Assembly (NCBI GenBank): GCA_017454855.1
Contig: JAFTCE010000028.1
Span: 23,575-87,574, forward strand
Source: Desulfovibrio sp.
GTDB taxonomy: Bacteria; Desulfobacterota; Desulfovibrionia; Desulfovibrionales; Desulfovibrionaceae
DNA length: 64,000 nucleotides
Reading direction: 5' to 3'
The notes under the pieces: generated by a model
The model's database searches: none
Seen by the model: only the letters and a program-made list of their open reading frames with translations
What the model was told of the DNA's origin: nothing
Program-made: the position numbers and the translations under genes
In this document: positions 1 through 64,000 of the stretch, piece after piece
Layout: each line of letters starts with the position of its first letter
Position numbering within the stretch: position 1 is the stretch's first letter

Positions 1-165
1 TTCAGCAGCGGCACGTCCTTTGCCTATGCAGGCCATTGACGTAGCCTAGAAATTTCTGCTACCCGTAGCAATACAAACATTGTGAAGCGAAATACCTCTA
101 GGCACACTCTGGCCAGCCAACCTACAGACAAAAAAAGCGCTGAACCGCTGCCGCAAGGACGGATC

Positions 166-1050
166 ATGTATTTCCCCACAGCCGAGATCACCTGCAATCC
201 TCTTCTCCCCTTTGCCACCGCCGTTATTGTTTCTTTTTTCACGTCCATGGGCGGAGTTTCCGGAGCTTTCCTTCTGCTCCCCTTTCAAATGTCCATTCTG
301 GGCTATACGAACCCGAGCGTCAGCGCCACGAACCAATTTTACAACATTGTGGCCTGTCCGTCCGGCGTTTTCCGCTATTGGAGGGAAGGTCGCCTGATCA
401 TACCCATTGCCGTCACCATTGCCCTGGGCACCCTGCCTGGCGTCTTTATAGGAGCCATCATCCGAATCAAACTTTTCCCCAATCCCTCAACCTTCAAGGT
501 ATTTGCTGGTTGCGTGTTGCTCTATATCGCCCTGCGCATGCTGCAAACCTTGCTCAAAGAAAAAGCAAAAACCACGAAGAAACCTGTCGAGGACAATACA
601 CTTGTCATCCTGCACAATACCAGAAGCTCCTTGTCTCTATTGTTTCAAGGTTGCGAGTACATTATCCAGAAGCAGCGGCTCATGCTGCTCAGTCTGGCCG
701 TCGGTCTTGTGGGTGGTATTTACGGCATAGGTGGCGGCGCCATCATGTCACCCTTCCTCGTGTCGTTTTTTGGCCTTCACGTGTATATTGTGGCTGGCGC
801 TACACTCATGGCTACGGCCATCACTTCCCTAGGCGGCGTCGTATTCTATACCATGCTTTCCCCGTTCTTTCCCGCCCTCAGCGTAGCACCCGACGTCAGA
901 CTGGGCCTCATCATAGGCATTGGCGGCATGACAGGTATGTACTTCGGCGCCAGATGTCAAAAATACGTGCCAGCCAAAGCTATCAAGTGGATGCTCGTAT
1001 TGACGCTTGTTGTTGTCGCCTTGCGTTATATAGGCCAGATATTTTTCTAA
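166..1050 (+). CDS. Sulfite exporter TauE/SafE family membrane protein
   Basis: Hydrophobic ORF with the two repeated glycine-rich motifs ([26 protein letters not shown]) typical of TauE/SafE. Start moved to ATG 166 after AAGGA. Confidence 0.8.
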
Positions 1051-1129
1051 ATTGCCCACAACGCGCTTCCAAAGTGCGCAAATGCAGCTGTCTTTATTAT
1101 CAAGCGGGAAGACATTCCCAGGAGGTACT

Positions 1130-1711
1130 ATGAAAAAAATCCTTGTTCTTGCAGGCGACTATGTTGAGGACTATGAAATCATGGTTCCGTTCCAGATGCT
1201 CCAGATGCTGGGCTATACGGTTCATGCCGTATGTCCAGGCAAGAAAGCAGGCGATGTGGTGCGCACTGCCATCCATGATTTCGAGGGGGATCAGACGTAT
1301 TCCGAAAAACGCGGGCACAATTTTGCCATCAATGCAGACTTTGCCAGCATAAAGGTTGAAGATTATGCAGGCTTGTATGTGCCTGGAGGTCGTGCCCCGG
1401 AATACCTGCGACTCAATCCCCGTGTTCTGCAAATCGTGCGTGAATTCCACACGGCAGGCAAACCCATTGCCGCCATATGTCATGGCCCACAAATACTCGT
1501 CTCTGCGGGCATACTGCGCGGCCATTGCTGCACGGCCTATCCGGCTGTCAAACCGGATGTGGTCGATGCCGGAGCATCCTGGAAGGACTCCAATGCTACG
1601 CTTTCAGACGCCGTTGAGGACGGTAATCTCGTGACTGCAGCAGCTTGGCCTGCGCACCCGGCTCTCATAGCCATCTTTGCCAAGCTCCTCGGAGCCAAGA
1701 TCAGCATTTGA
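1130..1711 (+). CDS. DJ-1/PfpI family cysteine peptidase/glyoxalase
   Basis: [17 protein letters not shown]-terminus, [10 protein letters not shown] and AAICHG nucleophile elbow. GGAGG RBS before ATG 1130. Confidence 0.9.
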
Positions 1712-1763
1712 CGTTACGAGTTCCGGCAGCTTTGCCTTTAGACGAGAAGTTGAGATTCTTGGA

Positions 1764-1789
1764 CGGGCGGCTGAAGGAGCAGCCGCCCG
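1764..1789. terminator. GC-rich hairpin between convergent pfpI and rpoC
   Basis: CGGGCGGCTG-aaggag-CAGCCGCCCG 10-bp stem; no strong U tract on either strand. Confidence 0.5.
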
Positions 1790-1796
1790 AGTTGTG

Positions 1797-5966
<4,170 letters not shown>

Positions 5967-6040
5967 ATGCTTTTCCCTTGCTGCTGTATAAAGCTCGTTA
6001 CCGTCTTTGCTGTATTTCTGGAACGAAAAAAACTTGCGCG

Positions 6041-9000
6041 TCAAACGTCTTCGCGCTCGCGCATATACCCAACGCGCTTGGGCTTCTTCTTGCCCTCTTC
6101 CTGATGCAGGGTCACGTTGAGGCCAAGGCTCATCAACTCTTTGACCAGAACATTGAAGGATTCAGGGAGTCCTGCCTCCAAGAAATTGTCCCCCTTGACG
6201 ATTTTTTCATACATCTTGACCCGCCCGGTCACGTCATCGGACTTGACAGTCAAAAATTCCTGAAGCAAGTAGGCCGCGCCATATGCCTCCAAAGCCCATA
6301 CTTCCATTTCGCCAAGCCGCTGACCGCCAAACTGCGCTTTACCGCCCAAAGGCTGCTGCGTTACCAGCGAGTAAGGTCCTGTTGAACGCGCATGAATCTT
6401 CTCATCAACGAGATGGTGCAACTTGAGCATGTACATGACACCCGTTGTCACGCGATTACGGAAAGGTTCGCCCGTACGACCGTCGTATAGTGTCGTTTTG
6501 CCATCATTTTCCAGGCCAGCTTTTTCCATCCAGCCCCAGATCTCATCCTCTGTTGCGCCGTCGAAAACCGGAGTCTTGGTCACAATGCCCTTACGAAGTT
6601 GCAAAACCGAAGCCCGAAATTCCTCGTCGTCCATGCCATCCACAAGCTGACTGATCTCTTCGGAGTTGTAGATGCTCTTGAGTTCCTCGCGTACGACCTT
6701 TAACGCTGTGCCGGAATCCACCAGTTCAGCTAACTGGCGGCCAAGCTCCTTGGCCCCCCAGCCCAAATGCGTTTCCATAATCTGTCCGATGTTCATGCGC
6801 GAAGGCACGCCCAAGGGATTGAGGACGATGTCTACTGGTCGTCCGTCCGCAAAGAAAGGCATGTCCTCTTCGGGCAGAATGCAGGAAACAACGCCCTTGT
6901 TTCCATGACGGCCAGCCATCTTGTCTCCGACAGAAAGTTTTCGTTTGATGGCAATATGCACCTTGACCATCCTAATGACACCCGGGGGCAAATCGTCGCC
7001 TTCAGTCACCTTATCACGCTTGGCGTCGTAAATAGCCTTGAGATAGGTTACTTGATGGTCATAGTCGGTAAGGAGTCGGAGTACGACGTCATTGACTTCC
7101 TTGCTTTTGAACAGTCCCTGCAATTTTTTGACCGGAAGATGCGCGAGTATATCTTCCGTCATGGCCGCATTAGCTTCGGCCAGCACTTCGCCTTTCTTTT
7201 TTCCGGCAAGTGAAACAGCGATTTGCTTGCCAAGGACAAATGGCGCAAGGGATGTTCGCGCATGTTGCTCCAGCGCACGCATATGGTCAGCTTCCTTCTG
7301 ATCCAACACGGCTGTATCATGTGCTTCAATAGCCAGTGTGCGCTCATCCTTCTCACCCGAACGACGGTTAAATACCTTTACGTCGATGACGATACCCTCC
7401 ACACCGGGCGGCACCTTGAGAGAGGTATTTTTCACATCGCGCGCCTTTTCGCCGAAGATGGCGCGCAGCAACTTTTCTTCCGGGGTAAGCTGCGTCTCGC
7501 CCTTGGGGGTAATCTTGCCCACCAGGATATCATCCGGCTTTACCGGCGCTCCAATGCAGATAATGCCACTTTCGTCAAGGTTACGCAGCATGTCTTCGCT
7601 GACATTGGGAATATCGCGGGTGATCTCTTCGGGACCCAACTTGGTGTCACGGGCAACTACCTCAAATTCTTCAATATGAATTGAGGTAAAAGTATCATCT
7701 CTGACAGTGCGTTCGGAAATGAGTATGGAATCCTCGTAGTTATAGCCGCACCAAGGCATGAAGGCCACAACAAGATTTTTGCCAAGCGCCAGTTCGCCTC
7801 CGTCAATGCCGGGTCCATCGGCCAGAATCTGACCTTCCTTCACTTGCTGTCCAAGATAGCAGGTCGGCTTTTGCCCAAAGCAGGAATTCTGGTTGGATTT
7901 ATGAAATTTTAACAGATCGTACGCCCGCACACCGCCCTGTGATTTGAACACGTCTCCTTCATAGGCCACAACAATACGGTCAGCGTCGACATACTCCACT
8001 CTGCCATCGGCCGATGCGACAATGCAGGCGCCGGAGTCGCGAGCCACGTCAACTTCCATGCCGGTTCCGACCAAGGGTTTCTCGGAACGCAGCAAGGGCA
8101 CGGCCTGACGCTGCATGTTGGAACCCATGAGAGCGCGGTTCGCATCATCGTGTTCCAAAAAAGGAATGAGCGCCGCCGAGATGGAAACCATCTGGCTTGG
8201 AGAAATATCCATGAGCGTCACTTCCTCACGGGGACGCATCTCCACTTCGCCCTTCACCCGCACGGTAACATAGTCGTCCAAGAGATAGCCTTGGGCATCA
8301 ATGCGGGCATTGGCCTGGGCCACAACCTCATCGGCTTCGCGAGAAGCGTCGAGGTGTTTGATCTCCTCCGTGGCTTGCGCATTGCGCACCACCCTATACG
8401 GTGTCTCAATGAAACCAAAGTCGTTGACTTTGGCAAAAGTCGTCAACGAAACTATCAGACCAATATTGGGTCCTTCTGGAGTTTCAATGGGGCAAATGCG
8501 CCCATAGTGCGAGGTATGGACGTCGCGCACTTCAAAGCCGGCACGCTCACGCGTCAAACCACCAGGACCCAAGGCCGAAAGACGTCGCTTGTGCGTCACT
8601 TCAGACAGAGAATTCGTCTGATCCATGAACTGTGAGAGCTGTGAAGTACCGAAAAACTCCTTAAGAACCGCTGCTACCGGCTTGGGATTGATCAAATCGT
8701 GAGGCATGAGTGTAGAAATTTCCTGTAAACTCATGCGCTCCTTGATGGCGCGCTCCATGCGCACAAGACCAATACGATATTGATTTTCCACCAGTTCGCC
8801 AACCAGACGCACACGACGGTTCCCTAAATGATCAATATCGTCTGCCGGACCGTGGCTATCTTTCAATTGCACGAGTACCTTGATGGCAGAAAGGATATCG
8901 TTATCAGACAATGTGCGCAGGTTGCTACTTTCCTGCAGCCCCAGCCGCTGGTTAAGCTTGTAGCGTCCCACAGGTGAAAGGTCGTAGTAATCCTCATTGC

Positions 9001-10174
9001 GGAAAAGATTATCAAAGAAACTGGCCGCGATTTCCGCAGTTGGCGGCGCTGAAGGACGCAAACGCCGATAAATTTCTTCTTGGGCTTTGATCTGATCGGG
9101 AATTCGATCTTGAACCAGGGTATCGCGGATAGAGGAAGACGCGTCCGTACCCTTGGTATGCAGCGCTGAGACCGAAGTAATGCCGACATCGCGGAAAAGC
9201 GCCAGCAACTCATTGGTAATTTCTTCGGCAGCCTCGGCCAGTACCTCACCGGTATTGGGATCCACAACGTCTGAACTCAAAAACATTCCGTTCAAGGTAT
9301 CAGGGCGCACTTCAATGGCTTCAATGCCGGCTTCGCAAATGCGCAGCCAGCTACGCTTGGTGATCGGCTTGCCCGCCTTGACAAGGACATTGCCGTCTTT
9401 GTCAACCACATCAGCATAGGCATTGTCCTTGCGGAACATCTCCTTGCGAACTTCCCAGAAAATGCGGTCTGGATCCGCCAGTCGATAGCGCTCCGTGGTG
9501 TAAAAAAATTCCAGTATCTGCTGCTTGCTCATGCCCATGGCCTTGAACAAGATTGTTGCGGGCATTTTACGACGGCGGTCTATGCGCACATAGAGAATAT
9601 CCTTATGATCAAAGTCAAAATCAAGCCAAGAACCGCGCATGGGGATGATACGGCAGGAATAGAGTACCTTACGGCTGGTGTGGGTTTTGCCGCCGTCGTG
9701 TTCAAAAATGATGCCAGGCGAACGCTGCAGCTGGTTGACTATGACACGCTCAGTACCGTTGACAATAAACGTCCCCTTTTCCGTCATCAACGGCAGTGTG
9801 CCAAAATAAATATCCTGTTCCTTAATATCCCGAATAGTGCGGTTGCCTGAACTTTCGTCCGTATCATAGACAACAAGACGTACCTTGATGCGCATGGGCG
9901 CTTCATAGGTAAGCCCCTTGGAAATACATTCCGCCTGATCATACTTGGGCTCTCCCACTTCATAGCTGACAAATTCCAGACTTGCAGTCTTGTTGAAATC
10001 TTCAATGGGAAAGACAGTCCGGAATACGCCTTCCAAACCTTCATCGGGATTGCGATCGGCCTCTGCCACGCCTTCCTGAAGAAACTTCTGGTAGGAATCT
10101 ATTTGCAGGTTCAACAAATGGGGGATAGGAAGGGAAACCTTGATCTTGCCGAACTGTTTGGTAAGCTGGCCCAT
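6041..10174 (-). CDS. rpoB: RNA polymerase beta subunit
   Basis: SQLSQFMDQ...[42 protein letters not shown]. Confidence 0.99.
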
Positions 10175-10467
10175 GAGTACCTCAAATAAGTAGCAGGTAG
10201 CGGTTGCATACCGGTCGACGATTCTGTCTAGGACAGACCGGCGGGCGAAAACATTGCTGTCAGTATCACCGCAAAAAGCGCAAGCAATCTTCCCCTGTCT
10301 TTATAACAGGACAAGAATGTAGCGCCTGGCGTGTAACTATGCAAAAAATTCGGGGCTTTGGAAAAAACAGAAGATACCCTCCATCGTCAAATTGTGAACC
10401 AAGATTTTTAAGACAAATTTTTTCATTTGACAAGAAAAAATTTTGAAAAATTTTGTCCCAAACCCTC

Positions 10468-10496
10468 TTGCCAAGACGACCGTTGGACAATATAGT
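10468..10496 (+). promoter_or_regulatory. sigma70-type promoter of the YccA-family gene
   Basis: TTGCCA-17 nt-TATAGT in an AT-rich spacer, about 85 nt upstream of ATG 10580. Confidence 0.6.
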
Positions 10497-10579
10497 TATT
10501 ACTCTAGTTCTACAAATTTTTCCCTTATGTGCTGTGAACGTGACGTTCATAAACCCCAACGGAAAATCGGGAGGAAAAA

Positions 10580-11284
10580 ATGCCCTTCACCCCTAGCGCT
10601 GCCCGCAGCAGCGCCACCATCAGCGTAGCTTCCGCCTACATGCGCCAGGTATACCAGTGGATGACTGCCGGGTTGGCGCTGACAACAGCCGTGTCTTACG
10701 GCGTAGCCTCGTCACCATCTCTGCAGACAGCCATCTTTGGCAACAGCTTTGTAGCCATTGTGCTTATTGTGGCGCAGATTGCCCTTGTCATTGCCCTCTC
10801 TGCTGCCGTTCATAAAATGTCCTCCAGTACGGCTACGGGACTTTTTCTCTTGTATTCAACGCTGACAGGCGTCACCCTTTCTTCCATCTTCGTCGTCTAC
10901 CCCATTGGCTCCATTGCCAATGCTTTTCTCGTGACCACGGGCACGTTCCTGGCCATGAGCGTATATGGCACTGTCACCAAGCGCGATCTCACGGGCTTGG
11001 GCAGTTTCCTGTTCATGGGACTCATCGGCATATGCATCGCCATGGTCGTGAACATCTTTCTCCAAAGCAGCATGATGGACTTTGTTATTAGCTGCGTTGG
11101 TGTACTTGTCTTTACCGGTCTCACGGCCTATGACACGCAAAGACTGCGTCTGTTTGGCGAAGACGCTCCCATGCATGATGGCACGGCAGTGCGTCGCGGT
11201 GCCATTCTGGGCGCATTGACTCTCTACCTCGACTTCATCAATCTCTTCCTCATGCTCCTGCGCCTTTTCACCAATAGAGACTGA
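10580..11284 (+). CDS. Bax inhibitor-1/YccA family membrane protein
   Basis: About 7 hydrophobic segments, TKRDL motif, GLTAYDTQ and LYLDFINLFLMLL C-terminal signature. GGAGG RBS. Confidence 0.92.
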   Translation: MPFTPSAARSSATISVASAYMRQVYQWMTAGLALTTAVSYGVASSPSLQTAIFGNSFVAIVLIVAQIALVIALSAAVHKMSSSTATGLFLLYSTLTGVTLSSIFVVYPIGSIANAFLVTTGTFLAMSVYGTVTKRDLTGLGSFLFMGLIGICIAMVVNIFLQSSMMDFVISCVGVLVFTGLTAYDTQRLRLFGEDAPMHDGTAVRRGAILGALTLYLDFINLFLMLLRLFTNRD

Positions 11285-11417
11285 ACCAGACCTCGAATTT
11301 TGACTAGAGACACATTGCTGTCTGCGATGTCAACGTTGCCCTTGCCCCCGTCACTGCGGACAAGGGCAACATCAGAAAAAACAGAACGCAGCCTTTTTCC
11401 TTTCTTTTTGTTGCGGC

Positions 11418-13763
11418 ATGCAAAGATCATCAAAAAATTCCATACGTACTACCCAGAACACAGCAAGTAAGGCTCTTCCCCAATGTCTGCCTTCGCCGCA
11501 CGCGCTTTGGGAGATCATCGCCGCCCAATCCACCCCTCTACGCTTGGACAGACTGCTCGTCCTGCTTGGCCTTGGCCGCTGTTGCCGACACAAGCTGGAA
11601 GAAATACTCTCGTCTCTCCTTGCACAGGGGCGTTTATTGCGCCTGCGAGGAGGTATGTGGCTGGCAGCAGAACGCTTGCCGCAGATCACTGGTCGATTTA
11701 CAGCACTGCGTGACGGAGGCGGTTTTGTAACTCCGTCACGAACACAAATCGGCAATGCCGGACATTTCCACCCGCTTGGCGGAAGGATACATATTTCTCC
11801 CGGGCAAACAGGTGCCGCTTGGCATCAGGACGTGGTACGCGTTGCCCTCACTCCTGGAGTCGGACATGGTTGCTCACAGGAAGGCAGCATAGTGAAGGTT
11901 CTGGAACGCGGTCTGCGTGAAATTCCTGCCATAGCAGACCAGCGCAGAGATCACATGCTCTTCTGCCGCCCTGCCGATTCCCGTCTTCCGATTCGCTTCC
12001 GCGTAGAACTTGCGCAAACTGCCCCCCAGCCTGGAACACTCCTGCGGTTAGAACCGTTGAAGCCACTAGCGCCGGATCTTTGGACAGCCCGCATCCTGGC
12101 AGAGTACGGCAGGGAAGACGATGTGATCGTTCAGGAAGAATTGGTAAAATGCAATCACGAAGTTCCACGCGATTTTCCGAACGATGTTCTGGATGAAGTC
12201 ACACGCCTGCCAAGAGCGCTTCTGCCCGAAGATTTTCAGCACAGGGAAGATTTGCGTACCTTGGGGCTAGTGACCATTGATGACGCAGATGCCCGTGATC
12301 TGGACGATGCCATCCATGTGCAGGAGCGACGCGGTGGCGGCTGGTTGCTCCGCGTGGCCATTGCCGATGTAAGTCATTATGTGCGCCCTCGCGGTGCAGG
12401 ACATGCGGGCGCCCTGGATCGTGAAGCGCTCAATCGCGGCAATTCCTGGTACTTTCCCCACTCAGTGGAACCCATGCTCCCCCAAGCCCTGTGTCATGGT
12501 CTGTGCAGTCTCGACTCCGGAGAAGACAGGCTGGCAGTCCTGGTGGAAATTCCCTTTTCCGCTACAGGTGTGCCAGACAAGCCCCGTTTTGCCCTCGCCG
12601 TAGTGCGTTGTGCAGCCAGACTTTCCTATGACGATGTCAAGGCATGTCTTTTGGACAAATCCCCAACGGCCATCGAACATCTGCGCCAGCATAACCCGCG
12701 CGGCGACGAAATTCTGACCATGCTCACCCAAGCCCTCGCACTGTCTGCAAAACTACGCACTCTTCGCCGACAACGTGGCAGTCTCGATTTTGACCTCCCC
12801 GAAACATCCTGTCGCCTTGATGCCAAGGGGCGCGTGATCTGGCTGGGCGTCAGAGAACGCAACGATGCGCACCGTCTCATCGAGGAATGCATGATCGCGG
12901 TCAATGAAGCCGTGGCTCGACATCTCAGCGCGGCAGATCTGCCCTTCCTCTACCGTGTACATCCCAAGCCGGATACCGATCGCCTTAAAAGCCTCCATGA
13001 CGCCCTGGTGGCCCTTGGTCTGAACCATGTGCATCAAGCACATCACACGCGATCAAGCAAAGAAATCATGCACACGGCCCTCGCCGCAGCGCACGGAACG
13101 CCGAGGGAAGACATTATCAACCGCCTCTGCCTGCGCGCCATGCCCCAAGCGCGCTACCAACCCGCCAATGAAGGTCATTATGGCCTGGCATCCCAGGCAT
13201 ATTGCCATTTTACATCCCCCATCCGGCGCTATGCCGACTTGCTCACGCACAGGGCCTTGAAGGCATCGCTGGGCATGAATTGCGGATCCTTTCCTGCAGG
13301 ACAACAATTGTTGCGCATCGCTGACATACTCAGCCGTCGCGAACGCGCAACCATGAACTGCGAACGAGAAATGGACAGACGTCTAGGATGTCTTGCCTTG
13401 CTGCCCTGCGTTGGCAAACATTTCTGCGGTTTGATATCGGGGATCATGCCCTTTGGCATTTTTGTGGCGCTGTCAGAGATGCCTGTGGAAGGTATGATTC
13501 GCGTGGAAGACCTTGGCAGGGATCGCTATGACTTTGATGCACGCAGCATGCGCCTTGCTGGCATGAGAACCGGTGTCACCTGGAGCATTGGTCAACGTCT
13601 AGAGGTCGTCCTCGTAGATGTTGATCTCGGCAGACTTGAAATACGCCTCCGTCCTCTGAAGTTGCCCAAAAGTCTGCGGGACACCACGTTTTTGCGAACA
13701 CGACGCGAGAAGGGTAGGGCTATGCCTCCTGGACGCCGACAGGTTCGACAGGGTAGGCACTGA
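11418..13763 (+). CDS. rnr: Ribonuclease R / RNB-domain exoribonuclease
   Basis: TIDDADARDLDDAI catalytic motif, HFTSPIRRYADL, C-terminal S1 domain and basic tail. Start uncertain. Confidence 0.9.
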   Translation: MQRSSKNSIRTTQNTASKALPQCLPSPHALWEIIAAQSTPLRLDRLLVLLGLGRCCRHKLEEILSSLLAQGRLLRLRGGMWLAAERLPQITGRFTALRDGGGFVTPSRTQIGNAGHFHPLGGRIHISPGQTGAAWHQDVVRVALTPGVGHGCSQEGSIVKVLERGLREIPAIADQRRDHMLFCRPADSRLPIRFRVELAQTAPQPGTLLRLEPLKPLAPDLWTARILAEYGREDDVIVQEELVKCNHEVPRDFPNDVLDEVTRLPRALLPEDFQHREDLRTLGLVTIDDADARDLDDAIHVQERRGGGWLLRVAIADVSHYVRPRGAGHAGALDREALNRGNSWYFPHSVEPMLPQALCHGLCSLDSGEDRLAVLVEIPFSATGVPDKPRFALAVVRCAARLSYDDVKACLLDKSPTAIEHLRQHNPRGDEILTMLTQALALSAKLRTLRRQRGSLDFDLPETSCRLDAKGRVIWLGVRERNDAHRLIEECMIAVNEAVARHLSAADLPFLYRVHPKPDTDRLKSLHDALVALGLNHVHQAHHTRSSKEIMHTALAAAHGTPREDIINRLCLRAMPQARYQPANEGHYGLASQAYCHFTSPIRRYADLLTHRALKASLGMNCGSFPAGQQLLRIADILSRRERATMNCEREMDRRLGCLALLPCVGKHFCGLISGIMPFGIFVALSEMPVEGMIRVEDLGRDRYDFDARSMRLAGMRTGVTWSIGQRLEVVLVDVDLGRLEIRLRPLKLPKSLRDTTFLRTRREKGRAMPPGRRQVRQGRH

Positions 13764-15364
13764 TGGGCATGCTTTCAGCACGCCAGCGCATGGGAGCCGC
13801 TGCGATCATCCTGGCCGCCAGCACAGTGCTTTCACGCCTCATGGGACTTGTGCGAGACAAAATTATTTCTTGGCAATTTGGCGCCGGAGGCGAGGCAGAC
13901 ATGTATTTTGCCGCCTTTGTCGTGCCAGACATCATCAATTATCTGCTGGCAGGCGGCTTCCTTTCCATAACCATGATCCCCCTGCTGACACGCCGCTTTC
14001 GAGAAAATGCACACGACGCATGGCGTCTCTTTTCCTGCGTGTTTTGCTGGATGGCCTTGGCGTCCGCTCTGCTTACCCTGGCTGGCATGGTCGGCGCTGA
14101 TCATCTGGCCCGTGTAGTGGCCCCCGGCTTCACGCCTGTGCAGTGGAAGCGGCTCGCCTTCTTCATGCGCATCATCCTGCCAGCGCAGATTTTCTTTCTC
14201 TGCGGCGCCTGCATAACGGCCCTGCTCTTCATGCGACGGCAGTTTCGTGTGCCTGCCCTGGCCCCGCTGATCTACAATGGCACCATCATTCTCATGGGGC
14301 TGGGCCTGCCCTTATTGGCTCAGGCTGAAACGGCGCAGACCTTGCTGCCCGCCGCTCTGCTGGCGCGTATGGACGGCATGACCGGCTACTGCGTCGGAGT
14401 GACTCTAGGCGCAGCCTTGGGCACCTTTCTGCTGCCATTCTCTGTGGCAGCCAAGCAGGAATTGCGTCTGTCCATGATTTGGACCCATACACTCATGGGC
14501 AAATTTCTGCTCACAGCCCTGCCCCTCATGCTTGGACAGACCGTCATCATGCTGGACGAGCAATTTCTGCGCATCTTTGGTAGCCTTGCTGGGGATGGCA
14601 CCGTTAGCCTACTCAATTATGCGCGACGCATCACCCAGGTACCCATCGGACTGGTAGGACAGGCCGCTGCCGTGGCTTCCTATCCCTTTCTCGTGGAATT
14701 GTTGGCCCGAGGCGAAAAAGAACGCTTTAATGCCACACTGCACTCAGCGCTTGTGGGCAGCATGGGACTCATCATCCCCTGCGCCTTGTGCATGGCCGCT
14801 ACTGCCTGGCCAATCCTCGGCATCATCTTCCAGGGCGGACGCTTCGGTCCTGCCGAGACTCTGGCCACACTGCCGCTGGTGCGCATCATGCTGGCCGCCA
14901 CGCCTTTCTGGATTCTCTATATGGTTCTTGTGCGCGCCTATTATGCTCACGGCGACACGCTCACGCCGGCCATCACGGGCACGGTCATGACCTTGTGCTG
15001 CCTTCCAGCCTATACCTGGTGGGCTGTTCCTCGCGGAGCCTGGGCCATTGCCGCGCTGTCCGGGACAAGCGTCGCCTGTTACGTCCTCTGGCTCACGGCA
15101 ATCTGGCTACACCGCCACGGAGCGCAGGCTCTGGCTGGCCTTCCACAGCTTACCCTGCGCGTCACCCTGGCCGCACTGCCCGCCTCAGTCCTTGCCTGGT
15201 TCTGCACGCTCCAAGCCATGCAAAACCTGATCCTGCCACCTTTTTTTGCTGCCTGCGCTAGTCTCTCCATTGGTGGCTTAGTCTTCGTCATCGTCTTCGT
15301 GCCCCTGGCGTACTTGTGGTCGCGCGAAATTCTCCAGCCCATCTTGCAACGTTTTGGGCACTAA
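13763..15364 (+). CDS. murJ: Lipid II flippase MurJ (MviN)
   Basis: SRLMGLVRDKII...FGAGGEADMYFAAF N-terminal signature, about 14 TM segments. Confidence 0.92.
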   Translation: MGMLSARQRMGAAAIILAASTVLSRLMGLVRDKIISWQFGAGGEADMYFAAFVVPDIINYLLAGGFLSITMIPLLTRRFRENAHDAWRLFSCVFCWMALASALLTLAGMVGADHLARVVAPGFTPVQWKRLAFFMRIILPAQIFFLCGACITALLFMRRQFRVPALAPLIYNGTIILMGLGLPLLAQAETAQTLLPAALLARMDGMTGYCVGVTLGAALGTFLLPFSVAAKQELRLSMIWTHTLMGKFLLTALPLMLGQTVIMLDEQFLRIFGSLAGDGTVSLLNYARRITQVPIGLVGQAAAVASYPFLVELLARGEKERFNATLHSALVGSMGLIIPCALCMAATAWPILGIIFQGGRFGPAETLATLPLVRIMLAATPFWILYMVLVRAYYAHGDTLTPAITGTVMTLCCLPAYTWWAVPRGAWAIAALSGTSVACYVLWLTAIWLHRHGAQALAGLPQLTLRVTLAALPASVLAWFCTLQAMQNLILPPFFAACASLSIGGLVFVIVFVPLAYLWSREILQPILQRFGH

Positions 15365-15493
15365 ACGCAAAAAAAAAATGGACATAGCCGCCTGACACAA
15401 AGACCGAGTCTGAAAAAAATGCAAAACCAGGACAGCCATATCCCTGACCATTCATCGCTGCTCATTGTTCCCAGCTTAGGGCAGGTATGAAGC

Positions 15494-17113
15494 ATGCTTG
15501 TGCGCATACATGCATCCCCAGACCAAGAAGCCCTCGGCCATGCCTTGGACATACCTCTTTCGGCCACCCCCGGGCAGACGCTTTCGCAAGCCATCTGGCT
15601 ATCAGGACGCATACCCCCCTTGCCCCTATGCGCTGGTCTGGGCCGCTGTGGCCGCTGCCGCGTACGGTTTTTGAATGCCCCACCACCACCCCTACCTGCG
15701 GAGATACGCTGCCTTTCCGCAAACGACTTGGCTGAAGGTTGGCGGCTGGCCTGTCGGCAACGCGTCCCGGAAGGTATGACCGAAGTTTCCCTCGAACTGC
15801 CCACGGCAAGCCTGGCCAGGTCAGAAGACAGAACCTTCTTCAGGGGAACAACAACGCGCTCCGACTTGCCAGAATTGGCCCTGGCCGTTGACCTGGGAAC
15901 AACATCCCTCTGTTGGCGCGCACTAGATGCCCAAAACGGCGCAACACTGGCCGATGGGCAGGCACTCAATCCCCAAGCAGGAGCCGGAGCGGACGTCATG
16001 TCGCGATTGGCTGTGGCGCAAGCACCCGGCCAACGCCGCCGACTGGCCCATCTGACGCGGCATTTGCTGCGAGGCATCCTGACCGAACTGAAAAGTAGAA
16101 GAATAGGACGCGTCACGCGCATCTGCCTAGCAGCCAACACGGCCATGACCGACATCTTTTGCAACAGGGATGTGCGCGGCTTATGCGCCGCCCCCTATCA
16201 GCTCTCCCACAGCGGCAATGAGATGATAGACCTGCCAGGCTTGCCTCCCGTGTATCTGCCTCCCTTGCCGGCGCCCTTTGTAGGCGGCGATACCAGCGCC
16301 GGTCTGGCCAGCCTGCTGGCAAAGGACACGCCCCGCCCCATCCTGTTGGCCGACCTTGGCACTAACGGCGAGCTGGCCCTGCTCACACATCAAAAACAGT
16401 TGTGGCTGACAAGCGTCCCTTTGGGTCCAGCGCTGGAAGGCATCGGTCCAGAGTGCGGACAACTGGTCGGCCCAGGGGTTGTCACCGCCTTTCACTTATG
16501 CCCTACGGGCCTGAAGGCTGTATTCCATGCATCCACAATGCAGGAAAAATTACAAAAAAGTACGGCGCGTGGCATCAGTGCCACTGGCTACCTCTCCCTT
16601 CTGGCCGTGCTTTTGCGCACCGGTATTCTGGACAGGAATGGGCATTTTACCCGCACAGCGACTATGCCCCTAACTCGCCGACTGACCAATGATATACAGC
16701 CTGGCTACGACCATATGGGAACGCGTCTTCGCCTGCCGCACGGTCTCTGGTTGTCTGCCGCCGATATTGAAGACCTGCTCAAGGTCAAAGCTGCCTTTGT
16801 CGTCGCTCTGCAAACCCTCTTTGCCCAGGCGAAGTGCAACATAGCAGATGTGGCTTGCTTCTGCCTAGCCGGAGCCCTGGGCACCTCTGCCGATGTTGCA
16901 GACCTGCTCACGCTGGGCATGATTCCTCCGACGCTGAAGCGCGTCCTGCGCGTGGTGGGCAATGTGGCCCTGGACGGCGCAGAACTGCTCGCTCTGCACG
17001 AAGACATGCGCCCCCCTTTAGCACAACTGTGCGCCCAAGCCCATGTACTCTGTCTCGCGGATGACCCGCACTTTCACAACAACTACCTACGCCAAATGCG
17101 TTTTGGAGACTAA
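15494..17113 (+). CDS. ASKHA-domain ATPase with N-terminal [2Fe-2S] ferredoxin domain (DUF4445/RACo-like)
   Basis: CAGLGRCGRC...RLAC cluster motif, AVDLGTT, FVGGDTSAG, LADLGTNGE. Confidence 0.85.
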   Translation: MLVRIHASPDQEALGHALDIPLSATPGQTLSQAIWLSGRIPPLPLCAGLGRCGRCRVRFLNAPPPPLPAEIRCLSANDLAEGWRLACRQRVPEGMTEVSLELPTASLARSEDRTFFRGTTTRSDLPELALAVDLGTTSLCWRALDAQNGATLADGQALNPQAGAGADVMSRLAVAQAPGQRRRLAHLTRHLLRGILTELKSRRIGRVTRICLAANTAMTDIFCNRDVRGLCAAPYQLSHSGNEMIDLPGLPPVYLPPLPAPFVGGDTSAGLASLLAKDTPRPILLADLGTNGELALLTHQKQLWLTSVPLGPALEGIGPECGQLVGPGVVTAFHLCPTGLKAVFHASTMQEKLQKSTARGISATGYLSLLAVLLRTGILDRNGHFTRTATMPLTRRLTNDIQPGYDHMGTRLRLPHGLWLSAADIEDLLKVKAAFVVALQTLFAQAKCNIADVACFCLAGALGTSADVADLLTLGMIPPTLKRVLRVVGNVALDGAELLALHEDMRPPLAQLCAQAHVLCLADDPHFHNNYLRQMRFGD

Positions 17114-18520
17114 ATGTCCCCTCGCAACATTGCCACGAATCCCCCCGCTCACCCCCATCCAAACGCCCGCCGAGCAGCAGGACGACGTACGGAATTGTCC
17201 TGGCCCGATGCGCTGCCACTCTTCCCGCCATTACCCGAAGAAGCCCGCTCCCTGCTGACGCGCCTCCCCGAAGCCCTACACCAGGTACGACCGCTCCAGA
17301 CCACGCACAAGCGTTCCCTGCCGGAAGACGTGGCCGCTCTCTCACAACGGCTGACAAGGGAGCGCGCATGGCTGTCCAGACCCTATTGGAGCCATCCCGC
17401 AGCCGTGAGCGCCTATCTCCACTATTTTCTGCCCTGGAATCTGGTGCGCCTCACACGGCTGCTCGCCAGCCTGCCCCTGCCAGACCCGCGAACCTCCGGC
17501 CCAAAACGCGCCCTCTTCCTGGACATGGGTTCTGGCCCGCTCACCCTGCCCCTGGCCCTCTGGCTGGCCCGCCCACAGTGGCGCAGTGCGCCCATAAGCG
17601 TTTTGGCTCTCGACAACTCCCCCCAACCCCTACAGCTAGGCCGCGCACTCATGGAAGCGCTGGCAGCGTTGACGGGGTTTCCGCTCTGGCCCATACGCAC
17701 AGTTCGAGCGCCACTGTGGAAGGCTACGCAGCATGCCGCCGTCCTGGTGGACAAAGGAGACATGCGACCCTGGCTGATCAGCGCTGCCAACGTTCTCAAC
17801 GAGGCCATGGAGACGCGCTCCCGCAGGCGTATTGGCGAAGATCATGCGGAAATGGACAATGATGAGACGGCCCATGATGTCGTCATGGACAGGACACAGG
17901 CCGCAGAAGACGATACCCTTGACATGCGCCTGGACAATTTGCTGGACTCTCTGGCGCCGTTCCTGGAATGGCCAGAATCTGCCAACGTCCATGGTACGCC
18001 CTGGCCCGCCCTGCTCTTTGTGGAACCAGGCACCCGTTTGGGAGGCGGAACCATCATGCGTCTGCGTCGCTTGGCAGTGGAAGGCGGACTGACAATCCTG
18101 GCCCCCTGCACACACCAAGATGCCTGTCCCCTGCAACGCAGCCGCACTTGGTGTCATTTTACCTTTACTTGCGAAGGTGCGCCTGCATGGCTGACGCAGC
18201 TTTCCGCCAGAGCCGGACTCGCCAAGGACAGCCTCAGCCTCTCACCCCTTTTGATCTCTGCCCCAGCTTCACGTCTGCGGAATGACAACAGGCAGTGCGT
18301 CCGGGTGCTTTCCTCGCCTCTACGCGTTCCGGGCCTGCGCGGCAAGGCGCGCTATGCCTGCTCAGCCCAAGGGCTGTTTCTGCTGGAAGACGTAGAAAAG
18401 CTGGCTTGCGGCGATCTGCTGCCCGCATCCCCTGGAGGACAACGCGACCACAAAAGCGGCGCACGCATTGCACGACCTGCGCTCAAGATTCCCGGGCATT
18501 CTCCTGGGCGAGATAAATGA
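17114..18520 (+). CDS. Rsm22-family putative SAM-dependent methyltransferase
   Basis: AYLHYFLPWN, FLDMGSGP (SAM motif), VEPGTRLGG, APCTHQDACPL...WCHF. Confidence 0.75.
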   Translation: MSPRNIATNPPAHPHPNARRAAGRRTELSWPDALPLFPPLPEEARSLLTRLPEALHQVRPLQTTHKRSLPEDVAALSQRLTRERAWLSRPYWSHPAAVSAYLHYFLPWNLVRLTRLLASLPLPDPRTSGPKRALFLDMGSGPLTLPLALWLARPQWRSAPISVLALDNSPQPLQLGRALMEALAALTGFPLWPIRTVRAPLWKATQHAAVLVDKGDMRPWLISAANVLNEAMETRSRRRIGEDHAEMDNDETAHDVVMDRTQAAEDDTLDMRLDNLLDSLAPFLEWPESANVHGTPWPALLFVEPGTRLGGGTIMRLRRLAVEGGLTILAPCTHQDACPLQRSRTWCHFTFTCEGAPAWLTQLSARAGLAKDSLSLSPLLISAPASRLRNDNRQCVRVLSSPLRVPGLRGKARYACSAQGLFLLEDVEKLACGDLLPASPGGQRDHKSGARIARPALKIPGHSPGRDK

Positions 18521-19790
18521 CATCTTCAAGCATGGATAGCAGTTCCGCCAGGATGCCGCCGCCATACATGGGATGCCCAAACAGCGCTGTGCGCTGTTGT
18601 GCCAGCCAGCGCCTGTCCACGACGTTAGGAAGCGTCGGCCCAAGACTTTCCGCCAAGCGGCAAGCCAGCACATGATCTTCCGCCCCGGCGGCAAAAATGT
18701 GTTCCAATGCGGCAAAGCGTTCGCAGCCAGAGCGCCAACAGGCCAAAGCAGCTGGGGTGGGTTCCAGCTCCAACAGCGTACACAAAGCCGCATGCAGATT
18801 GTTGCAGCCAGCCCCGGGCAGGCTGGTACGCCACCCCCAAAGCCAATGTGTGCGGGCAAAAAATAGATGATGCTCCACGGCAAGATCCAGTAGCGCACGC
18901 ATATGCCGCAGAGCGTCGCGCAAAGGCTGACTTTCCCGGGAGTGTGGCCAGACGTCACCAGGACGGCGAAGTTGCCACAACGGCACTTCCACCGCCGAGG
19001 GGGTTACATGCGTCATGCTTGCGAGCAACTGCGCCAGCCAGGCATTGGCCTGCGCACTGTGCGGCGTCTCCAAATGCGAATAACTCAAGACGTAACGGCC
19101 AGCGCCATAGTCCCCGCTGACGACAAGAGGCCGACCTTCCAGAAAATCAGCGGACACATTGACGCCATACAAGTCTTTCCAATGGGCAATGGCCTTGCCT
19201 GGCAGTTTTTGCAAGGGCAGATCGCCTAGCCAAAAATCCCTGTCCGGACATTGGGCCACTGCCAGAACCTGAACGTCCGTATCTTGTCGGGACTCGAATT
19301 GCCCCGGCCACCAGACTGGCAGCGCGTACAGGCCATCCCCGCTCTGGCAGTGGCCAAAACGTGGTGAGAACTCCAGCCCACAGTTGACGCTCGCCCGCAC
19401 ATGACCTGAAATAAGATGATGCAATCGCTGCGGATAGGAGGCCCGTTTCCAAGGACAGACATTCAGCCCGTCATCGGCATGAACCTGTGTCAAGGCAAGA
19501 CCAGCGCCGCCGCAAAAACCGAGATAGGCATTGCCAGCCGCAAGCCATCGACGCACGGCTTCACGCCCCTTGGCCCCCAGTGCCCTGGCCTTTAGCCGTG
19601 CGCTGCCCCCGGGAACCAGGAGCAGGCCACGTGCCCCTGGTTGCGACTTGCGTAAAAGGCTGCCTTCGGCTATGTCTTGTGCCTTGACCAGACGACAGGG
19701 CAGCCCCAGCGCGCGTACGGCGCGCCAGGCCATAAGGCCCCAGATATGGGATGCGTCCCAAAGGATAAGAACAGGTTGTCCAGCAAACAT
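18483..19790 (-). CDS. BPL-N-like (class I glutamine amidotransferase fold) protein
   Basis: LLVPGG...YLGFCGGA nucleophile-elbow motif and SHLE His-x-Glu motif. Confidence 0.65.
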   Translation of the reverse strand: MFAGQPVLILWDASHIWGLMAWRAVRALGLPCRLVKAQDIAEGSLLRKSQPGARGLLLVPGGSARLKARALGAKGREAVRRWLAAGNAYLGFCGGAGLALTQVHADDGLNVCPWKRASYPQRLHHLISGHVRASVNCGLEFSPRFGHCQSGDGLYALPVWWPGQFESRQDTDVQVLAVAQCPDRDFWLGDLPLQKLPGKAIAHWKDLYGVNVSADFLEGRPLVVSGDYGAGRYVLSYSHLETPHSAQANAWLAQLLASMTHVTPSAVEVPLWQLRRPGDVWPHSRESQPLRDALRHMRALLDLAVEHHLFFARTHWLWGWRTSLPGAGCNNLHAALCTLLELEPTPAALACWRSGCERFAALEHIFAAGAEDHVLACRLAESLGPTLPNVVDRRWLAQQRTALFGHPMYGGGILAELLSMLEDVIYLAQENARES

Positions 19791-19825
19791 GCCGTACTAT
19801 CGCCGCCTTTCAGGGAGAATGCAAG

Positions 19826-22525
19826 ATGGCTGAAACACTGCCCAAGGGCTATGAACCGCAAGACGTAGAAACCCGCTGGCGCAAACACTGGGAAGAAAAC
19901 AAGACGTTTACGCCCGATCCAGAAGCGCCAGGTGAACCGTATGCCATTGTCATTCCACCGCCCAACGTCACTGGTGCGCTCCATATTGGCCATGCGCTCA
20001 ACTTGACGCTCATCGACGTTCTCTGTCGTCACGCGAGACAAAAGGGCAAAAATGTCCTCTGGATTCCCGGAACGGATCACGCAGGCATTTCCACGCAGCA
20101 TGTCGTTGAGCGCGCCCTGGCCAAGGAAGGGAAAAACCGCCGAGATCTGGGCAGGACAGCTTTTGTCGAGCGCGTCTGGGCCTGGCGCGATGAATACGGC
20201 CATCGCATTCTTGACCAAATTTCCGCCATGGGCGCCTCCGTGGACTGGACGCGTCTTCGCTTTACCATGGACGAAGGCCTTTCTGCTGCCGTGCGCAAGG
20301 TCTTTGTACGCCTATACCAGGAAGGACTGATCTACAAGGGCAAGTACATCATCAATTGGTGTTCGCGCTGCCACACCGCCTTGGCCGACGACGAGGTCGA
20401 ACACGAGCCGCACAGGGGCCAGCTCTGGAAGGTGCGCTACCCCCTGGGCGACGGCACGGGACATATTACCGTGGCCACCACGCGGCCCGAGACCATCCCT
20501 GGCGACACGGCAGTGTGCGTACATCCCGAAGATGAGCGCTATGCTTCCTTGATTGGCAAGACAGCACTGGTGCCCGTGCTGGGACGCGAAATACCCATTA
20601 TCGCCGATAGCTATGTGGATAGGGAATTTGGCACCGGCGCGCTCAAGGTCACGCCCTGCCATGATCACAACGACTGGAATCTGGGCCAAAAGCATCATCT
20701 GGAATTTCTCCAGGTCATTGACGAAAACGGTGTCATGACGGACGATGCCGGTTCCTACGCGGGCCTGAGCAAGGACGCCTGTCGGCAGAAAATCGTGGAC
20801 GACATCCAGGCAGCCGGTCTGTTGGAAGACGTTGAGGAACTAGATCACGCCGTGGGCCACTGTTATCGCTGCCATACAGTCGTGGAACCGCACGTCTCCA
20901 CACAATGGTTCGTAGCCGCCACAAAGCTGGCCCCGGTTGCCCGTGAGGCCGTGCCCGCCCTGACGCAAATTTTTCCAGAAACCTGGCTCAAAACCTATTA
21001 CCACTGGCTGGACACCATCCGTGATTGGTGCATCAGTCGCCAGATATGGTGGGGTCATCGCATTCCGGCTTGGACATGCAAGGACTGCGGCGAACTCATT
21101 GTGGCCGAGCAAGCCCCTGAGACCTGCCCCCAATGCGCCGGACACAACTTGAAACAAGAAGAGGACGTCCTGGACACGTGGTTTTCCTCCGCATTATGGC
21201 CATTCTCCACCCTGGGCTGGCCGGAAAACACTCGGGATGTACAGCGCTGGTATCCCACGACGGTTCTGGTAACGGGCTTTGACATCCTCTTTTTCTGGGT
21301 GGCCCGCATGATGATGATGGGCCTGCACTTCATGGGCAAGCCTCCCTTTGGCCATGTCTACCTGCACGCCTTGGTTCGCGATGCCCAGGGTCACAAAATG
21401 TCCAAATCAGCAGGCAATGGCATTGACCCGCGCGAAATGATCGCCAAATACGGCTGTGATGCCCTGCGCTTCACGCTCACTGCCTTTGCTGCCATGGGCC
21501 GTGACATCCGCCTTTCCGAAGATCGCATCGAAGGCTACCGCCATTTCATCAATAAGCTCTGGAATGCGGCGCGCTTTGCCCTCATGAATCTGCCGGAAAA
21601 TGCGCCTCGCCCGGTAAACCTGGAAACCGTTTCCGAACTGCACCACCAATGGCTGCTGCACCGTCTGGAAATGGTTAAATGCGACATGGATCGGGCGCTG
21701 GAAGAATATCGCTTCAATGATGCTGCACAGCTGGGCTACAAATTCCTGTGGAACGAATTTTGCGACTGGTATCTGGAGCTGATCAAGCCTGACATGCAGA
21801 GCGACGACAGGCGCAGGAACACAGCGCAATATGTACTCTGGCTGTCCTTACGTGAAATCCTCGTGCTGCTGCACCCCATCATTCCCTTTGTCACAGCCGA
21901 AATATGGGCGGCCTTGCCCGTGCCTGCGGGAAGCACGGCCACGGACCTCGCACTGGAACCCTACCCTCGCCAGCGGCCAGCCTGCCAACGTCCGACAGAA
22001 GCCGCACACATGGAGTTTCTGCAAAATACCATCGTGGCCGTTCGCACCATCAAGGCAGAACTTGGCATCAGCCCGGGACACAAAGCCAGCCTCATCCTGC
22101 ATCCCGTTGACGCTGCTCAGAACGCCCTGCTGGAAGAAAATCGTTCCTGCATTGTCACCCTGGCCCGACTGGAGACACTCACCATCGACGCAACGGCCCC
22201 GGCGCCTCGAGCCTCGGCTTCGGCTGTTGTGGATGGCTGCCAAGTTATCGTGCCCCTCAAGGGCATGGTGGATCTCCATGCAGAACTTGCCCGACTGGAC
22301 AAGGAACTGGCCAAGGTGGAAAACGACCTCGTCCTGACCAACAAAAAACTGCACAACGAATCCTTCATGAGCCGTGCGCCTGCCGACGTCGTCAACCGTG
22401 AACGCGAACGGGCGGAAAAACTCTTGGATGCCAAAGACAAGATGCTGAAATTGCGCGCACGCTTTGCCGAGGCACTGGAAGATGACGGACAAAGCAGCAG
22501 TTGTGAAGTGCCGCAAAAGCCATGA
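19826..22525 (+). CDS. valS: Valine-tRNA ligase
   Basis: PPPNVTGALHIGH, DWCISRQIWWGHRIP, KMSKS, C-terminal coiled coil. Confidence 0.98.
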   Translation: MAETLPKGYEPQDVETRWRKHWEENKTFTPDPEAPGEPYAIVIPPPNVTGALHIGHALNLTLIDVLCRHARQKGKNVLWIPGTDHAGISTQHVVERALAKEGKNRRDLGRTAFVERVWAWRDEYGHRILDQISAMGASVDWTRLRFTMDEGLSAAVRKVFVRLYQEGLIYKGKYIINWCSRCHTALADDEVEHEPHRGQLWKVRYPLGDGTGHITVATTRPETIPGDTAVCVHPEDERYASLIGKTALVPVLGREIPIIADSYVDREFGTGALKVTPCHDHNDWNLGQKHHLEFLQVIDENGVMTDDAGSYAGLSKDACRQKIVDDIQAAGLLEDVEELDHAVGHCYRCHTVVEPHVSTQWFVAATKLAPVAREAVPALTQIFPETWLKTYYHWLDTIRDWCISRQIWWGHRIPAWTCKDCGELIVAEQAPETCPQCAGHNLKQEEDVLDTWFSSALWPFSTLGWPENTRDVQRWYPTTVLVTGFDILFFWVARMMMMGLHFMGKPPFGHVYLHALVRDAQGHKMSKSAGNGIDPREMIAKYGCDALRFTLTAFAAMGRDIRLSEDRIEGYRHFINKLWNAARFALMNLPENAPRPVNLETVSELHHQWLLHRLEMVKCDMDRALEEYRFNDAAQLGYKFLWNEFCDWYLELIKPDMQSDDRRRNTAQYVLWLSLREILVLLHPIIPFVTAEIWAALPVPAGSTATDLALEPYPRQRPACQRPTEAAHMEFLQNTIVAVRTIKAELGISPGHKASLILHPVDAAQNALLEENRSCIVTLARLETLTIDATAPAPRASASAVVDGCQVIVPLKGMVDLHAELARLDKELAKVENDLVLTNKKLHNESFMSRAPADVVNRERERAEKLLDAKDKMLKLRARFAEALEDDGQSSSCEVPQKP

Positions 22526-22608
22526 CCGTGTATCCAAGACCGAAGAAATGGGGCATACGCTGCAGCGTACTGCAAAAGCATGTACTCGCCTTAAAAAAAC
22601 GTTTTTTG

Positions 22609-22637
22609 TTGACAGACAGGCAGGGAAAGGATATTTG
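22609..22637 (+). promoter_or_regulatory. Possible sigma70 promoter of the str operon
   Basis: Perfect TTGACA, 17 nt, then a weak -10 (TATTTG), upstream of rpsL. Confidence 0.4.
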
Positions 22638-22700
22638 GAAACTTTCTTTTTTTAGGTCTGTCCAGAGCATGTGTTTAACAAATACCTGGAGGAGGCATCC

Positions 22701-23072
22701 ATGCCCACAATCAACCAGCTTATCCGCATCGAGCGGAAGGCTGTGGTGAAACGCAAGAAAACCCCTGCGCTGCAGGCATGCCCGCAACGCCGCGGCGTGT
22801 GTACGCGCGTCTACACCACGACCCCCAAAAAGCCCAACTCCGCTCTGCGCAAGGTCGCCCGTGTTCGGCTGACCAACGGCATTGAGGTCACGGCATACAT
22901 TCCCGGCGAAGGGCACACGCTGCAAGAACACTCGGTAGTGATCATTCGCGGCGGTCGTGTAAAAGACCTGCCTGGTGTGCGTTACCATATCGTGCGCGGT
23001 ACCCTGGACACCTCCGGCGTCAACGATCGTCGCAAAAGTCGATCCAAATACGGCGCCAAACGTCCTAAATAA
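22701..23072 (+). CDS. rpsL: 30S ribosomal protein S12
   Basis: [37 protein letters not shown]. Confidence 0.99.
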
Positions 23073-23196
23073 TTTTTTATCACAGTTTTTACATTTTTTT
23101 GCCGTTGACGTACGCCATGTGTTGTTCGGCCTGCCCTGTTGAGCGCCGTCAGCACGGGGTTGGTGACGTCACAGACAGTTTCTAAGGAGAAACCCC

Positions 23197-23667
23197 ATGC
23201 CCCGCAAAGGTCCAGTCCCCAAGAGGGAAGTACTGCCCGATCCCTTGTATTCCAGCCGGTTGGTCACCAAATTCGTGAACCGGCTCATGTATAATGGCAA
23301 AAAAGGCGCTGCCGAAAAAATTTTTTACAGCTCATTGGAATCGCTGGCGGAAAAAACCGGTGAAGACCCCATGCGTGCCTTTGAAAAGGCTCTTGACAAT
23401 GTGAAGCCGCATATGGAAGTCAAATCTCGCCGCGTCGGCGGAGCTACCTATCAGGTACCCATGGAAGTACGCCCTGAGCGCCAGATTTCCCTCTCCATCC
23501 GCTGGATCATCACCAATGCGCGTTCGCGCGGAGAAAAGGGCATGACTGCCAAACTTTCCGCTGAATTGCTCGATGCCTTCAACGGACGCGGCGGAGCGGT
23601 GAGAAAGCGTGAAGATACACACCGCATGGCCGACGCCAACAAGGCCTTTGCCCACTATCGCTGGTAA
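23197..23667 (+). CDS. rpsG: 30S ribosomal protein S7
   Basis: MPRKG..., [26 protein letters not shown]. Confidence 0.99.
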
Positions 23668-23807
23668 GCGGGAGTCTTTTTCTCCCCTGTTACGCCTGAT
23701 GCACGACGCCGTCCCTGAAAGGAACGGCGTCGCCTTTGTCCCCTTAGCATCTGCAGACAAAACGGCATGTCAGTTCCGAAATGCCACGTTTTGCAGGAGG
23801 AAATACC

Positions 23808-25886
23808 GTGTCCCGCACCACACCCGTGAACAAACAGCGTAATATCGGCATCATGGCGCATATTGATGCCGGCAAGACCACGACAACCGAGCGCATTCTT
23901 TTCTACACCGGCGTCAACCACAAAATTGGCGAAACGCATGACGGCGAGTCCACCATGGACTGGATGGAGCAAGAACAGGAGCGCGGCATAACCATTACGT
24001 CCGCCGCCACTACCTGCTTTTGGAAGGACTGTCGTATTAATATCATTGATACTCCCGGCCATGTGGATTTCACCATCGAAGTGGAGCGCTCCCTGCGCGT
24101 GCTGGATGGCGCTGTCTGCGTGTTTGACGCCGTGGCCGGCGTTGAACCGCAATCTGAGACCGTATGGCGTCAGGCCGATCGTTACCATGTACCCCGCATT
24201 TGCTTTGTGAACAAGATGGATCGCATTGGGGCAAATTTTTTCCACTGCGTGGAGATGATCCACGAACGCCTTGGAGCCAAGGCCGTGCCCCTGCAACTGC
24301 CCATCGGCAGCGAAGATAAATTTGAAGGCGTCGTAGACCTTGTGCGCGGTAAGGCCGTCCGCTTCGACAAATCCACCAAGGGCGCACAGTTCTTCATTGG
24401 CGACATCCCAGCTGACATGCAGCAGATCTTCGAGGAAAAACACCACGAGCTGCTGGAAGCCGTGGCAGAAGAAGATGAAACCCTGCTAGAGAAATATCTC
24501 GGCGGCGAAACATTGACAGAAGAAGAAATCATCTCCTGCATCCGCAAGGCCACCATTGCTCGCAATATCGTACCAGTGCTGTTGGGATCCGCCTTCCGCA
24601 ACATGGGCGTACAGCCCTTGCTGGATGCCGTTGTGGACTATCTGCCTTCACCCGTTGACATTCCCCCCACGCCCGGCCACGTCCCCGGCAAGGAGGAGGA
24701 GATTCTGGAATGCCACTGCGACGACAAGGAACCCCTTGCAGGCCTTGTCTTCAAACTCTTTTCCGATCCATTCATCGGCCATCTCTCCTTTTTCCGCATT
24801 TATTCCGGCTACTTGGAAAGCGGCATGACGGTATTCAATGCCAACACATCTAAGCGCGAACGCATAGGCCGCATTCTCAAAATGCATGCCAATAAACGCG
24901 AAGATGTCAAATGGGCTGGCGCAGGCGACATCGTGGCGCTTGTGGGCCTGAAAAATGCTTCAACCGGCGATACACTCTGTGATGAAAAACGCGCCGTCAT
25001 TCTTGAATCTCTCAATATCCCGGAACCTGTCATCGAAGTGGCCATTGAGCCCAAGACCAAGGCGGATCGCGACGCCCTTTCCGCTGCACTGAACAAACTG
25101 GCCAAGGAAGACCCCTCTTTCCGCGTCAAGGGTGATGAAGAAACCAATCAGACCCTCATTGCCGGCATGGGTGAGCTGCATCTGGAAATCATCGTCGACC
25201 GCCTCACCCGCGAATTTAACGTCAACGCCAATGTGGGCAAGCCTCAGGTTGCCTATCGGGAGACCATTTCCAAGCCCTCCAAATCTGACCTCAAGTATGC
25301 CAAGCAATCCGGCGGTCGGGGCCAGTATGGTCATGTGGTCATTGAGATTGAACCCAATCCGGCCAAGGGCTACGAATTTGTTAACTCCATCACCGGCGGC
25401 GTCATTCCTAAGGAATACATACCGGCTGTGGACAAGGGCATTCAGGATGCGCTCAAAAGCGGCGTACTGGCTGGTTTCCCTGTGGTGGATGTCAAGGTCA
25501 ATCTCGTTTTCGGTTCCTACCATGAAGTGGACTCCTCGGAACAAGCCTTCTATGTGGCCGGTTCCATGTCTATCAAGGACGCCATGAAAAAGGCCAGCCC
25601 GATTCTGCTGGAACCCATCATGGATGTAGAAGTCGTTACCCCCGAGGAATATCTTGGCGATGTCATGGGTGACCTCAATGGCCGTCGCGGTCGTGTGCAA
25701 AATATGGACGCACGGGCGGGCGGGGTGCAGAGCGTACGCGCCCAGGTGCCCTTGGCCTCCATGTTTGGCTATGCCACGGATTTACGCTCACGCACACAGG
25801 GACGCGCCACCTTCACCATGCAGTTTGACCATTATGAACGTGTGCCCCAAGCCCTTGCGGACGAAATACAAAAATCTCGCAGCTAG
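23808..25886 (+). CDS. fusA: Elongation factor G
   Basis: [29 protein letters not shown] start after AGGAGG. Confidence 0.99.
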
Positions 25887-26081
25887 GGCAATTTCACTAA
25901 CTGCCCAGGATAGAAGGACATTTGCCACGAACCATGCGGCATCCCGACCATTGTTGCATGGAGAAAAGGTAAACCTGCTCTAATCTTTCTGTGTACAATG
26001 CGCCGACAACGGCGCATTGTTCTTCTCCTCGACGAGAGCAGTATTGCCTGTCAACGCTGCCACAGGCAAAGGAGCTGGAAC

Positions 26082-27269
26082 ATGCGAGACGATCTGCCCA
26101 GGGGATTTCGCGTCGGCACGGCTGGGGCCGGGTTCAAAAAGCCCGACAGAGATGATCTTGGCCTTATACTCTCGGACAGGTCGGCTGCGCTGGCCGCCAT
26201 GTTTACGCAAAATGCCTTTTGCGCCGCTCCGGTGCTGATTTGCCGGGAAATCCTGCACAGGCACGGCACGGCACGAGCGGTGCTGGCCAATTCCGGCCAG
26301 GCCAATGCCTGCACGGGCACAGAAGGGCTGGACAACTGTCGGCGTACGCAACGCATGGTTGCGGATGGCACCGGAATTTCCCCTGATGAAGTTCTGCCCA
26401 TTTCCACGGGTGTCATCGGTGCCCAGCTCAAGATGGACTTGTGGACTCGGGCCATGCCGACGCTCCTGGACAGTCTGGGAAGTCGCGACGCTGAAGGGTT
26501 TACACGCGCTTTCATGACGACGGACGCCTTCCCCAAATTTGCCATGCGCGATGTTCCTCTGCTCCAGGGCAGTGTGCGCCTGACGGTTATGGCCAAGGGG
26601 GCCGGTATGATCTGCCCCAACATGGCCACCATGCTCTGCGTAGTGTTGACGGACGCCCTGGTGGCGCGCCAAGCGTGGCAGGACATGTTCGGTCGCGCCG
26701 TAGAAAAAACCTTCAACCGCGTCAGCGTTGACGGGGATACCTCCACCAACGACACCATACTCGGTTTGGCCAACGGCGCATCAGGCGTCACTGTCAGCCA
26801 GGATGCCGATTTGGCTGCATTGGAGAGCGTACTCACGGAAATCCTTGGCGCTGTAGCCCATATGCTCGTCATGGACGGCGAAGGCGCGGGGAAAGTACTA
26901 CACATCCATGTGCGTGGGGCCCTCAGTACTGCCGACGCCAGACTGGCTGCGCGCAGCGTAGGCCATTCTCAGCTCGTCAAGACGGCCATGTATGGCGGCG
27001 ACGCCAATTGGGGGCGCATTGTCACAGCAGTGGGTTACAGCGGCGCCACTTTTGACCCAAACGATGTCTGCCTCAGCCTCTGCGGCATCGAACGCTTTCA
27101 CAATGGACGCCCTGTGAACGACGACAAAGAAGAGGAATTGGCCGCCTTGCTCAAGGCCAAGGATGTGGACATAGACATAGTTCTTGGCCCTGGATCGGGC
27201 AGTTATGACTTGCAGGCTTCGGATCTCGGTCACGAATATGTGAGTCTCAACGCCGATTACCGCTCCTAA
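26082..27269 (+). CDS. argJ: Bifunctional ornithine acetyltransferase/N-acetylglutamate synthase
   Basis: NSGQANACTG, STGVIG, KGAGMICPNMATML, DGDTSTNDT autocleavage motif, NADYRS C-terminus. Confidence 0.96.
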   Translation: MRDDLPRGFRVGTAGAGFKKPDRDDLGLILSDRSAALAAMFTQNAFCAAPVLICREILHRHGTARAVLANSGQANACTGTEGLDNCRRTQRMVADGTGISPDEVLPISTGVIGAQLKMDLWTRAMPTLLDSLGSRDAEGFTRAFMTTDAFPKFAMRDVPLLQGSVRLTVMAKGAGMICPNMATMLCVVLTDALVARQAWQDMFGRAVEKTFNRVSVDGDTSTNDTILGLANGASGVTVSQDADLAALESVLTEILGAVAHMLVMDGEGAGKVLHIHVRGALSTADARLAARSVGHSQLVKTAMYGGDANWGRIVTAVGYSGATFDPNDVCLSLCGIERFHNGRPVNDDKEEELAALLKAKDVDIDIVLGPGSGSYDLQASDLGHEYVSLNADYRS

Positions 27270-27273
27270 AGAC

Positions 27274-27320
27274 AAGGCCCGCCACTCGCTGACAACGTTG
27301 AGGACGGGCCTTTACTTTTT
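27274..27320 (+). terminator. Rho-independent terminator after argJ
   Basis: AAGGCCCG...CGGGCCTT stem followed by TACTTTTT. Confidence 0.55.
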
Positions 27321-27341
27321 GCGTAACTGCGGCAACTTTTC

Positions 27342-27731
27342 TCAGGGCATGGGCTGATCGGTCACCCAGTCCACAATTTCCCCCATGCGGGCAAGCTTCA
27401 GGCGTCCACCGTCAACTTCAGCCAGGTCTTCCATTTGGCCATCCAGTCGATAAATGCGCCAGTCTCCCGGCGGGAGATCTCCGGCAGCAATCTGCCTTTG
27501 CACAGATTCCCTGGCCTCTGAGGCATCACAAAAAAGTTCGAAATCCTGATAGCCTGGGTCAAGAATCACCTCCGCCCCACTGGCGATGTCCACGATAAAA
27601 TTCCCCGGCGCAGCCACATAGACAAAGGGGCAAATTTCCGGCGACGGCAAATGCGGTTTTTCCACAGGCGTGACACTACAGGCCGTCAGCAACACCAAGG
27701 GCAAGAAAAGAAGTTTGCGCACAACGTTCAC
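27342..27731 (-). CDS. Small lipoprotein, function unknown
   Basis: Signal peptide with lipobox LLTAC. Directly follows htpX. Confidence 0.7.
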   Translation of the reverse strand: MNVVRKLLFLPLVLLTACSVTPVEKPHLPSPEICPFVYVAAPGNFIVDIASGAEVILDPGYQDFELFCDASEARESVQRQIAAGDLPPGDWRIYRLDGQMEDLAEVDGGRLKLARMGEIVDWVTDQPMP

Positions 27732-27740
27732 CTTCTCCCC

Positions 27741-28601
27741 CTATCCCTGCCGCATGGCCATGTCCTGCAAGCGGCGAATGCGTTCTTCAATGGGCGGATG
27801 CGTGCTGAAGAGGCTGGCCATGCCGCCCATGGCGTACATGGGCGTCACGATGAACATCTGCTCCGTGCTGGGATTACCCGACTGCAAGGGAATGCGCCCG
27901 CTCTGCACGGCCAGCTTGTGCAAGGCCCCTGCCAGGGCCAAGGGTTGTCCGCATAGACGAGCCCCCGTATCATCGGCTAGATATTCGCGAGAGCGCGAAA
28001 TGGCCATCTGAATCAGTCCTGCGGCCACAGGTGCCAGCAATGCCAGTAGGAAGCCGACAAGGGGATTGCCACCGCCCTCTTCATCCCGCCGTCCCAATCC
28101 AAAGATGGCCGTGAATTGAAAAATATTGGCCAGCGTCACGATGGCAGAAGCCATGACGCCCGCAATGGTCTGCACAAGAATATCGCGATTTGCGATGTGC
28201 CCCATTTCATGGGCCAAAACACCCCGCAGTTCCTCCAGGGAAAGAAGGCGCAATATCCCTTGCGTCACGGCCACGACGGCATGTTCCGGATCACGCCCCG
28301 TGGCAAAGGCATTGGGCGCCTCTTCTGGCACCACGCACACACGCGGCTTGGGCACATTGGCATTGTGTGCCAGCTCTTCCACAATCTGATGGAGTTGCGG
28401 AGCTTCTTCCGGCGCGAGTTCGCGTGCGTGATACATGGACAGGACAATCCTGTCCGAGTACCAATAGCTGCCAAGATTCATGAGCAGGGCGAGTCCGAAG
28501 GCGAAAATAACGCCGCTGCGTCCTCCCAACATGCCCCCCAGCACAATAATCATGCCGGACAAAAGAGCGAGAAGAAGAAAAGTTTTCCATTGGCTGGTCA
28601 T
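27741..28601 (-). CDS. htpX: Zinc metalloprotease HtpX
   Basis: PNAFATGR, HEMGH (HExxH), SRSREYLAD, LFSTHPPIEERI. Start MTSQWKT after GGAGG. Confidence 0.95.
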   Translation of the reverse strand: MTSQWKTFLLLALLSGMIIVLGGMLGGRSGVIFAFGLALLMNLGSYWYSDRIVLSMYHARELAPEEAPQLHQIVEELAHNANVPKPRVCVVPEEAPNAFATGRDPEHAVVAVTQGILRLLSLEELRGVLAHEMGHIANRDILVQTIAGVMASAIVTLANIFQFTAIFGLGRRDEEGGGNPLVGFLLALLAPVAAGLIQMAISRSREYLADDTGARLCGQPLALAGALHKLAVQSGRIPLQSGNPSTEQMFIVTPMYAMGGMASLFSTHPPIEERIRRLQDMAMRQG

Positions 28602-28695
28602 ACTACCTCCTGGAGGCACATGTTTGGCATTACCCATCAACTTGTGCCAGTTATACGCATTTGGGACGGATAGCAAGGGCATCCTGTTTGACATT

Positions 28696-30615
28696 TCACC
28701 TGTGCCGAGCCTGATACCAAAGCTGGAAGACCAGAAGCGTCCATAGTGGTTTGCGCAAATCGGCCCGACCAGTACAGTGTTCGTCCATAAGCGCACGCAC
28801 TGCCGACGGTTCAAAAATCCCCTGATGACGCAAGACATGTTCAGAACACATATCTTCCATGAGTGGACGCAGACGTCCGCGCAACCATTGGGCCACAGGT
28901 ATCTGGAAGCCACGCTTGTTGCGATGCAAAATATCCTGCGGCAACAGTTTAGAAAAGGCCCTCTTGAGCAACCACTTGCGTCTGAATCCACGCAACTTAT
29001 AACGAACGGGCAGGCGTGCGGCGAATTCCGCCACATCTCTATCCAAAAAAGGCGCACGTACTTCCAGGCTGTGCAGCATAGAACAACGGTCAACCTTGAC
29101 CAATATATCTTCAGGCAGGTATTCACGCACATACACATGAAAGGCACGCGCCAAGGGGGAAGCTGCTATCTGGGGCACCCAATGCTCGTACTGCGCACGC
29201 GTCGAGGCATACAAGGCATCTGGCGTTATCATCTCGTCAGGTACTTTTGCTTTGAAAGCAGAATTGAGAACTTCTGCCTGCAAATCCGGTGAGAGGGCCG
29301 TTAACATGGTCTGTACGCGCTGCCATGCTGGCGCACGAGCCGCGTTCAAAAATGTCTGCACGGCCAAACGTGGATTGATGTAGCCTGCAGACGAAGGAAG
29401 ACGCCGTGCCAAAGGTTCCAGAATACGCTTCCGCAGGACAGCGGGAAGCTTGTTGTACCACTCGGCAATTTTGAATCCGATATAATGTTCGTACCCAGCC
29501 CAAAGCTCATCCGCACCGTCCCCGCCCAGGGCAACAGTGACCTTTTCCCGTGTCATGGCGGAGAGCAGCCATGTGGGGGCCACGGACGCGTCTGCCATGG
29601 GCACATCCATACTGCTGACAATCCCGGGCAACATGTCGGCACAATCACTGGCCGAGAGAATGCGCTCGCAATGTTCCGTACCATAGGCATGTGCCGCCAC
29701 ACGGGCATAGCGCGATTCGTCAAAAGCTGCTTCTCTGAAGCCGATAGAAAAGGTCTTGATGGGCCTTGCGCTATGACTGGCCATGAGACCAGCCACAATG
29801 GTGGAATCTATGCCTCCTGAAAGAAAAACGCCCAAGGGCACGTCACTGACCATGCGCCGCCGCACTGCACGGCTGAGCAGACGCTGCAACTCCTCGCAGA
29901 GTTCTGCCGGTGCGCGGGTATCCTGCTCATGGGGAACGGGCAGATCCCAATACCGTTCGATCCGCACGCCACCCTTCTCTACGACAAGCACATGCGCCGG
30001 CGGCAAGACGGATGCTTCCCCATACATGGTCTGTGGAGCGGGCACATATTCATATGCCAGGTAACGCAAGACAGACTGAGGAGCCAGCGTGAAACGCAAG
30101 GGGGACAATGCCTCCAGTGCGGAGAGTTCCGAGGCAAAATGGAAGAACCCGTGCTGCACGCTGTAGAAAAAAGGTTTTTTGCCGAAGCGATCTCGTGCGC
30201 AGAACAGACAATGTTCCCGGGCATCCCAGAGCGCAAAGGCAAACATGCCTTCAAAATGTTCGAGGCAAGCCCTGCCCCAACGACGGTAACTTTCCAGTAT
30301 GACTTCCGTGTCCGATTGCGTACGAAAACGCAAGCCGTCTTCCCTCAGTTCTTGCCTGAGTTGCGCAAAATTATAGATTTCTCCATTGAAGACAATGGCA
30401 AGCGCGTTGTCGTGACTCAACATGGGCTGAGCGCCGCCAACAAGATCAATGATGGACAGACGTCGATGTCCCAGGCACACCGAACCTTCCATCCAGATTC
30501 CCTCGCCGTCCGGCCCGCGGTAGGTCATACGGTCTGTCATGGCTTTGACCCACGAACCTGCCTCTGGAGGCAGATATCCACCATCCAGTCCTACCACCCC
30601 CGCTATGCCGCACAT
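28696..30615 (-). CDS. asnB: Asparagine synthase (glutamine-hydrolysing) family amidotransferase
   Basis: N-terminal MCGIAG, RGPDG, LSGGIDS, GDGADELWAGY, EVRAPFLD. Context suggests glycan amidation. Confidence 0.9.
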   Translation of the reverse strand: MCGIAGVVGLDGGYLPPEAGSWVKAMTDRMTYRGPDGEGIWMEGSVCLGHRRLSIIDLVGGAQPMLSHDNALAIVFNGEIYNFAQLRQELREDGLRFRTQSDTEVILESYRRWGRACLEHFEGMFAFALWDAREHCLFCARDRFGKKPFFYSVQHGFFHFASELSALEALSPLRFTLAPQSVLRYLAYEYVPAPQTMYGEASVLPPAHVLVVEKGGVRIERYWDLPVPHEQDTRAPAELCEELQRLLSRAVRRRMVSDVPLGVFLSGGIDSTIVAGLMASHSARPIKTFSIGFREAAFDESRYARVAAHAYGTEHCERILSASDCADMLPGIVSSMDVPMADASVAPTWLLSAMTREKVTVALGGDGADELWAGYEHYIGFKIAEWYNKLPAVLRKRILEPLARRLPSSAGYINPRLAVQTFLNAARAPAWQRVQTMLTALSPDLQAEVLNSAFKAKVPDEMITPDALYASTRAQYEHWVPQIAASPLARAFHVYVREYLPEDILVKVDRCSMLHSLEVRAPFLDRDVAEFAARLPVRYKLRGFRRKWLLKRAFSKLLPQDILHRNKRGFQIPVAQWLRGRLRPLMEDMCSEHVLRHQGIFEPSAVRALMDEHCTGRADLRKPLWTLLVFQLWYQARHR

Positions 30616-31964
30616 GGCTTCTTTCCCCCAAGGGCATGGGTGACAAACATATGCGCAAGACGCCGGTTATTTTGCGCGGGGTCAAACATCTCTAGCGCCA
30701 GTGCCTGACCATTGCGCGCCAAACGGTTCGCCAGATCAGCGTCCTCAGCCAGACGCCAAATGGCATCTGCCAAAGCTGCGGCATCGCCGGGAGGCACGGC
30801 CAATCCCGTTTCGTTGTGACGCACCACTTCAGGCAAGGCATTGACCGTGGTGCTGACTACAGGCAGTCCATAGGCCAAGGCTTCTATAACCGTGTTAGGA
30901 ATGCCATCGCGCCGACCGGAAGAATGCACCACGCAGGGGGCGGCAAAGATGTCGTGTTCCTTGAGCAAGCGTGGCAACTCATTGTGTGTGACAAGCCCTG
31001 GCAGGTATACGCGATCTTCTAAGTGTAAATTCTTACGAAGCTTCCGAATTTTTGCATCCATGCACCCCAGCCCCATGACGGCCCCCCCGCCTCCTGCAAG
31101 GGTAAGACGGAAATCCAGGCCCCTATCACGAAGAAGACCGCAGGCGTACATCAGAATATCAAAACCCTTAGTTACGTCAAAGCGTCCCAAGGCGAGGATA
31201 CGTACCGGACGGCCCAAGGCCCGGGACTGCCCCGCCTTGGCCGGCATGATCTTTTCCTGAGCGTCTTTTTGCAATAGATTCCGAGGCAGCGGGAGCGTCA
31301 GACTGTTATAGACAAGTTCCACCTTGCCCCTGGCCTGCCCCCTGTCAAATGTTTCGATGCGCTTTTTGTCAGCCGCATTGTTGGCGCGAATTACGCTGGC
31401 CGCCGCCAGTTTGTTTCCAAGGTCAGGATCAGCCGGTTCCAGATTGTCACCACGTGCAGCCGTGGCAAAAGGGATACCCGAAATCTGCGAGGCCACCCAG
31501 GCAGCCGTAGCCGTGCCGCGCGGCCAGGGGGCATAGATCATGTCTATGCCACCCTCCTTGAACAGTCGCCCCAGGCACAGCCCAACGCCAAAAGCCCAGA
31601 GGTTCTCGCCCAGCATTTCCCAACTGCGCCAGCGCTGCCACAACACGCGCCTCGTCAGGCGCAGTATGGCTACGGGATGCAGCAGCAGACAACGGCAACA
31701 TTCCCCAAAGACAGCAAAGAAGGAACGTAGGCCAAACGTATGCGTTTCACTGGCTGCGGCACGCATTTCCGTGGAGCAGTGACGTAGATTGAAGCCGTAC
31801 AAGCTGAAGACGGAAAGGGGGAGGAGCTTTTTGAGTCCTTCCACTTCCCGAAAAATAAACGGTTGCGTAAACAGTGGATACCACAACAGCACGCAGGCAA
31901 CATGTGGCAGTCCGGCAGGAAAAATAGCGTGTTTTTCGCCCCTGCTGGACATATCTTCCTTCAT
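30603..31964 (-). CDS. Glycosyltransferase family 4 (WcaL-like)
   Basis: GRFDVTKG and DGIPNTVIEA GT-B motifs. The ATG lies at the 3' end of repeat copy A. Confidence 0.88.
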   Translation of the reverse strand: MKEDMSSRGEKHAIFPAGLPHVACVLLWYPLFTQPFIFREVEGLKKLLPLSVFSLYGFNLRHCSTEMRAAASETHTFGLRSFFAVFGECCRCLLLHPVAILRLTRRVLWQRWRSWEMLGENLWAFGVGLCLGRLFKEGGIDMIYAPWPRGTATAAWVASQISGIPFATAARGDNLEPADPDLGNKLAAASVIRANNAADKKRIETFDRGQARGKVELVYNSLTLPLPRNLLQKDAQEKIMPAKAGQSRALGRPVRILALGRFDVTKGFDILMYACGLLRDRGLDFRLTLAGGGGAVMGLGCMDAKIRKLRKNLHLEDRVYLPGLVTHNELPRLLKEHDIFAAPCVVHSSGRRDGIPNTVIEALAYGLPVVSTTVNALPEVVRHNETGLAVPPGDAAALADAIWRLAEDADLANRLARNGQALALEMFDPAQNNRRLAHMFVTHALGGKKPCAA

Positions 31965-32216
31965 CAGAAATTCCTTAGTGGTTAGAAACCTCCCCATTCA
32001 GTGATTTCGCCAAGAAGCAAAACCACGTTGGCTGCACCCGCAGTCAACAAGCATTGCCCGCCTTGGCAATGCTTCGGGGAAAAAGGCTCTTGACGGACGG
32101 CGAAGCCAAGGGCATCCTTTGTGTAACGCCTCCCTTCCGTGAGAGGTACTCCGTACGGCTCCTCTCCGCACAGTGACGGAGTCAGTTGACGGATGGAGCC
32201 GCCTGTGGAGGGAAAC
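31962..32216 (-). repeat. Dispersed modular hairpin-rich element, copy A
   Basis: Shares AACCACTAAGGAATTTCTGATGAA (24 nt) and GAAGCATTGCCAAGGC with 48918-49199. Shares GGCTTCGCCGTCCGTCAAGA (20 nt) and ACTGACTCCGTCA with 52433-52667. Confidence 0.9.
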
Positions 32217-33210
32217 CACTCCAGTCTCCCTCTCCGCAGGGCGCAGGGGCACTCGGCCCCAGCTCCTCCGCAAGCTCGCCCAAAGTCAAACAGCGAACCG
32301 TAAAATTCGCAAACAGCCAGCGGATCCAATCCAAGGCTTTTGCCAGCAGACGATCTACGGCTCGGACATCGGGGATATGGGGCGTCGCTCCCGGCGCCAT
32401 TTCCGAAGAATGCCAGGTAAGCGACAACACCTGCCCACCACGCTCCACATACAACCTCGCAACCAATTTCATGAGCCACAGTGGATGGTAGACGGGCAGC
32501 AAGGCCAAAACTCCCCACTGCCGCAGGCTGCTCTTGAGACGTGCGGCAACGACATCCGGTAGCCGCTGCAACAGCGCAGGCAAACCCCGCAGCAATGGCG
32601 TCACGCTCAGCGGCAACTCAAAAATCTTTCCCTTGTCCGTAGTAATCCAATACGGCCCACCGGGCGCATCAAAATGATCCGGCCCGGCGAGCGCCGAAGC
32701 GTAGCAGTGTAGCGGACGTACCGAAGCGTCTGCCAGTATGCCCTCCTGAACCAGCAAGGGCCACAATGCTTGATGCGCGTCCCATCGGCCCATGCGAAAG
32801 GACGTCAATGGCGTGTCCAGCAGGTTCCGCCCTCTTTCCAAAAGCGTATGCAGCTTGGCTGCCATCAGGGGGACGGGTACGGCAAATGCCGACACTGACG
32901 CCGCACAGTTCGAAAGCGACGCATCCGAACCATCCAGGGTCAACGGTGGCGTGTTCCAGTGGTGCAAATGCGCACCCAATTCCACGCTGTGCTGCTGGCA
33001 CAGATGAGCAAGATGCTTGCGGGAACGGACATCCTCCATGACGCTGTAAGCGCAGAAGAGCGTAGGCCGCACCCCCAGACGGCAAAAATCCTCTAGCCGA
33101 TAGAGTGCGGCGGTATTGGCAGTCGTATGGCCGCGTCGTGCGTATATTCCCCTAAACAAGCCCTCTTCTTCAACATCCAAACTGAGTACAAGGTATACTG
33201 GCCTGTTCAT
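32182..33210 (-). CDS. Polysaccharide deacetylase family protein (WalW-like)
   Basis: SLDVEEEG, ELGAHLHHWNTPP, SFRMGRW and LTWHS motifs of the NodB-like fold. Confidence 0.75.
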   Translation of the reverse strand: MNRPVYLVLSLDVEEEGLFRGIYARRGHTTANTAALYRLEDFCRLGVRPTLFCAYSVMEDVRSRKHLAHLCQQHSVELGAHLHHWNTPPLTLDGSDASLSNCAASVSAFAVPVPLMAAKLHTLLERGRNLLDTPLTSFRMGRWDAHQALWPLLVQEGILADASVRPLHCYASALAGPDHFDAPGGPYWITTDKGKIFELPLSVTPLLRGLPALLQRLPDVVAARLKSSLRQWGVLALLPVYHPLWLMKLVARLYVERGGQVLSLTWHSSEMAPGATPHIPDVRAVDRLLAKALDWIRWLFANFTVRCLTLGELAEELGPSAPAPCGEGDWSGFPPQAAPSVN

Positions 33211-33237
33211 GCCCGTTCTTCTGCTTCTGCTGCGGGA

Positions 33238-34497
33238 TCAATGCCGTTTGGGGCAATGCATCTGCCAATAGCGATCGCATTCTTCCGTGTACAGGCGCAT
33301 CAGATCGCCAATATTGCGCTTGGTATCAAACAATTCCAGCACCAGACTGCGGCCCGCCAGGGCCATGCGCACGGACAGCGAGCGATCTGCAAGCATACGC
33401 CGTATGGCATCAGCCAGGGCGCGGGGGTCGCGCTGAGGCACAAGCAAACCCGTCTCTTCATTTCTGACAACTTCACCAATGCCGCAGACGTCAGTGGCTA
33501 TGACCGGCATGGCATGTGCAAGAGCCTCCATGATCACATTGGGTATGCCGTCCCTGTCTCCATTGGCATGGACAACGCTGGGCATGATGAGCAAATCATG
33601 GTGCAGCATCAAATCGCATATCTGATCGTGGGGGATGAAGCCGGGCATGCTGACCGTCTGCTGCAATCCCAGACGATTGCGCATCTGCACAAGTTTATGC
33701 CGCCATTTGCCATCTCCCACAAGGGTAAGGCAGACAGGGACGTTTTCACGCCGCAGACGCGCCATGGCCGTCAAAAGGTCAGGAAAACCTTTGGTACGCA
33801 CGAAACGGCCCACTGCCAGCAAATGGTAGGGCGGTCTCATGGCTATGTCACACTGCCCCTTGGGGCTGAAGGTGAGGGCATTGTAAATGGCATGCACCTT
33901 GTGCTCCTGTCCACGAGGACAAAAACGGCGCAGCCAATCCACATTGGCCTGATTGTTGGTGCGTATGAACAAAGCGTCGGCTGATTTTTCATGGAGCAGA
34001 CCGTCCTCGGGATAGATATCCCCGGCCCGACCGGTGAACGCAAAGGGTATGCTCGTCAAACGTGACGCTACCCAAGCGGCAGTGGCCGGACCGTTGGCCC
34101 AAGGCGCGTGAATGAGCCGGACTCCATGCTCAAGACACATCTCGGCCAACCGGAAGCCTGCTATGAAGCACCACAAATTTTCACCGAGAGACTCTAGATT
34201 GCGCATGCGACGGAAAAATCCTCGACGCAGCAGACGCCAAACCATGCGTGGATCGCGTCGCAACCAACGAAGGAAAGCGCTAAACACACTACCCACGGCT
34301 CTCACGCCCATGCGGTGTACCTGCTCTGGAAAAGAACGCATTTCCCTGCTGCAGCCCACCAGTTTCTTGCCATACATGGTAAAGATGCGCACGGGCAGGC
34401 CGCAGGCCATGAGCTGCATCACTTCGCGAAAGATAAAGGTCTCAGAGGACAGGGGAAACCAGAGCAGGACATAGGCAACCACGGGCAGGTTTGCCAT
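33238..34497 (-). CDS. Glycosyltransferase family 4, paralog of 30603-31964
   Basis: GRFVRTKG, DGIPNVIMEA. N-terminus LPVVAYVLLWFPL...FIFREV matches the neighbouring GT. Start uncertain. Confidence 0.88.
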   Translation of the reverse strand: MANLPVVAYVLLWFPLSSETFIFREVMQLMACGLPVRIFTMYGKKLVGCSREMRSFPEQVHRMGVRAVGSVFSAFLRWLRRDPRMVWRLLRRGFFRRMRNLESLGENLWCFIAGFRLAEMCLEHGVRLIHAPWANGPATAAWVASRLTSIPFAFTGRAGDIYPEDGLLHEKSADALFIRTNNQANVDWLRRFCPRGQEHKVHAIYNALTFSPKGQCDIAMRPPYHLLAVGRFVRTKGFPDLLTAMARLRRENVPVCLTLVGDGKWRHKLVQMRNRLGLQQTVSMPGFIPHDQICDLMLHHDLLIMPSVVHANGDRDGIPNVIMEALAHAMPVIATDVCGIGEVVRNEETGLLVPQRDPRALADAIRRMLADRSLSVRMALAGRSLVLELFDTKRNIGDLMRLYTEECDRYWQMHCPKRH

Positions 34498-34634
34498 GGA
34501 CGCGGAACCAAGTCCGGAAGACTCATCGTTACACGTCTTCACGCACGTCTCCACAGCAGGACATATGCGCATACATCACGGAGCAATGACATCTACCCGG
34601 CCTGCCCCGCAGTCCACGAGGTGAGCATACCGCA

Positions 34635-35948
34635 TCAGGCATGGTGATCGTCGGCGTGTTCACGCTTGTACGTCTCCACGAATTCCCAGGCCTTGGGCAA
34701 CTCCTCTCGTACAGCATCGAGAGCCCTGCGGACATGGGCTTCCGTATGCGAAGCGGAAAGGAAGAAGCGCAAACGGTCTGTCCCTGCCTTGACAGCGGGA
34801 AAAGTAATGGGCATGACGTAGACATTGCGCTTGATCAAGGCAAGGGCCAGACTGCCTGCCACTACGGGATCACCAACCATAATGGGCACGACGGCATAGC
34901 CTTGGGCATGGCCAGTGTCCAGCCCGATTTCCGTAGCGTAGCGCACAAAAAACTGGGAAATGGCTTGGAGCTTGTGGACGCGTTCCGGTTCGCGCAACAT
35001 GAGTTCCAATGCCTTGCGGCAGGCCACAGCCACGATGGGCGGCATTCCCACGCTGAAGACAAAGCCCGGTGACCCGTATTTCAAAAACTCCACCAAATCA
35101 TGCCGACCGGCAATAAAACCGCCGCAACCGCACATGGACTTGGAAAGTGTACTCATCCACATGTCCACATCGTAGGGATCAATCTGGAAATACTCGCGCA
35201 CTCCTCGTCCTGTTTCCCCCAACACCCCAAGAGAATGCGCTTCATCCACCAGCAACATGCAGTCGTACTGCTTTTTCAACGCAATGATACGGGGCAAATC
35301 GGGAATATTGCCGTCCATGCTGAACAGCCCTTCCGTCACAATAACGGCGTGTTTGTACTCCCCACGCCTGGCTTTGAGCAATGATTCCAAGGCTTCACAA
35401 TCATTATGGGCATAGGAAAATCGGGCGGCACCGGACAGACGTGCGCCTTGCACCAAAGAATTGTGGGCCAGGGCGTCATGAAAAATAGCATCGCGATGGC
35501 CACACAAAAAGCCCAATGTAGACACGTTGGTCGCATGCCCGCTCACATAGACAATGCAATCTTCGACCTCGTACAAATCGGCCAGGGCACGCTCCAGTTC
35601 CCGATGGGGAGGCCGCTCGCCCCCAACAAGACGACTGGCGCCTGCGGATGTGCCATACAAGGCAGCCGCCTTGGCTACAGCCTCGGTAATTTCGGGATGG
35701 GCATTGATGTCCAAGTAGTCATAGGTTGAAAAATTAAGATATTCCTTGCCTCCAATGCATGTGGTAGCCTTGGCTGCACGTTCATGACAAAGGAAAAGGG
35801 GGTTGTCCAAACCCATTTGAGCGCCCATTTCCACCAACCGATCAAAGGCGAGCTTGGAACGCAGACGATTGAATCCGGAAGCTGCCCCTCCAGGAACCTG
35901 CTCCTGGGCAATGTCCTGCCCGGCTTCTTTGGGCGTAGTTTTCTTCAT
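34635..35948 (-). CDS. PLP-dependent alpha-oxoamine synthase (BioF/Spt/WcbT-like)
   Basis: NFSTYDYL, FSMDG, DEAHS, STLSKS (PLP lysine). Confidence 0.85.
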   Translation of the reverse strand: MKKTTPKEAGQDIAQEQVPGGAASGFNRLRSKLAFDRLVEMGAQMGLDNPLFLCHERAAKATTCIGGKEYLNFSTYDYLDINAHPEITEAVAKAAALYGTSAGASRLVGGERPPHRELERALADLYEVEDCIVYVSGHATNVSTLGFLCGHRDAIFHDALAHNSLVQGARLSGAARFSYAHNDCEALESLLKARRGEYKHAVIVTEGLFSMDGNIPDLPRIIALKKQYDCMLLVDEAHSLGVLGETGRGVREYFQIDPYDVDMWMSTLSKSMCGCGGFIAGRHDLVEFLKYGSPGFVFSVGMPPIVAVACRKALELMLREPERVHKLQAISQFFVRYATEIGLDTGHAQGYAVVPIMVGDPVVAGSLALALIKRNVYVMPITFPAVKAGTDRLRFFLSASHTEAHVRRALDAVREELPKAWEFVETYKREHADDHHA

Positions 35949-36105
35949 GCCTGATCCTCAACAAAATATGTGGTTCGTCCTGCCTGAAATAGCTGTCGAT
36001 TTCAGGAGAAGATACCGCCTTGCCCAAAACGCAAGGCAGATCAGGAACAGCAGACAAGCTGGCCCCGCAGAAAAACATCGGCATTTCTATAGAAAATTTC
36101 AAGAA

Positions 36106-36155
36106 ACGGCAAGGTCTGCAGACGACGTTTCAGCGTTTTCTGCAGACCTTGCCGT
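36106..36155. terminator. Perfect 17-bp inverted repeat downstream of the 86-aa gene
   Basis: ACGGCAAGGTCTGCAGA-16 nt-TCTGCAGACCTTGCCGT. Confidence 0.6.
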
Positions 36156-36190
36156 AAAGACGTGTTTCACCTGCCCTACGCAGGCGTGTT

Positions 36191-36451
36191 CTACAGGCTC
36201 AATAATTCGGCCACACGGCTTGCTGTGAGACCGCTATGCACGGAAAGAGCGGCCATGTTGTCCTGGGCAATCATACCCATGGTTGTCTCTAGCAGGGCCT
36301 CTGCCTCCGCGTCATCCATGTCCATCATGCGCAGAGACTGGATATTGACCATATCGTGTGCTGCTGCGCCGGGGGTAGCCATTGCCTCCCTGTCCGCGTC
36401 CACAAGAGGAAATGAAAACAATTCAGAGGGGGTGAAACCGGTAATCTTCAT
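36191..36451 (-). CDS. Small acidic hypothetical protein (86 aa)
   Basis: AAGGA RBS before the ATG and an upstream sigma54-like promoter. No family recognised. Confidence 0.65.
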   Translation of the reverse strand: MKITGFTPSELFSFPLVDADREAMATPGAAAHDMVNIQSLRMMDMDDAEAEALLETTMGMIAQDNMAALSVHSGLTASRVAELLSL

Positions 36452-36523
36452 GGCAGTATCCTTTTAGGCTGCGCCCGAAGGCTTGATGTCAAAAGTGCCG
36501 CTCCTTGACGGTCACTGAATATC

Positions 36524-36541
36524 TTGCAGGAATCATGCCAA
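36524..36541 (-). promoter_or_regulatory. sigma54 (-24/-12) promoter
   Basis: Minus strand TTGGCATGATTCCTGCAA matches TGGCACG-N4-TTGC spacing, about 75 nt upstream of ATG 36451. Confidence 0.65.
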
Positions 36542-36626
36542 AAAAATTCTGTCTCTGCCAGCCCCCTGCCAAGCCCTGTCATCCCTGGCTGCGCGCAGGC
36601 CCTGGCATAGGTATGTTGTCAACGAA

Positions 36627-36655
36627 TTGACTGCGGAATGTTTTTTCAACATACT
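36627..36655 (+). promoter_or_regulatory. sigma70-type promoter of the R-M cassette
   Basis: TTGACT-17 nt-CATACT. Confidence 0.55.
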
Positions 36656-36756
36656 ATCTTGCCACTTAAAAGGCGTGAACAGAGTTCAGAGCGTATCCAG
36701 GCTTGTGAAATCAGCCTATATCCGCTATCAACAGATAAAAAAAGGCGTTCCACGGT

Positions 36757-37542
36757 ATGAGCAAGGATACGATCGTATTTGATGTTTTTGAACAGTGCGT
36801 ACGGGCGGTTCAGAACGGTGAATTGATTGAATCCGTCTCGGTAAAAGATAAAGAATTTCATTTCCAAAACTGGTTTGAACATCGCCTCCAGAGGCTTTCA
36901 GTGCATTTTGAAGGTTCTGGACGCAATACCTATCCGGATTTCTGTCTCGTCGAATATGCCGAAGGCTACGAAGTCAAGGGACTGGCATGGCATGGAAGGG
37001 AGCGGGACTATGATTCGAACAGCCAAGTACCGACAGGATATCACAACGGTCGACAAATTTTCTATGTCTTCGGGCGTTATCCGGCGGACTTGTCTGAATA
37101 TGCCGACCAAGGTAACGGTCACAAACAGTATCCCGTTGTTGACCTTGTCATTTGCCACGGCGATTTCCTGAACGTCGACCACAACTATGTCCATAAAAAC
37201 AAAAGCCTGAAGGGTTTCGGCTCATATGGCGACATTATGATTCGCGACAGAAAAATGTACGTTGCACCGACGCCTTTTGCACTGACTGAAGGCATCACTG
37301 GTTTAATGACTCTGATTTTGCCCGAGGACTTCGGTACCGATGAACGCTATCAAAAAGTCGGCAAACTCGTCCGTTTGGAAGCAGAAACGTTGGTCGTCGG
37401 CTACAAATTTGACTTCAATATAAACGAAATACGCGCAGAGCGCATTCCCAATCCTACGGCAGGAATGCAGCACCGATTCGTCGCCTACCGACTCAAAGAT
37501 CAATCACCCAAGATGGTCTCAATGTTTGTCCGACCGGCATAA
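36757..37542 (+). CDS. Putative PD-(D/E)xK restriction endonuclease
   Basis: YPDF...GYEVK motif, directly upstream of a DNA amino-methyltransferase in a lower-GC segment. Confidence 0.6.
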   Translation: MSKDTIVFDVFEQCVRAVQNGELIESVSVKDKEFHFQNWFEHRLQRLSVHFEGSGRNTYPDFCLVEYAEGYEVKGLAWHGRERDYDSNSQVPTGYHNGRQIFYVFGRYPADLSEYADQGNGHKQYPVVDLVICHGDFLNVDHNYVHKNKSLKGFGSYGDIMIRDRKMYVAPTPFALTEGITGLMTLILPEDFGTDERYQKVGKLVRLEAETLVVGYKFDFNINEIRAERIPNPTAGMQHRFVAYRLKDQSPKMVSMFVRPA

Positions 37543-37553
37543 GGAAACAAAAA

Positions 37554-39665
37554 ATGAGTATGGTTTTTGACGAATCACGTTTTACTCCGACGACGGCACT
37601 CGAATGTGATTTCCCTATGGCTGAAATTAGCCAGATTGCCGAACAGGAAAGCTGGCGCAAGGAAATAAATCGTCCTATCTATCATATACACAAATGGTGG
37701 GCAACACGACTGGGGTCTGTATTCCGCAGCATCACGCTCGGAGCCTTGTGCAATCCCCAAACGGACATTCGAACTGAATTCTACAAAACGCACGATTTTG
37801 CAGACAAAGTCGTCCTTGACCCCTTCATGGGCAGCGGAACCACGCTCGGAGAGGCCGTCAAGCTCGGTGCTAAGGCTATAGGCTGCGACATCAACCCAAT
37901 AAGCACCTTCATTGTCCGGCAGGCATTCACGCCAGTCTCTGAAATGGCTCTTCGCGCTGCCTTCTCACAGCTAGAATATGTCATAGCGCCCAAAATCCGA
38001 TACTATTATCAAACTCACGACCCCAAAACTAAAAAACTCATCCCGGTGTTGTATTATTTCTGGGTTAAGACTGTCACAACACCGAAAAATGAAATACTGC
38101 CTCTGTTGTCCCGTTATGTCTTCGCCCAAGACGCATACCCGAAAAAGAAACCGCAGGCACATATTATCTGCCCCAGTTGCTGGAATATACTAGAAGGCCG
38201 CTATGACACAACTGATATGCTCTGTCAGCACTGTGGGTATCGTTTCAATCCGCAAAAAGGTCCTGCCTCCGGCCAGTATGTTACAACGACAGACGGACAA
38301 CGCTACCGAATCAGAGATCTTCTGCCAAAAGACGGAACTCCACCCAAGCACCGGATGTATGCTATGATGGTTTTATGCCCCAACGGCGAAAAAAACTATC
38401 TGCCGATAGGTGCCGAAGACCTAGCCCTCTACGAAGAAGCTCGAAGGACTCTTGCAAACGAAAATCTGCCATTGCCGGAGATTCCTGTCCGTCCAGGCCA
38501 CAATACTGACCAAGCCCTGAAATACAATTACACTCACTGGCGCGACTTCTTCAATGACCGCCAACTCCTGTGTCTAGGTCTTCTATTGAATGAAATTTTG
38601 AACATCAAAGACCAAAATATTCAAGAGCAGATGCTGTGCCTGTTCTCCAGCACCCTGGAGTTCAATAATTTGTTCTGTTCATTCAAAGGAGAAGGAACCG
38701 GTGCCGTTCGCCACATGTTCTCCAATCATATTCTGAAGCCGGAGCGCACCCCACTGGAAAACTCGGTGTGGGGGACGGACAAAAGTAGCGGTACCTTCAG
38801 CACGCTCTTCGAAACCCGCTTGCTGCCGGCAAAACGCTACCTTGATAGGCCGTTTGAAATCGGATTTAACCGTGACTTATTCGGCAACCGCAGTAAGGCG
38901 TGCAAAACAATAGCAAGCCGTCCAATTAGGGTTCGCAACGTTACAACGTGGCCTGAACTTACGACAACGAAGCACGGTATGCTCATCCTCAACGGCGACA
39001 GTTCCAGATTGCCGCTGCCTGCCGACTCGGTAGATGCTGTTATCACAGACCCGCCGTATTTCGATTTTGTTCATTATTCCGAATTAAGCGACTTTTTCTT
39101 TGCTTGGCTTTCCCCAGCACTACGCAGCCGTTATCAATGGATGGCACGTGAGAACTCGTCCGCTAAAGGTGAAGTTCAAAACACGGATTCTCGAGCGTTC
39201 GCCCGTCAGCTTTCTGCTGTTTTTACTGAAGCTTGCCGGGTTCTCAAAGATGAGGGCATACTAGCATTCAGTTTTCATCATTCACGAGCAGAAGGATGGG
39301 CAGCCATTTATGAGGCGATTAACACAGCCGGACTTGCAGTTGTCGCAGCCCATCCCGTCCATGCAGAATTACGCGTCGCAAGTCCAAAATCAACAGCAAA
39401 AGACCCAATCAGCCTCGACGCAATCCTTGTTTGCCGTAAGAAAGCGTGTACTCTACAGCACACCTCAATTCACGATATTCGTAAGACAGTCGATACTTTT
39501 ACGTCAAAACTGCAGAGCGCAGGCATGCATATTTCCGCAGCAGACCGTTTCGTTATTGGAGCGGCACAGGCTATGATTGCCAAAGCTGCTGATAATCTAA
39601 GTTTTGAGGACATGACGTTGTACCTTAAAAAAATTCATGACGCACTGACAAGTCATAAGAACTAG
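37554..39665 (+). CDS. DNA amino-methyltransferase with Zn ribbon (DUF1156/COG1743-like)
   Basis: HIHKWWATR, motif I DPFMGSGTT, CPSC...CQHC, motif IV TDPPY (motif I before IV, alpha order). Confidence 0.85.
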   Translation: MSMVFDESRFTPTTALECDFPMAEISQIAEQESWRKEINRPIYHIHKWWATRLGSVFRSITLGALCNPQTDIRTEFYKTHDFADKVVLDPFMGSGTTLGEAVKLGAKAIGCDINPISTFIVRQAFTPVSEMALRAAFSQLEYVIAPKIRYYYQTHDPKTKKLIPVLYYFWVKTVTTPKNEILPLLSRYVFAQDAYPKKKPQAHIICPSCWNILEGRYDTTDMLCQHCGYRFNPQKGPASGQYVTTTDGQRYRIRDLLPKDGTPPKHRMYAMMVLCPNGEKNYLPIGAEDLALYEEARRTLANENLPLPEIPVRPGHNTDQALKYNYTHWRDFFNDRQLLCLGLLLNEILNIKDQNIQEQMLCLFSSTLEFNNLFCSFKGEGTGAVRHMFSNHILKPERTPLENSVWGTDKSSGTFSTLFETRLLPAKRYLDRPFEIGFNRDLFGNRSKACKTIASRPIRVRNVTTWPELTTTKHGMLILNGDSSRLPLPADSVDAVITDPPYFDFVHYSELSDFFFAWLSPALRSRYQWMARENSSAKGEVQNTDSRAFARQLSAVFTEACRVLKDEGILAFSFHHSRAEGWAAIYEAINTAGLAVVAAHPVHAELRVASPKSTAKDPISLDAILVCRKKACTLQHTSIHDIRKTVDTFTSKLQSAGMHISAADRFVIGAAQAMIAKAADNLSFEDMTLYLKKIHDALTSHKN

Positions 39666-39744
39666 CATAACCAATTGAACTTGAAATGTCAGTTGGCTTT
39701 GCAACGATTTGCGATCTTCATGCCCCGCAGTGCGCATTTCTCCT

Positions 39745-40950
39745 TTATACCCGTCCCACATCGGACTCCCTTAGGCAGCGCGTCAGTACAACCAGCAAGG
39801 ACACGATCTGGACGGCAAACATGCAGGCAAGGCAGGCCAGCCAGCCTTCGCGGGCATAAAGGACACCAGGCAGCCAGGAACCAAGTGTGCCGCCAAAGTA
39901 ATAGCAGGAAAGGAAGAGTCCGTTGACCATGCCCCGGTCACAGTGACCCGACTTCGTTGCCAGGTAGTTGATCAACCCGGGAGCCAGGGCATGGACGATA
40001 AATTCTCCCAGCGCGATGAACCACAAGCCAACGAAAATGGCCCAAACGGAAGGCGGTACAAGCGTACTCAAAGAAAAGGCATACAACGCTGCCCCTAAGG
40101 CGAGCAACCTGCCTGTGGAGCCAAGTAGGCGCTTCAAGGGATTGAGCGCCAGAGATGCCACCAGGCCCACCGAATACCCGAGATACATGAAGCCAATGAG
40201 ACCTTCGGCATGGCCCTGCCCCAGCTCCGCCATGCGCAGGGGGACAAGATTTCCGATGGCTGCAAAACTGAATATGCCGCAGGCCTCCACAAAGAGTAAG
40301 GGGGCGACCCCCCTTTGCTGCAAGACAGACAGATACTCACGCAACGTGTGCGTCCTGGCAGATCCGACTGCTTTTTTCGGAATCCCACGGGCCAAGGCGA
40401 GGCTGAAGAGAAAGAGGACAGAAATTGCCGCCAAGGCCGTGCGCCAACCACAGATTTCAGCGAGGTAGCCGCCACCAAGTCGCCCCGAGAGCGATCCCAC
40501 CAGCGAAGCCGTCACATACCCAGCCAAAGCCCTGCCCATGTCCAGATGTCTGAACATGCCGGCAATACAGGCCATGACGCTGGTGAGCAGGACAGGCGTA
40601 AGCATGCTCTGAACTACGCGCACTGCGAGAAGCCAGGCAAATGCGTCGGCGCAATAAATGCCCACACCGCTGAATCCAAGGATGGCAGAAGATACGAAGA
40701 CCGCCCGTCTGACACCACAGCGCGTCAGCAGCAAACCCACACAAAGTGGCGAGATGCTTAGGGAAAACATGAACACACTGACGAGAAGCCCAATCTCGCC
40801 ACGATCAACCGAAAACTCTGCGCCAATACTGTTGAACATGGGTTGCGGCGCGTACATCAACGCATAGGAACACGACGTGAGCAAAAGAAGGCAGACGTAG
40901 GTTCTCAGTGCTGCGTCTTTATGAACGTGGGGATGCGATGCTGTATTCAT
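39745..40950 (-). CDS. MFS transporter (YnfM-like)
   Basis: 12 hydrophobic segments, YAPQP, GSLSGRLGGG, LSCYYFGGTLGSWLPG. Confidence 0.88.
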   Translation of the reverse strand: MNTASHPHVHKDAALRTYVCLLLLTSCSYALMYAPQPMFNSIGAEFSVDRGEIGLLVSVFMFSLSISPLCVGLLLTRCGVRRAVFVSSAILGFSGVGIYCADAFAWLLAVRVVQSMLTPVLLTSVMACIAGMFRHLDMGRALAGYVTASLVGSLSGRLGGGYLAEICGWRTALAAISVLFLFSLALARGIPKKAVGSARTHTLREYLSVLQQRGVAPLLFVEACGIFSFAAIGNLVPLRMAELGQGHAEGLIGFMYLGYSVGLVASLALNPLKRLLGSTGRLLALGAALYAFSLSTLVPPSVWAIFVGLWFIALGEFIVHALAPGLINYLATKSGHCDRGMVNGLFLSCYYFGGTLGSWLPGVLYAREGWLACLACMFAVQIVSLLVVLTRCLRESDVGRV

Positions 40951-41058
40951 GGCCGATAGATACGCCGTGGCTTTTGACTTGGCAAGTGTTGCATCGTTCA
41001 GACATGCCTGACATCTCTCAGCCCATCCCCCTCTTTGCCTAAAGAAGTCTATGCCCCT

Positions 41059-41523
41059 TTATAGCATGTGAATAACATAGGTGACGACGCCCCAGATATG
41101 GCTGTGTTCACGCTGAGTGATATCGATCTCTGGGAAATCTGGATTTTCGGGCATGAGCAGTACTTTGTCCTTTTTGCGCGCAAGGCGTTTTACCGTCAAC
41201 TCCCCATCAAGGGCGACAATGACTATCCTGTTGTGTTCGGCGGGCGCTGCCCGATCAACGACCAGCAGATCTCCATCATGTATGCCCGAGTTGCTCATTG
41301 CGAAACCATGCACTCGTAAAAAAAACGTCGAAGGCGCATGCTTGACCAGATGCGCATGCAGATTCAATCGCGTTTCCACGTCGTCTTCTGAAGGTGATGG
41401 AAATCCAGCTTCTACCGGGGTAGAATAGAGGGGAAGGCTCAACGGCGCATTGTCCGCACACGCAGCTCTCCCAAGAATTTCCACTTGTACTCTTGGTTCT
41501 GATTTTTGAAATTCATGTCGCAT
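41059..41523 (-). CDS. umuD: UmuD-like S24 peptidase-fold protein, catalytic Ser absent
   Basis: AGFPSP cleavage region, TFFLRV, GDLLVVDR, ELTVKRL, LMPENPDF, IWGVV. Start 41523 or 41535. Confidence 0.82.
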   Translation of the reverse strand: MRHEFQKSEPRVQVEILGRAACADNAPLSLPLYSTPVEAGFPSPSEDDVETRLNLHAHLVKHAPSTFFLRVHGFAMSNSGIHDGDLLVVDRAAPAEHNRIVIVALDGELTVKRLARKKDKVLLMPENPDFPEIDITQREHSHIWGVVTYVIHML

Positions 41524-41913
41524 GTCATGCCTCATGTACTTGGCACAATCGATTACCATGGGAGGATTCCCATCTGTGACGCCGCAGCGCCTTCGGCAGA
41601 ATGTAGCGCATTTTCCCATGATTCTGAAGCATTTTACTTCAGCTACGTCTATTTTTTATTCAAATTTTTTTTGGCAGTCATGGCAAAATCCATCCATTCT
41701 TGCCCCTTGTTTTTTTCTGAAAGTCACGTTATCGGAACATTGACACGAGTCGTCCTGCTTCCTTGGAATACGCTTTCTGTGCTGAAGTGCCTCGTTCCAG
41801 GCATTGGCACACCTCTCATCCACGACGCACGATCCACCTGGCAATGCACCAATTTTCCGCCCGTGAAATGCAAAAGCAGTATGCTTTTGCCGTTTCCACA
41901 CGGGAAAAGCTCC

Positions 41914-41942
41914 TTGACGATGGGGACAGGTTGCGATAGTTT
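41914..41942 (+). promoter_or_regulatory. sigma70-type promoter of the nhc operon
   Basis: TTGACG-17 nt-TAGTTT, about 105 nt upstream of ATG 42048. Confidence 0.5.
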
Positions 41943-42047
41943 TCTGTAACTAAGTATTCGATATTTGGTATGGTATCGGAGGTAGTCAACTGTCAAAATG
42001 ACGATAGTTGACATTGGGGTAATGTCTGATTGCAAAAGGACAAACAC

Positions 42048-43019
42048 ATGAGGAACGGCACTGTACTGCTTCTGCTGGCGGCATTGGTCCTGGCGGGTGC
42101 GGCGTGTCTGACGGCGCCCGGAACTGGTTCGGCCTCGGCCGCGACCGTGGCGTCCACAGATAGCGGCGCACCGTCGGCCATTGTCATGTTTCCGGTAAGC
42201 GCCAAACCCAATCCAAAGGGCTCGGCCATGACCCCTACGGTCTTCAACCACTTGAACCACGAAAAAGCAATCGAAAAATGTGAGACGTGCCATCATACGG
42301 GGGATCCCGTCGCATGTGGCACATGTCACACGGTCGAGGGCAAGGCAGAAGGGAAGTTTGTGACCTTGGAGCGTGCCATGCATGCTACGGATATTCACAA
42401 ACGTACAGATCAGAATACCCCAAGCAGTTGTGTGAGCTGTCATGCCAAGCAGACCCGTGAACGTCAGGAATGCGCAGGCTGTCATGCAATCCTCACGCCA
42501 CGGCATGATGCCGCATGGTGTGCGACATGTCACAACGCCAAGGGTTCCATGACGCATCAGCAATTACGGGCAGGCATTGAAGGCACACTGCCTCTCGAAG
42601 AGAATGAAGCCATTGCTGCGAAAGCCGAACAAGCCCAAAAGCCAAACCGTCTGCTCACGCCCATGCATGGCCCGTACAAAGTTTCCATCGATGCCTTGTC
42701 TGAAAAATATCTGCCTAGCAATTTTACGCATCGACGCCACGTCTCTTCCCTGATGGAGCGCATCCGCAACGACAAGCTGGCGCGGGCTTTTCATAACAGC
42801 CCCGCTGTATTATGTTCCACATGCCACCATCGGAGTCCACTCTCGGCCAAGCCGCCCAAATGCGGAAGCTGCCATACAAAAGAAATTGACCGCATGCATC
42901 CTAACAGACCCAATCTCAAGGCGGCTTATCATTTGCAATGCATGGGCTGCCACAAGGGCATGAACGTTAGTCGGCCCAAGGATACCGACTGCACCACCTG
43001 CCATAAGGCTCGCCCCTAG
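42048..43019 (+). CDS. nhcA: Nine-haem cytochrome c
   Basis: Sec signal plus exactly nine CxxCH motifs. N-terminus (DSGAPSAIVMFPV..KPNPKG) as in the D. desulfuricans nine-haem cytochrome. Confidence 0.92.
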   Translation: MRNGTVLLLLAALVLAGAACLTAPGTGSASAATVASTDSGAPSAIVMFPVSAKPNPKGSAMTPTVFNHLNHEKAIEKCETCHHTGDPVACGTCHTVEGKAEGKFVTLERAMHATDIHKRTDQNTPSSCVSCHAKQTRERQECAGCHAILTPRHDAAWCATCHNAKGSMTHQQLRAGIEGTLPLEENEAIAAKAEQAQKPNRLLTPMHGPYKVSIDALSEKYLPSNFTHRRHVSSLMERIRNDKLARAFHNSPAVLCSTCHHRSPLSAKPPKCGSCHTKEIDRMHPNRPNLKAAYHLQCMGCHKGMNVSRPKDTDCTTCHKARP

Positions 43020-43046
43020 CGCGCCGAACTGCACGGAGAAACGCAT

Positions 43047-44165
43047 ATGAATCGCAGAAAATTCCTGACCTTTATGGGAAGCGCGGGCGTGATTTCGGCA
43101 CTGGGCACTGCCAAGGTAGCCAAGGCTGGAGTTCACACCTTCCCTTACTATCCAGACAGCTATGGTGTCCTGCATGACACGACGCGCTGCATAGGATGCC
43201 GCCGCTGTGAAGAGGCATGCAATATCGTCAACAAATTGCCAAAACCCAAAAAGCCTTTTACTGACACTACGGTAACAGGGACAAAACGGCGAACGTCAGC
43301 CTATGCCTGGACCGTTGTCAACAAATACAACGTCAACGGCAAGGATTTTTTCCGCAAGCTGCAGTGTTTTCACTGCAACGATCCGGCCTGTGCGTCAGCC
43401 TGTTTTGCCAAGTGCTTCCAAAAACAGCCGGACGGCAGTGTGACCTATGACGGCTCCCAATGCGTGGGCTGTCGATACTGCATGATAGCCTGCCCATTTT
43501 ATGTGCCCGGCTTCCAGTATGACGAAGCTTTTGATCCTTTGGTGCAAAAATGCACCTTCTGCGAACCCCGTCTCAAGGAAGGCAAACTGCCCGGTTGCGT
43601 AGAAGCCTGCCCCATGGATGCCCTTACTTTTGGGCGTCGCAGTGATTTGCTCAATGTCGCAAGGGCGCGCATTGCCGAGAATCCTGGGAAATATGTCAAC
43701 TATATCTATGGCGAGCATGATGCCGGGGGCACTGCCTGGATGGTACTCGCGCCTGCTGTTTCGCCTGCTTCACAGGAGCAGGACTCGAAAGCATCCGAAG
43801 AAAAAACAGCAAACCACGAGGATGAATTCAAGCAACTGGGTCTCGACAGACATTTGGGCACACAGCCCATGGGAGAACTCACCTATGGTGCCTTGGGTGC
43901 GGTTCCCATGATTGTTGCGTTCTGGCCCGTACTCTTCGGTGGCGCCTATGCCATTTCAAAACGCCGGGAAGCACGCTACAAGGCGGAGAAAGAAGCCCAC
44001 ATAGAGGCAACCAAGAATGATTTGGCTGCTGCTGTTGATGCGGCTGTCCGCAAGATTGAAGAAACGCAGGGGCCAGGCGCCGCCGATACGGCCCGCAGGG
44101 CCATGGCCGAAGCGTTGAAATCCAGAGAAGCCGCCTCCGCTGCGGAGAACGGGGAGGATAAGTAA
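43047..44165 (+). CDS. nhcB: HmcB-like periplasm-facing 4Fe-4S protein
   Basis: Tat signal (MNRRKFL), four ferredoxin Cys clusters, C-terminal TM anchor. Confidence 0.88.
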   Translation: MNRRKFLTFMGSAGVISALGTAKVAKAGVHTFPYYPDSYGVLHDTTRCIGCRRCEEACNIVNKLPKPKKPFTDTTVTGTKRRTSAYAWTVVNKYNVNGKDFFRKLQCFHCNDPACASACFAKCFQKQPDGSVTYDGSQCVGCRYCMIACPFYVPGFQYDEAFDPLVQKCTFCEPRLKEGKLPGCVEACPMDALTFGRRSDLLNVARARIAENPGKYVNYIYGEHDAGGTAWMVLAPAVSPASQEQDSKASEEKTANHEDEFKQLGLDRHLGTQPMGELTYGALGAVPMIVAFWPVLFGGAYAISKRREARYKAEKEAHIEATKNDLAAAVDAAVRKIEETQGPGAADTARRAMAEALKSREAASAAENGEDK

Positions 44166-45380
44166 ATGGCAGAGCACGGCATTGTCATACCCACTAGGGA
44201 AAAATTGTTTAATATCAATGAATTTTTTACACCCACACCAGGGAATATCATTTCCGGTATCATCTTGGCCATTGGTCTGGTGATCACCATTATCCGTTTT
44301 ACATGTGGCATTGGTTCCGTCGCCAACCTTGACGACAATCAACCTTGGGGGCTTTGGATCGGCTTTGACCTCTTGTGCGGCGTGTGTCTTGCTGCTGGCG
44401 GATACTTCACCACAGTGGCATGTTACATCATGGGGCAGAAGCATTTTCACTCGGCTTGCCGTCCCGCAGTACTGACGGCCTTCCTGGGCTATGCTTTTGT
44501 GGTCGTCGCCCTGCTCTACGACCTGGGCCATCCCCTGCGCTTGCCATTCATGTTCTTTTTCCCAGGTACAACGTCGGTACTCTTTGAAGTGGGCCTTTGT
44601 GTGGCCACATACCTTACAGTACTCTTTATTGAGTTTTCCATTGCGCCCATTGAGTGGCTTTCCTGCCGCTTCCCCTGGCTCATCAAATGGCGCAAGGTTC
44701 TTGTGATGTGTACAATTCCGCTGACGATTTTCGGTGTGACCTTGTCCACTTTGCATCAATCTTCCCTTGGTTCGCTCTACCTTATTGCCCCTGGCAAGCT
44801 GCATCCCCTGTGGTATTCCCCCTTTATCCCCATGTTTTTCTTTGTGAGTTCCATGGTAGCCGGTGCCTCCATGGTTATCTTTGAAGGCATGCTGGCGCAC
44901 AAGGGCGTCCACCATTACATGGATAAAACGCACTTACGTGAGGCAGACGAGGTCTCCTTTGCCTTTGCCCGTGCGGCCTCCTTCATCCTCTTTGCCTACT
45001 TCATGCTCAAACTCATTGACATGCTTGTGCAGGCAAATCTGCCATATGTATTTACTGGCTATGGAGCCTGGTGGCTGGTAGAAATGTTTGGCTTCGTACT
45101 CCTGCCGGCGCTGCTGTACGCCAAGGGCGCACGTGATCGTAGCCTGACTTTCTGCAGACTCGGCGCTGTCAACGCTGTAGCTGGTATTGTGCTGAATCGC
45201 TTCAATGTCTCCATGGTGGCCTTCAACTACACCTTACCAGAGGCAGAACGCTACTTCCCAAGCATATGGGAAATCTGCATATCCATGTTCGTGGTGACCA
45301 TGATAATCACTGCATATCGCTTTATCGTTTATCATATGCCGATTTTGTATGAACATCCCAATTTCCGGGATGGTCATTAG
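44166..45380 (+). CDS. nhcC: HmcC-like NrfD-family membrane subunit
   Basis: PWGLWIGFD, DLGHP, TLSTLHQSSLGSL, about 10 TM segments. Confidence 0.88.
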   Translation: MAEHGIVIPTREKLFNINEFFTPTPGNIISGIILAIGLVITIIRFTCGIGSVANLDDNQPWGLWIGFDLLCGVCLAAGGYFTTVACYIMGQKHFHSACRPAVLTAFLGYAFVVVALLYDLGHPLRLPFMFFFPGTTSVLFEVGLCVATYLTVLFIEFSIAPIEWLSCRFPWLIKWRKVLVMCTIPLTIFGVTLSTLHQSSLGSLYLIAPGKLHPLWYSPFIPMFFFVSSMVAGASMVIFEGMLAHKGVHHYMDKTHLREADEVSFAFARAASFILFAYFMLKLIDMLVQANLPYVFTGYGAWWLVEMFGFVLLPALLYAKGARDRSLTFCRLGAVNAVAGIVLNRFNVSMVAFNYTLPEAERYFPSIWEICISMFVVTMIITAYRFIVYHMPILYEHPNFRDGH

Positions 45381-45406
45381 GCCCCTGCACCGAAAAGGAG
45401 TACGAC

Positions 45407-45544
45407 ATGGAATTTGATACGTTTTATCAGTATTTCCTTTACACTAAGAACTGGGCATACGTGATGATGTTCATCGTATTGCCAGTCTATGTATTGTACT
45501 GGAATTTTGTGCTCTATCCAGAAAAGAAAAACAACAAACACTAG
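45407..45544 (+). CDS. nhcD: HmcD-like 45-aa membrane peptide (not in the ORF track)
   Basis: AAGGAG RBS, then MEFDTFYQYFLYTKNWAYVMMFIVLPVYVLYWNFVLYPEKKNNKH, ending just before the terminator. Confidence 0.8.
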   Translation: MEFDTFYQYFLYTKNWAYVMMFIVLPVYVLYWNFVLYPEKKNNKH

Positions 45545-45546
45545 CA

Positions 45547-45580
45547 AAAAGGGCGGTAACCTTAGGGTTACCGCCCTTTT
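45547..45580. terminator. Bidirectional rho-independent terminator (nhc / hypB)
   Basis: AAAAGGGCGGTAACC-TTAG-GGTTACCGCCCTTTT perfect stem with A/T tails. Confidence 0.9.
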
Positions 45581-45643
45581 ACTGGAAGCATTTACAGCAT
45601 AAGGGCTGCGCCTGCCTCGTCTGAACAACTATCGATTCGTTAT

Positions 45644-46300
45644 TTACATTTGCTTCGTAGCTCGCATACGGCGCAGCCAAGCATACCACTGCTGTAAACC
45701 GTCTCCATTACGGCAGGATACTTCAAAAATTTCCAGGCTTTTGTTCAGCTTGGTGGCAAAATTGCACGCCCGCCCCAAATCAAAATCCACATAGGGCAGC
45801 AAATCCATTTTATTCAGAACAAGAACCTTAGCAAGATTGAACAGCAAAGGGTATTTTTCCGGCTTATCGTCCCCTTCAGTGACACTGAGCAAGGCGACCT
45901 TGGCGTCCTCACCACAATCAAACTCCACAGGACACACCAGGTTTCCGACATTTTCAATAAACAAAATATCGACATGGTCGAGATCCAGACTTTCAAGTGC
46001 GCTCAAAACCAAGTTGCTGTCTAGATGGCAGCCTCCTTCGGTATTAATCTGCACGGCCTGCGCGCCGGTAGCAGCTACGCGACGAGCGTCGTTATCCGTT
46101 TGCAAATCGCCTTCGATCACGGCCATGCGAAATTCTCCAGACAAATCTTTCAATGTCCGCTCAAGCAAAGCAGTTTTCCCCGCTCCAGGAGAACTGATGA
46201 TATTGAGCGTCAAAATATCTTTGGCGGTCAAGGTATCACGTACATGAGCGGCCATTTTCTCATTCGCTTCAAGCACGTTGCGTACTACGGGTATTTTCAT
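45644..46300 (-). CDS. hypB: Hydrogenase nickel incorporation GTPase HypB
   Basis: SSPGAGKT, EGD, GGCH, ENVGNLVCP, NKMD. Start MKIPVVRNV after GGAG. Confidence 0.95.
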   Translation of the reverse strand: MKIPVVRNVLEANEKMAAHVRDTLTAKDILTLNIISSPGAGKTALLERTLKDLSGEFRMAVIEGDLQTDNDARRVAATGAQAVQINTEGGCHLDSNLVLSALESLDLDHVDILFIENVGNLVCPVEFDCGEDAKVALLSVTEGDDKPEKYPLLFNLAKVLVLNKMDLLPYVDFDLGRACNFATKLNKSLEIFEVSCRNGDGLQQWYAWLRRMRATKQM

Positions 46301-46385
46301 GGCATTCTCCTTGTTGTCGGACAGCAAACGCTTTTTGCTGCATACACATGATGGACTGTGACGTATGGTTTGCGCAAAATGGCAT

Positions 46386-46739
46386 CTATCGAGCCTCAAG
46401 GCGGTTGAGCAATAATTCCCGACCTTGTTCAACGACATGTCCCAATTGTTCTCCGCAGGCTGGGCAAGGCATCCAGAGCGCATCTTGTCCCTCCCCGCCA
46501 AAAATATTGCCGCAGGAGGAACAGCGCAAACGTAGAGGCAATTTGATGATATGCAGCTTTGCTTCTGCATACGCAGTATCGCGCACAAGAATATCAAAGC
46601 AAACTTTGAGGGATTCTGGTTCCACCCCGCAGATGGCCCCAAGCGTTACCCATATTTTTTCCAAACGGGTACACCCACTTCGAGTCATCTCATCCTCTGC
46701 CATCTGCAAGAGACTTTGAGCTATGGACATTTCATGCAT
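46386..46739 (-). CDS. hypA: Hydrogenase maturation nickel chaperone HypA
   Basis: MHEMSIA, CSSC...CPAC. Confidence 0.95.
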   Translation of the reverse strand: MHEMSIAQSLLQMAEDEMTRSGCTRLEKIWVTLGAICGVEPESLKVCFDILVRDTAYAEAKLHIIKLPLRLRCSSCGNIFGGEGQDALWMPCPACGEQLGHVVEQGRELLLNRLEAR

Positions 46740-46803
46740 GTTTCAAGACTACTCACAAGAGCTTTGGCCGTAAAGCCATGATACCAGTCCCCTTTGACCT
46801 GCC

Positions 46804-47532
46804 CTAAGGCTGAGATACGGGCTTACGGCTGAGCTGAACGGGCTTGCCAAGCCTCAGACTTTCTGCGGCTTGCAGCACCTCTGCCGCTCTTGTGGCGTCA
46901 CCACGCAGCAGCACCAGTACCAAATACAGTTTGCCCGTACGCTGCATACGGGTGCGCAGTCCACGGCCTTCCAGGCGTTGACGCACGGCATCAACAGTGT
47001 CTTGATCCTTGAACGCCCCCATTTGAAAGACATAATCGTATACCTTAGCTGATGTGCCAGCAATTTGCTGCTGCAATGGATCGGTCGATGCCGGGGCTTG
47101 TCGCGTCGAGGGCTGTTCCACAGCGGTAATGGCGCTTGTCGCCTGGGCAGTTGGCTGCGATTTGGAAGGCTTGCTGGGAGGGGGGGATTGTTTTGCCTGA
47201 ACATCAGCCAAGGGTGATTCGTTGCGCAACACCCTGGAAAAACGCAAATCCTCCGCAGCAAGAACTTTCTGTTCCTGCGCCGACGCAGCCTTGACCTGTT
47301 GTGGCTCCGAGGCTTTTTCCAAGGTTTTTTCATCAACACGCTTTTGAACACTCTCCCCGATCGCTTCCTGATGCGTCTCAGGATGCGCGTGCCAATATAC
47401 ACGTCCCGTCATGACTCCTCCAAGATAGGCCAACACTATGGCCATCATGGACAGAAAGCACACTGACAGCAAGGAAGGGATGCGCAAGATCATGCATGGC
47501 TTTGCGTCATGTTTGCCTGGGGCGGATGACAT
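46804..47532 (-). CDS. SPOR-domain membrane-anchored protein (FtsN-like)
   Basis: N-terminal TM, low-complexity linker, FQMGAFKD SPOR start. AGGAG RBS. Confidence 0.8.
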   Translation of the reverse strand: MSSAPGKHDAKPCMILRIPSLLSVCFLSMMAIVLAYLGGVMTGRVYWHAHPETHQEAIGESVQKRVDEKTLEKASEPQQVKAASAQEQKVLAAEDLRFSRVLRNESPLADVQAKQSPPPSKPSKSQPTAQATSAITAVEQPSTRQAPASTDPLQQQIAGTSAKVYDYVFQMGAFKDQDTVDAVRQRLEGRGLRTRMQRTGKLYLVLVLLRGDATRAAEVLQAAESLRLGKPVQLSRKPVSQP

Positions 47533-47838
47533 GGCTGCTCCTGCACGGTAACAGTTTTGGTGCGTACCGAATCAAATCCGGCAGCACGATGACGACGTTC
47601 CTCATAAAGCATATCAGTGTTGCGGGCCGGGGTAAAGCATTGGGCTGCAGCGCGGTCTACCGAAATAGCTGGGAGAGACAGCCCAATGCAAATTTTTCCC
47701 CAAATTGCGGTTGCAATTTTGTTGGCAAGTCGCCTAAACTACTTCCAAGCGTTTTTTGCAGCGTCGAGCCACCGCTGCCCGCGTCATCTTTACTCGGGCC
47801 GTGGCTCGGTGATGTCAACATCAACTGGAGGTTTACGA

Positions 47839-48837
47839 ATGAAACGTTTTGTTGTTTTATTTGCCGTCCTTGGCCTGGTCTGTGGTATGGCGATGGGTTT
47901 CGCCCCCAGTTCCGATGCCGCGACCTTGATCAGAATTGCCGGCATGAAACCCGAAGGCGAGCCTGAAACCATTGGCATGCACAAATTTGGCGAGTATCTG
48001 GAACAGCTTTCCAATGGCAAGTATAAGGTACAGGTCATTCCCAACAGCCTGGCCGGCAAGGAAGACAAATACATTGCCGACACAAGGCGCGGTGCCCTGC
48101 AGATGTGCGCTACCGGCACACAGACCTCCGCCATCCATCCGGCTATGGCCATGCTGGAAACTCCCATGCTCTTTGAAAGTCTGGATCATGCCCAGCGCGC
48201 CATGAATGGCGGTAAAACCTTCCAGCTCATCAATGCGGGCTTTCCGGAAAAATCCGGTCTGCGTACCATGAATGCCTTCCCCTTGGGCTTCCGACACTTC
48301 TACACCCGCAAACCACTGAAGAGCGTGAGCGATCTCAAGGGCTTGAAGATGCGCGTCCCCAACATCACCCTGTACACGACCTTTGCCAAGGAATGCGGCA
48401 TCAGCGGTCAGGCCATGCCCTTTGCCGAAGTGATGACCTCCCTTGACCAGGGTGTTATCGATGGCGGCGATAGCCCCTTGGCTGATATCGTCAGCACCAA
48501 GATGTATGAAAAAGCGCCTGAAATCACACTTTCAGGGCACATTCTTGTTATCCATTGCCTGTATATCAACGAAAAATTTTATCAGTCTCTGCCTGCGGAG
48601 GACAAAAAATGGTTCGACGAGGCTGCTAAGCGCTCGGCTGACGATCTGTGGGATATGATGAAGGGCATTGACGAAAAGGCCAGAGAGACCATCCTTGCGC
48701 ACAATGGCCACATCACCACCCCGGACGAAGCCTTCCGCAACCACCTTAAGGAAGCTGCCAAGCGTACCTGGAAGCTCTTCTACGACACGGTACCCAATGC
48801 CAAGGAAATTCTCGAAAGTGCAAATGCCTATAAGTAA
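47839..48837 (+). CDS. dctP: TRAP transporter substrate-binding protein
   Basis: Signal peptide, LGFRHF, DLKGLKMRVP, MPFAEV. GGAGG RBS. Confidence 0.92.
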   Translation: MKRFVVLFAVLGLVCGMAMGFAPSSDAATLIRIAGMKPEGEPETIGMHKFGEYLEQLSNGKYKVQVIPNSLAGKEDKYIADTRRGALQMCATGTQTSAIHPAMAMLETPMLFESLDHAQRAMNGGKTFQLINAGFPEKSGLRTMNAFPLGFRHFYTRKPLKSVSDLKGLKMRVPNITLYTTFAKECGISGQAMPFAEVMTSLDQGVIDGGDSPLADIVSTKMYEKAPEITLSGHILVIHCLYINEKFYQSLPAEDKKWFDEAAKRSADDLWDMMKGIDEKARETILAHNGHITTPDEAFRNHLKEAAKRTWKLFYDTVPNAKEILESANAYK

Positions 48838-48847
48838 CTAGACATCT

Positions 48848-48878
48848 GCGGGCCGAAACACATCTTGTTTTGGCCCGC
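48848..48878 (+). terminator. Hairpin directly after dctP
   Basis: GCGGGCCGAAACA-catct-TGTTTTGGCCCGC; no U tract. Confidence 0.5.
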
Positions 48879-48917
48879 TGTCATACCTACTGCATTCAGA
48901 CACAACAATGCGCAGAG

Positions 48918-49199
48918 GTTATTGCCACAATCGGCGCCATCCGCCAACAGACACTCCGTTAGCGGCGCAGAGGAGTCGTGCGGCCCGCCATGAAGGCAAG
49001 GGTTACGAAAAGGATGCCTCGGCTTCGCCCTTTGTCAAGCGCATTTTCCCTCGAAGCATTGCCAAGGCTGGCAATGCTTGTTGGCTGCGTCAGCGGCCAA
49101 CTCGGTTTCGCATCCTGGCGAAAACGACGCCAACGTGGTTTCGCTTCCTGGCGAAATCAATGAAGGAGAAGGTTTCCAACCACTAAGGAATTTCTGATG
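48918..49199 (+). repeat. Dispersed modular hairpin-rich element, copy B
   Basis: Collinear with copies A and C. Contains a 33-nt-period tandem duplication (49096-49161). Ends on the dctQ ATG. Confidence 0.9.
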
Positions 49200-49742
49200 A
49201 ACGATACGGAAACACGGGTTCCCGCAGACGATTCCCATGCACAGCCAGAGGAATCAACACAGCGCAAGGAAGGACTCATTCAACTGCTCTTTGAAATTTT
49301 CTGTGCCTGTATCTTTCTGGGCATGATCGGATTGGTATTTTACAATGCCTTCCTGCGCTATGTTTTTGATTCCAGTTTTCCGCCCAGTGAGGAATGGGCG
49401 CGCTTTTTGTTTATTTACATCACTTTTTTCGGCGCCATTGAAGCCTTTATTCACAAAAAACACATAGCCGTGGATCTCCTGGTATCCAGCATCAAGGGCG
49501 TCTCCAAAAAAAGCGTCACCATTCTTGCCTCTCTGTGCAGTATTTTCGCCCTTGGACTCTTGCTCTACGGCGGTATCATCAATGTCCTACAGACCATGGA
49601 CACCTACTCCGTGGCCACAGGAGTCAACATGGCCTTTATTAATGGCACCCTGCCCATCATGGCTCTGGCGGCCATTGTGGTAGAAATCCGCTCGCTGCTG
49701 GCTCTCCTGAACAAGCCGGCATCTTCCTTCCAAAAGGGCTAG
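49197..49742 (+). CDS. dctQ: TRAP transporter small permease
   Basis: 4 TM, LRYVF...SEEWARFLFIYITFFGA, HIAVD. Confidence 0.9.
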   Translation: MNDTETRVPADDSHAQPEESTQRKEGLIQLLFEIFCACIFLGMIGLVFYNAFLRYVFDSSFPPSEEWARFLFIYITFFGAIEAFIHKKHIAVDLLVSSIKGVSKKSVTILASLCSIFALGLLLYGGIINVLQTMDTYSVATGVNMAFINGTLPIMALAAIVVEIRSLLALLNKPASSFQKG

Positions 49743-49751
49743 GAGCGCGTC

Positions 49752-51041
49752 ATGGAGCTGTTCATCTTTCTCGGCACACTCTTTTTCTTCATGTTTCTGG
49801 GCATCCCTCTGGCCCTTGTTCTGGTTCTCTGCGCCATTGTCCTCATGTGGCACGCAGACATGTGGGAAGCCATGCTCATCCCCGGGAGCATGCTGGACGG
49901 CGCCAACAACTACCCGCTCATGGCCATTCCCTTCTTTGTCTTTGCCGGGGAAATCATGGCCGCCGGAGGACTTTCCAAACGTGTGGTGCAACTGGCGCAA
50001 CTCATGATAGGCCGGGTTCGTGGCGGTTTGGGCTATGCGGCCATCATTTCCAGCATTATCTTTGCCGGTCTCATGGGCAGTTCCGTAGGCGAGGCGGCTG
50101 CCTTGGGCGGTCTGCTCCTGCCCATGATGCGCAAGGTTGGCTATCATCCAGGGCGCGCTGGCGCCGTTATCGCCTCGGGGGCCATTCTCGGCCCCATCAT
50201 CCCACCCAGCACCAACTTCATCCTGCTGGGCGCGACCGTCAGCGGACTTTCCATCACTAAACTCTTCATGATTGGACTCATGCCGGGCATCTTCATTGGC
50301 CTTGCGCTGTGCTTTGTATGGTTTTTCATCGTGCGGCTCGACGGGTACAACGAAACCATCTCCTTTACCCGGCAAGAATCCCTGCGCATTCTTGTTGACG
50401 CCACCCCGGCCTTTCTCATGCCGGTACTGCTGCTGGGAGGCATCCGTTTTGGCGTATTCACTCCCACGGAAGGCGGCGCTTTCGCGGCCATCTATGCCAT
50501 CGTGATCTGCACGCTCTACTACCGCGAACTCTCGTTTCGCGAGCTGCTACGCGTCAGCGCACGGGCCGCACGCACCACATCGGTCGTCATGCTCATCGTG
50601 GCCACTGCGTCCGCCGTGGGCTATTTCATCACCATCGCGCAAATCCCCGATCAGATGACGAAGCTCTTTTCCCCGCTCATCGACAGCCCGATCTTGCTCC
50701 CGCTGTGCATCAATGTTTTCCTCTTCCTCATCGGCATGGTCATGGATTTGACGCCCAACATCTTGATTTTCGCCCCTGTGTTCTACCCGCTTATAACGCA
50801 GGCCGGCATTGATCCCTATTATTTCGGCCTCCTGTTTATCCTGAACCTGGGCATTGGCGTCATCACGCCGCCTGTGGGAACCGTACTCTATGTGGTTTGC
50901 GGTGTGGGCAATGTGAAATTCAGCGAACTGACGGTCAAACTCGTGCCCTTCCTCCTTGTGGAAATGCTCATGCTCTTCTTGCTGCTCTTCTTCCCCAAGT
51001 TGTCCATTGTCCCCATGAACTGGCTCATGGGCGGCAGTTAG
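49752..51041 (+). CDS. dctM: TRAP transporter large permease
   Basis: LMAIPFFVFAGEIM, IIPPS, GVFTPTEGGA, GVITPPVG. Confidence 0.93.
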   Translation: MELFIFLGTLFFFMFLGIPLALVLVLCAIVLMWHADMWEAMLIPGSMLDGANNYPLMAIPFFVFAGEIMAAGGLSKRVVQLAQLMIGRVRGGLGYAAIISSIIFAGLMGSSVGEAAALGGLLLPMMRKVGYHPGRAGAVIASGAILGPIIPPSTNFILLGATVSGLSITKLFMIGLMPGIFIGLALCFVWFFIVRLDGYNETISFTRQESLRILVDATPAFLMPVLLLGGIRFGVFTPTEGGAFAAIYAIVICTLYYRELSFRELLRVSARAARTTSVVMLIVATASAVGYFITIAQIPDQMTKLFSPLIDSPILLPLCINVFLFLIGMVMDLTPNILIFAPVFYPLITQAGIDPYYFGLLFILNLGIGVITPPVGTVLYVVCGVGNVKFSELTVKLVPFLLVEMLMLFLLLFFPKLSIVPMNWLMGGS

Positions 51042-51061
51042 GCAAACCACGCAACGCCGTT

Positions 51062-51095
51062 AAAACCGCCCCCCACATTGCGGGGCGGTTTTTTT
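51062..51095 (+). terminator. Rho-independent terminator of the TRAP operon
   Basis: AAAACCGCCCC...GGGGCGGTTTTTTT. Confidence 0.85.
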
Positions 51096-51128
51096 ACGAA
51101 AAAACCCTATAGTCAAGGAACGTCAGCC

Positions 51129-52028
51129 ATGCTTCTCCGCTATCCCGTGGCCGCAGGACGCTTCTACCCCGACGCGCCCCAAACCCTGCTGGCCGAAGTA
51201 CGCCACTGGCTTGCGTACGAATTTTCATCTGATGCCGCTACTGCCCCTGGACATAACGCAACAACTGGCGGCATCATGCTGCCCCATGCGGGCTATGTCT
51301 ACTGTGGCGCCGTCATCGGAGCCACTCTGGCCAGCACTAGAGCGACCTGGGTCAGCCACGCCTCATCCCAGGCCAAATCACCATTGCCGCAACGACTTCT
51401 TCTGCTCTGCCCCAACCATACCGGGATGGGGCATCCACTGGGGATCTGGCCTGAGGGCGCATGGCGTACGCCTCTGGGAGACGTGCCTGTCGATGCAGAA
51501 CTGGCGCAAGCCCTGCTCGCGGGCAAGGCCGGTTTTGCCGCAGACACAGCCGCCCACATGCATGAGCATGCCATCGAAGTACTCCTACCATTTCTGCAAT
51601 GCCCATCAAGGCCGTTACGCGTGACCCCCGTCTGCATTGGCACTAGCACGGCCCCGGCCCTGCGTCGGGCAGGAGAATTTCTGGCCGAGGTTATCCAGCA
51701 GTGTGAAGCCGAAGGTGAACCAGTAGGCATCATTGTCAGTTCCGACATGAACCACTATGAGGATCAGGAAACAACGCTGCGCAAGGATAACCTTGCCCTT
51801 GCAGCCATATGTGCCTGCGACGCCCAAGGTCTGCTTGACGTTACACGGCGTGAACAGATCACCATGTGCGGCGCAGCCCCCATGGCGCTTGCGCTGTTCG
51901 CCATGCAAAGCCTAGGAAAACCGTGGGCGACACTCTGTGCGCACGACACTTCGGCATCGGCTTCTGGGGATCTGCGACATGTGGTCGGCTACGCCGGAGT
52001 GCGCTTCGGCTGGGAACCCATGTCGTAG
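51129..52028 (+). CDS. amrB: AmmeMemoRadiSam system protein B (MEMO1 family)
   Basis: VAAGRFYP, PHAGYVYCG, CPNHTG, EHAIEV, SSDMNHY, TMCG, VVGYAG. Confidence 0.9.
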   Translation: MLLRYPVAAGRFYPDAPQTLLAEVRHWLAYEFSSDAATAPGHNATTGGIMLPHAGYVYCGAVIGATLASTRATWVSHASSQAKSPLPQRLLLLCPNHTGMGHPLGIWPEGAWRTPLGDVPVDAELAQALLAGKAGFAADTAAHMHEHAIEVLLPFLQCPSRPLRVTPVCIGTSTAPALRRAGEFLAEVIQQCEAEGEPVGIIVSSDMNHYEDQETTLRKDNLALAAICACDAQGLLDVTRREQITMCGAAPMALALFAMQSLGKPWATLCAHDTSASASGDLRHVVGYAGVRFGWEPMS

Positions 52029-52075
52029 TAAAGACACGCCCGTTTGCTATCAAAAAACATACCGAAGAGGATATC

Positions 52076-52390
52076 ATGAAAGTATGCATTGCCTACATGC
52101 ACGGCAAACCTGTCATGCTGGAATTGCGCGATGGCATCGCCTATATTGACGACATTCCCCAGCCCATCAAGCATCTTGAAGAAAAACAGCTACAGGAATT
52201 CAGCGTTGCCATCCAGGCCATTCCGTACAGTGTGGATCCAGGGTACGACGCCCTGGTCAATGCCAAGCGTGCGGCCTTCATTGCCGAATTGCTGGGCCTG
52301 GCCGTGGGGGATGACTGCATCAATCTGCTGACGCACATCCTAGATCATGTTCATTACAATGTGCTGGAATATCTGGGAGAAACAGAATGA
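52076..52390 (+). CDS. Hypothetical protein (104 aa)
   Basis: GAGGA RBS before the ATG; globular-looking composition; no family recognised. Confidence 0.7.
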   Translation: MKVCIAYMHGKPVMLELRDGIAYIDDIPQPIKHLEEKQLQEFSVAIQAIPYSVDPGYDALVNAKRAAFIAELLGLAVGDDCINLLTHILDHVHYNVLEYLGETE

Positions 52391-52432
52391 CAGCGCTGCC
52401 GTGCGGAACCTTGACCCCTCAATCCGTGCCAT

Positions 52433-52667
52433 GTTTCAATCCACAGTCGGCTCCACCCGCCGACTGACTCCGTCATCGGCGGATAGGAGCCGTGCGGATT
52501 GCCCCTCCCTGGTAGAGGAAGACTCTGCATAACAACCTGTAACTTCCTTCGTCGTAACAGGCCGATAAAAGGAAAGGGTTGAAAAGGATGCTTTCGGCTT
52601 CGCCGTCCGTCAAGAACATTTTTCCCCCTCAAGAGGGAGATTTCAAACCACTAAGGTATTTTTGATG
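52433..52667 (+). repeat. Dispersed modular hairpin-rich element, copy C
   Basis: Collinear with A and B. Lacks the internal AAGCATTGCC hairpin module but has an extra insert of about 55 nt. Ends AACCACTAAGGTATTTTTGATG. Confidence 0.88.
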
Positions 52668-53591
52668 CAAAGGCTACGCAAACCCGGCAAGGCCCTGGGC
52701 CTACGATTCACTCTTCAAGAATGGGCCTTGTGCGGTGTCACCATGCTCTGGGGCGCAACCTTTCTTGTGGTGCGCCTTTGCATGCAGGAAAGCGGCCCTT
52801 TCTGGTTTGTGGGCCTGCGGTTCAGCGCAGCTTCCGTAGCACTGCTGCTCTGCTCCCTGCCCGTCCTGCGGGGCATCACGCGCAGGGAACTCCTGGGCGG
52901 AACGGCACTGGGCATGGTCATTTTCTGCGGATTTTCCTTGCAAACCATGGGCCTGGTAGAAATTTCAGCAGCCCAATCGGCCTTCATCACTGCCTTCTAT
53001 GTGCCGCTGGTTCCGCTTTTTGAACTACTCCTCATGCGGCACAGGCCCAAGCCATCGGCATGGATAGGCATGGCCCTGGCCTTCCCGGGAGTGCTGCTGC
53101 TGACGGGAACGGAGAACATTTCCGCAGGATTTGGCTCCGGCTCCGGCGTCACGCTGCTCTGTGCCGTGGCCTTTGCCGTGGAAATTGTCCTGACAGGTGT
53201 GATCGTGCCCGGCACCAACCCCCGGCGCATTGCCTGTGTGGAGCTGACCGTCACGGCATTGCTGGGCTTTGCCTCCATGCCCCTTGCCGGAGAAAGTCCG
53301 CCTCCCCTGTCCTGGTTGGTCGTAGTCGGGGCCTGCGGCATGGGCTTGCTCACCGCCTGTATTCAGAGTGTCATCGCTTGGGCGCAAAAAACCGTGCCGC
53401 CCACAAGAGCCACCATCATCTATACCGGTGAACCCATCTGGGGCGGTCTTTTTGGCTATATGGCTGGAGAACGCCTGCCAACCACGGCTCTTTTGGGCTG
53501 CTGCCTCGTGGTCTCGGGCATACTCGTCAGCAGTGCAAAAAAACACAGCCGTCAGGCTGCAAACAAGCCCCTGGCGAGACATTCCTCGTAA
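52665..53591 (+). CDS. DMT/EamA family transporter
   Basis: Two EamA repeats (LWGATF, SAFITAFYVPLVP, EPIWGGLFGY). Confidence 0.9.
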   Translation: MQRLRKPGKALGLRFTLQEWALCGVTMLWGATFLVVRLCMQESGPFWFVGLRFSAASVALLLCSLPVLRGITRRELLGGTALGMVIFCGFSLQTMGLVEISAAQSAFITAFYVPLVPLFELLLMRHRPKPSAWIGMALAFPGVLLLTGTENISAGFGSGSGVTLLCAVAFAVEIVLTGVIVPGTNPRRIACVELTVTALLGFASMPLAGESPPPLSWLVVVGACGMGLLTACIQSVIAWAQKTVPPTRATIIYTGEPIWGGLFGYMAGERLPTTALLGCCLVVSGILVSSAKKHSRQAANKPLARHSS

Positions 53592-54301
53592 ATATCGTCA
53601 AAGATGACGGGAAATTCTTTGTGCATGGCCTTAAGCGTCGGCAGCATCACCCTGCGCATGTCTGGATGCGGCGCACCGGTCGTACCCAGGGCGCGAAGCT
53701 TGAAAATATGCCTCCATTCCCGCAGGTTCGCCGTGACATATATCTCCGCCGCAGTACACTGGGGCAACACAGAACGGGCCTCCTGCGGCTGCCTGCCAAA
53801 GACCCGCGTCAGCGTCATGTAGGCCCAGTTGGCGTAGACTGCCGAGAGAAACCAAACATCAAAGGCATTGGCCATCAATGGCACGTTCTCGACCTTGCCC
53901 CGTTCTCGATACAAGGGAAATGTCACCGGCTGGAGCGCCTCTTCGGGATCAAAGTACAGCGGCTTGACGACGTGGATGCTGTTGCCAAACTTGTCCTGGC
54001 TGTAATTGCAGTAACGCGTGCTGCTCTGGGCATAGGCAGCCAAGCGGTGACGCACGAGTTCGTGAGTCACCCCCCTGTCCGTATAAAAGTAGGCCGTCAC
54101 CCAGATGTGTTCAATCATGGCTTCGTGGCCACGATCCAAGATACCGCGCAGAAATCTGGCATAGCTGTCCTCGCTGATTCTGTCCTCGGATTTGTAGCAT
54201 GTGCGGGCTATGCGCTCCAGATGCTTCAGAGCTTCCCTGCCAGAAACCAGATTCAATATCTCTACCCTTGGGTCATCCACTACGGGTTCAAACTCAAGCA
54301 T
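53552..54301 (-). CDS. thyX: FAD-dependent thymidylate synthase
   Basis: RHR-x7-S-x-R motif (RHRLAAYAQSSTR), ARSVLP, NLREWRH, AHP-like APHPDMR. Confidence 0.92.
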   Translation of the reverse strand: MLEFEPVVDDPRVEILNLVSGREALKHLERIARTCYKSEDRISEDSYARFLRGILDRGHEAMIEHIWVTAYFYTDRGVTHELVRHRLAAYAQSSTRYCNYSQDKFGNSIHVVKPLYFDPEEALQPVTFPLYRERGKVENVPLMANAFDVWFLSAVYANWAYMTLTRVFGRQPQEARSVLPQCTAAEIYVTANLREWRHIFKLRALGTTGAPHPDMRRVMLPTLKAMHKEFPVIFDDIYEECLARGLFAA

Positions 54302-54624
54302 CTTTCTGCTCCTCTGCACTCTTTTGCCAGAAAATGTATATAGGGAAAAGGTCAGCTTTGGCTGCTAGATGTTCCTAGGCGGACTATGCAGCTTCGAGCT
54401 AAGGATCAAATGTCAATCTACTAAAGTTGCCCTAGCCTGACAAGCACAGCGCAAACCACAATGAGCGTATATAATGCATCCCCCCGATATCACGATTTTC
54501 AGACAATACCTGTATTGCTTTTCTAAAAAAATTTTAGTAGGCGAAGAAATACTTATTCTGCAGTGGCCCTGTGTGTCATACAAAGCTCGTAAACAAACAT
54601 CTCCGTCAGGCAAGTAGTGAAACC

Positions 54625-57249
54625 ATGCGCAAAAAAATACTTTTTTTAGCCAAAAATTCCACTATTCATTTTCCGCTACTGATGGCTGTCATCGTCATTG
54701 TTTCCTTGTTCGCCTGCCCTGTCCAGCCCAGAGGTGCAGCGCAGACCTCGGCTGCAACAGCTTCTTCAGCAAAGGCAAGCCCTGAAACGCCCCGAAAAGA
54801 TGCTGCCACACAGGCACCAGCAACAGATACCGAACTGAGTGAACAAACGGAAGACGACGCTCAAGATGACGAGGCCCAAAAACAGGCTGAAGAGGCCCAA
54901 CAAAAGGCTGAAGACAAGGAACGCAAACAGGAAGTTGTGCGCCATGCCTGGAGCGCACAGGAGGAAATGCTGCAGACGTTTCAAAAAACAGCAGGAGACC
55001 TCAATGCAAAAATCGATGCCATGAACACTACCCTGGAGCAAGGTTTTGTCGCTTGTGAAGATGAGGCTCGACGACTTTTGGTACTTGCTTCCACGTACAA
55101 AAATTGGAGCAACCCCATGGAGGCCATCAGTCGCAGCATAGGTCACGCGATTTCGGATATCGCCGAAATTTCTTCCCCTCTGCGTGAAGGTCGTGACGAG
55201 TTGCAGCAGAGACTGGACAGGGTTCGTCCTATTGAAGAAAATTTAAACGCACGCTTGGGGAGCGCCGAACAGAGCGATGCTCTCAAGGATTTTGCCAAAG
55301 AAGTGGAACTCACACGCAAAAAGCTTGTCTCGGTGCTTGCCCGTTATGAGACAGCCCTGACTCCCTTTACCAATATGCGGGGACGGCTTGAAGAAACGCA
55401 AAAGGATATTGCGGAACGATTGCCGACACTTTGGAAAAACTATTACCTGCAAGCGCCACTTCCGTGGCTGTCAGAAAAAACCTGGCGCAATTTTTCACGG
55501 CGCATGACATATGCCTTGGATGGCCTCAAGTTACGTTTGCCCATAGAACTCCCCCTCACCAGCGACCAATGGCGTATGGCCGGATTGCGTTTCGGCATCA
55601 GCATTATTCTCAGTCTTGCACTTGGCATTATCATGTACCGCCGCTGGGTTGTCGCGACGAACAACCGCACTGCCCACCATGTGTTTTTTGTCAGCTTGCC
55701 CTGGTTGCTCTTTGGCATTTCCCTGCTCGTGAGTTCTGTTTCTGCCACTGGCGATGTCTTTCGTATATTCCTGGCCTTGGGAAATCTGTGCGCCATTTTG
55801 GGCATCACCTTGCTGGCCTGGGATCTGCGCTGTCTCAACCATCCGGAAGTCCCGCAACAAATATCCCCCTTGCTGCGCCTCATGCCCTTGACCTTTGCCG
55901 CGTATATTCTGCTCTATCTCCCCCTCATCCGGCCCATTCTGCTCATTGCCTGGCTGGCCTGCCTTATAACCACCATCGTCTGGCGACGTTTCTGGCCACC
56001 GCTGTCCGTAGCCCCGCTGCAATTGGAAGGCTACATTCGCTCTGCAGATGGCGTCATACTGTGGATATGCCTCTTCATTTCCCTGGCGGGCCTGCACATC
56101 ATCAGCATGATTTTCTACCTCCTGTTCACGTCGGTCTGTTTGGCCATACAGGTGAGCTTGGGCGGCATAGGACGTATCAACTATCTCAACGAGAATCTTC
56201 CGACACAAGGCGTACAAGCCGTACTGGCCAGTCTCCTGGTTGCCCTCGCCGCCCCCTTGATGCTTGTGACCGCCTTTGTCTCCGTCCTGCTCTGGGGTGG
56301 CACGCTGCCTGGCGGCATGGTACTCATGCAGGAATACCTTTACAAAAGCGTGCGTATTGGCTCCACACAGTTCAACTTCCTATCTATTTTGGCCATCGTC
56401 AGCTTTTTCTTTCTCACGCGGGCAGCTGTCATCATGGGCACGCGCTTTCTCAGGCAGCTACCAAAACAAGGGTTAAACATTGATACCTCGCTCATCCAGC
56501 CAGCACAAACAGCCTTCACATACGCAGCCTGGGCTATTTTCGGTCTGTTCGTACTCCGCTCACTCGGCATGGAATTGAGCAATCTGGCCATGGTCGCCGG
56601 CGGCCTTTCCGTGGGCATAGGCTTCGGCATGCAGGCCATTGTCAGCAACTTCATTTCCGGTCTTCTGCTGATCTTCGGTCGCATGCTGCAGGTGGGTGAC
56701 GTCATTGAAGTGGCCGGCGTAACAGGCAGGGTGCGCAAAATCTCGGTGCGGGACACGTTGGTGGAAACCTACGACAATGCCATGATCTATATTCCCAATT
56801 CGGAATTTGTTTCCAAGCAGCTTGTCAACTGGACGCGCAACAATCCTACGGTACGCATCAACATCCCTGTGGGCGTGGCCTATGGCACAGACACCGGTCT
56901 TGTCATGAAAACCCTCGTCGCTGTTGCCAACGCCCATCATAACGTCCTCAAGTACCCCGCGCCCTCTGTGGCATTCATGGATTTTGGCGACAGCACGCTG
57001 AATTTTGCCTTGTACTGCTGGGTGCCCAAATATGATCTCAGAGTCAGCGTAACCACGGAATTGCGTTTGGAAATCGAGAAGCAATTTCGTGAAAAACACA
57101 TTGAGATTGCATTTCCCCAAATGGACATTCATGTTGCGCAACTGCCGCAAAATACTCAGACCAGTGGCATGACCAAGAAGCAACGCCCTATTCCTAGCCA
57201 TAGAAAGCGTCGTCCGTTGCGGCAAGCCTCCTTGGGAGCGAAAACATAG
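54625..57249 (+). CDS. Large MscS-family mechanosensitive channel (MscK-like)
   Basis: Periplasmic coiled coil, many TM segments, GGLSVGIGFGMQ, GDVIEV, YIPNS, IAFPQ. Confidence 0.9.
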   Translation: MRKKILFLAKNSTIHFPLLMAVIVIVSLFACPVQPRGAAQTSAATASSAKASPETPRKDAATQAPATDTELSEQTEDDAQDDEAQKQAEEAQQKAEDKERKQEVVRHAWSAQEEMLQTFQKTAGDLNAKIDAMNTTLEQGFVACEDEARRLLVLASTYKNWSNPMEAISRSIGHAISDIAEISSPLREGRDELQQRLDRVRPIEENLNARLGSAEQSDALKDFAKEVELTRKKLVSVLARYETALTPFTNMRGRLEETQKDIAERLPTLWKNYYLQAPLPWLSEKTWRNFSRRMTYALDGLKLRLPIELPLTSDQWRMAGLRFGISIILSLALGIIMYRRWVVATNNRTAHHVFFVSLPWLLFGISLLVSSVSATGDVFRIFLALGNLCAILGITLLAWDLRCLNHPEVPQQISPLLRLMPLTFAAYILLYLPLIRPILLIAWLACLITTIVWRRFWPPLSVAPLQLEGYIRSADGVILWICLFISLAGLHIISMIFYLLFTSVCLAIQVSLGGIGRINYLNENLPTQGVQAVLASLLVALAAPLMLVTAFVSVLLWGGTLPGGMVLMQEYLYKSVRIGSTQFNFLSILAIVSFFFLTRAAVIMGTRFLRQLPKQGLNIDTSLIQPAQTAFTYAAWAIFGLFVLRSLGMELSNLAMVAGGLSVGIGFGMQAIVSNFISGLLLIFGRMLQVGDVIEVAGVTGRVRKISVRDTLVETYDNAMIYIPNSEFVSKQLVNWTRNNPTVRINIPVGVAYGTDTGLVMKTLVAVANAHHNVLKYPAPSVAFMDFGDSTLNFALYCWVPKYDLRVSVTTELRLEIEKQFREKHIEIAFPQMDIHVAQLPQNTQTSGMTKKQRPIPSHRKRRPLRQASLGAKT

Positions 57250-57301
57250 TCATGCGTACACAGGTTCCCCTGAAGCGCCCCTCAAAACGTGGGCAACAGC
57301 T

Positions 57302-58858
57302 ATGAAAAAATATTTGCGCTACCTCGGCCCCTTGCTGGTAACGGGCATTTTCGTACTGGCCGTGTACCTGCTGTACCACAAGCTCAAAAGTTACAGCATC
57401 GAAGAAATTCGTGACAGTGCGGAACGGATTTCTCATGCGCGCATTCTTCTTTCCATCCTGCTCATGGCAGTCAATTACATTATTCTCGTAGGTTACGACT
57501 GGCTGGCGCTTAAGGCTATTCACAAAACGCTTCCCTTGTCGCGGGTAGGACTCGTGTCCTTTGTCGGACAGGCCGTGAGCTACAATTTCGGAGCGCTCCT
57601 CGGCGGCACAAGCGTCCGCTACCGTTTTTACTCTTCCTGGGGATTTACCATACCGGAAATCGTACGCTTGGTCTTAATGCTGGCCGTCACTTTCTGGATG
57701 GGGGCGCTGGGCCTGTGCGGACTCATTTTTCTTATTTCACCGCCCGTCATACCCGATGAACTGTTAGCGAAGATGCCCATGACCGATGTGCGCATCCTCG
57801 GCGCCATCCTGCTTCTCGTAGCCTGTTCCTATCTTATACTTTGCTGCCTTGTGCGCAAACCGGTTCACATCTTTGGCAAGGAATTTGTCTTTCCTTCACC
57901 GCGCATTGCCTTTGCCCAGGCTCTTGTGGCCGGTCTTGATCTCATTGCGGCGGCTGCCTGCATGTATGTTCTTCTGCCGCCCGACATGGGCATTTCCTTT
58001 GTGGACTTTCTCCCAAGCTATCTCATGGCCCAGGTGGCCGTCGTGCTGACGCACATACCAGGCGGCGTTGGCATATTTGAACTGGTCATTATTCACCTCA
58101 CACACACCACCGAGGTGCAGACCGTTTTTGCAGCCGTACTCCTGTTTAGGCTCATATACTTTATTTTGCCCTTGATCTTGGCAGCGCTGCTGCTGGCCGT
58201 ATATGAAATATGCCAGCGACGCGACGTGCTACGCGATGCCGGACGTTGGCTTTCCGTCCTTTCCCATTCCATTTCGGCCTATATGACCTTTGCTGCTGGG
58301 GTTCTCCTTTTGGCCCGCTCTCTGTGGCCTGCGGGCGGCATGGGACTCTTACCGGACATGGCAGAACACATGCCTGAAGCCCTCGTGGCGGCAGGCCAGC
58401 TCATGACGGCCCTTGCCGGTGCGGCGCTTCTCTTTGTGGCCTACGGTTTGGAACGACGTCAGGCCCGCGCCTTTCAGCTAGCAGCAACGTTCCTTTGTCT
58501 AGGTGGCGTCGGCACGCTGCTGTATGGATTCTCATGGCTTACGGCGGGCATGGTTGGCGTGGTGCTGTTGACGATCTGCCTTGCACGAAGAAGATTTTAC
58601 CGTTCCTCGTTCTTCTGGGATGAGCGTCTGCCTACCAACTGGCTGGTAGCTGCCTTGGGCGTTCTAGCCTTGGGCATGTCTGCTGGTTGGGCTTTGCACC
58701 ACGCAGGCTGGCACAAGGCTGACTTCTTGGGGACAACAACGCCAGGTATGGCCGTGCGCGTTGCCCTAAATTTTGTGGCCATTCTGGTTGGCCTGCTGTG
58801 TTCGTGGGCCTGGCGAACCCTGCGGCGCAATCGTCGCAGTCTCGACAAAAGGATTTGA
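57302..58858 (+). CDS. MprF-type lysylphosphatidylglycerol flippase/membrane domain protein without the synthase domain
   Basis: GGTSVRYRFYSSWG, HIPGGVGIFE, FRLIYF. Hydrophobic to the C-terminus. Confidence 0.75.
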   Translation: MKKYLRYLGPLLVTGIFVLAVYLLYHKLKSYSIEEIRDSAERISHARILLSILLMAVNYIILVGYDWLALKAIHKTLPLSRVGLVSFVGQAVSYNFGALLGGTSVRYRFYSSWGFTIPEIVRLVLMLAVTFWMGALGLCGLIFLISPPVIPDELLAKMPMTDVRILGAILLLVACSYLILCCLVRKPVHIFGKEFVFPSPRIAFAQALVAGLDLIAAAACMYVLLPPDMGISFVDFLPSYLMAQVAVVLTHIPGGVGIFELVIIHLTHTTEVQTVFAAVLLFRLIYFILPLILAALLLAVYEICQRRDVLRDAGRWLSVLSHSISAYMTFAAGVLLLARSLWPAGGMGLLPDMAEHMPEALVAAGQLMTALAGAALLFVAYGLERRQARAFQLAATFLCLGGVGTLLYGFSWLTAGMVGVVLLTICLARRRFYRSSFFWDERLPTNWLVAALGVLALGMSAGWALHHAGWHKADFLGTTTPGMAVRVALNFVAILVGLLCSWAWRTLRRNRRSLDKRI

Positions 58859-58873
58859 CCAGACAGCACGTCT

Positions 58874-59410
58874 CTATGAAGCGCCACGCAGCAAGACGGC
58901 ATCCTCGCCATCGTGTTCCTTAAGCAGCACGTCAACATGTTCCTGACGACTTGTATGCATAACACGGCCCACATAGTCCGGCTGAATGGGCAACTCGCGA
59001 TGCCCTCTATCGATAAGCACAAGCAATTCCACGGCCTGCGGTCGGCCATAGTCCAGCAGGGCCTCCAAGGCAGCGCGTATGGTACGCCCTGTATACAGGA
59101 CATCATCCACGAGTACGATGGTGCGGTCATTGACGCTTTGCGGAATATGAGACTGACCGATACGGGGCTTGCCCGCCAAACGTGTCCAGTCATCGCGGTA
59201 GAGATTGATGTCCAACGTGCCAAGATCCACCGTCTCCCCCAGGCGATCCTTCAACCTTTGGGCAAGACGACGAGCAATATGCACGCCGCGACGTTCGATG
59301 CCGATGAGCATGACGCTGTCGCACCTATCGTGGCGTTCGTGCAGTTGTGCTGCCAGGCGTTCCAATACACGTGACATTTCACTTTCTTCCATCAGACGGG
59401 TCATGGACAT
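58874..59410 (-). CDS. pyrR: Pyrimidine operon attenuation protein / uracil phosphoribosyltransferase
   Basis: IGIERRG, DINLYRDD, VLVDDVLYTGRTIRAAL, DRGHRELPIQPDYVG. Start after GGAGG. Confidence 0.95.
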   Translation of the reverse strand: MSMTRLMEESEMSRVLERLAAQLHERHDRCDSVMLIGIERRGVHIARRLAQRLKDRLGETVDLGTLDINLYRDDWTRLAGKPRIGQSHIPQSVNDRTIVLVDDVLYTGRTIRAALEALLDYGRPQAVELLVLIDRGHRELPIQPDYVGRVMHTSRQEHVDVLLKEHDGEDAVLLRGAS

Positions 59411-59537
59411 GATCTTTCCTCCATTGCAACTATTGATCAGTTTTTTCATACGTTTTTTCCTCGACAAAGGGAAGCTCTTTGTCATTGACAAGCCTCGGGC
59501 TTGTCCATAGAGACATTGGTCATTGGATGGCAACATC

Positions 59538-62500
59538 ATGAAGAGTTTGCACACGCTTGTGTCCAGCACACAACAACGCATCTATCTGGAACGCAGCGGC
59601 TTGGCCACGCGCTGCCGTCTTGCCTGCGAAGCCGTGGCACAAGGGCGCAGTGTTGTTCTTGTTGTCCGCGAGAGAGAGGAAGGCATGGCCGCCCGAGCCC
59701 TGCTGACGCTCTTTTCCCCTGACATGTCCTTTGAAGACATGCCTCTGACCCATCCCCTCTGGCTGCATCCGTGCATGTCCATGCCTCCCGTAAGCCGCTG
59801 GCGTGAGAAAAATGCATGGCCTGTGCGCATGGGGATTTTTTATGCCCTGGCCCAGGGGCGTCCGCTTGCCCTGGTCGCGGACATGGAAAGCCTGCTCTTG
59901 CGCTACATGCCCAGAAATTTCTTTGACGTGCGTTCCCTGGATTTGGGCAAGGGCAGTGATTTTCCGCCAGAGCTTCTCGTGGAGCAAGCCGTTGAGTGGG
60001 GATACGAGCGCGTGGCCATGGTTTCACGTCCGGGAGAATTGGCCAGACGCGGCGATATTCTTGATATCTATCCTTCTGGCTATGGCCGTCCCGTCAGGCT
60101 GGAATTTTTTGGAGACATTCTGGATGAAATGCGTTTCTTTGATCCGGAAAGCCAGCGTTCCATACGAGAATGCGCTGAACTGACCCTCTTGCCTGCCAGT
60201 CCGTTGCTGCTGGATGTGCAAGGTCAGGCAAAAGCGCTGGAGCGCATTGCCCAACTGTTTTCCGAAGGACGCATTAGCGAAAACGATAACTATGCCTTCA
60301 AAAAAGCTCTGGAAGTCGGTGGAGAAGGACTGCTTCCGGGCTGCATTGTTCCAGAACCCAGTCTTTTTGAGGATTGGCTGCCCCGGGATTGCCTCTGGCT
60401 CTTGCCGGGCGAGACGGACAGCGGCGAATGTCTGCGCACCAGCCGTCGTTCCCTCAAAGAACGCCTGGAGGCTGAGGATGCCCCGCTGCCGCAACCGGCT
60501 TCCCTGGCCTTGCGCAAGGGAGCGCAGCCTGCGCCGTGGAATGCATTTCAGTGCATATATGCCGAACCCCTGGTCATGGGTATTGCAACACGCGGTTTGG
60601 AGTACCCCGAGCGGAGTCTGCACTCCTTTACCGACCTTTTCCCTTTGCCAGGCGCACAGGATCGCCCCTGGCAGTATTTGTCCGGCGGTCTCAAAGAATG
60701 GAAGAGCAGCCGCCGCCAGGTAGTGTTGAGCTTTTCTTCTGGACGCGGACGAGCAAAATTTCTCAAGCTGGCAGAGCAAGACGGCATTCTGCCAGCGCTG
60801 CGCTATGCTCCTGAGGCCACAGGACTGTTCGCCCTGGTTTCCCCCTTTCGGGGCGGTGTGGAACTGGCTTGGGACAATGCCCTGGTTTTGGGTGAAGACA
60901 TTCTGTATCCCAAGGCAGAGAAGAAGCCCCGCAGCGCAGTACGCACATTCAAGGGCCTGGATTCTTTCGATGACCTCAAGCCTGGCGATTTGCTGGTGCA
61001 TCGAGATTATGGTATCGGACGTTTCGCCGGTCTGCAGCATCTGGATTTCACCAAGGTTGCCAACGATTTTCTGCTTCTGGAATATTCCGGCAAGGACAAA
61101 TTGTATGTGCCCGTCGACCGCATGGGCCTGGTACAGCGTTTCAAAGGCACGGAAGGTGTGGAGCCGGCCCTGGACAGATTGGGCGGATCAGCATGGACTG
61201 CAAGCAGAGAAAAAGCGCGTAAGGCCATTGAAAAAATTGCTGCTGATCTGGTGGAAATGTATGCCTACCGCAAGGTTGCCAAGGGCTTTCACTATGATCC
61301 GCCTGGCGAACTCTACCATGAGTTTGAGGCAACCTTCGGTTTTGAAGAAACGGCTGATCAGGCCAGGGCCATCCAAGATGTCCTGGACGACATGGACAAA
61401 TCCCAGCCCATGGATCGTCTTGTCTGCGGCGACGTGGGCTTTGGCAAGACAGAAGTGGCACTCAGGGCCGCTTTCCGCGCTGCTTCCGAAGGACGGCAAG
61501 TGGCCATGCTCTGTCCGACCACGGTCTTGGCCGAACAGCACTATCAGACCTTTCGCGCACGTTTGGCCGGCTTTCCCGTCAATGTGGGCCTGCTGAGCCG
61601 TTTCGTGCCTCACGCCCGCCAGAAGGAAGTACTCAAGGCCGCGCAGTCGGGACAGATCGACATCCTCATTGGTACGCACCGCATCCTCTCCAACGATGTC
61701 AAATTGCCCAACCTGGCTTTACTCATTTTGGATGAAGAGCAGCGTTTCGGTGTGCGCCACAAGGAAAAGCTCAAGTCGATCAAAAAAAATGTCGATGTGC
61801 TTACCCTGACAGCTACCCCCATCCCGCGCACATTACAGCTGTCCATGTCTGGCATCCGTGATTTGTCGATCATTGAAACAGCCCCGCAAGACCGCAAACC
61901 CGTGGCCAGCGCTGTGCTGCGTCGCGAAGACACTGTGCTGCGCTCTGTCATTGAGCGCGAGATTGCGCGCGAGGGACAGGTTTTCTGGGTGTATAACCGC
62001 GTGCAGGGCCTGGAGCGCGTAGCCGAGTATGTACACAATCTGGTGCCCTCGGCTCGTGTCAGTATGGCGCATGGCCAGATGGCAGAAACCACTTTGGAAG
62101 AAACAATGCGCAAATTCTGGCATGGAGAGCTGGATGTGCTGGTGTGTACGTCCATTGTGGAATCCGGTCTGGATTTTCCCCGTGCCAATACCTTGGTAGT
62201 TGACCAGGCGCAAATGTTCGGTCTGGACAACTCTACCAGTTGCGCGGTCGCGTAGGCCGCAGCGACCGGCAGGCATTTGCCTACTTTGTCGTCCCGGATG
62301 CCGAACGGCTCCAGCCACAGGCAGAAGAACGCCTGCGCATCATCATGGATATGGATTATCTGGGGGCAGGTTTTCAGGTGGCCCTGGAAGACCTGCGCTT
62401 GCGCGGTGCGGGCAATATTCTGGGTGAAGTGCAGTCCGGTCATATGTGCCGCGTGGGATTGGATCTGTATTTGCAAATGCTGGAAGAGGCCGTGGCCCGT

Positions 62501-62971
62501 CTCAAGGGCATACCTGAAGTGCCCAGTGCGGAAACCGAACTCACGCTGGGGCTTCCCGCGCACATTCCCGAATCCTACATCGAGGATGGACGCGAACGAC
62601 TGCGCTGCTATAAGGAGCTGACATCAGCGGCAGATGGAAAGGCCCGCGAAGAAGCCGCGCTTTCCATGCGCGACAGATTTGGTTCTTTTCCCGAGGAATT
62701 GCGCAATTTTTTGGCCGTGCTGGATTTCAAGCAATTTCTTACGTCGCTGCAGGTGCAGAAGGCCGATGTCTACCTTGACCATGTGCGCCTGACCTGGGCC
62801 GAGGGGCAAACGGCTGTGCAGCCAGAAAAGATCGTGGCCTTAACGGCCAGCGTGCCGGATTCGCGCATCCTGCCTCCGGCTGGCTTGTATCTGCCGCTGT
62901 CAGGCCAACTGTCTTTCTATGAGCGATTGCAGCAACTGCGGACAAAGTTGGAAATACTTCACCAAGGATAG
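59538..62971 (+). pseudogene. mfd: Transcription-repair coupling factor, split by a 1-bp frameshift at about 62225 (real or sequencing error)
   Basis: GDVGFGKT, DEEQ and TATPIPRT in ORF 59523-62255; RGRVGR, RGAGNILG and the TRCF C-terminal domain in ORF 62240-62971. Confidence 0.9.
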
Positions 62972-63116
62972 CGTAGAAGTGTTTGGAGAAAGTTTCTTGC
63001 TGAAATACTCTGGAAAAGCTTCTTTCTTGGCAATGTTCGACAGTATCTCTTTCCAACGCTGAAGTGGAGACCGCCTTCATGGACGGTTCTCGTCTATCAA
63101 CTTACGCGTCATTGTC

Positions 63117-63647
63117 TTATTTATCATCAAAACTATCAAAATACGGATTTTTGGGATTAATATCTTCGATGATTTTTTTTACGCCTGCTTCAACTTCGTT
63201 ATGTACTTTTCGAATTTTAAAAGCAAAAATCGATAAATATGATTCAACTTGCTGGAAATCTTCAAGGGCCTCGATTTTTTCTTTAAACTCATTGAGCATT
63301 GCTGCTTGGTATGATTGGATATTCGCTTTTGTGATTAATTCAATAAAAAGACTATACTGATTTTTTACCTTTTCCAGAGATGTGGAATTTAAATCCGCAT
63401 TATAAAAGATACTTCGCAAAATCCGCAAAAGCCGTTCGTCAGACAAAATAATATAGCTGTTCGTATACAAAAGCGCTACTTGCTTATTTAAAAAATTGAT
63501 CTCACTGGATTTTATATGGCTCTCAGTACTCACCAACTGTATCAAATTCGACGCCGAAGCCAGCATAATCAAGAGAGAACGAATTTCTCTATCATTGATG
63601 CTAGCCATCAGCGTCGTTAAATTTTCTACTTTCGTGGGCGTTGTCAT
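63117..63647 (-). CDS. AT-rich hypothetical protein (176 aa)
   Basis: Long open frame in AT-rich DNA, with an upstream sigma70-like promoter. No family recognised. Confidence 0.65.
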   Translation of the reverse strand: MTTPTKVENLTTLMASINDREIRSLLIMLASASNLIQLVSTESHIKSSEINFLNKQVALLYTNSYIILSDERLLRILRSIFYNADLNSTSLEKVKNQYSLFIELITKANIQSYQAAMLNEFKEKIEALEDFQQVESYLSIFAFKIRKVHNEVEAGVKKIIEDINPKNPYFDSFDDK

Positions 63648-63740
63648 GGCGATATATGTTCAAAGTAAGTGTTAGCCTTGGTTCCATCCAGGTAAGGCGT
63701 CGGGCTGCGGTCAGCAAGAATTCCCCTTGAATATTTTCAA

Positions 63741-63769
63741 ATTTTACACAACCATTCCCGTATTGGCAA
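63741..63769 (-). promoter_or_regulatory. sigma70-type promoter of the AT-rich ORF
   Basis: Minus strand TTGCCA-17 nt-TAAAAT, about 95 nt upstream of ATG 63647. Confidence 0.6.
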
Positions 63770-64000
63770 GACATTAAATTATCCTGCCGCCCGCTACACT
63801 GGCGCCGGGGTAAAAATACCGCGCCTCGCGGACATATTTTTGTCTCGAATGCGAACACTGGCAGTCCACAGCCTTTCTCGATATTTCTTTTGCTGCTGCC
63901 TTGCCATTGCCCGCCGGTCTTTTTGTCTGTATGCTGCCTTCGCCTCAACGATCGCGCATACTAGAAGAACCGCGTCGCCAACGCCTTTCATTACAAAAAG

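Follow-up and report, generated by a model that had tools for sequence, protein, structure and literature searches.

The 64,000-nt stretch of Desulfovibrio DNA analysed here (the window) carries three collinear copies of a structured element, which lie in front of a GT4 glycosyltransferase gene (copy A), dctQ of a TRAP transporter operon (copy B) and an EamA-family transporter gene (copy C; Table 1). An earlier sequence-only reading had delineated these copies, and its coordinates, lengths (255, 282 and 235 nt, terminal ATG included) and module order were all reproduced. Each copy consists of a nested hairpin (M1), an optional M2, M3 (AAGGATGC..GGCTTCGCC.TCCGTCAAG..TTTTTCCC), an optional M4, which in copies A and B has the perfect stem AAGCATTGCC/GGCAATGCTT, and M5 (GTTTC.AACCACTAAGG.ATTT.TG), followed by ATG. 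The direct repeats noted at both ends, GTTTCAA(T/A)CCAC, are real. The terminal ATGs are in frame with the three genes, as had been claimed, and open ORFs of 453, 181 and 308 aa whose Pfam matches (Glycos_transf_1, DctQ and EamA, respectively) agree with the assignments. The element was originally thought to include this ATG. Its end, ...TTT(T/C)TG, does abut the start codon, but the best-supported reading is that the element proper stops there, and that the next ATG is the native start codon and part of a target motif.

Table 1 Features at the three element-bearing sites of the window (positions in the window; SD, Shine-Dalgarno).
Feature	Position	Strand	Remarks
Copy A (element)	31965..32216	-	Old copy, 72% identical to copy B
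Copy A: M1	32151-32216	-	
Copy A: H2 hairpin	32129-32147	-	
Copy A: M3	32076-32119	-	
Copy A: M4	31996-32075	-	Nested foreign mini-element
Copy A: M5 end	31965-31995	-	With SD
ATG of GT4 glycosyltransferase gene	31962..31964	-	Gene 30606-31964, stop 30603-30605; Glycos_transf_1, 5e-29
Gene upstream of copy A	32182..33210	-	Last 35 nt, including the TGA stop, within M1
dctP	47617..48837	+	DctP, 1e-58; TRAP transporter operon, upstream of copy B; synteny with relatives
Copy B	48918..49196	+	Between dctP and dctQ
Copy B: M1	48925-48983	+	5' end degenerate
Copy B: M3	49010-49051	+	
Copy B: M4	49052-49164	+	Nested, one subunit duplicated
Copy B: M5	49165-49196	+	
dctQ	49197..49742	+	DctQ, 4e-26; ATG 49197-49199
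Copy C	52431..52664	+	Youngest of the three; M1 96% identical to the youngest subfamily
Copy C: AT + M1	52431-52497	+	
Copy C: M2	52512-52568	+	
Copy C: M3	52584-52628	+	
Copy C: H3 hairpin + M5	52629-52664	+	
EamA-family transporter gene	52665..53591	+	EamA, 2.6e-24; ATG abuts copy C

The GT4 gene begins with ATGAA on its own strand, which is the target motif itself, and the EamA gene flank is a variant, ATGCA. M1 of copy A supplies the protein encoded upstream (no match in a Pfam search) with a short new C-terminal tail and a stop codon; an identical 35-nt overlap of upstream gene and element recurs at three further loci (C87, C88 and C2). The two nucleotides before M1 of copy A are TG, where AT is usual. 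The copy B site is empty in the ortholog of a relative (G020), which reads CAGAGGTACACATGCACGAT and uses the same start codon as dctQ; the native Shine-Dalgarno (SD) sequence, CAGAGGT, persists at 48903-48919, directly upstream of the insert. The spacing at copy C is identical in two metagenome contigs coding for an identical EamA protein. Strain-level presence/absence polymorphism, sought through these identical proteins, was rejected, as both contigs contain the element.

A modular repeat family without covarying stems

Further copies, which the sequence-only reading had proposed to seek with nhmmer, are abundant: the 2.95-Mb genome yielded 70 M1, 53 M3, 33 M5 and 12 M2 matches at ~93 loci, with E-values down to ~1e-12 for M5 and, for M1 copies in other genomes, 1e-18. 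This modular repeat family is far beyond chance. Its right-end motif occurs in 35 of 401 Desulfovibrionaceae genomes, at up to 78 copies, whereas a reversed-pattern control gave two matches in total, one in each of two genomes. Occurrence is patchy: of the 72 genera sampled, 13 have high copy numbers, and the maximum of 78 copies is reached outside the genus of this genome. Literature searches for the element sequences and for Desulfovibrio repeats returned no matches.

The elements are single, oriented units of 180-280 nt. Internal-deletion derivatives retain both termini, for example with M1 joined directly to the M5 end, and the leuA copy is nested, an older M5 end (...TTATTG) being followed by AT and a new M1. 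Individual copies decay in the manner of dead transposon copies. M4, originally listed as an optional domain, had to be dropped from the modules: the ~80-nt unit also occurs inside a tnpB gene (C95 compared with C39 and C126) and elsewhere, and is a separate nested mini-element.

Because its stems appeared to be preserved, the element had also been considered a portable RNA leader with a cis-regulatory role, under selection at the RNA level. In 39 distinct M1 copies, the paired fraction of cells is 81.2%, as compared with 81.1% in shuffles, and compensatory changes in the M1 hairpins show no excess over shuffled controls, which speaks against that proposal. Rfam 15 gave no match in the window at gathering score; at E<=1 there were two chance-level matches, neither on the element's own modules, one of which, to RsmW (E 0.85), spans the M4 unit nested in copy B. 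A structured 5' UTR, perhaps encoding a leader peptide, that is selected for control of translation or operon stoichiometry would fit the location of the element within mRNA whenever it lies between co-directional genes (dctP-dctQ, leuA and argH), its putatively working SD, the upstream ATG that opens an ORF of 17-60 codons in 34 copies, and the preferential retention of the ribosome-binding end. Such a leader is nevertheless highly improbable: in addition to the lack of covariation and of Rfam matches on the modules, about half of the complete copies have no gene behind them, many facing the 3' end of convergent genes; the genes that are served are functionally unrelated; and their element-free orthologs in sister species use ordinary SDs.

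Ends, flanking motif and empty sites

The 5' end (GTTTCAATCCAC) is unrelated to the reverse complement of the 3' end (CAAAAATTCCTT), and there are thus no terminal inverted repeats. Read antisense to the downstream gene, a full copy follows TT(C/T/G)AT and reads CAAAAATTCCTTTGTGGTTTGAAACCT-(CCCCC TTTA GGGGG) ... M3, then (CCCCTTCC TTCA GGGAGGGG) ... (M1 nested hairpin)-CTGTGGATTGAAACAT. The subterminal hairpins are located 27 nt from one end (CCCCC-TTTA-GGGGG) and 15-17 nt from the other (M1). Sequence logos of the flanks, built from 38 copies in this genome and 17 in other MAGs, show that ...GGAATTTTTG is followed by A (.87), T (.89), G (.82, else C or A), A (.95) and A (.87). Accordingly, TT(C/T/G)AT adjoins the M5 end in ~85% of the 55 copies, and this 5-nt motif, which on the gene strand is ATGAA, ATAAA or ATCAA, is present on one flank only. 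On the M1 side, AT alone is conserved (75% here, ~90% elsewhere), with nothing farther out. The same ends and an ATGA(A/G) flank are found in 16/16 complete copies from elsewhere (three genomes, two other genera).

Comparison with orthologous sites, which had been suggested for defining the ends, revealed that the sites are empty in related species, with a duplication of 0-2 nt, and that the native empty sites already contain ATGAA. For example, a young copy on C100 reads TGGAAACAACT-AT(GTTTC..TTTTTG)ATGAAATGT, as compared with the empty AGGAAAATGCT-ATGAAATGC in G020. Two further sites are empty in four (C133:12273) and two (C108:7643) species with an ambiguity of 0-1 nt; at these 'reverse-context' junctions, 1-2 nt of the expected motif are missing. 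The remaining empty-site loci have AT on both sides, which fits an element ending in ..CAT before ATGAA, and also a 2-nt duplication. However, target duplication of 2 bp (AT) or 3 bp (ATG) is not favoured, since ATGAA is one-sided and two empty sites leave only 0-1 nt. M5 itself is absent from empty orthologous sites and was therefore rejected as a native consensus ribosome-binding site or pre-existing target.

The empty sites and the patchy distribution bear out the earlier suggestion of a non-autonomous mobile unit. The accompanying label 'BOX/REPIN/MITE-like' holds only as a loose likeness: the element has neither the terminal inverted repeats nor the fixed-length duplication of classical MITEs, and does not consist of the 20-40-nt palindromes, often inverted doublets with a RAYT gene, that characterize REP/REPIN sequences. 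Correia elements in Neisseria, ERIC, BOX and RUP are, like the element, short structured repeats dispersed through intergenic DNA; they form part of the transcripts of neighbouring genes and can bring expression signals, and BOX repeats are modular too. These repeats have terminal inverted repeats, which the element lacks, or are mobilized by DDE transposases with TA or other duplication, and we know of none that ends on start codons via a target motif mirroring ATGAA.

Relationship to IS200/IS605 elements

The left-end core of the element, AAACCTCCCCCTTTAGGGGGA, matches the left end of an IS605-type element with divergent tnpA and tnpB, here called IS-A (AAACCTCTCCCTTCAGGGGGA), at 20/22 bases. 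IS-A is present in this genome (G000; C73 and C53) and in G045, G065, G013 and G218, with intact copies in G045, G218 and G065. Both share the layout of AAACCT followed by a C-rich arm, a TTYA loop and a G-rich arm, a TTNAT-type flank, and a right end finishing in AT. This left-end homology weakens the impression of an undescribed element given by the sequence-only reading. By contrast, IS-A is ~1.9 kb long and protein-coding whereas the element is gene-less; the IS-A right end is CCCCCGCC-TTYA-GGCGGGGG-AGGATGTCAAT, with no M1; an SD is missing from its left end; its flank is (N)TTAT where that of the element is mostly TTCAT; and its left hairpin lies 14-15 nt from the end rather than 27 nt.

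The window is free of transposase genes, as previously noted, yet elsewhere in the genome there are a tnpA fragment and at least seven tnpB matches. The fragment, which is the only tnpA and the only Y1 match of the assembly, belongs to IS-A and comprises 36 codons at the edge of a contig; the tnpB of IS-A on C53 contains a frameshift. No autonomous element with an M1 right end was found in this genome or among ~40 tnpA/tnpB loci of relatives, and a search for an autonomous parent near tnpA/tnpB in eight genomes found none. An M2rc-M1rc segment beside the C53 tnpB was rejected as the right end of that element because intact copies in G045 and G065 finish at GGATGTCAAT; it is an adjacent element copy. 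A multi-copy DDE insertion sequence was likewise discarded as parent, none being present in a genome self-BLAST.

Gene-less derivatives of IS200/IS605 elements, termed palindrome-associated transposable elements (PATEs), have been described, for example for the Geobacillus stearothermophilus ISGst family and in haloarchaea (Meers et al. 2023, PMC10055086). For the IS605 family, experiments have established TTCAT and TTTAT as target motifs (PMC10055086). The repeats studied here are probably such a PATE, moved as single-stranded DNA by a Y1 (HUH) TnpA acting in trans. Like PATEs, they have no inverted repeats, little if any target duplication (0-2 nt) and subterminal hairpins, lie 3' of a 4-5-nt motif (TTCAT/TTTAT), include nested and deleted derivatives, and number in the tens while presumably needing tnpA in trans. 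Unlike PATEs, the element has an outward-facing SD in its left end, roughly half of its intact copies are exactly on start codons, its right end is a large nested hairpin dissimilar to the left one, the loci examined contain no matching autonomous IS, and it is modular (optional M2, foreign M4 inserts). IS608, in which the two end hairpins are alike, also differs in this respect. Insertion would occur directly 3' of the target-adjacent motif TTCAT with no real target duplication, and the junction of the single-strand circle is predicted to be GAAACAT/CAAAAATTCC.

Mobilization by other machinery (an IS110/IS607-type site-specific recombinase, an unknown enzyme or recombination-based copying), with a superficial likeness to IS605 ends, seems unlikely. 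It would suit the dissimilar hairpins and the missing parent with both ends; IS110/IS607-family elements also have no inverted repeats or duplications, one IS110-family transposase is present (C127), and the AT on either side might represent a common 'core' dinucleotide for recombination. However, the targets share TTNAT only rather than the longer specific site expected for IS110-type recombination, the C127 transposase has no element modules nearby, and IS200/IS605 is indicated by the left-end match, the hairpin geometry and the motif together with its location on one flank.

The terminal 32 nt of M1 on the minus strand, GTCGGC-GGATGGA-GCCGAC-TG-TGGATTGAAAC, resemble the host type I-C CRISPR repeat, GTCGCGCCCCACGCGGGCGCGTGGATTGAAAC (handle GTGGATTGAAAC), the M1 consensus matching the array repeat at 19/32 positions (ungapped). 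If this were mimicry, the M1 end might be processed by Cas5d, serve as decoy or anti-CRISPR, or derive from a CRISPR repeat. Such a link is very unlikely, even though the very end of the element is identical to the I-C 3' handle (12/12), a 6-bp stem lies at the right distance, both start with GTCG, the genome has cas5d and an I-C array, and no part of M1 is better conserved between genera than the I-C-like motif. Of 24 species in the genus, six have cas5d, five the element and two both, and G004 has 10 element copies and no cas5d; dependence on type I-C CRISPR was therefore rejected. In addition, the conserved end runs on to ...GAAACAT, outside any CRISPR repeat; the right end of IS-A shows that a GGAT..AA.AT tail is usual among local ends of IS605 type; and a second, non-CRISPR-like copy (GTGGTTTGAAAC) is found in the left end. 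Solitary CRISPR repeat units, reportedly RNA anti-CRISPRs (Camara-Wilpert et al. 2023), are likewise stand-alone lookalikes of the host type I-C repeat on mobile elements; the element differs in having tens of chromosomal copies and no cas5d association, and in that its motif is a transposon terminus.

Start codons and the ribosome-binding end

Six of the seven genes compared have the terminal ATG as their native start codon: dctQ, leuA, argH and three others retain the same ATG as their relatives, and at C172 this genome has ATG where relatives have AAG. In the direction of the gene, the left end is AAGGA-ATTTTTG-ATG, an SD with a 7-nt spacer, and the native SD is left stranded on the upstream side of the insert. 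Of the 38 copies with an M5 end, 24 abut an ORF of at least 90 codons, as compared with ~23% expected from intergenic ATGAA sites; among copies that have both ends the proportion is 9/16 (p ~0.005; from crude gene calls). M1 has been lost in 15 of the 24 gene-abutting copies and AAGGA is kept in 20, which fits retention of the ribosome-binding end by selection, as many copies keep that end alone.

The sequence-only reading had proposed a unit that targets or supplies translation starts, and both alternatives find a counterpart, in a target motif that is the reverse complement of ATGAA and in the SD brought by the element end. TTCAT mirrors ATGAA, in which the start codon is followed by the two bases that begin Lys/Asn codons, so that a sizeable share of tolerated landing sites would be gene starts. 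Since the left end provides an SD and spacer, the native ribosome-binding site cut off by insertion would be replaced at once. Insertions at gene starts may thus pass a selective filter, with the element's SD in use, and the ribosome-binding end would then be under purifying selection while the remainder of the copy decays. IS605 stem-loops are also kept beside lipoprotein genes in Borrelia (Delihas 2009, PMC2775950), where ends of this family likewise outlast the dissipated transposon; these are at gene 3' ends, and neither supply a ribosome-binding site nor involve targeting of start codons.

A more elaborate scheme, which we regard as unlikely, is a transposon specialized on start codons that has evolved a replacement initiation region, a coupled uORF and minus-strand guide RNAs for TnpB or Cascade. 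Its right end would offer an ATG and a frame open through the hairpins, coupling the stranded native SD; speculatively, this SD and the element's 5' ATG translate a ~43-codon ORF. The minus strand would carry a promoter-like M3 and then a CRISPR-I-C-like or guide-RNA-like M1 ending at the flank, a promoter-like site (TTGACG-17-CATCCT) being a speculative source of a guide-RNA-like transcript. If so, ~1% of the genes in several Desulfovibrionaceae would be translated from transposon-built start regions, and element DNA would double as an RNA-guided homing or decoy device.

For a gene-less IS200/IS605 derivative, the preferred reading, several consequences follow. Dispersed hairpin-rich repeats should not be called regulatory RNAs without a covariation test, and at such sites gene callers will misplace starts or extend upstream genes by short C-terminal tails. 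The left end is a ready-made portable ribosome-binding site for genetic tools in sulfate reducers. A simple rule, a landing motif that mirrors the commonest gene start, accounts for the odd pattern in which unrelated genes have their start codons at the end of identical 30-nt sequences, and the transposon may survive at gene starts because it brings its own ribosome-binding site along. Transposon-derived translation-initiation regions would thereby precede ~24 genes in this genome and comparable numbers in other genera. The family also offers a natural system for studying how the target motifs of IS200/IS605 influence the sites at which an element accumulates.

Distribution of the repeat and its empty sites

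The three collinear copies that the sequence-only reading had described in the window were recovered (table), and the terminal ATG of each, claimed to be in frame, starts a long open reading frame (ORF). An iterated nhmmer search of the whole draft genome (2.95 Mb, 174 contigs, 55.7% G+C), using four modules from copy C as queries, yielded 70 matches to the nested hairpin M1, 12 to M2, 53 to M3 and 33 to M5, the end before the terminal ATG, which were grouped into 93 loci. The most frequent layouts were M1 only (23), M1-M3 (18) and M1-M3-M5 (15). On inspection, a degenerate M5 still terminates many of the 'M1' and 'M1-M3' loci, and internal-deletion forms have M1 fused straight to the M5 end; both termini therefore define the repeat unit. 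A literature search found no publication with these repeat sequences; public MAGs with copies are labelled Mailhella or Desulfovibrio, which suggests a gut-dwelling species of the Desulfovibrionaceae as the source.

The proposal of a mobile unit is borne out by patchy distribution and by empty orthologous sites in relatives. Of 24 species sampled within the genus, only 5 or 6 gave BLAST matches to the repeat, and the 16 genomes taken from other families of the order gave none. A scan for the motif of the right (M1-side) end, CGACTGTGGATTGAAACAT, that tolerated as many as 2 mismatches was positive in 35 of the 401 family genomes, which represent 13 of 72 genera, with at most 78 copies per genome; the reversed-pattern control gave two matches in total, one each in two genomes. 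The proposed empty-site comparison yielded empty orthologous sites for nine loci, with a junction ambiguity of 0-1 nt at C133:12273 (empty in four species) and C108:7643 (empty in two). At dctQ, the empty site in the related genome G020 reads CAGAGGTACACATGCACGAT and has the same start codon as in this genome, where the native SD is stranded upstream of the insert. A young copy on contig C100 reads native TGGAAACAACT and then AT[GTTTC...TTTTTG]ATGAAATGT, its empty G020 ortholog being AGGAAAATGCT-ATGAAATGC. On C172, relatives have AAG at the position of this genome's ATG, so that the junction made a new start there.

Ends, flanks and element class

In flank logos, the five bases after ...GGAATTTTTG are A (.87), T (.89), G (.82, otherwise C or A), A (.95) and A (.87), and AT alone is conserved on the opposite flank. 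Sixteen complete copies, taken from three genomes that belong to two further genera, run from TTTCAATCC to AAGGAATTTTTG, preceded by ATG and followed by ATGA(A/G); on the opposite strand, TT(C/T/G)AT immediately adjoins the repeat. Experiments on IS605-family elements in Geobacillus stearothermophilus established TTCAT and TTTAT as their target-adjacent motifs, and the same work describes gene-less derivatives mobilised in trans (palindrome-associated transposable elements, PATEs; PMC10055086). The repeat has subterminal hairpins, no inverted repeats and a constant orientation to the motif.

On C73 the genome has a fragment of tnpA, and tnpB is matched at least seven times. IS-A, an IS605-type element of this genus with divergent tnpA and tnpB, has intact copies in three related genomes (G045, G218 and G065); in this genome, its tnpB on C53 is frameshifted in the C-terminal zinc-ribbon region, and its right end there directly adjoins a partial repeat copy (M2-M1). 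The left end of IS-A reads CCAACGCGCCGTAAAACCT-[CTCCC TTCA GGGGGAG] after (N)TTAT, and that of the repeat CAAAAATTCCTTTGTGGTTTGAAACCT-[CCCCC TTTA GGGGG] after TTCAT; the left-end cores are identical at 20 of 22 bases and the right ends of both finish AT. The AAACCT-plus-hairpin signature recurs in an IS200-type element of G287. Flanks, ends, hairpins and the IS-A core match lead us to file the repeat as a probable IS200/IS605-type PATE. Neither this genome nor the tnpA/tnpB loci examined in relatives yielded an autonomous element whose right end is M1, the M1 hairpin is unlike the left hairpin of the repeat, and which enzyme mobilises the repeat is our inference. A TnpA-excised single-strand circle of the repeat would have the junction ...GATTGAAACAT joined to CAAAAATTCC....

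A single IS110-family transposase gene lies at C127:1421-1858, beside a paralog (C127:2587-3247) that is 88% identical to the thyX region at window 53568-54228.

Hairpins, resemblances and a nested mini-element

The stems had been taken to favour selection at the RNA level, a reading that the covariation test on M1 does not support: across 39 distinct sequences, the nested-hairpin model gave 81.2% of cells paired versus 81.1% in column shuffles, with no excess of double, compensatory changes, and an alternative CRISPR-like hairpin behaved alike. A search for Rfam matches returned none on the repeat's own modules at gathering score or E<=1. The repeat is not an RNA under selection; its stems belong to the master copy and are read as single-stranded DNA, and the individual copies degenerate.

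The M1 minus strand terminates GTCGGC-GGATGGA-GCCGAC-TG-TGGATTGAAAC, with the same architecture as, and a handle identical at 12/12 positions to, the repeat GTCGCGCCCCACGCGGGCGCGTGGATTGAAAC of the type I-C array that the genome carries along with cas5d. Just two of 24 species in the genus have both the element and cas5d, and ten copies of the element occur in G004, which lacks cas5d; the conserved M1 terminus extends as far as ...CAT, and tails similar to it, GGAT..AA.AT, are seen at IS605-type right ends found locally. We treat the resemblance as an unexplained likeness, for which a function seems improbable. Four CRISPR repeat types occur at contig ends of this genome: I-C (GTTTCAATCCACGCGCCCGCGTGGGGCGCGAC), I-E-like (GGTTCATCCCCACGCGTGTGGGGAATGC) and two others.

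M4, previously described as an optional domain of the repeat, proved separable, the same three-hairpin unit (~80 nt) also occurring inside a tnpB gene and elsewhere. It interrupts the tnpB gene on C95, as seen against paralogs on C39 and C126, and in copies A and B occupies the loop of the repeat's CCCCC/GGGGG hairpin, with one subunit duplicated in copy B. Its hairpins are GCATTGCC/GGCAATGC, a GGCTGCG...GC(A/C)GCC-type stem and TTTCGC/GCGAAA. The unit is a second mini-element, independent of the repeat.

Coordinates of repeat copies, mini-elements, IS-A parts and CRISPR-related features (G000, this genome)
Feature	Location	Strand	Remark
Copy A	window 31962-32216	-	terminal ATG starts Glycos_transf_1 (Pfam) ORF
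Copy B	window 48918-49199	+	terminal ATG starts DctQ (Pfam) ORF
Copy C	window 52433-52667	+	terminal ATG starts EamA (Pfam) ORF
35-nt read-through into M1	window 32182-32216	-	copy A; likewise G000 C87, C88 and C2 copies
Mini-element in copy A	window 31996-32075	-	
Mini-element in copy B	window 49052-49164	+	
Mini-element	G000 C95:60-145		within tnpB
Mini-element	G000 C44:1293-1372		
Mini-element	G000 C52:6243-6284		
Mini-element	G000 C69:17677-17741		
Mini-element	G000 C140:6921-7020		
IS-A part	G000 C73:1-240		tnpA 3' end and left end; at contig end
IS-A part	G000 C53:1-1090		frameshifted tnpB and right end ...GGGGGAGGATGTCAA; at contig end
cas5d	G000 C106:4944-5582		
CRISPR repeats	G000 C106:1-180, C145:1-170, C86:1-420, C2:11080-11361, C12:3890-4298		outside window

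Start codons and ribosome-binding sites

The terminal ATG starts an ORF of >90 codons at 22 of the 33 M5 matches, with argH, leuA, leuB and hldE-like genes among those so started. By our own crude annotation of genes and start sites (87.6% coding), all repeat copies are intergenic: at ~27, the terminal ATG is the start of a co-oriented gene, some two dozen more face a convergent gene's stop codon, and at a few the M1 end adjoins the start codon of a divergent gene, read as CAT. The upstream ORF at four loci, copy A among them, enters M1 by 35 nt and ends at M1's TGA, gaining an ~11-residue tail (FPPQAAPSVN in copy A); such an outcome is expected when the repeat inserts where a stop and a start codon overlap as ATGA.

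On the opposite strand TTCAT reads ATGAA, which this annotation places at 299 predicted starts, 979 intergenic and 4774 intragenic positions; on the assumption that intragenic insertions are purged, ~23% of surviving insertions are expected at starts. With the same crude gene calls, starts account for 24 of the 38 copies that have an M5 end (p ~2e-7) and for 9 of the 16 in which M1 is also intact (p ~0.005); in other genera the figure is 8 of 16. Part of this excess is due to survivorship. Among the 24 start-associated copies, M1 is lost in 15 and AAGGA kept in 20, the pattern expected if this end persists as the sole ribosome-binding site of the gene.

Where the 5' end is intact (for example, window 52431-52532 (+)), the repeat begins with ATG, opening a frame of 17-60 codons (MFQSTVG.IRRLTPSPADRSRADCPSLKEG...; 43 in the youngest subfamily) whose length is statistically unremarkable; with the stranded native SD in front, it could be translated. 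On the M3 minus strand (for example, window 52584-52628), AAAAATGCT(C/A)TTGACGGACGGCGAAGCCGATGGCATCCTT combines TTGACG, 17 nt and CATCCT with an A-rich stretch upstream, a putative weak promoter-like site directed at M1 and the flank; it was absent from the output of the consensus scan.

IS-A has no counterpart of the AAGGA SD at its left end, which makes this SD a feature of the repeat. That genes use it we infer from the layout: AAGGA is followed by a spacer of 7 nt, and the native SD has been moved 180-280 nt away. In G048, a species without BLAST-detectable repeat copies, TTTTTACAACCATAAGGGATACATGATG lies 5' of argH (L083, G048:C6:91915-92485); it resembles a decayed M5 end, which suggests an ancient insertion kept only as a ribosome-binding site.
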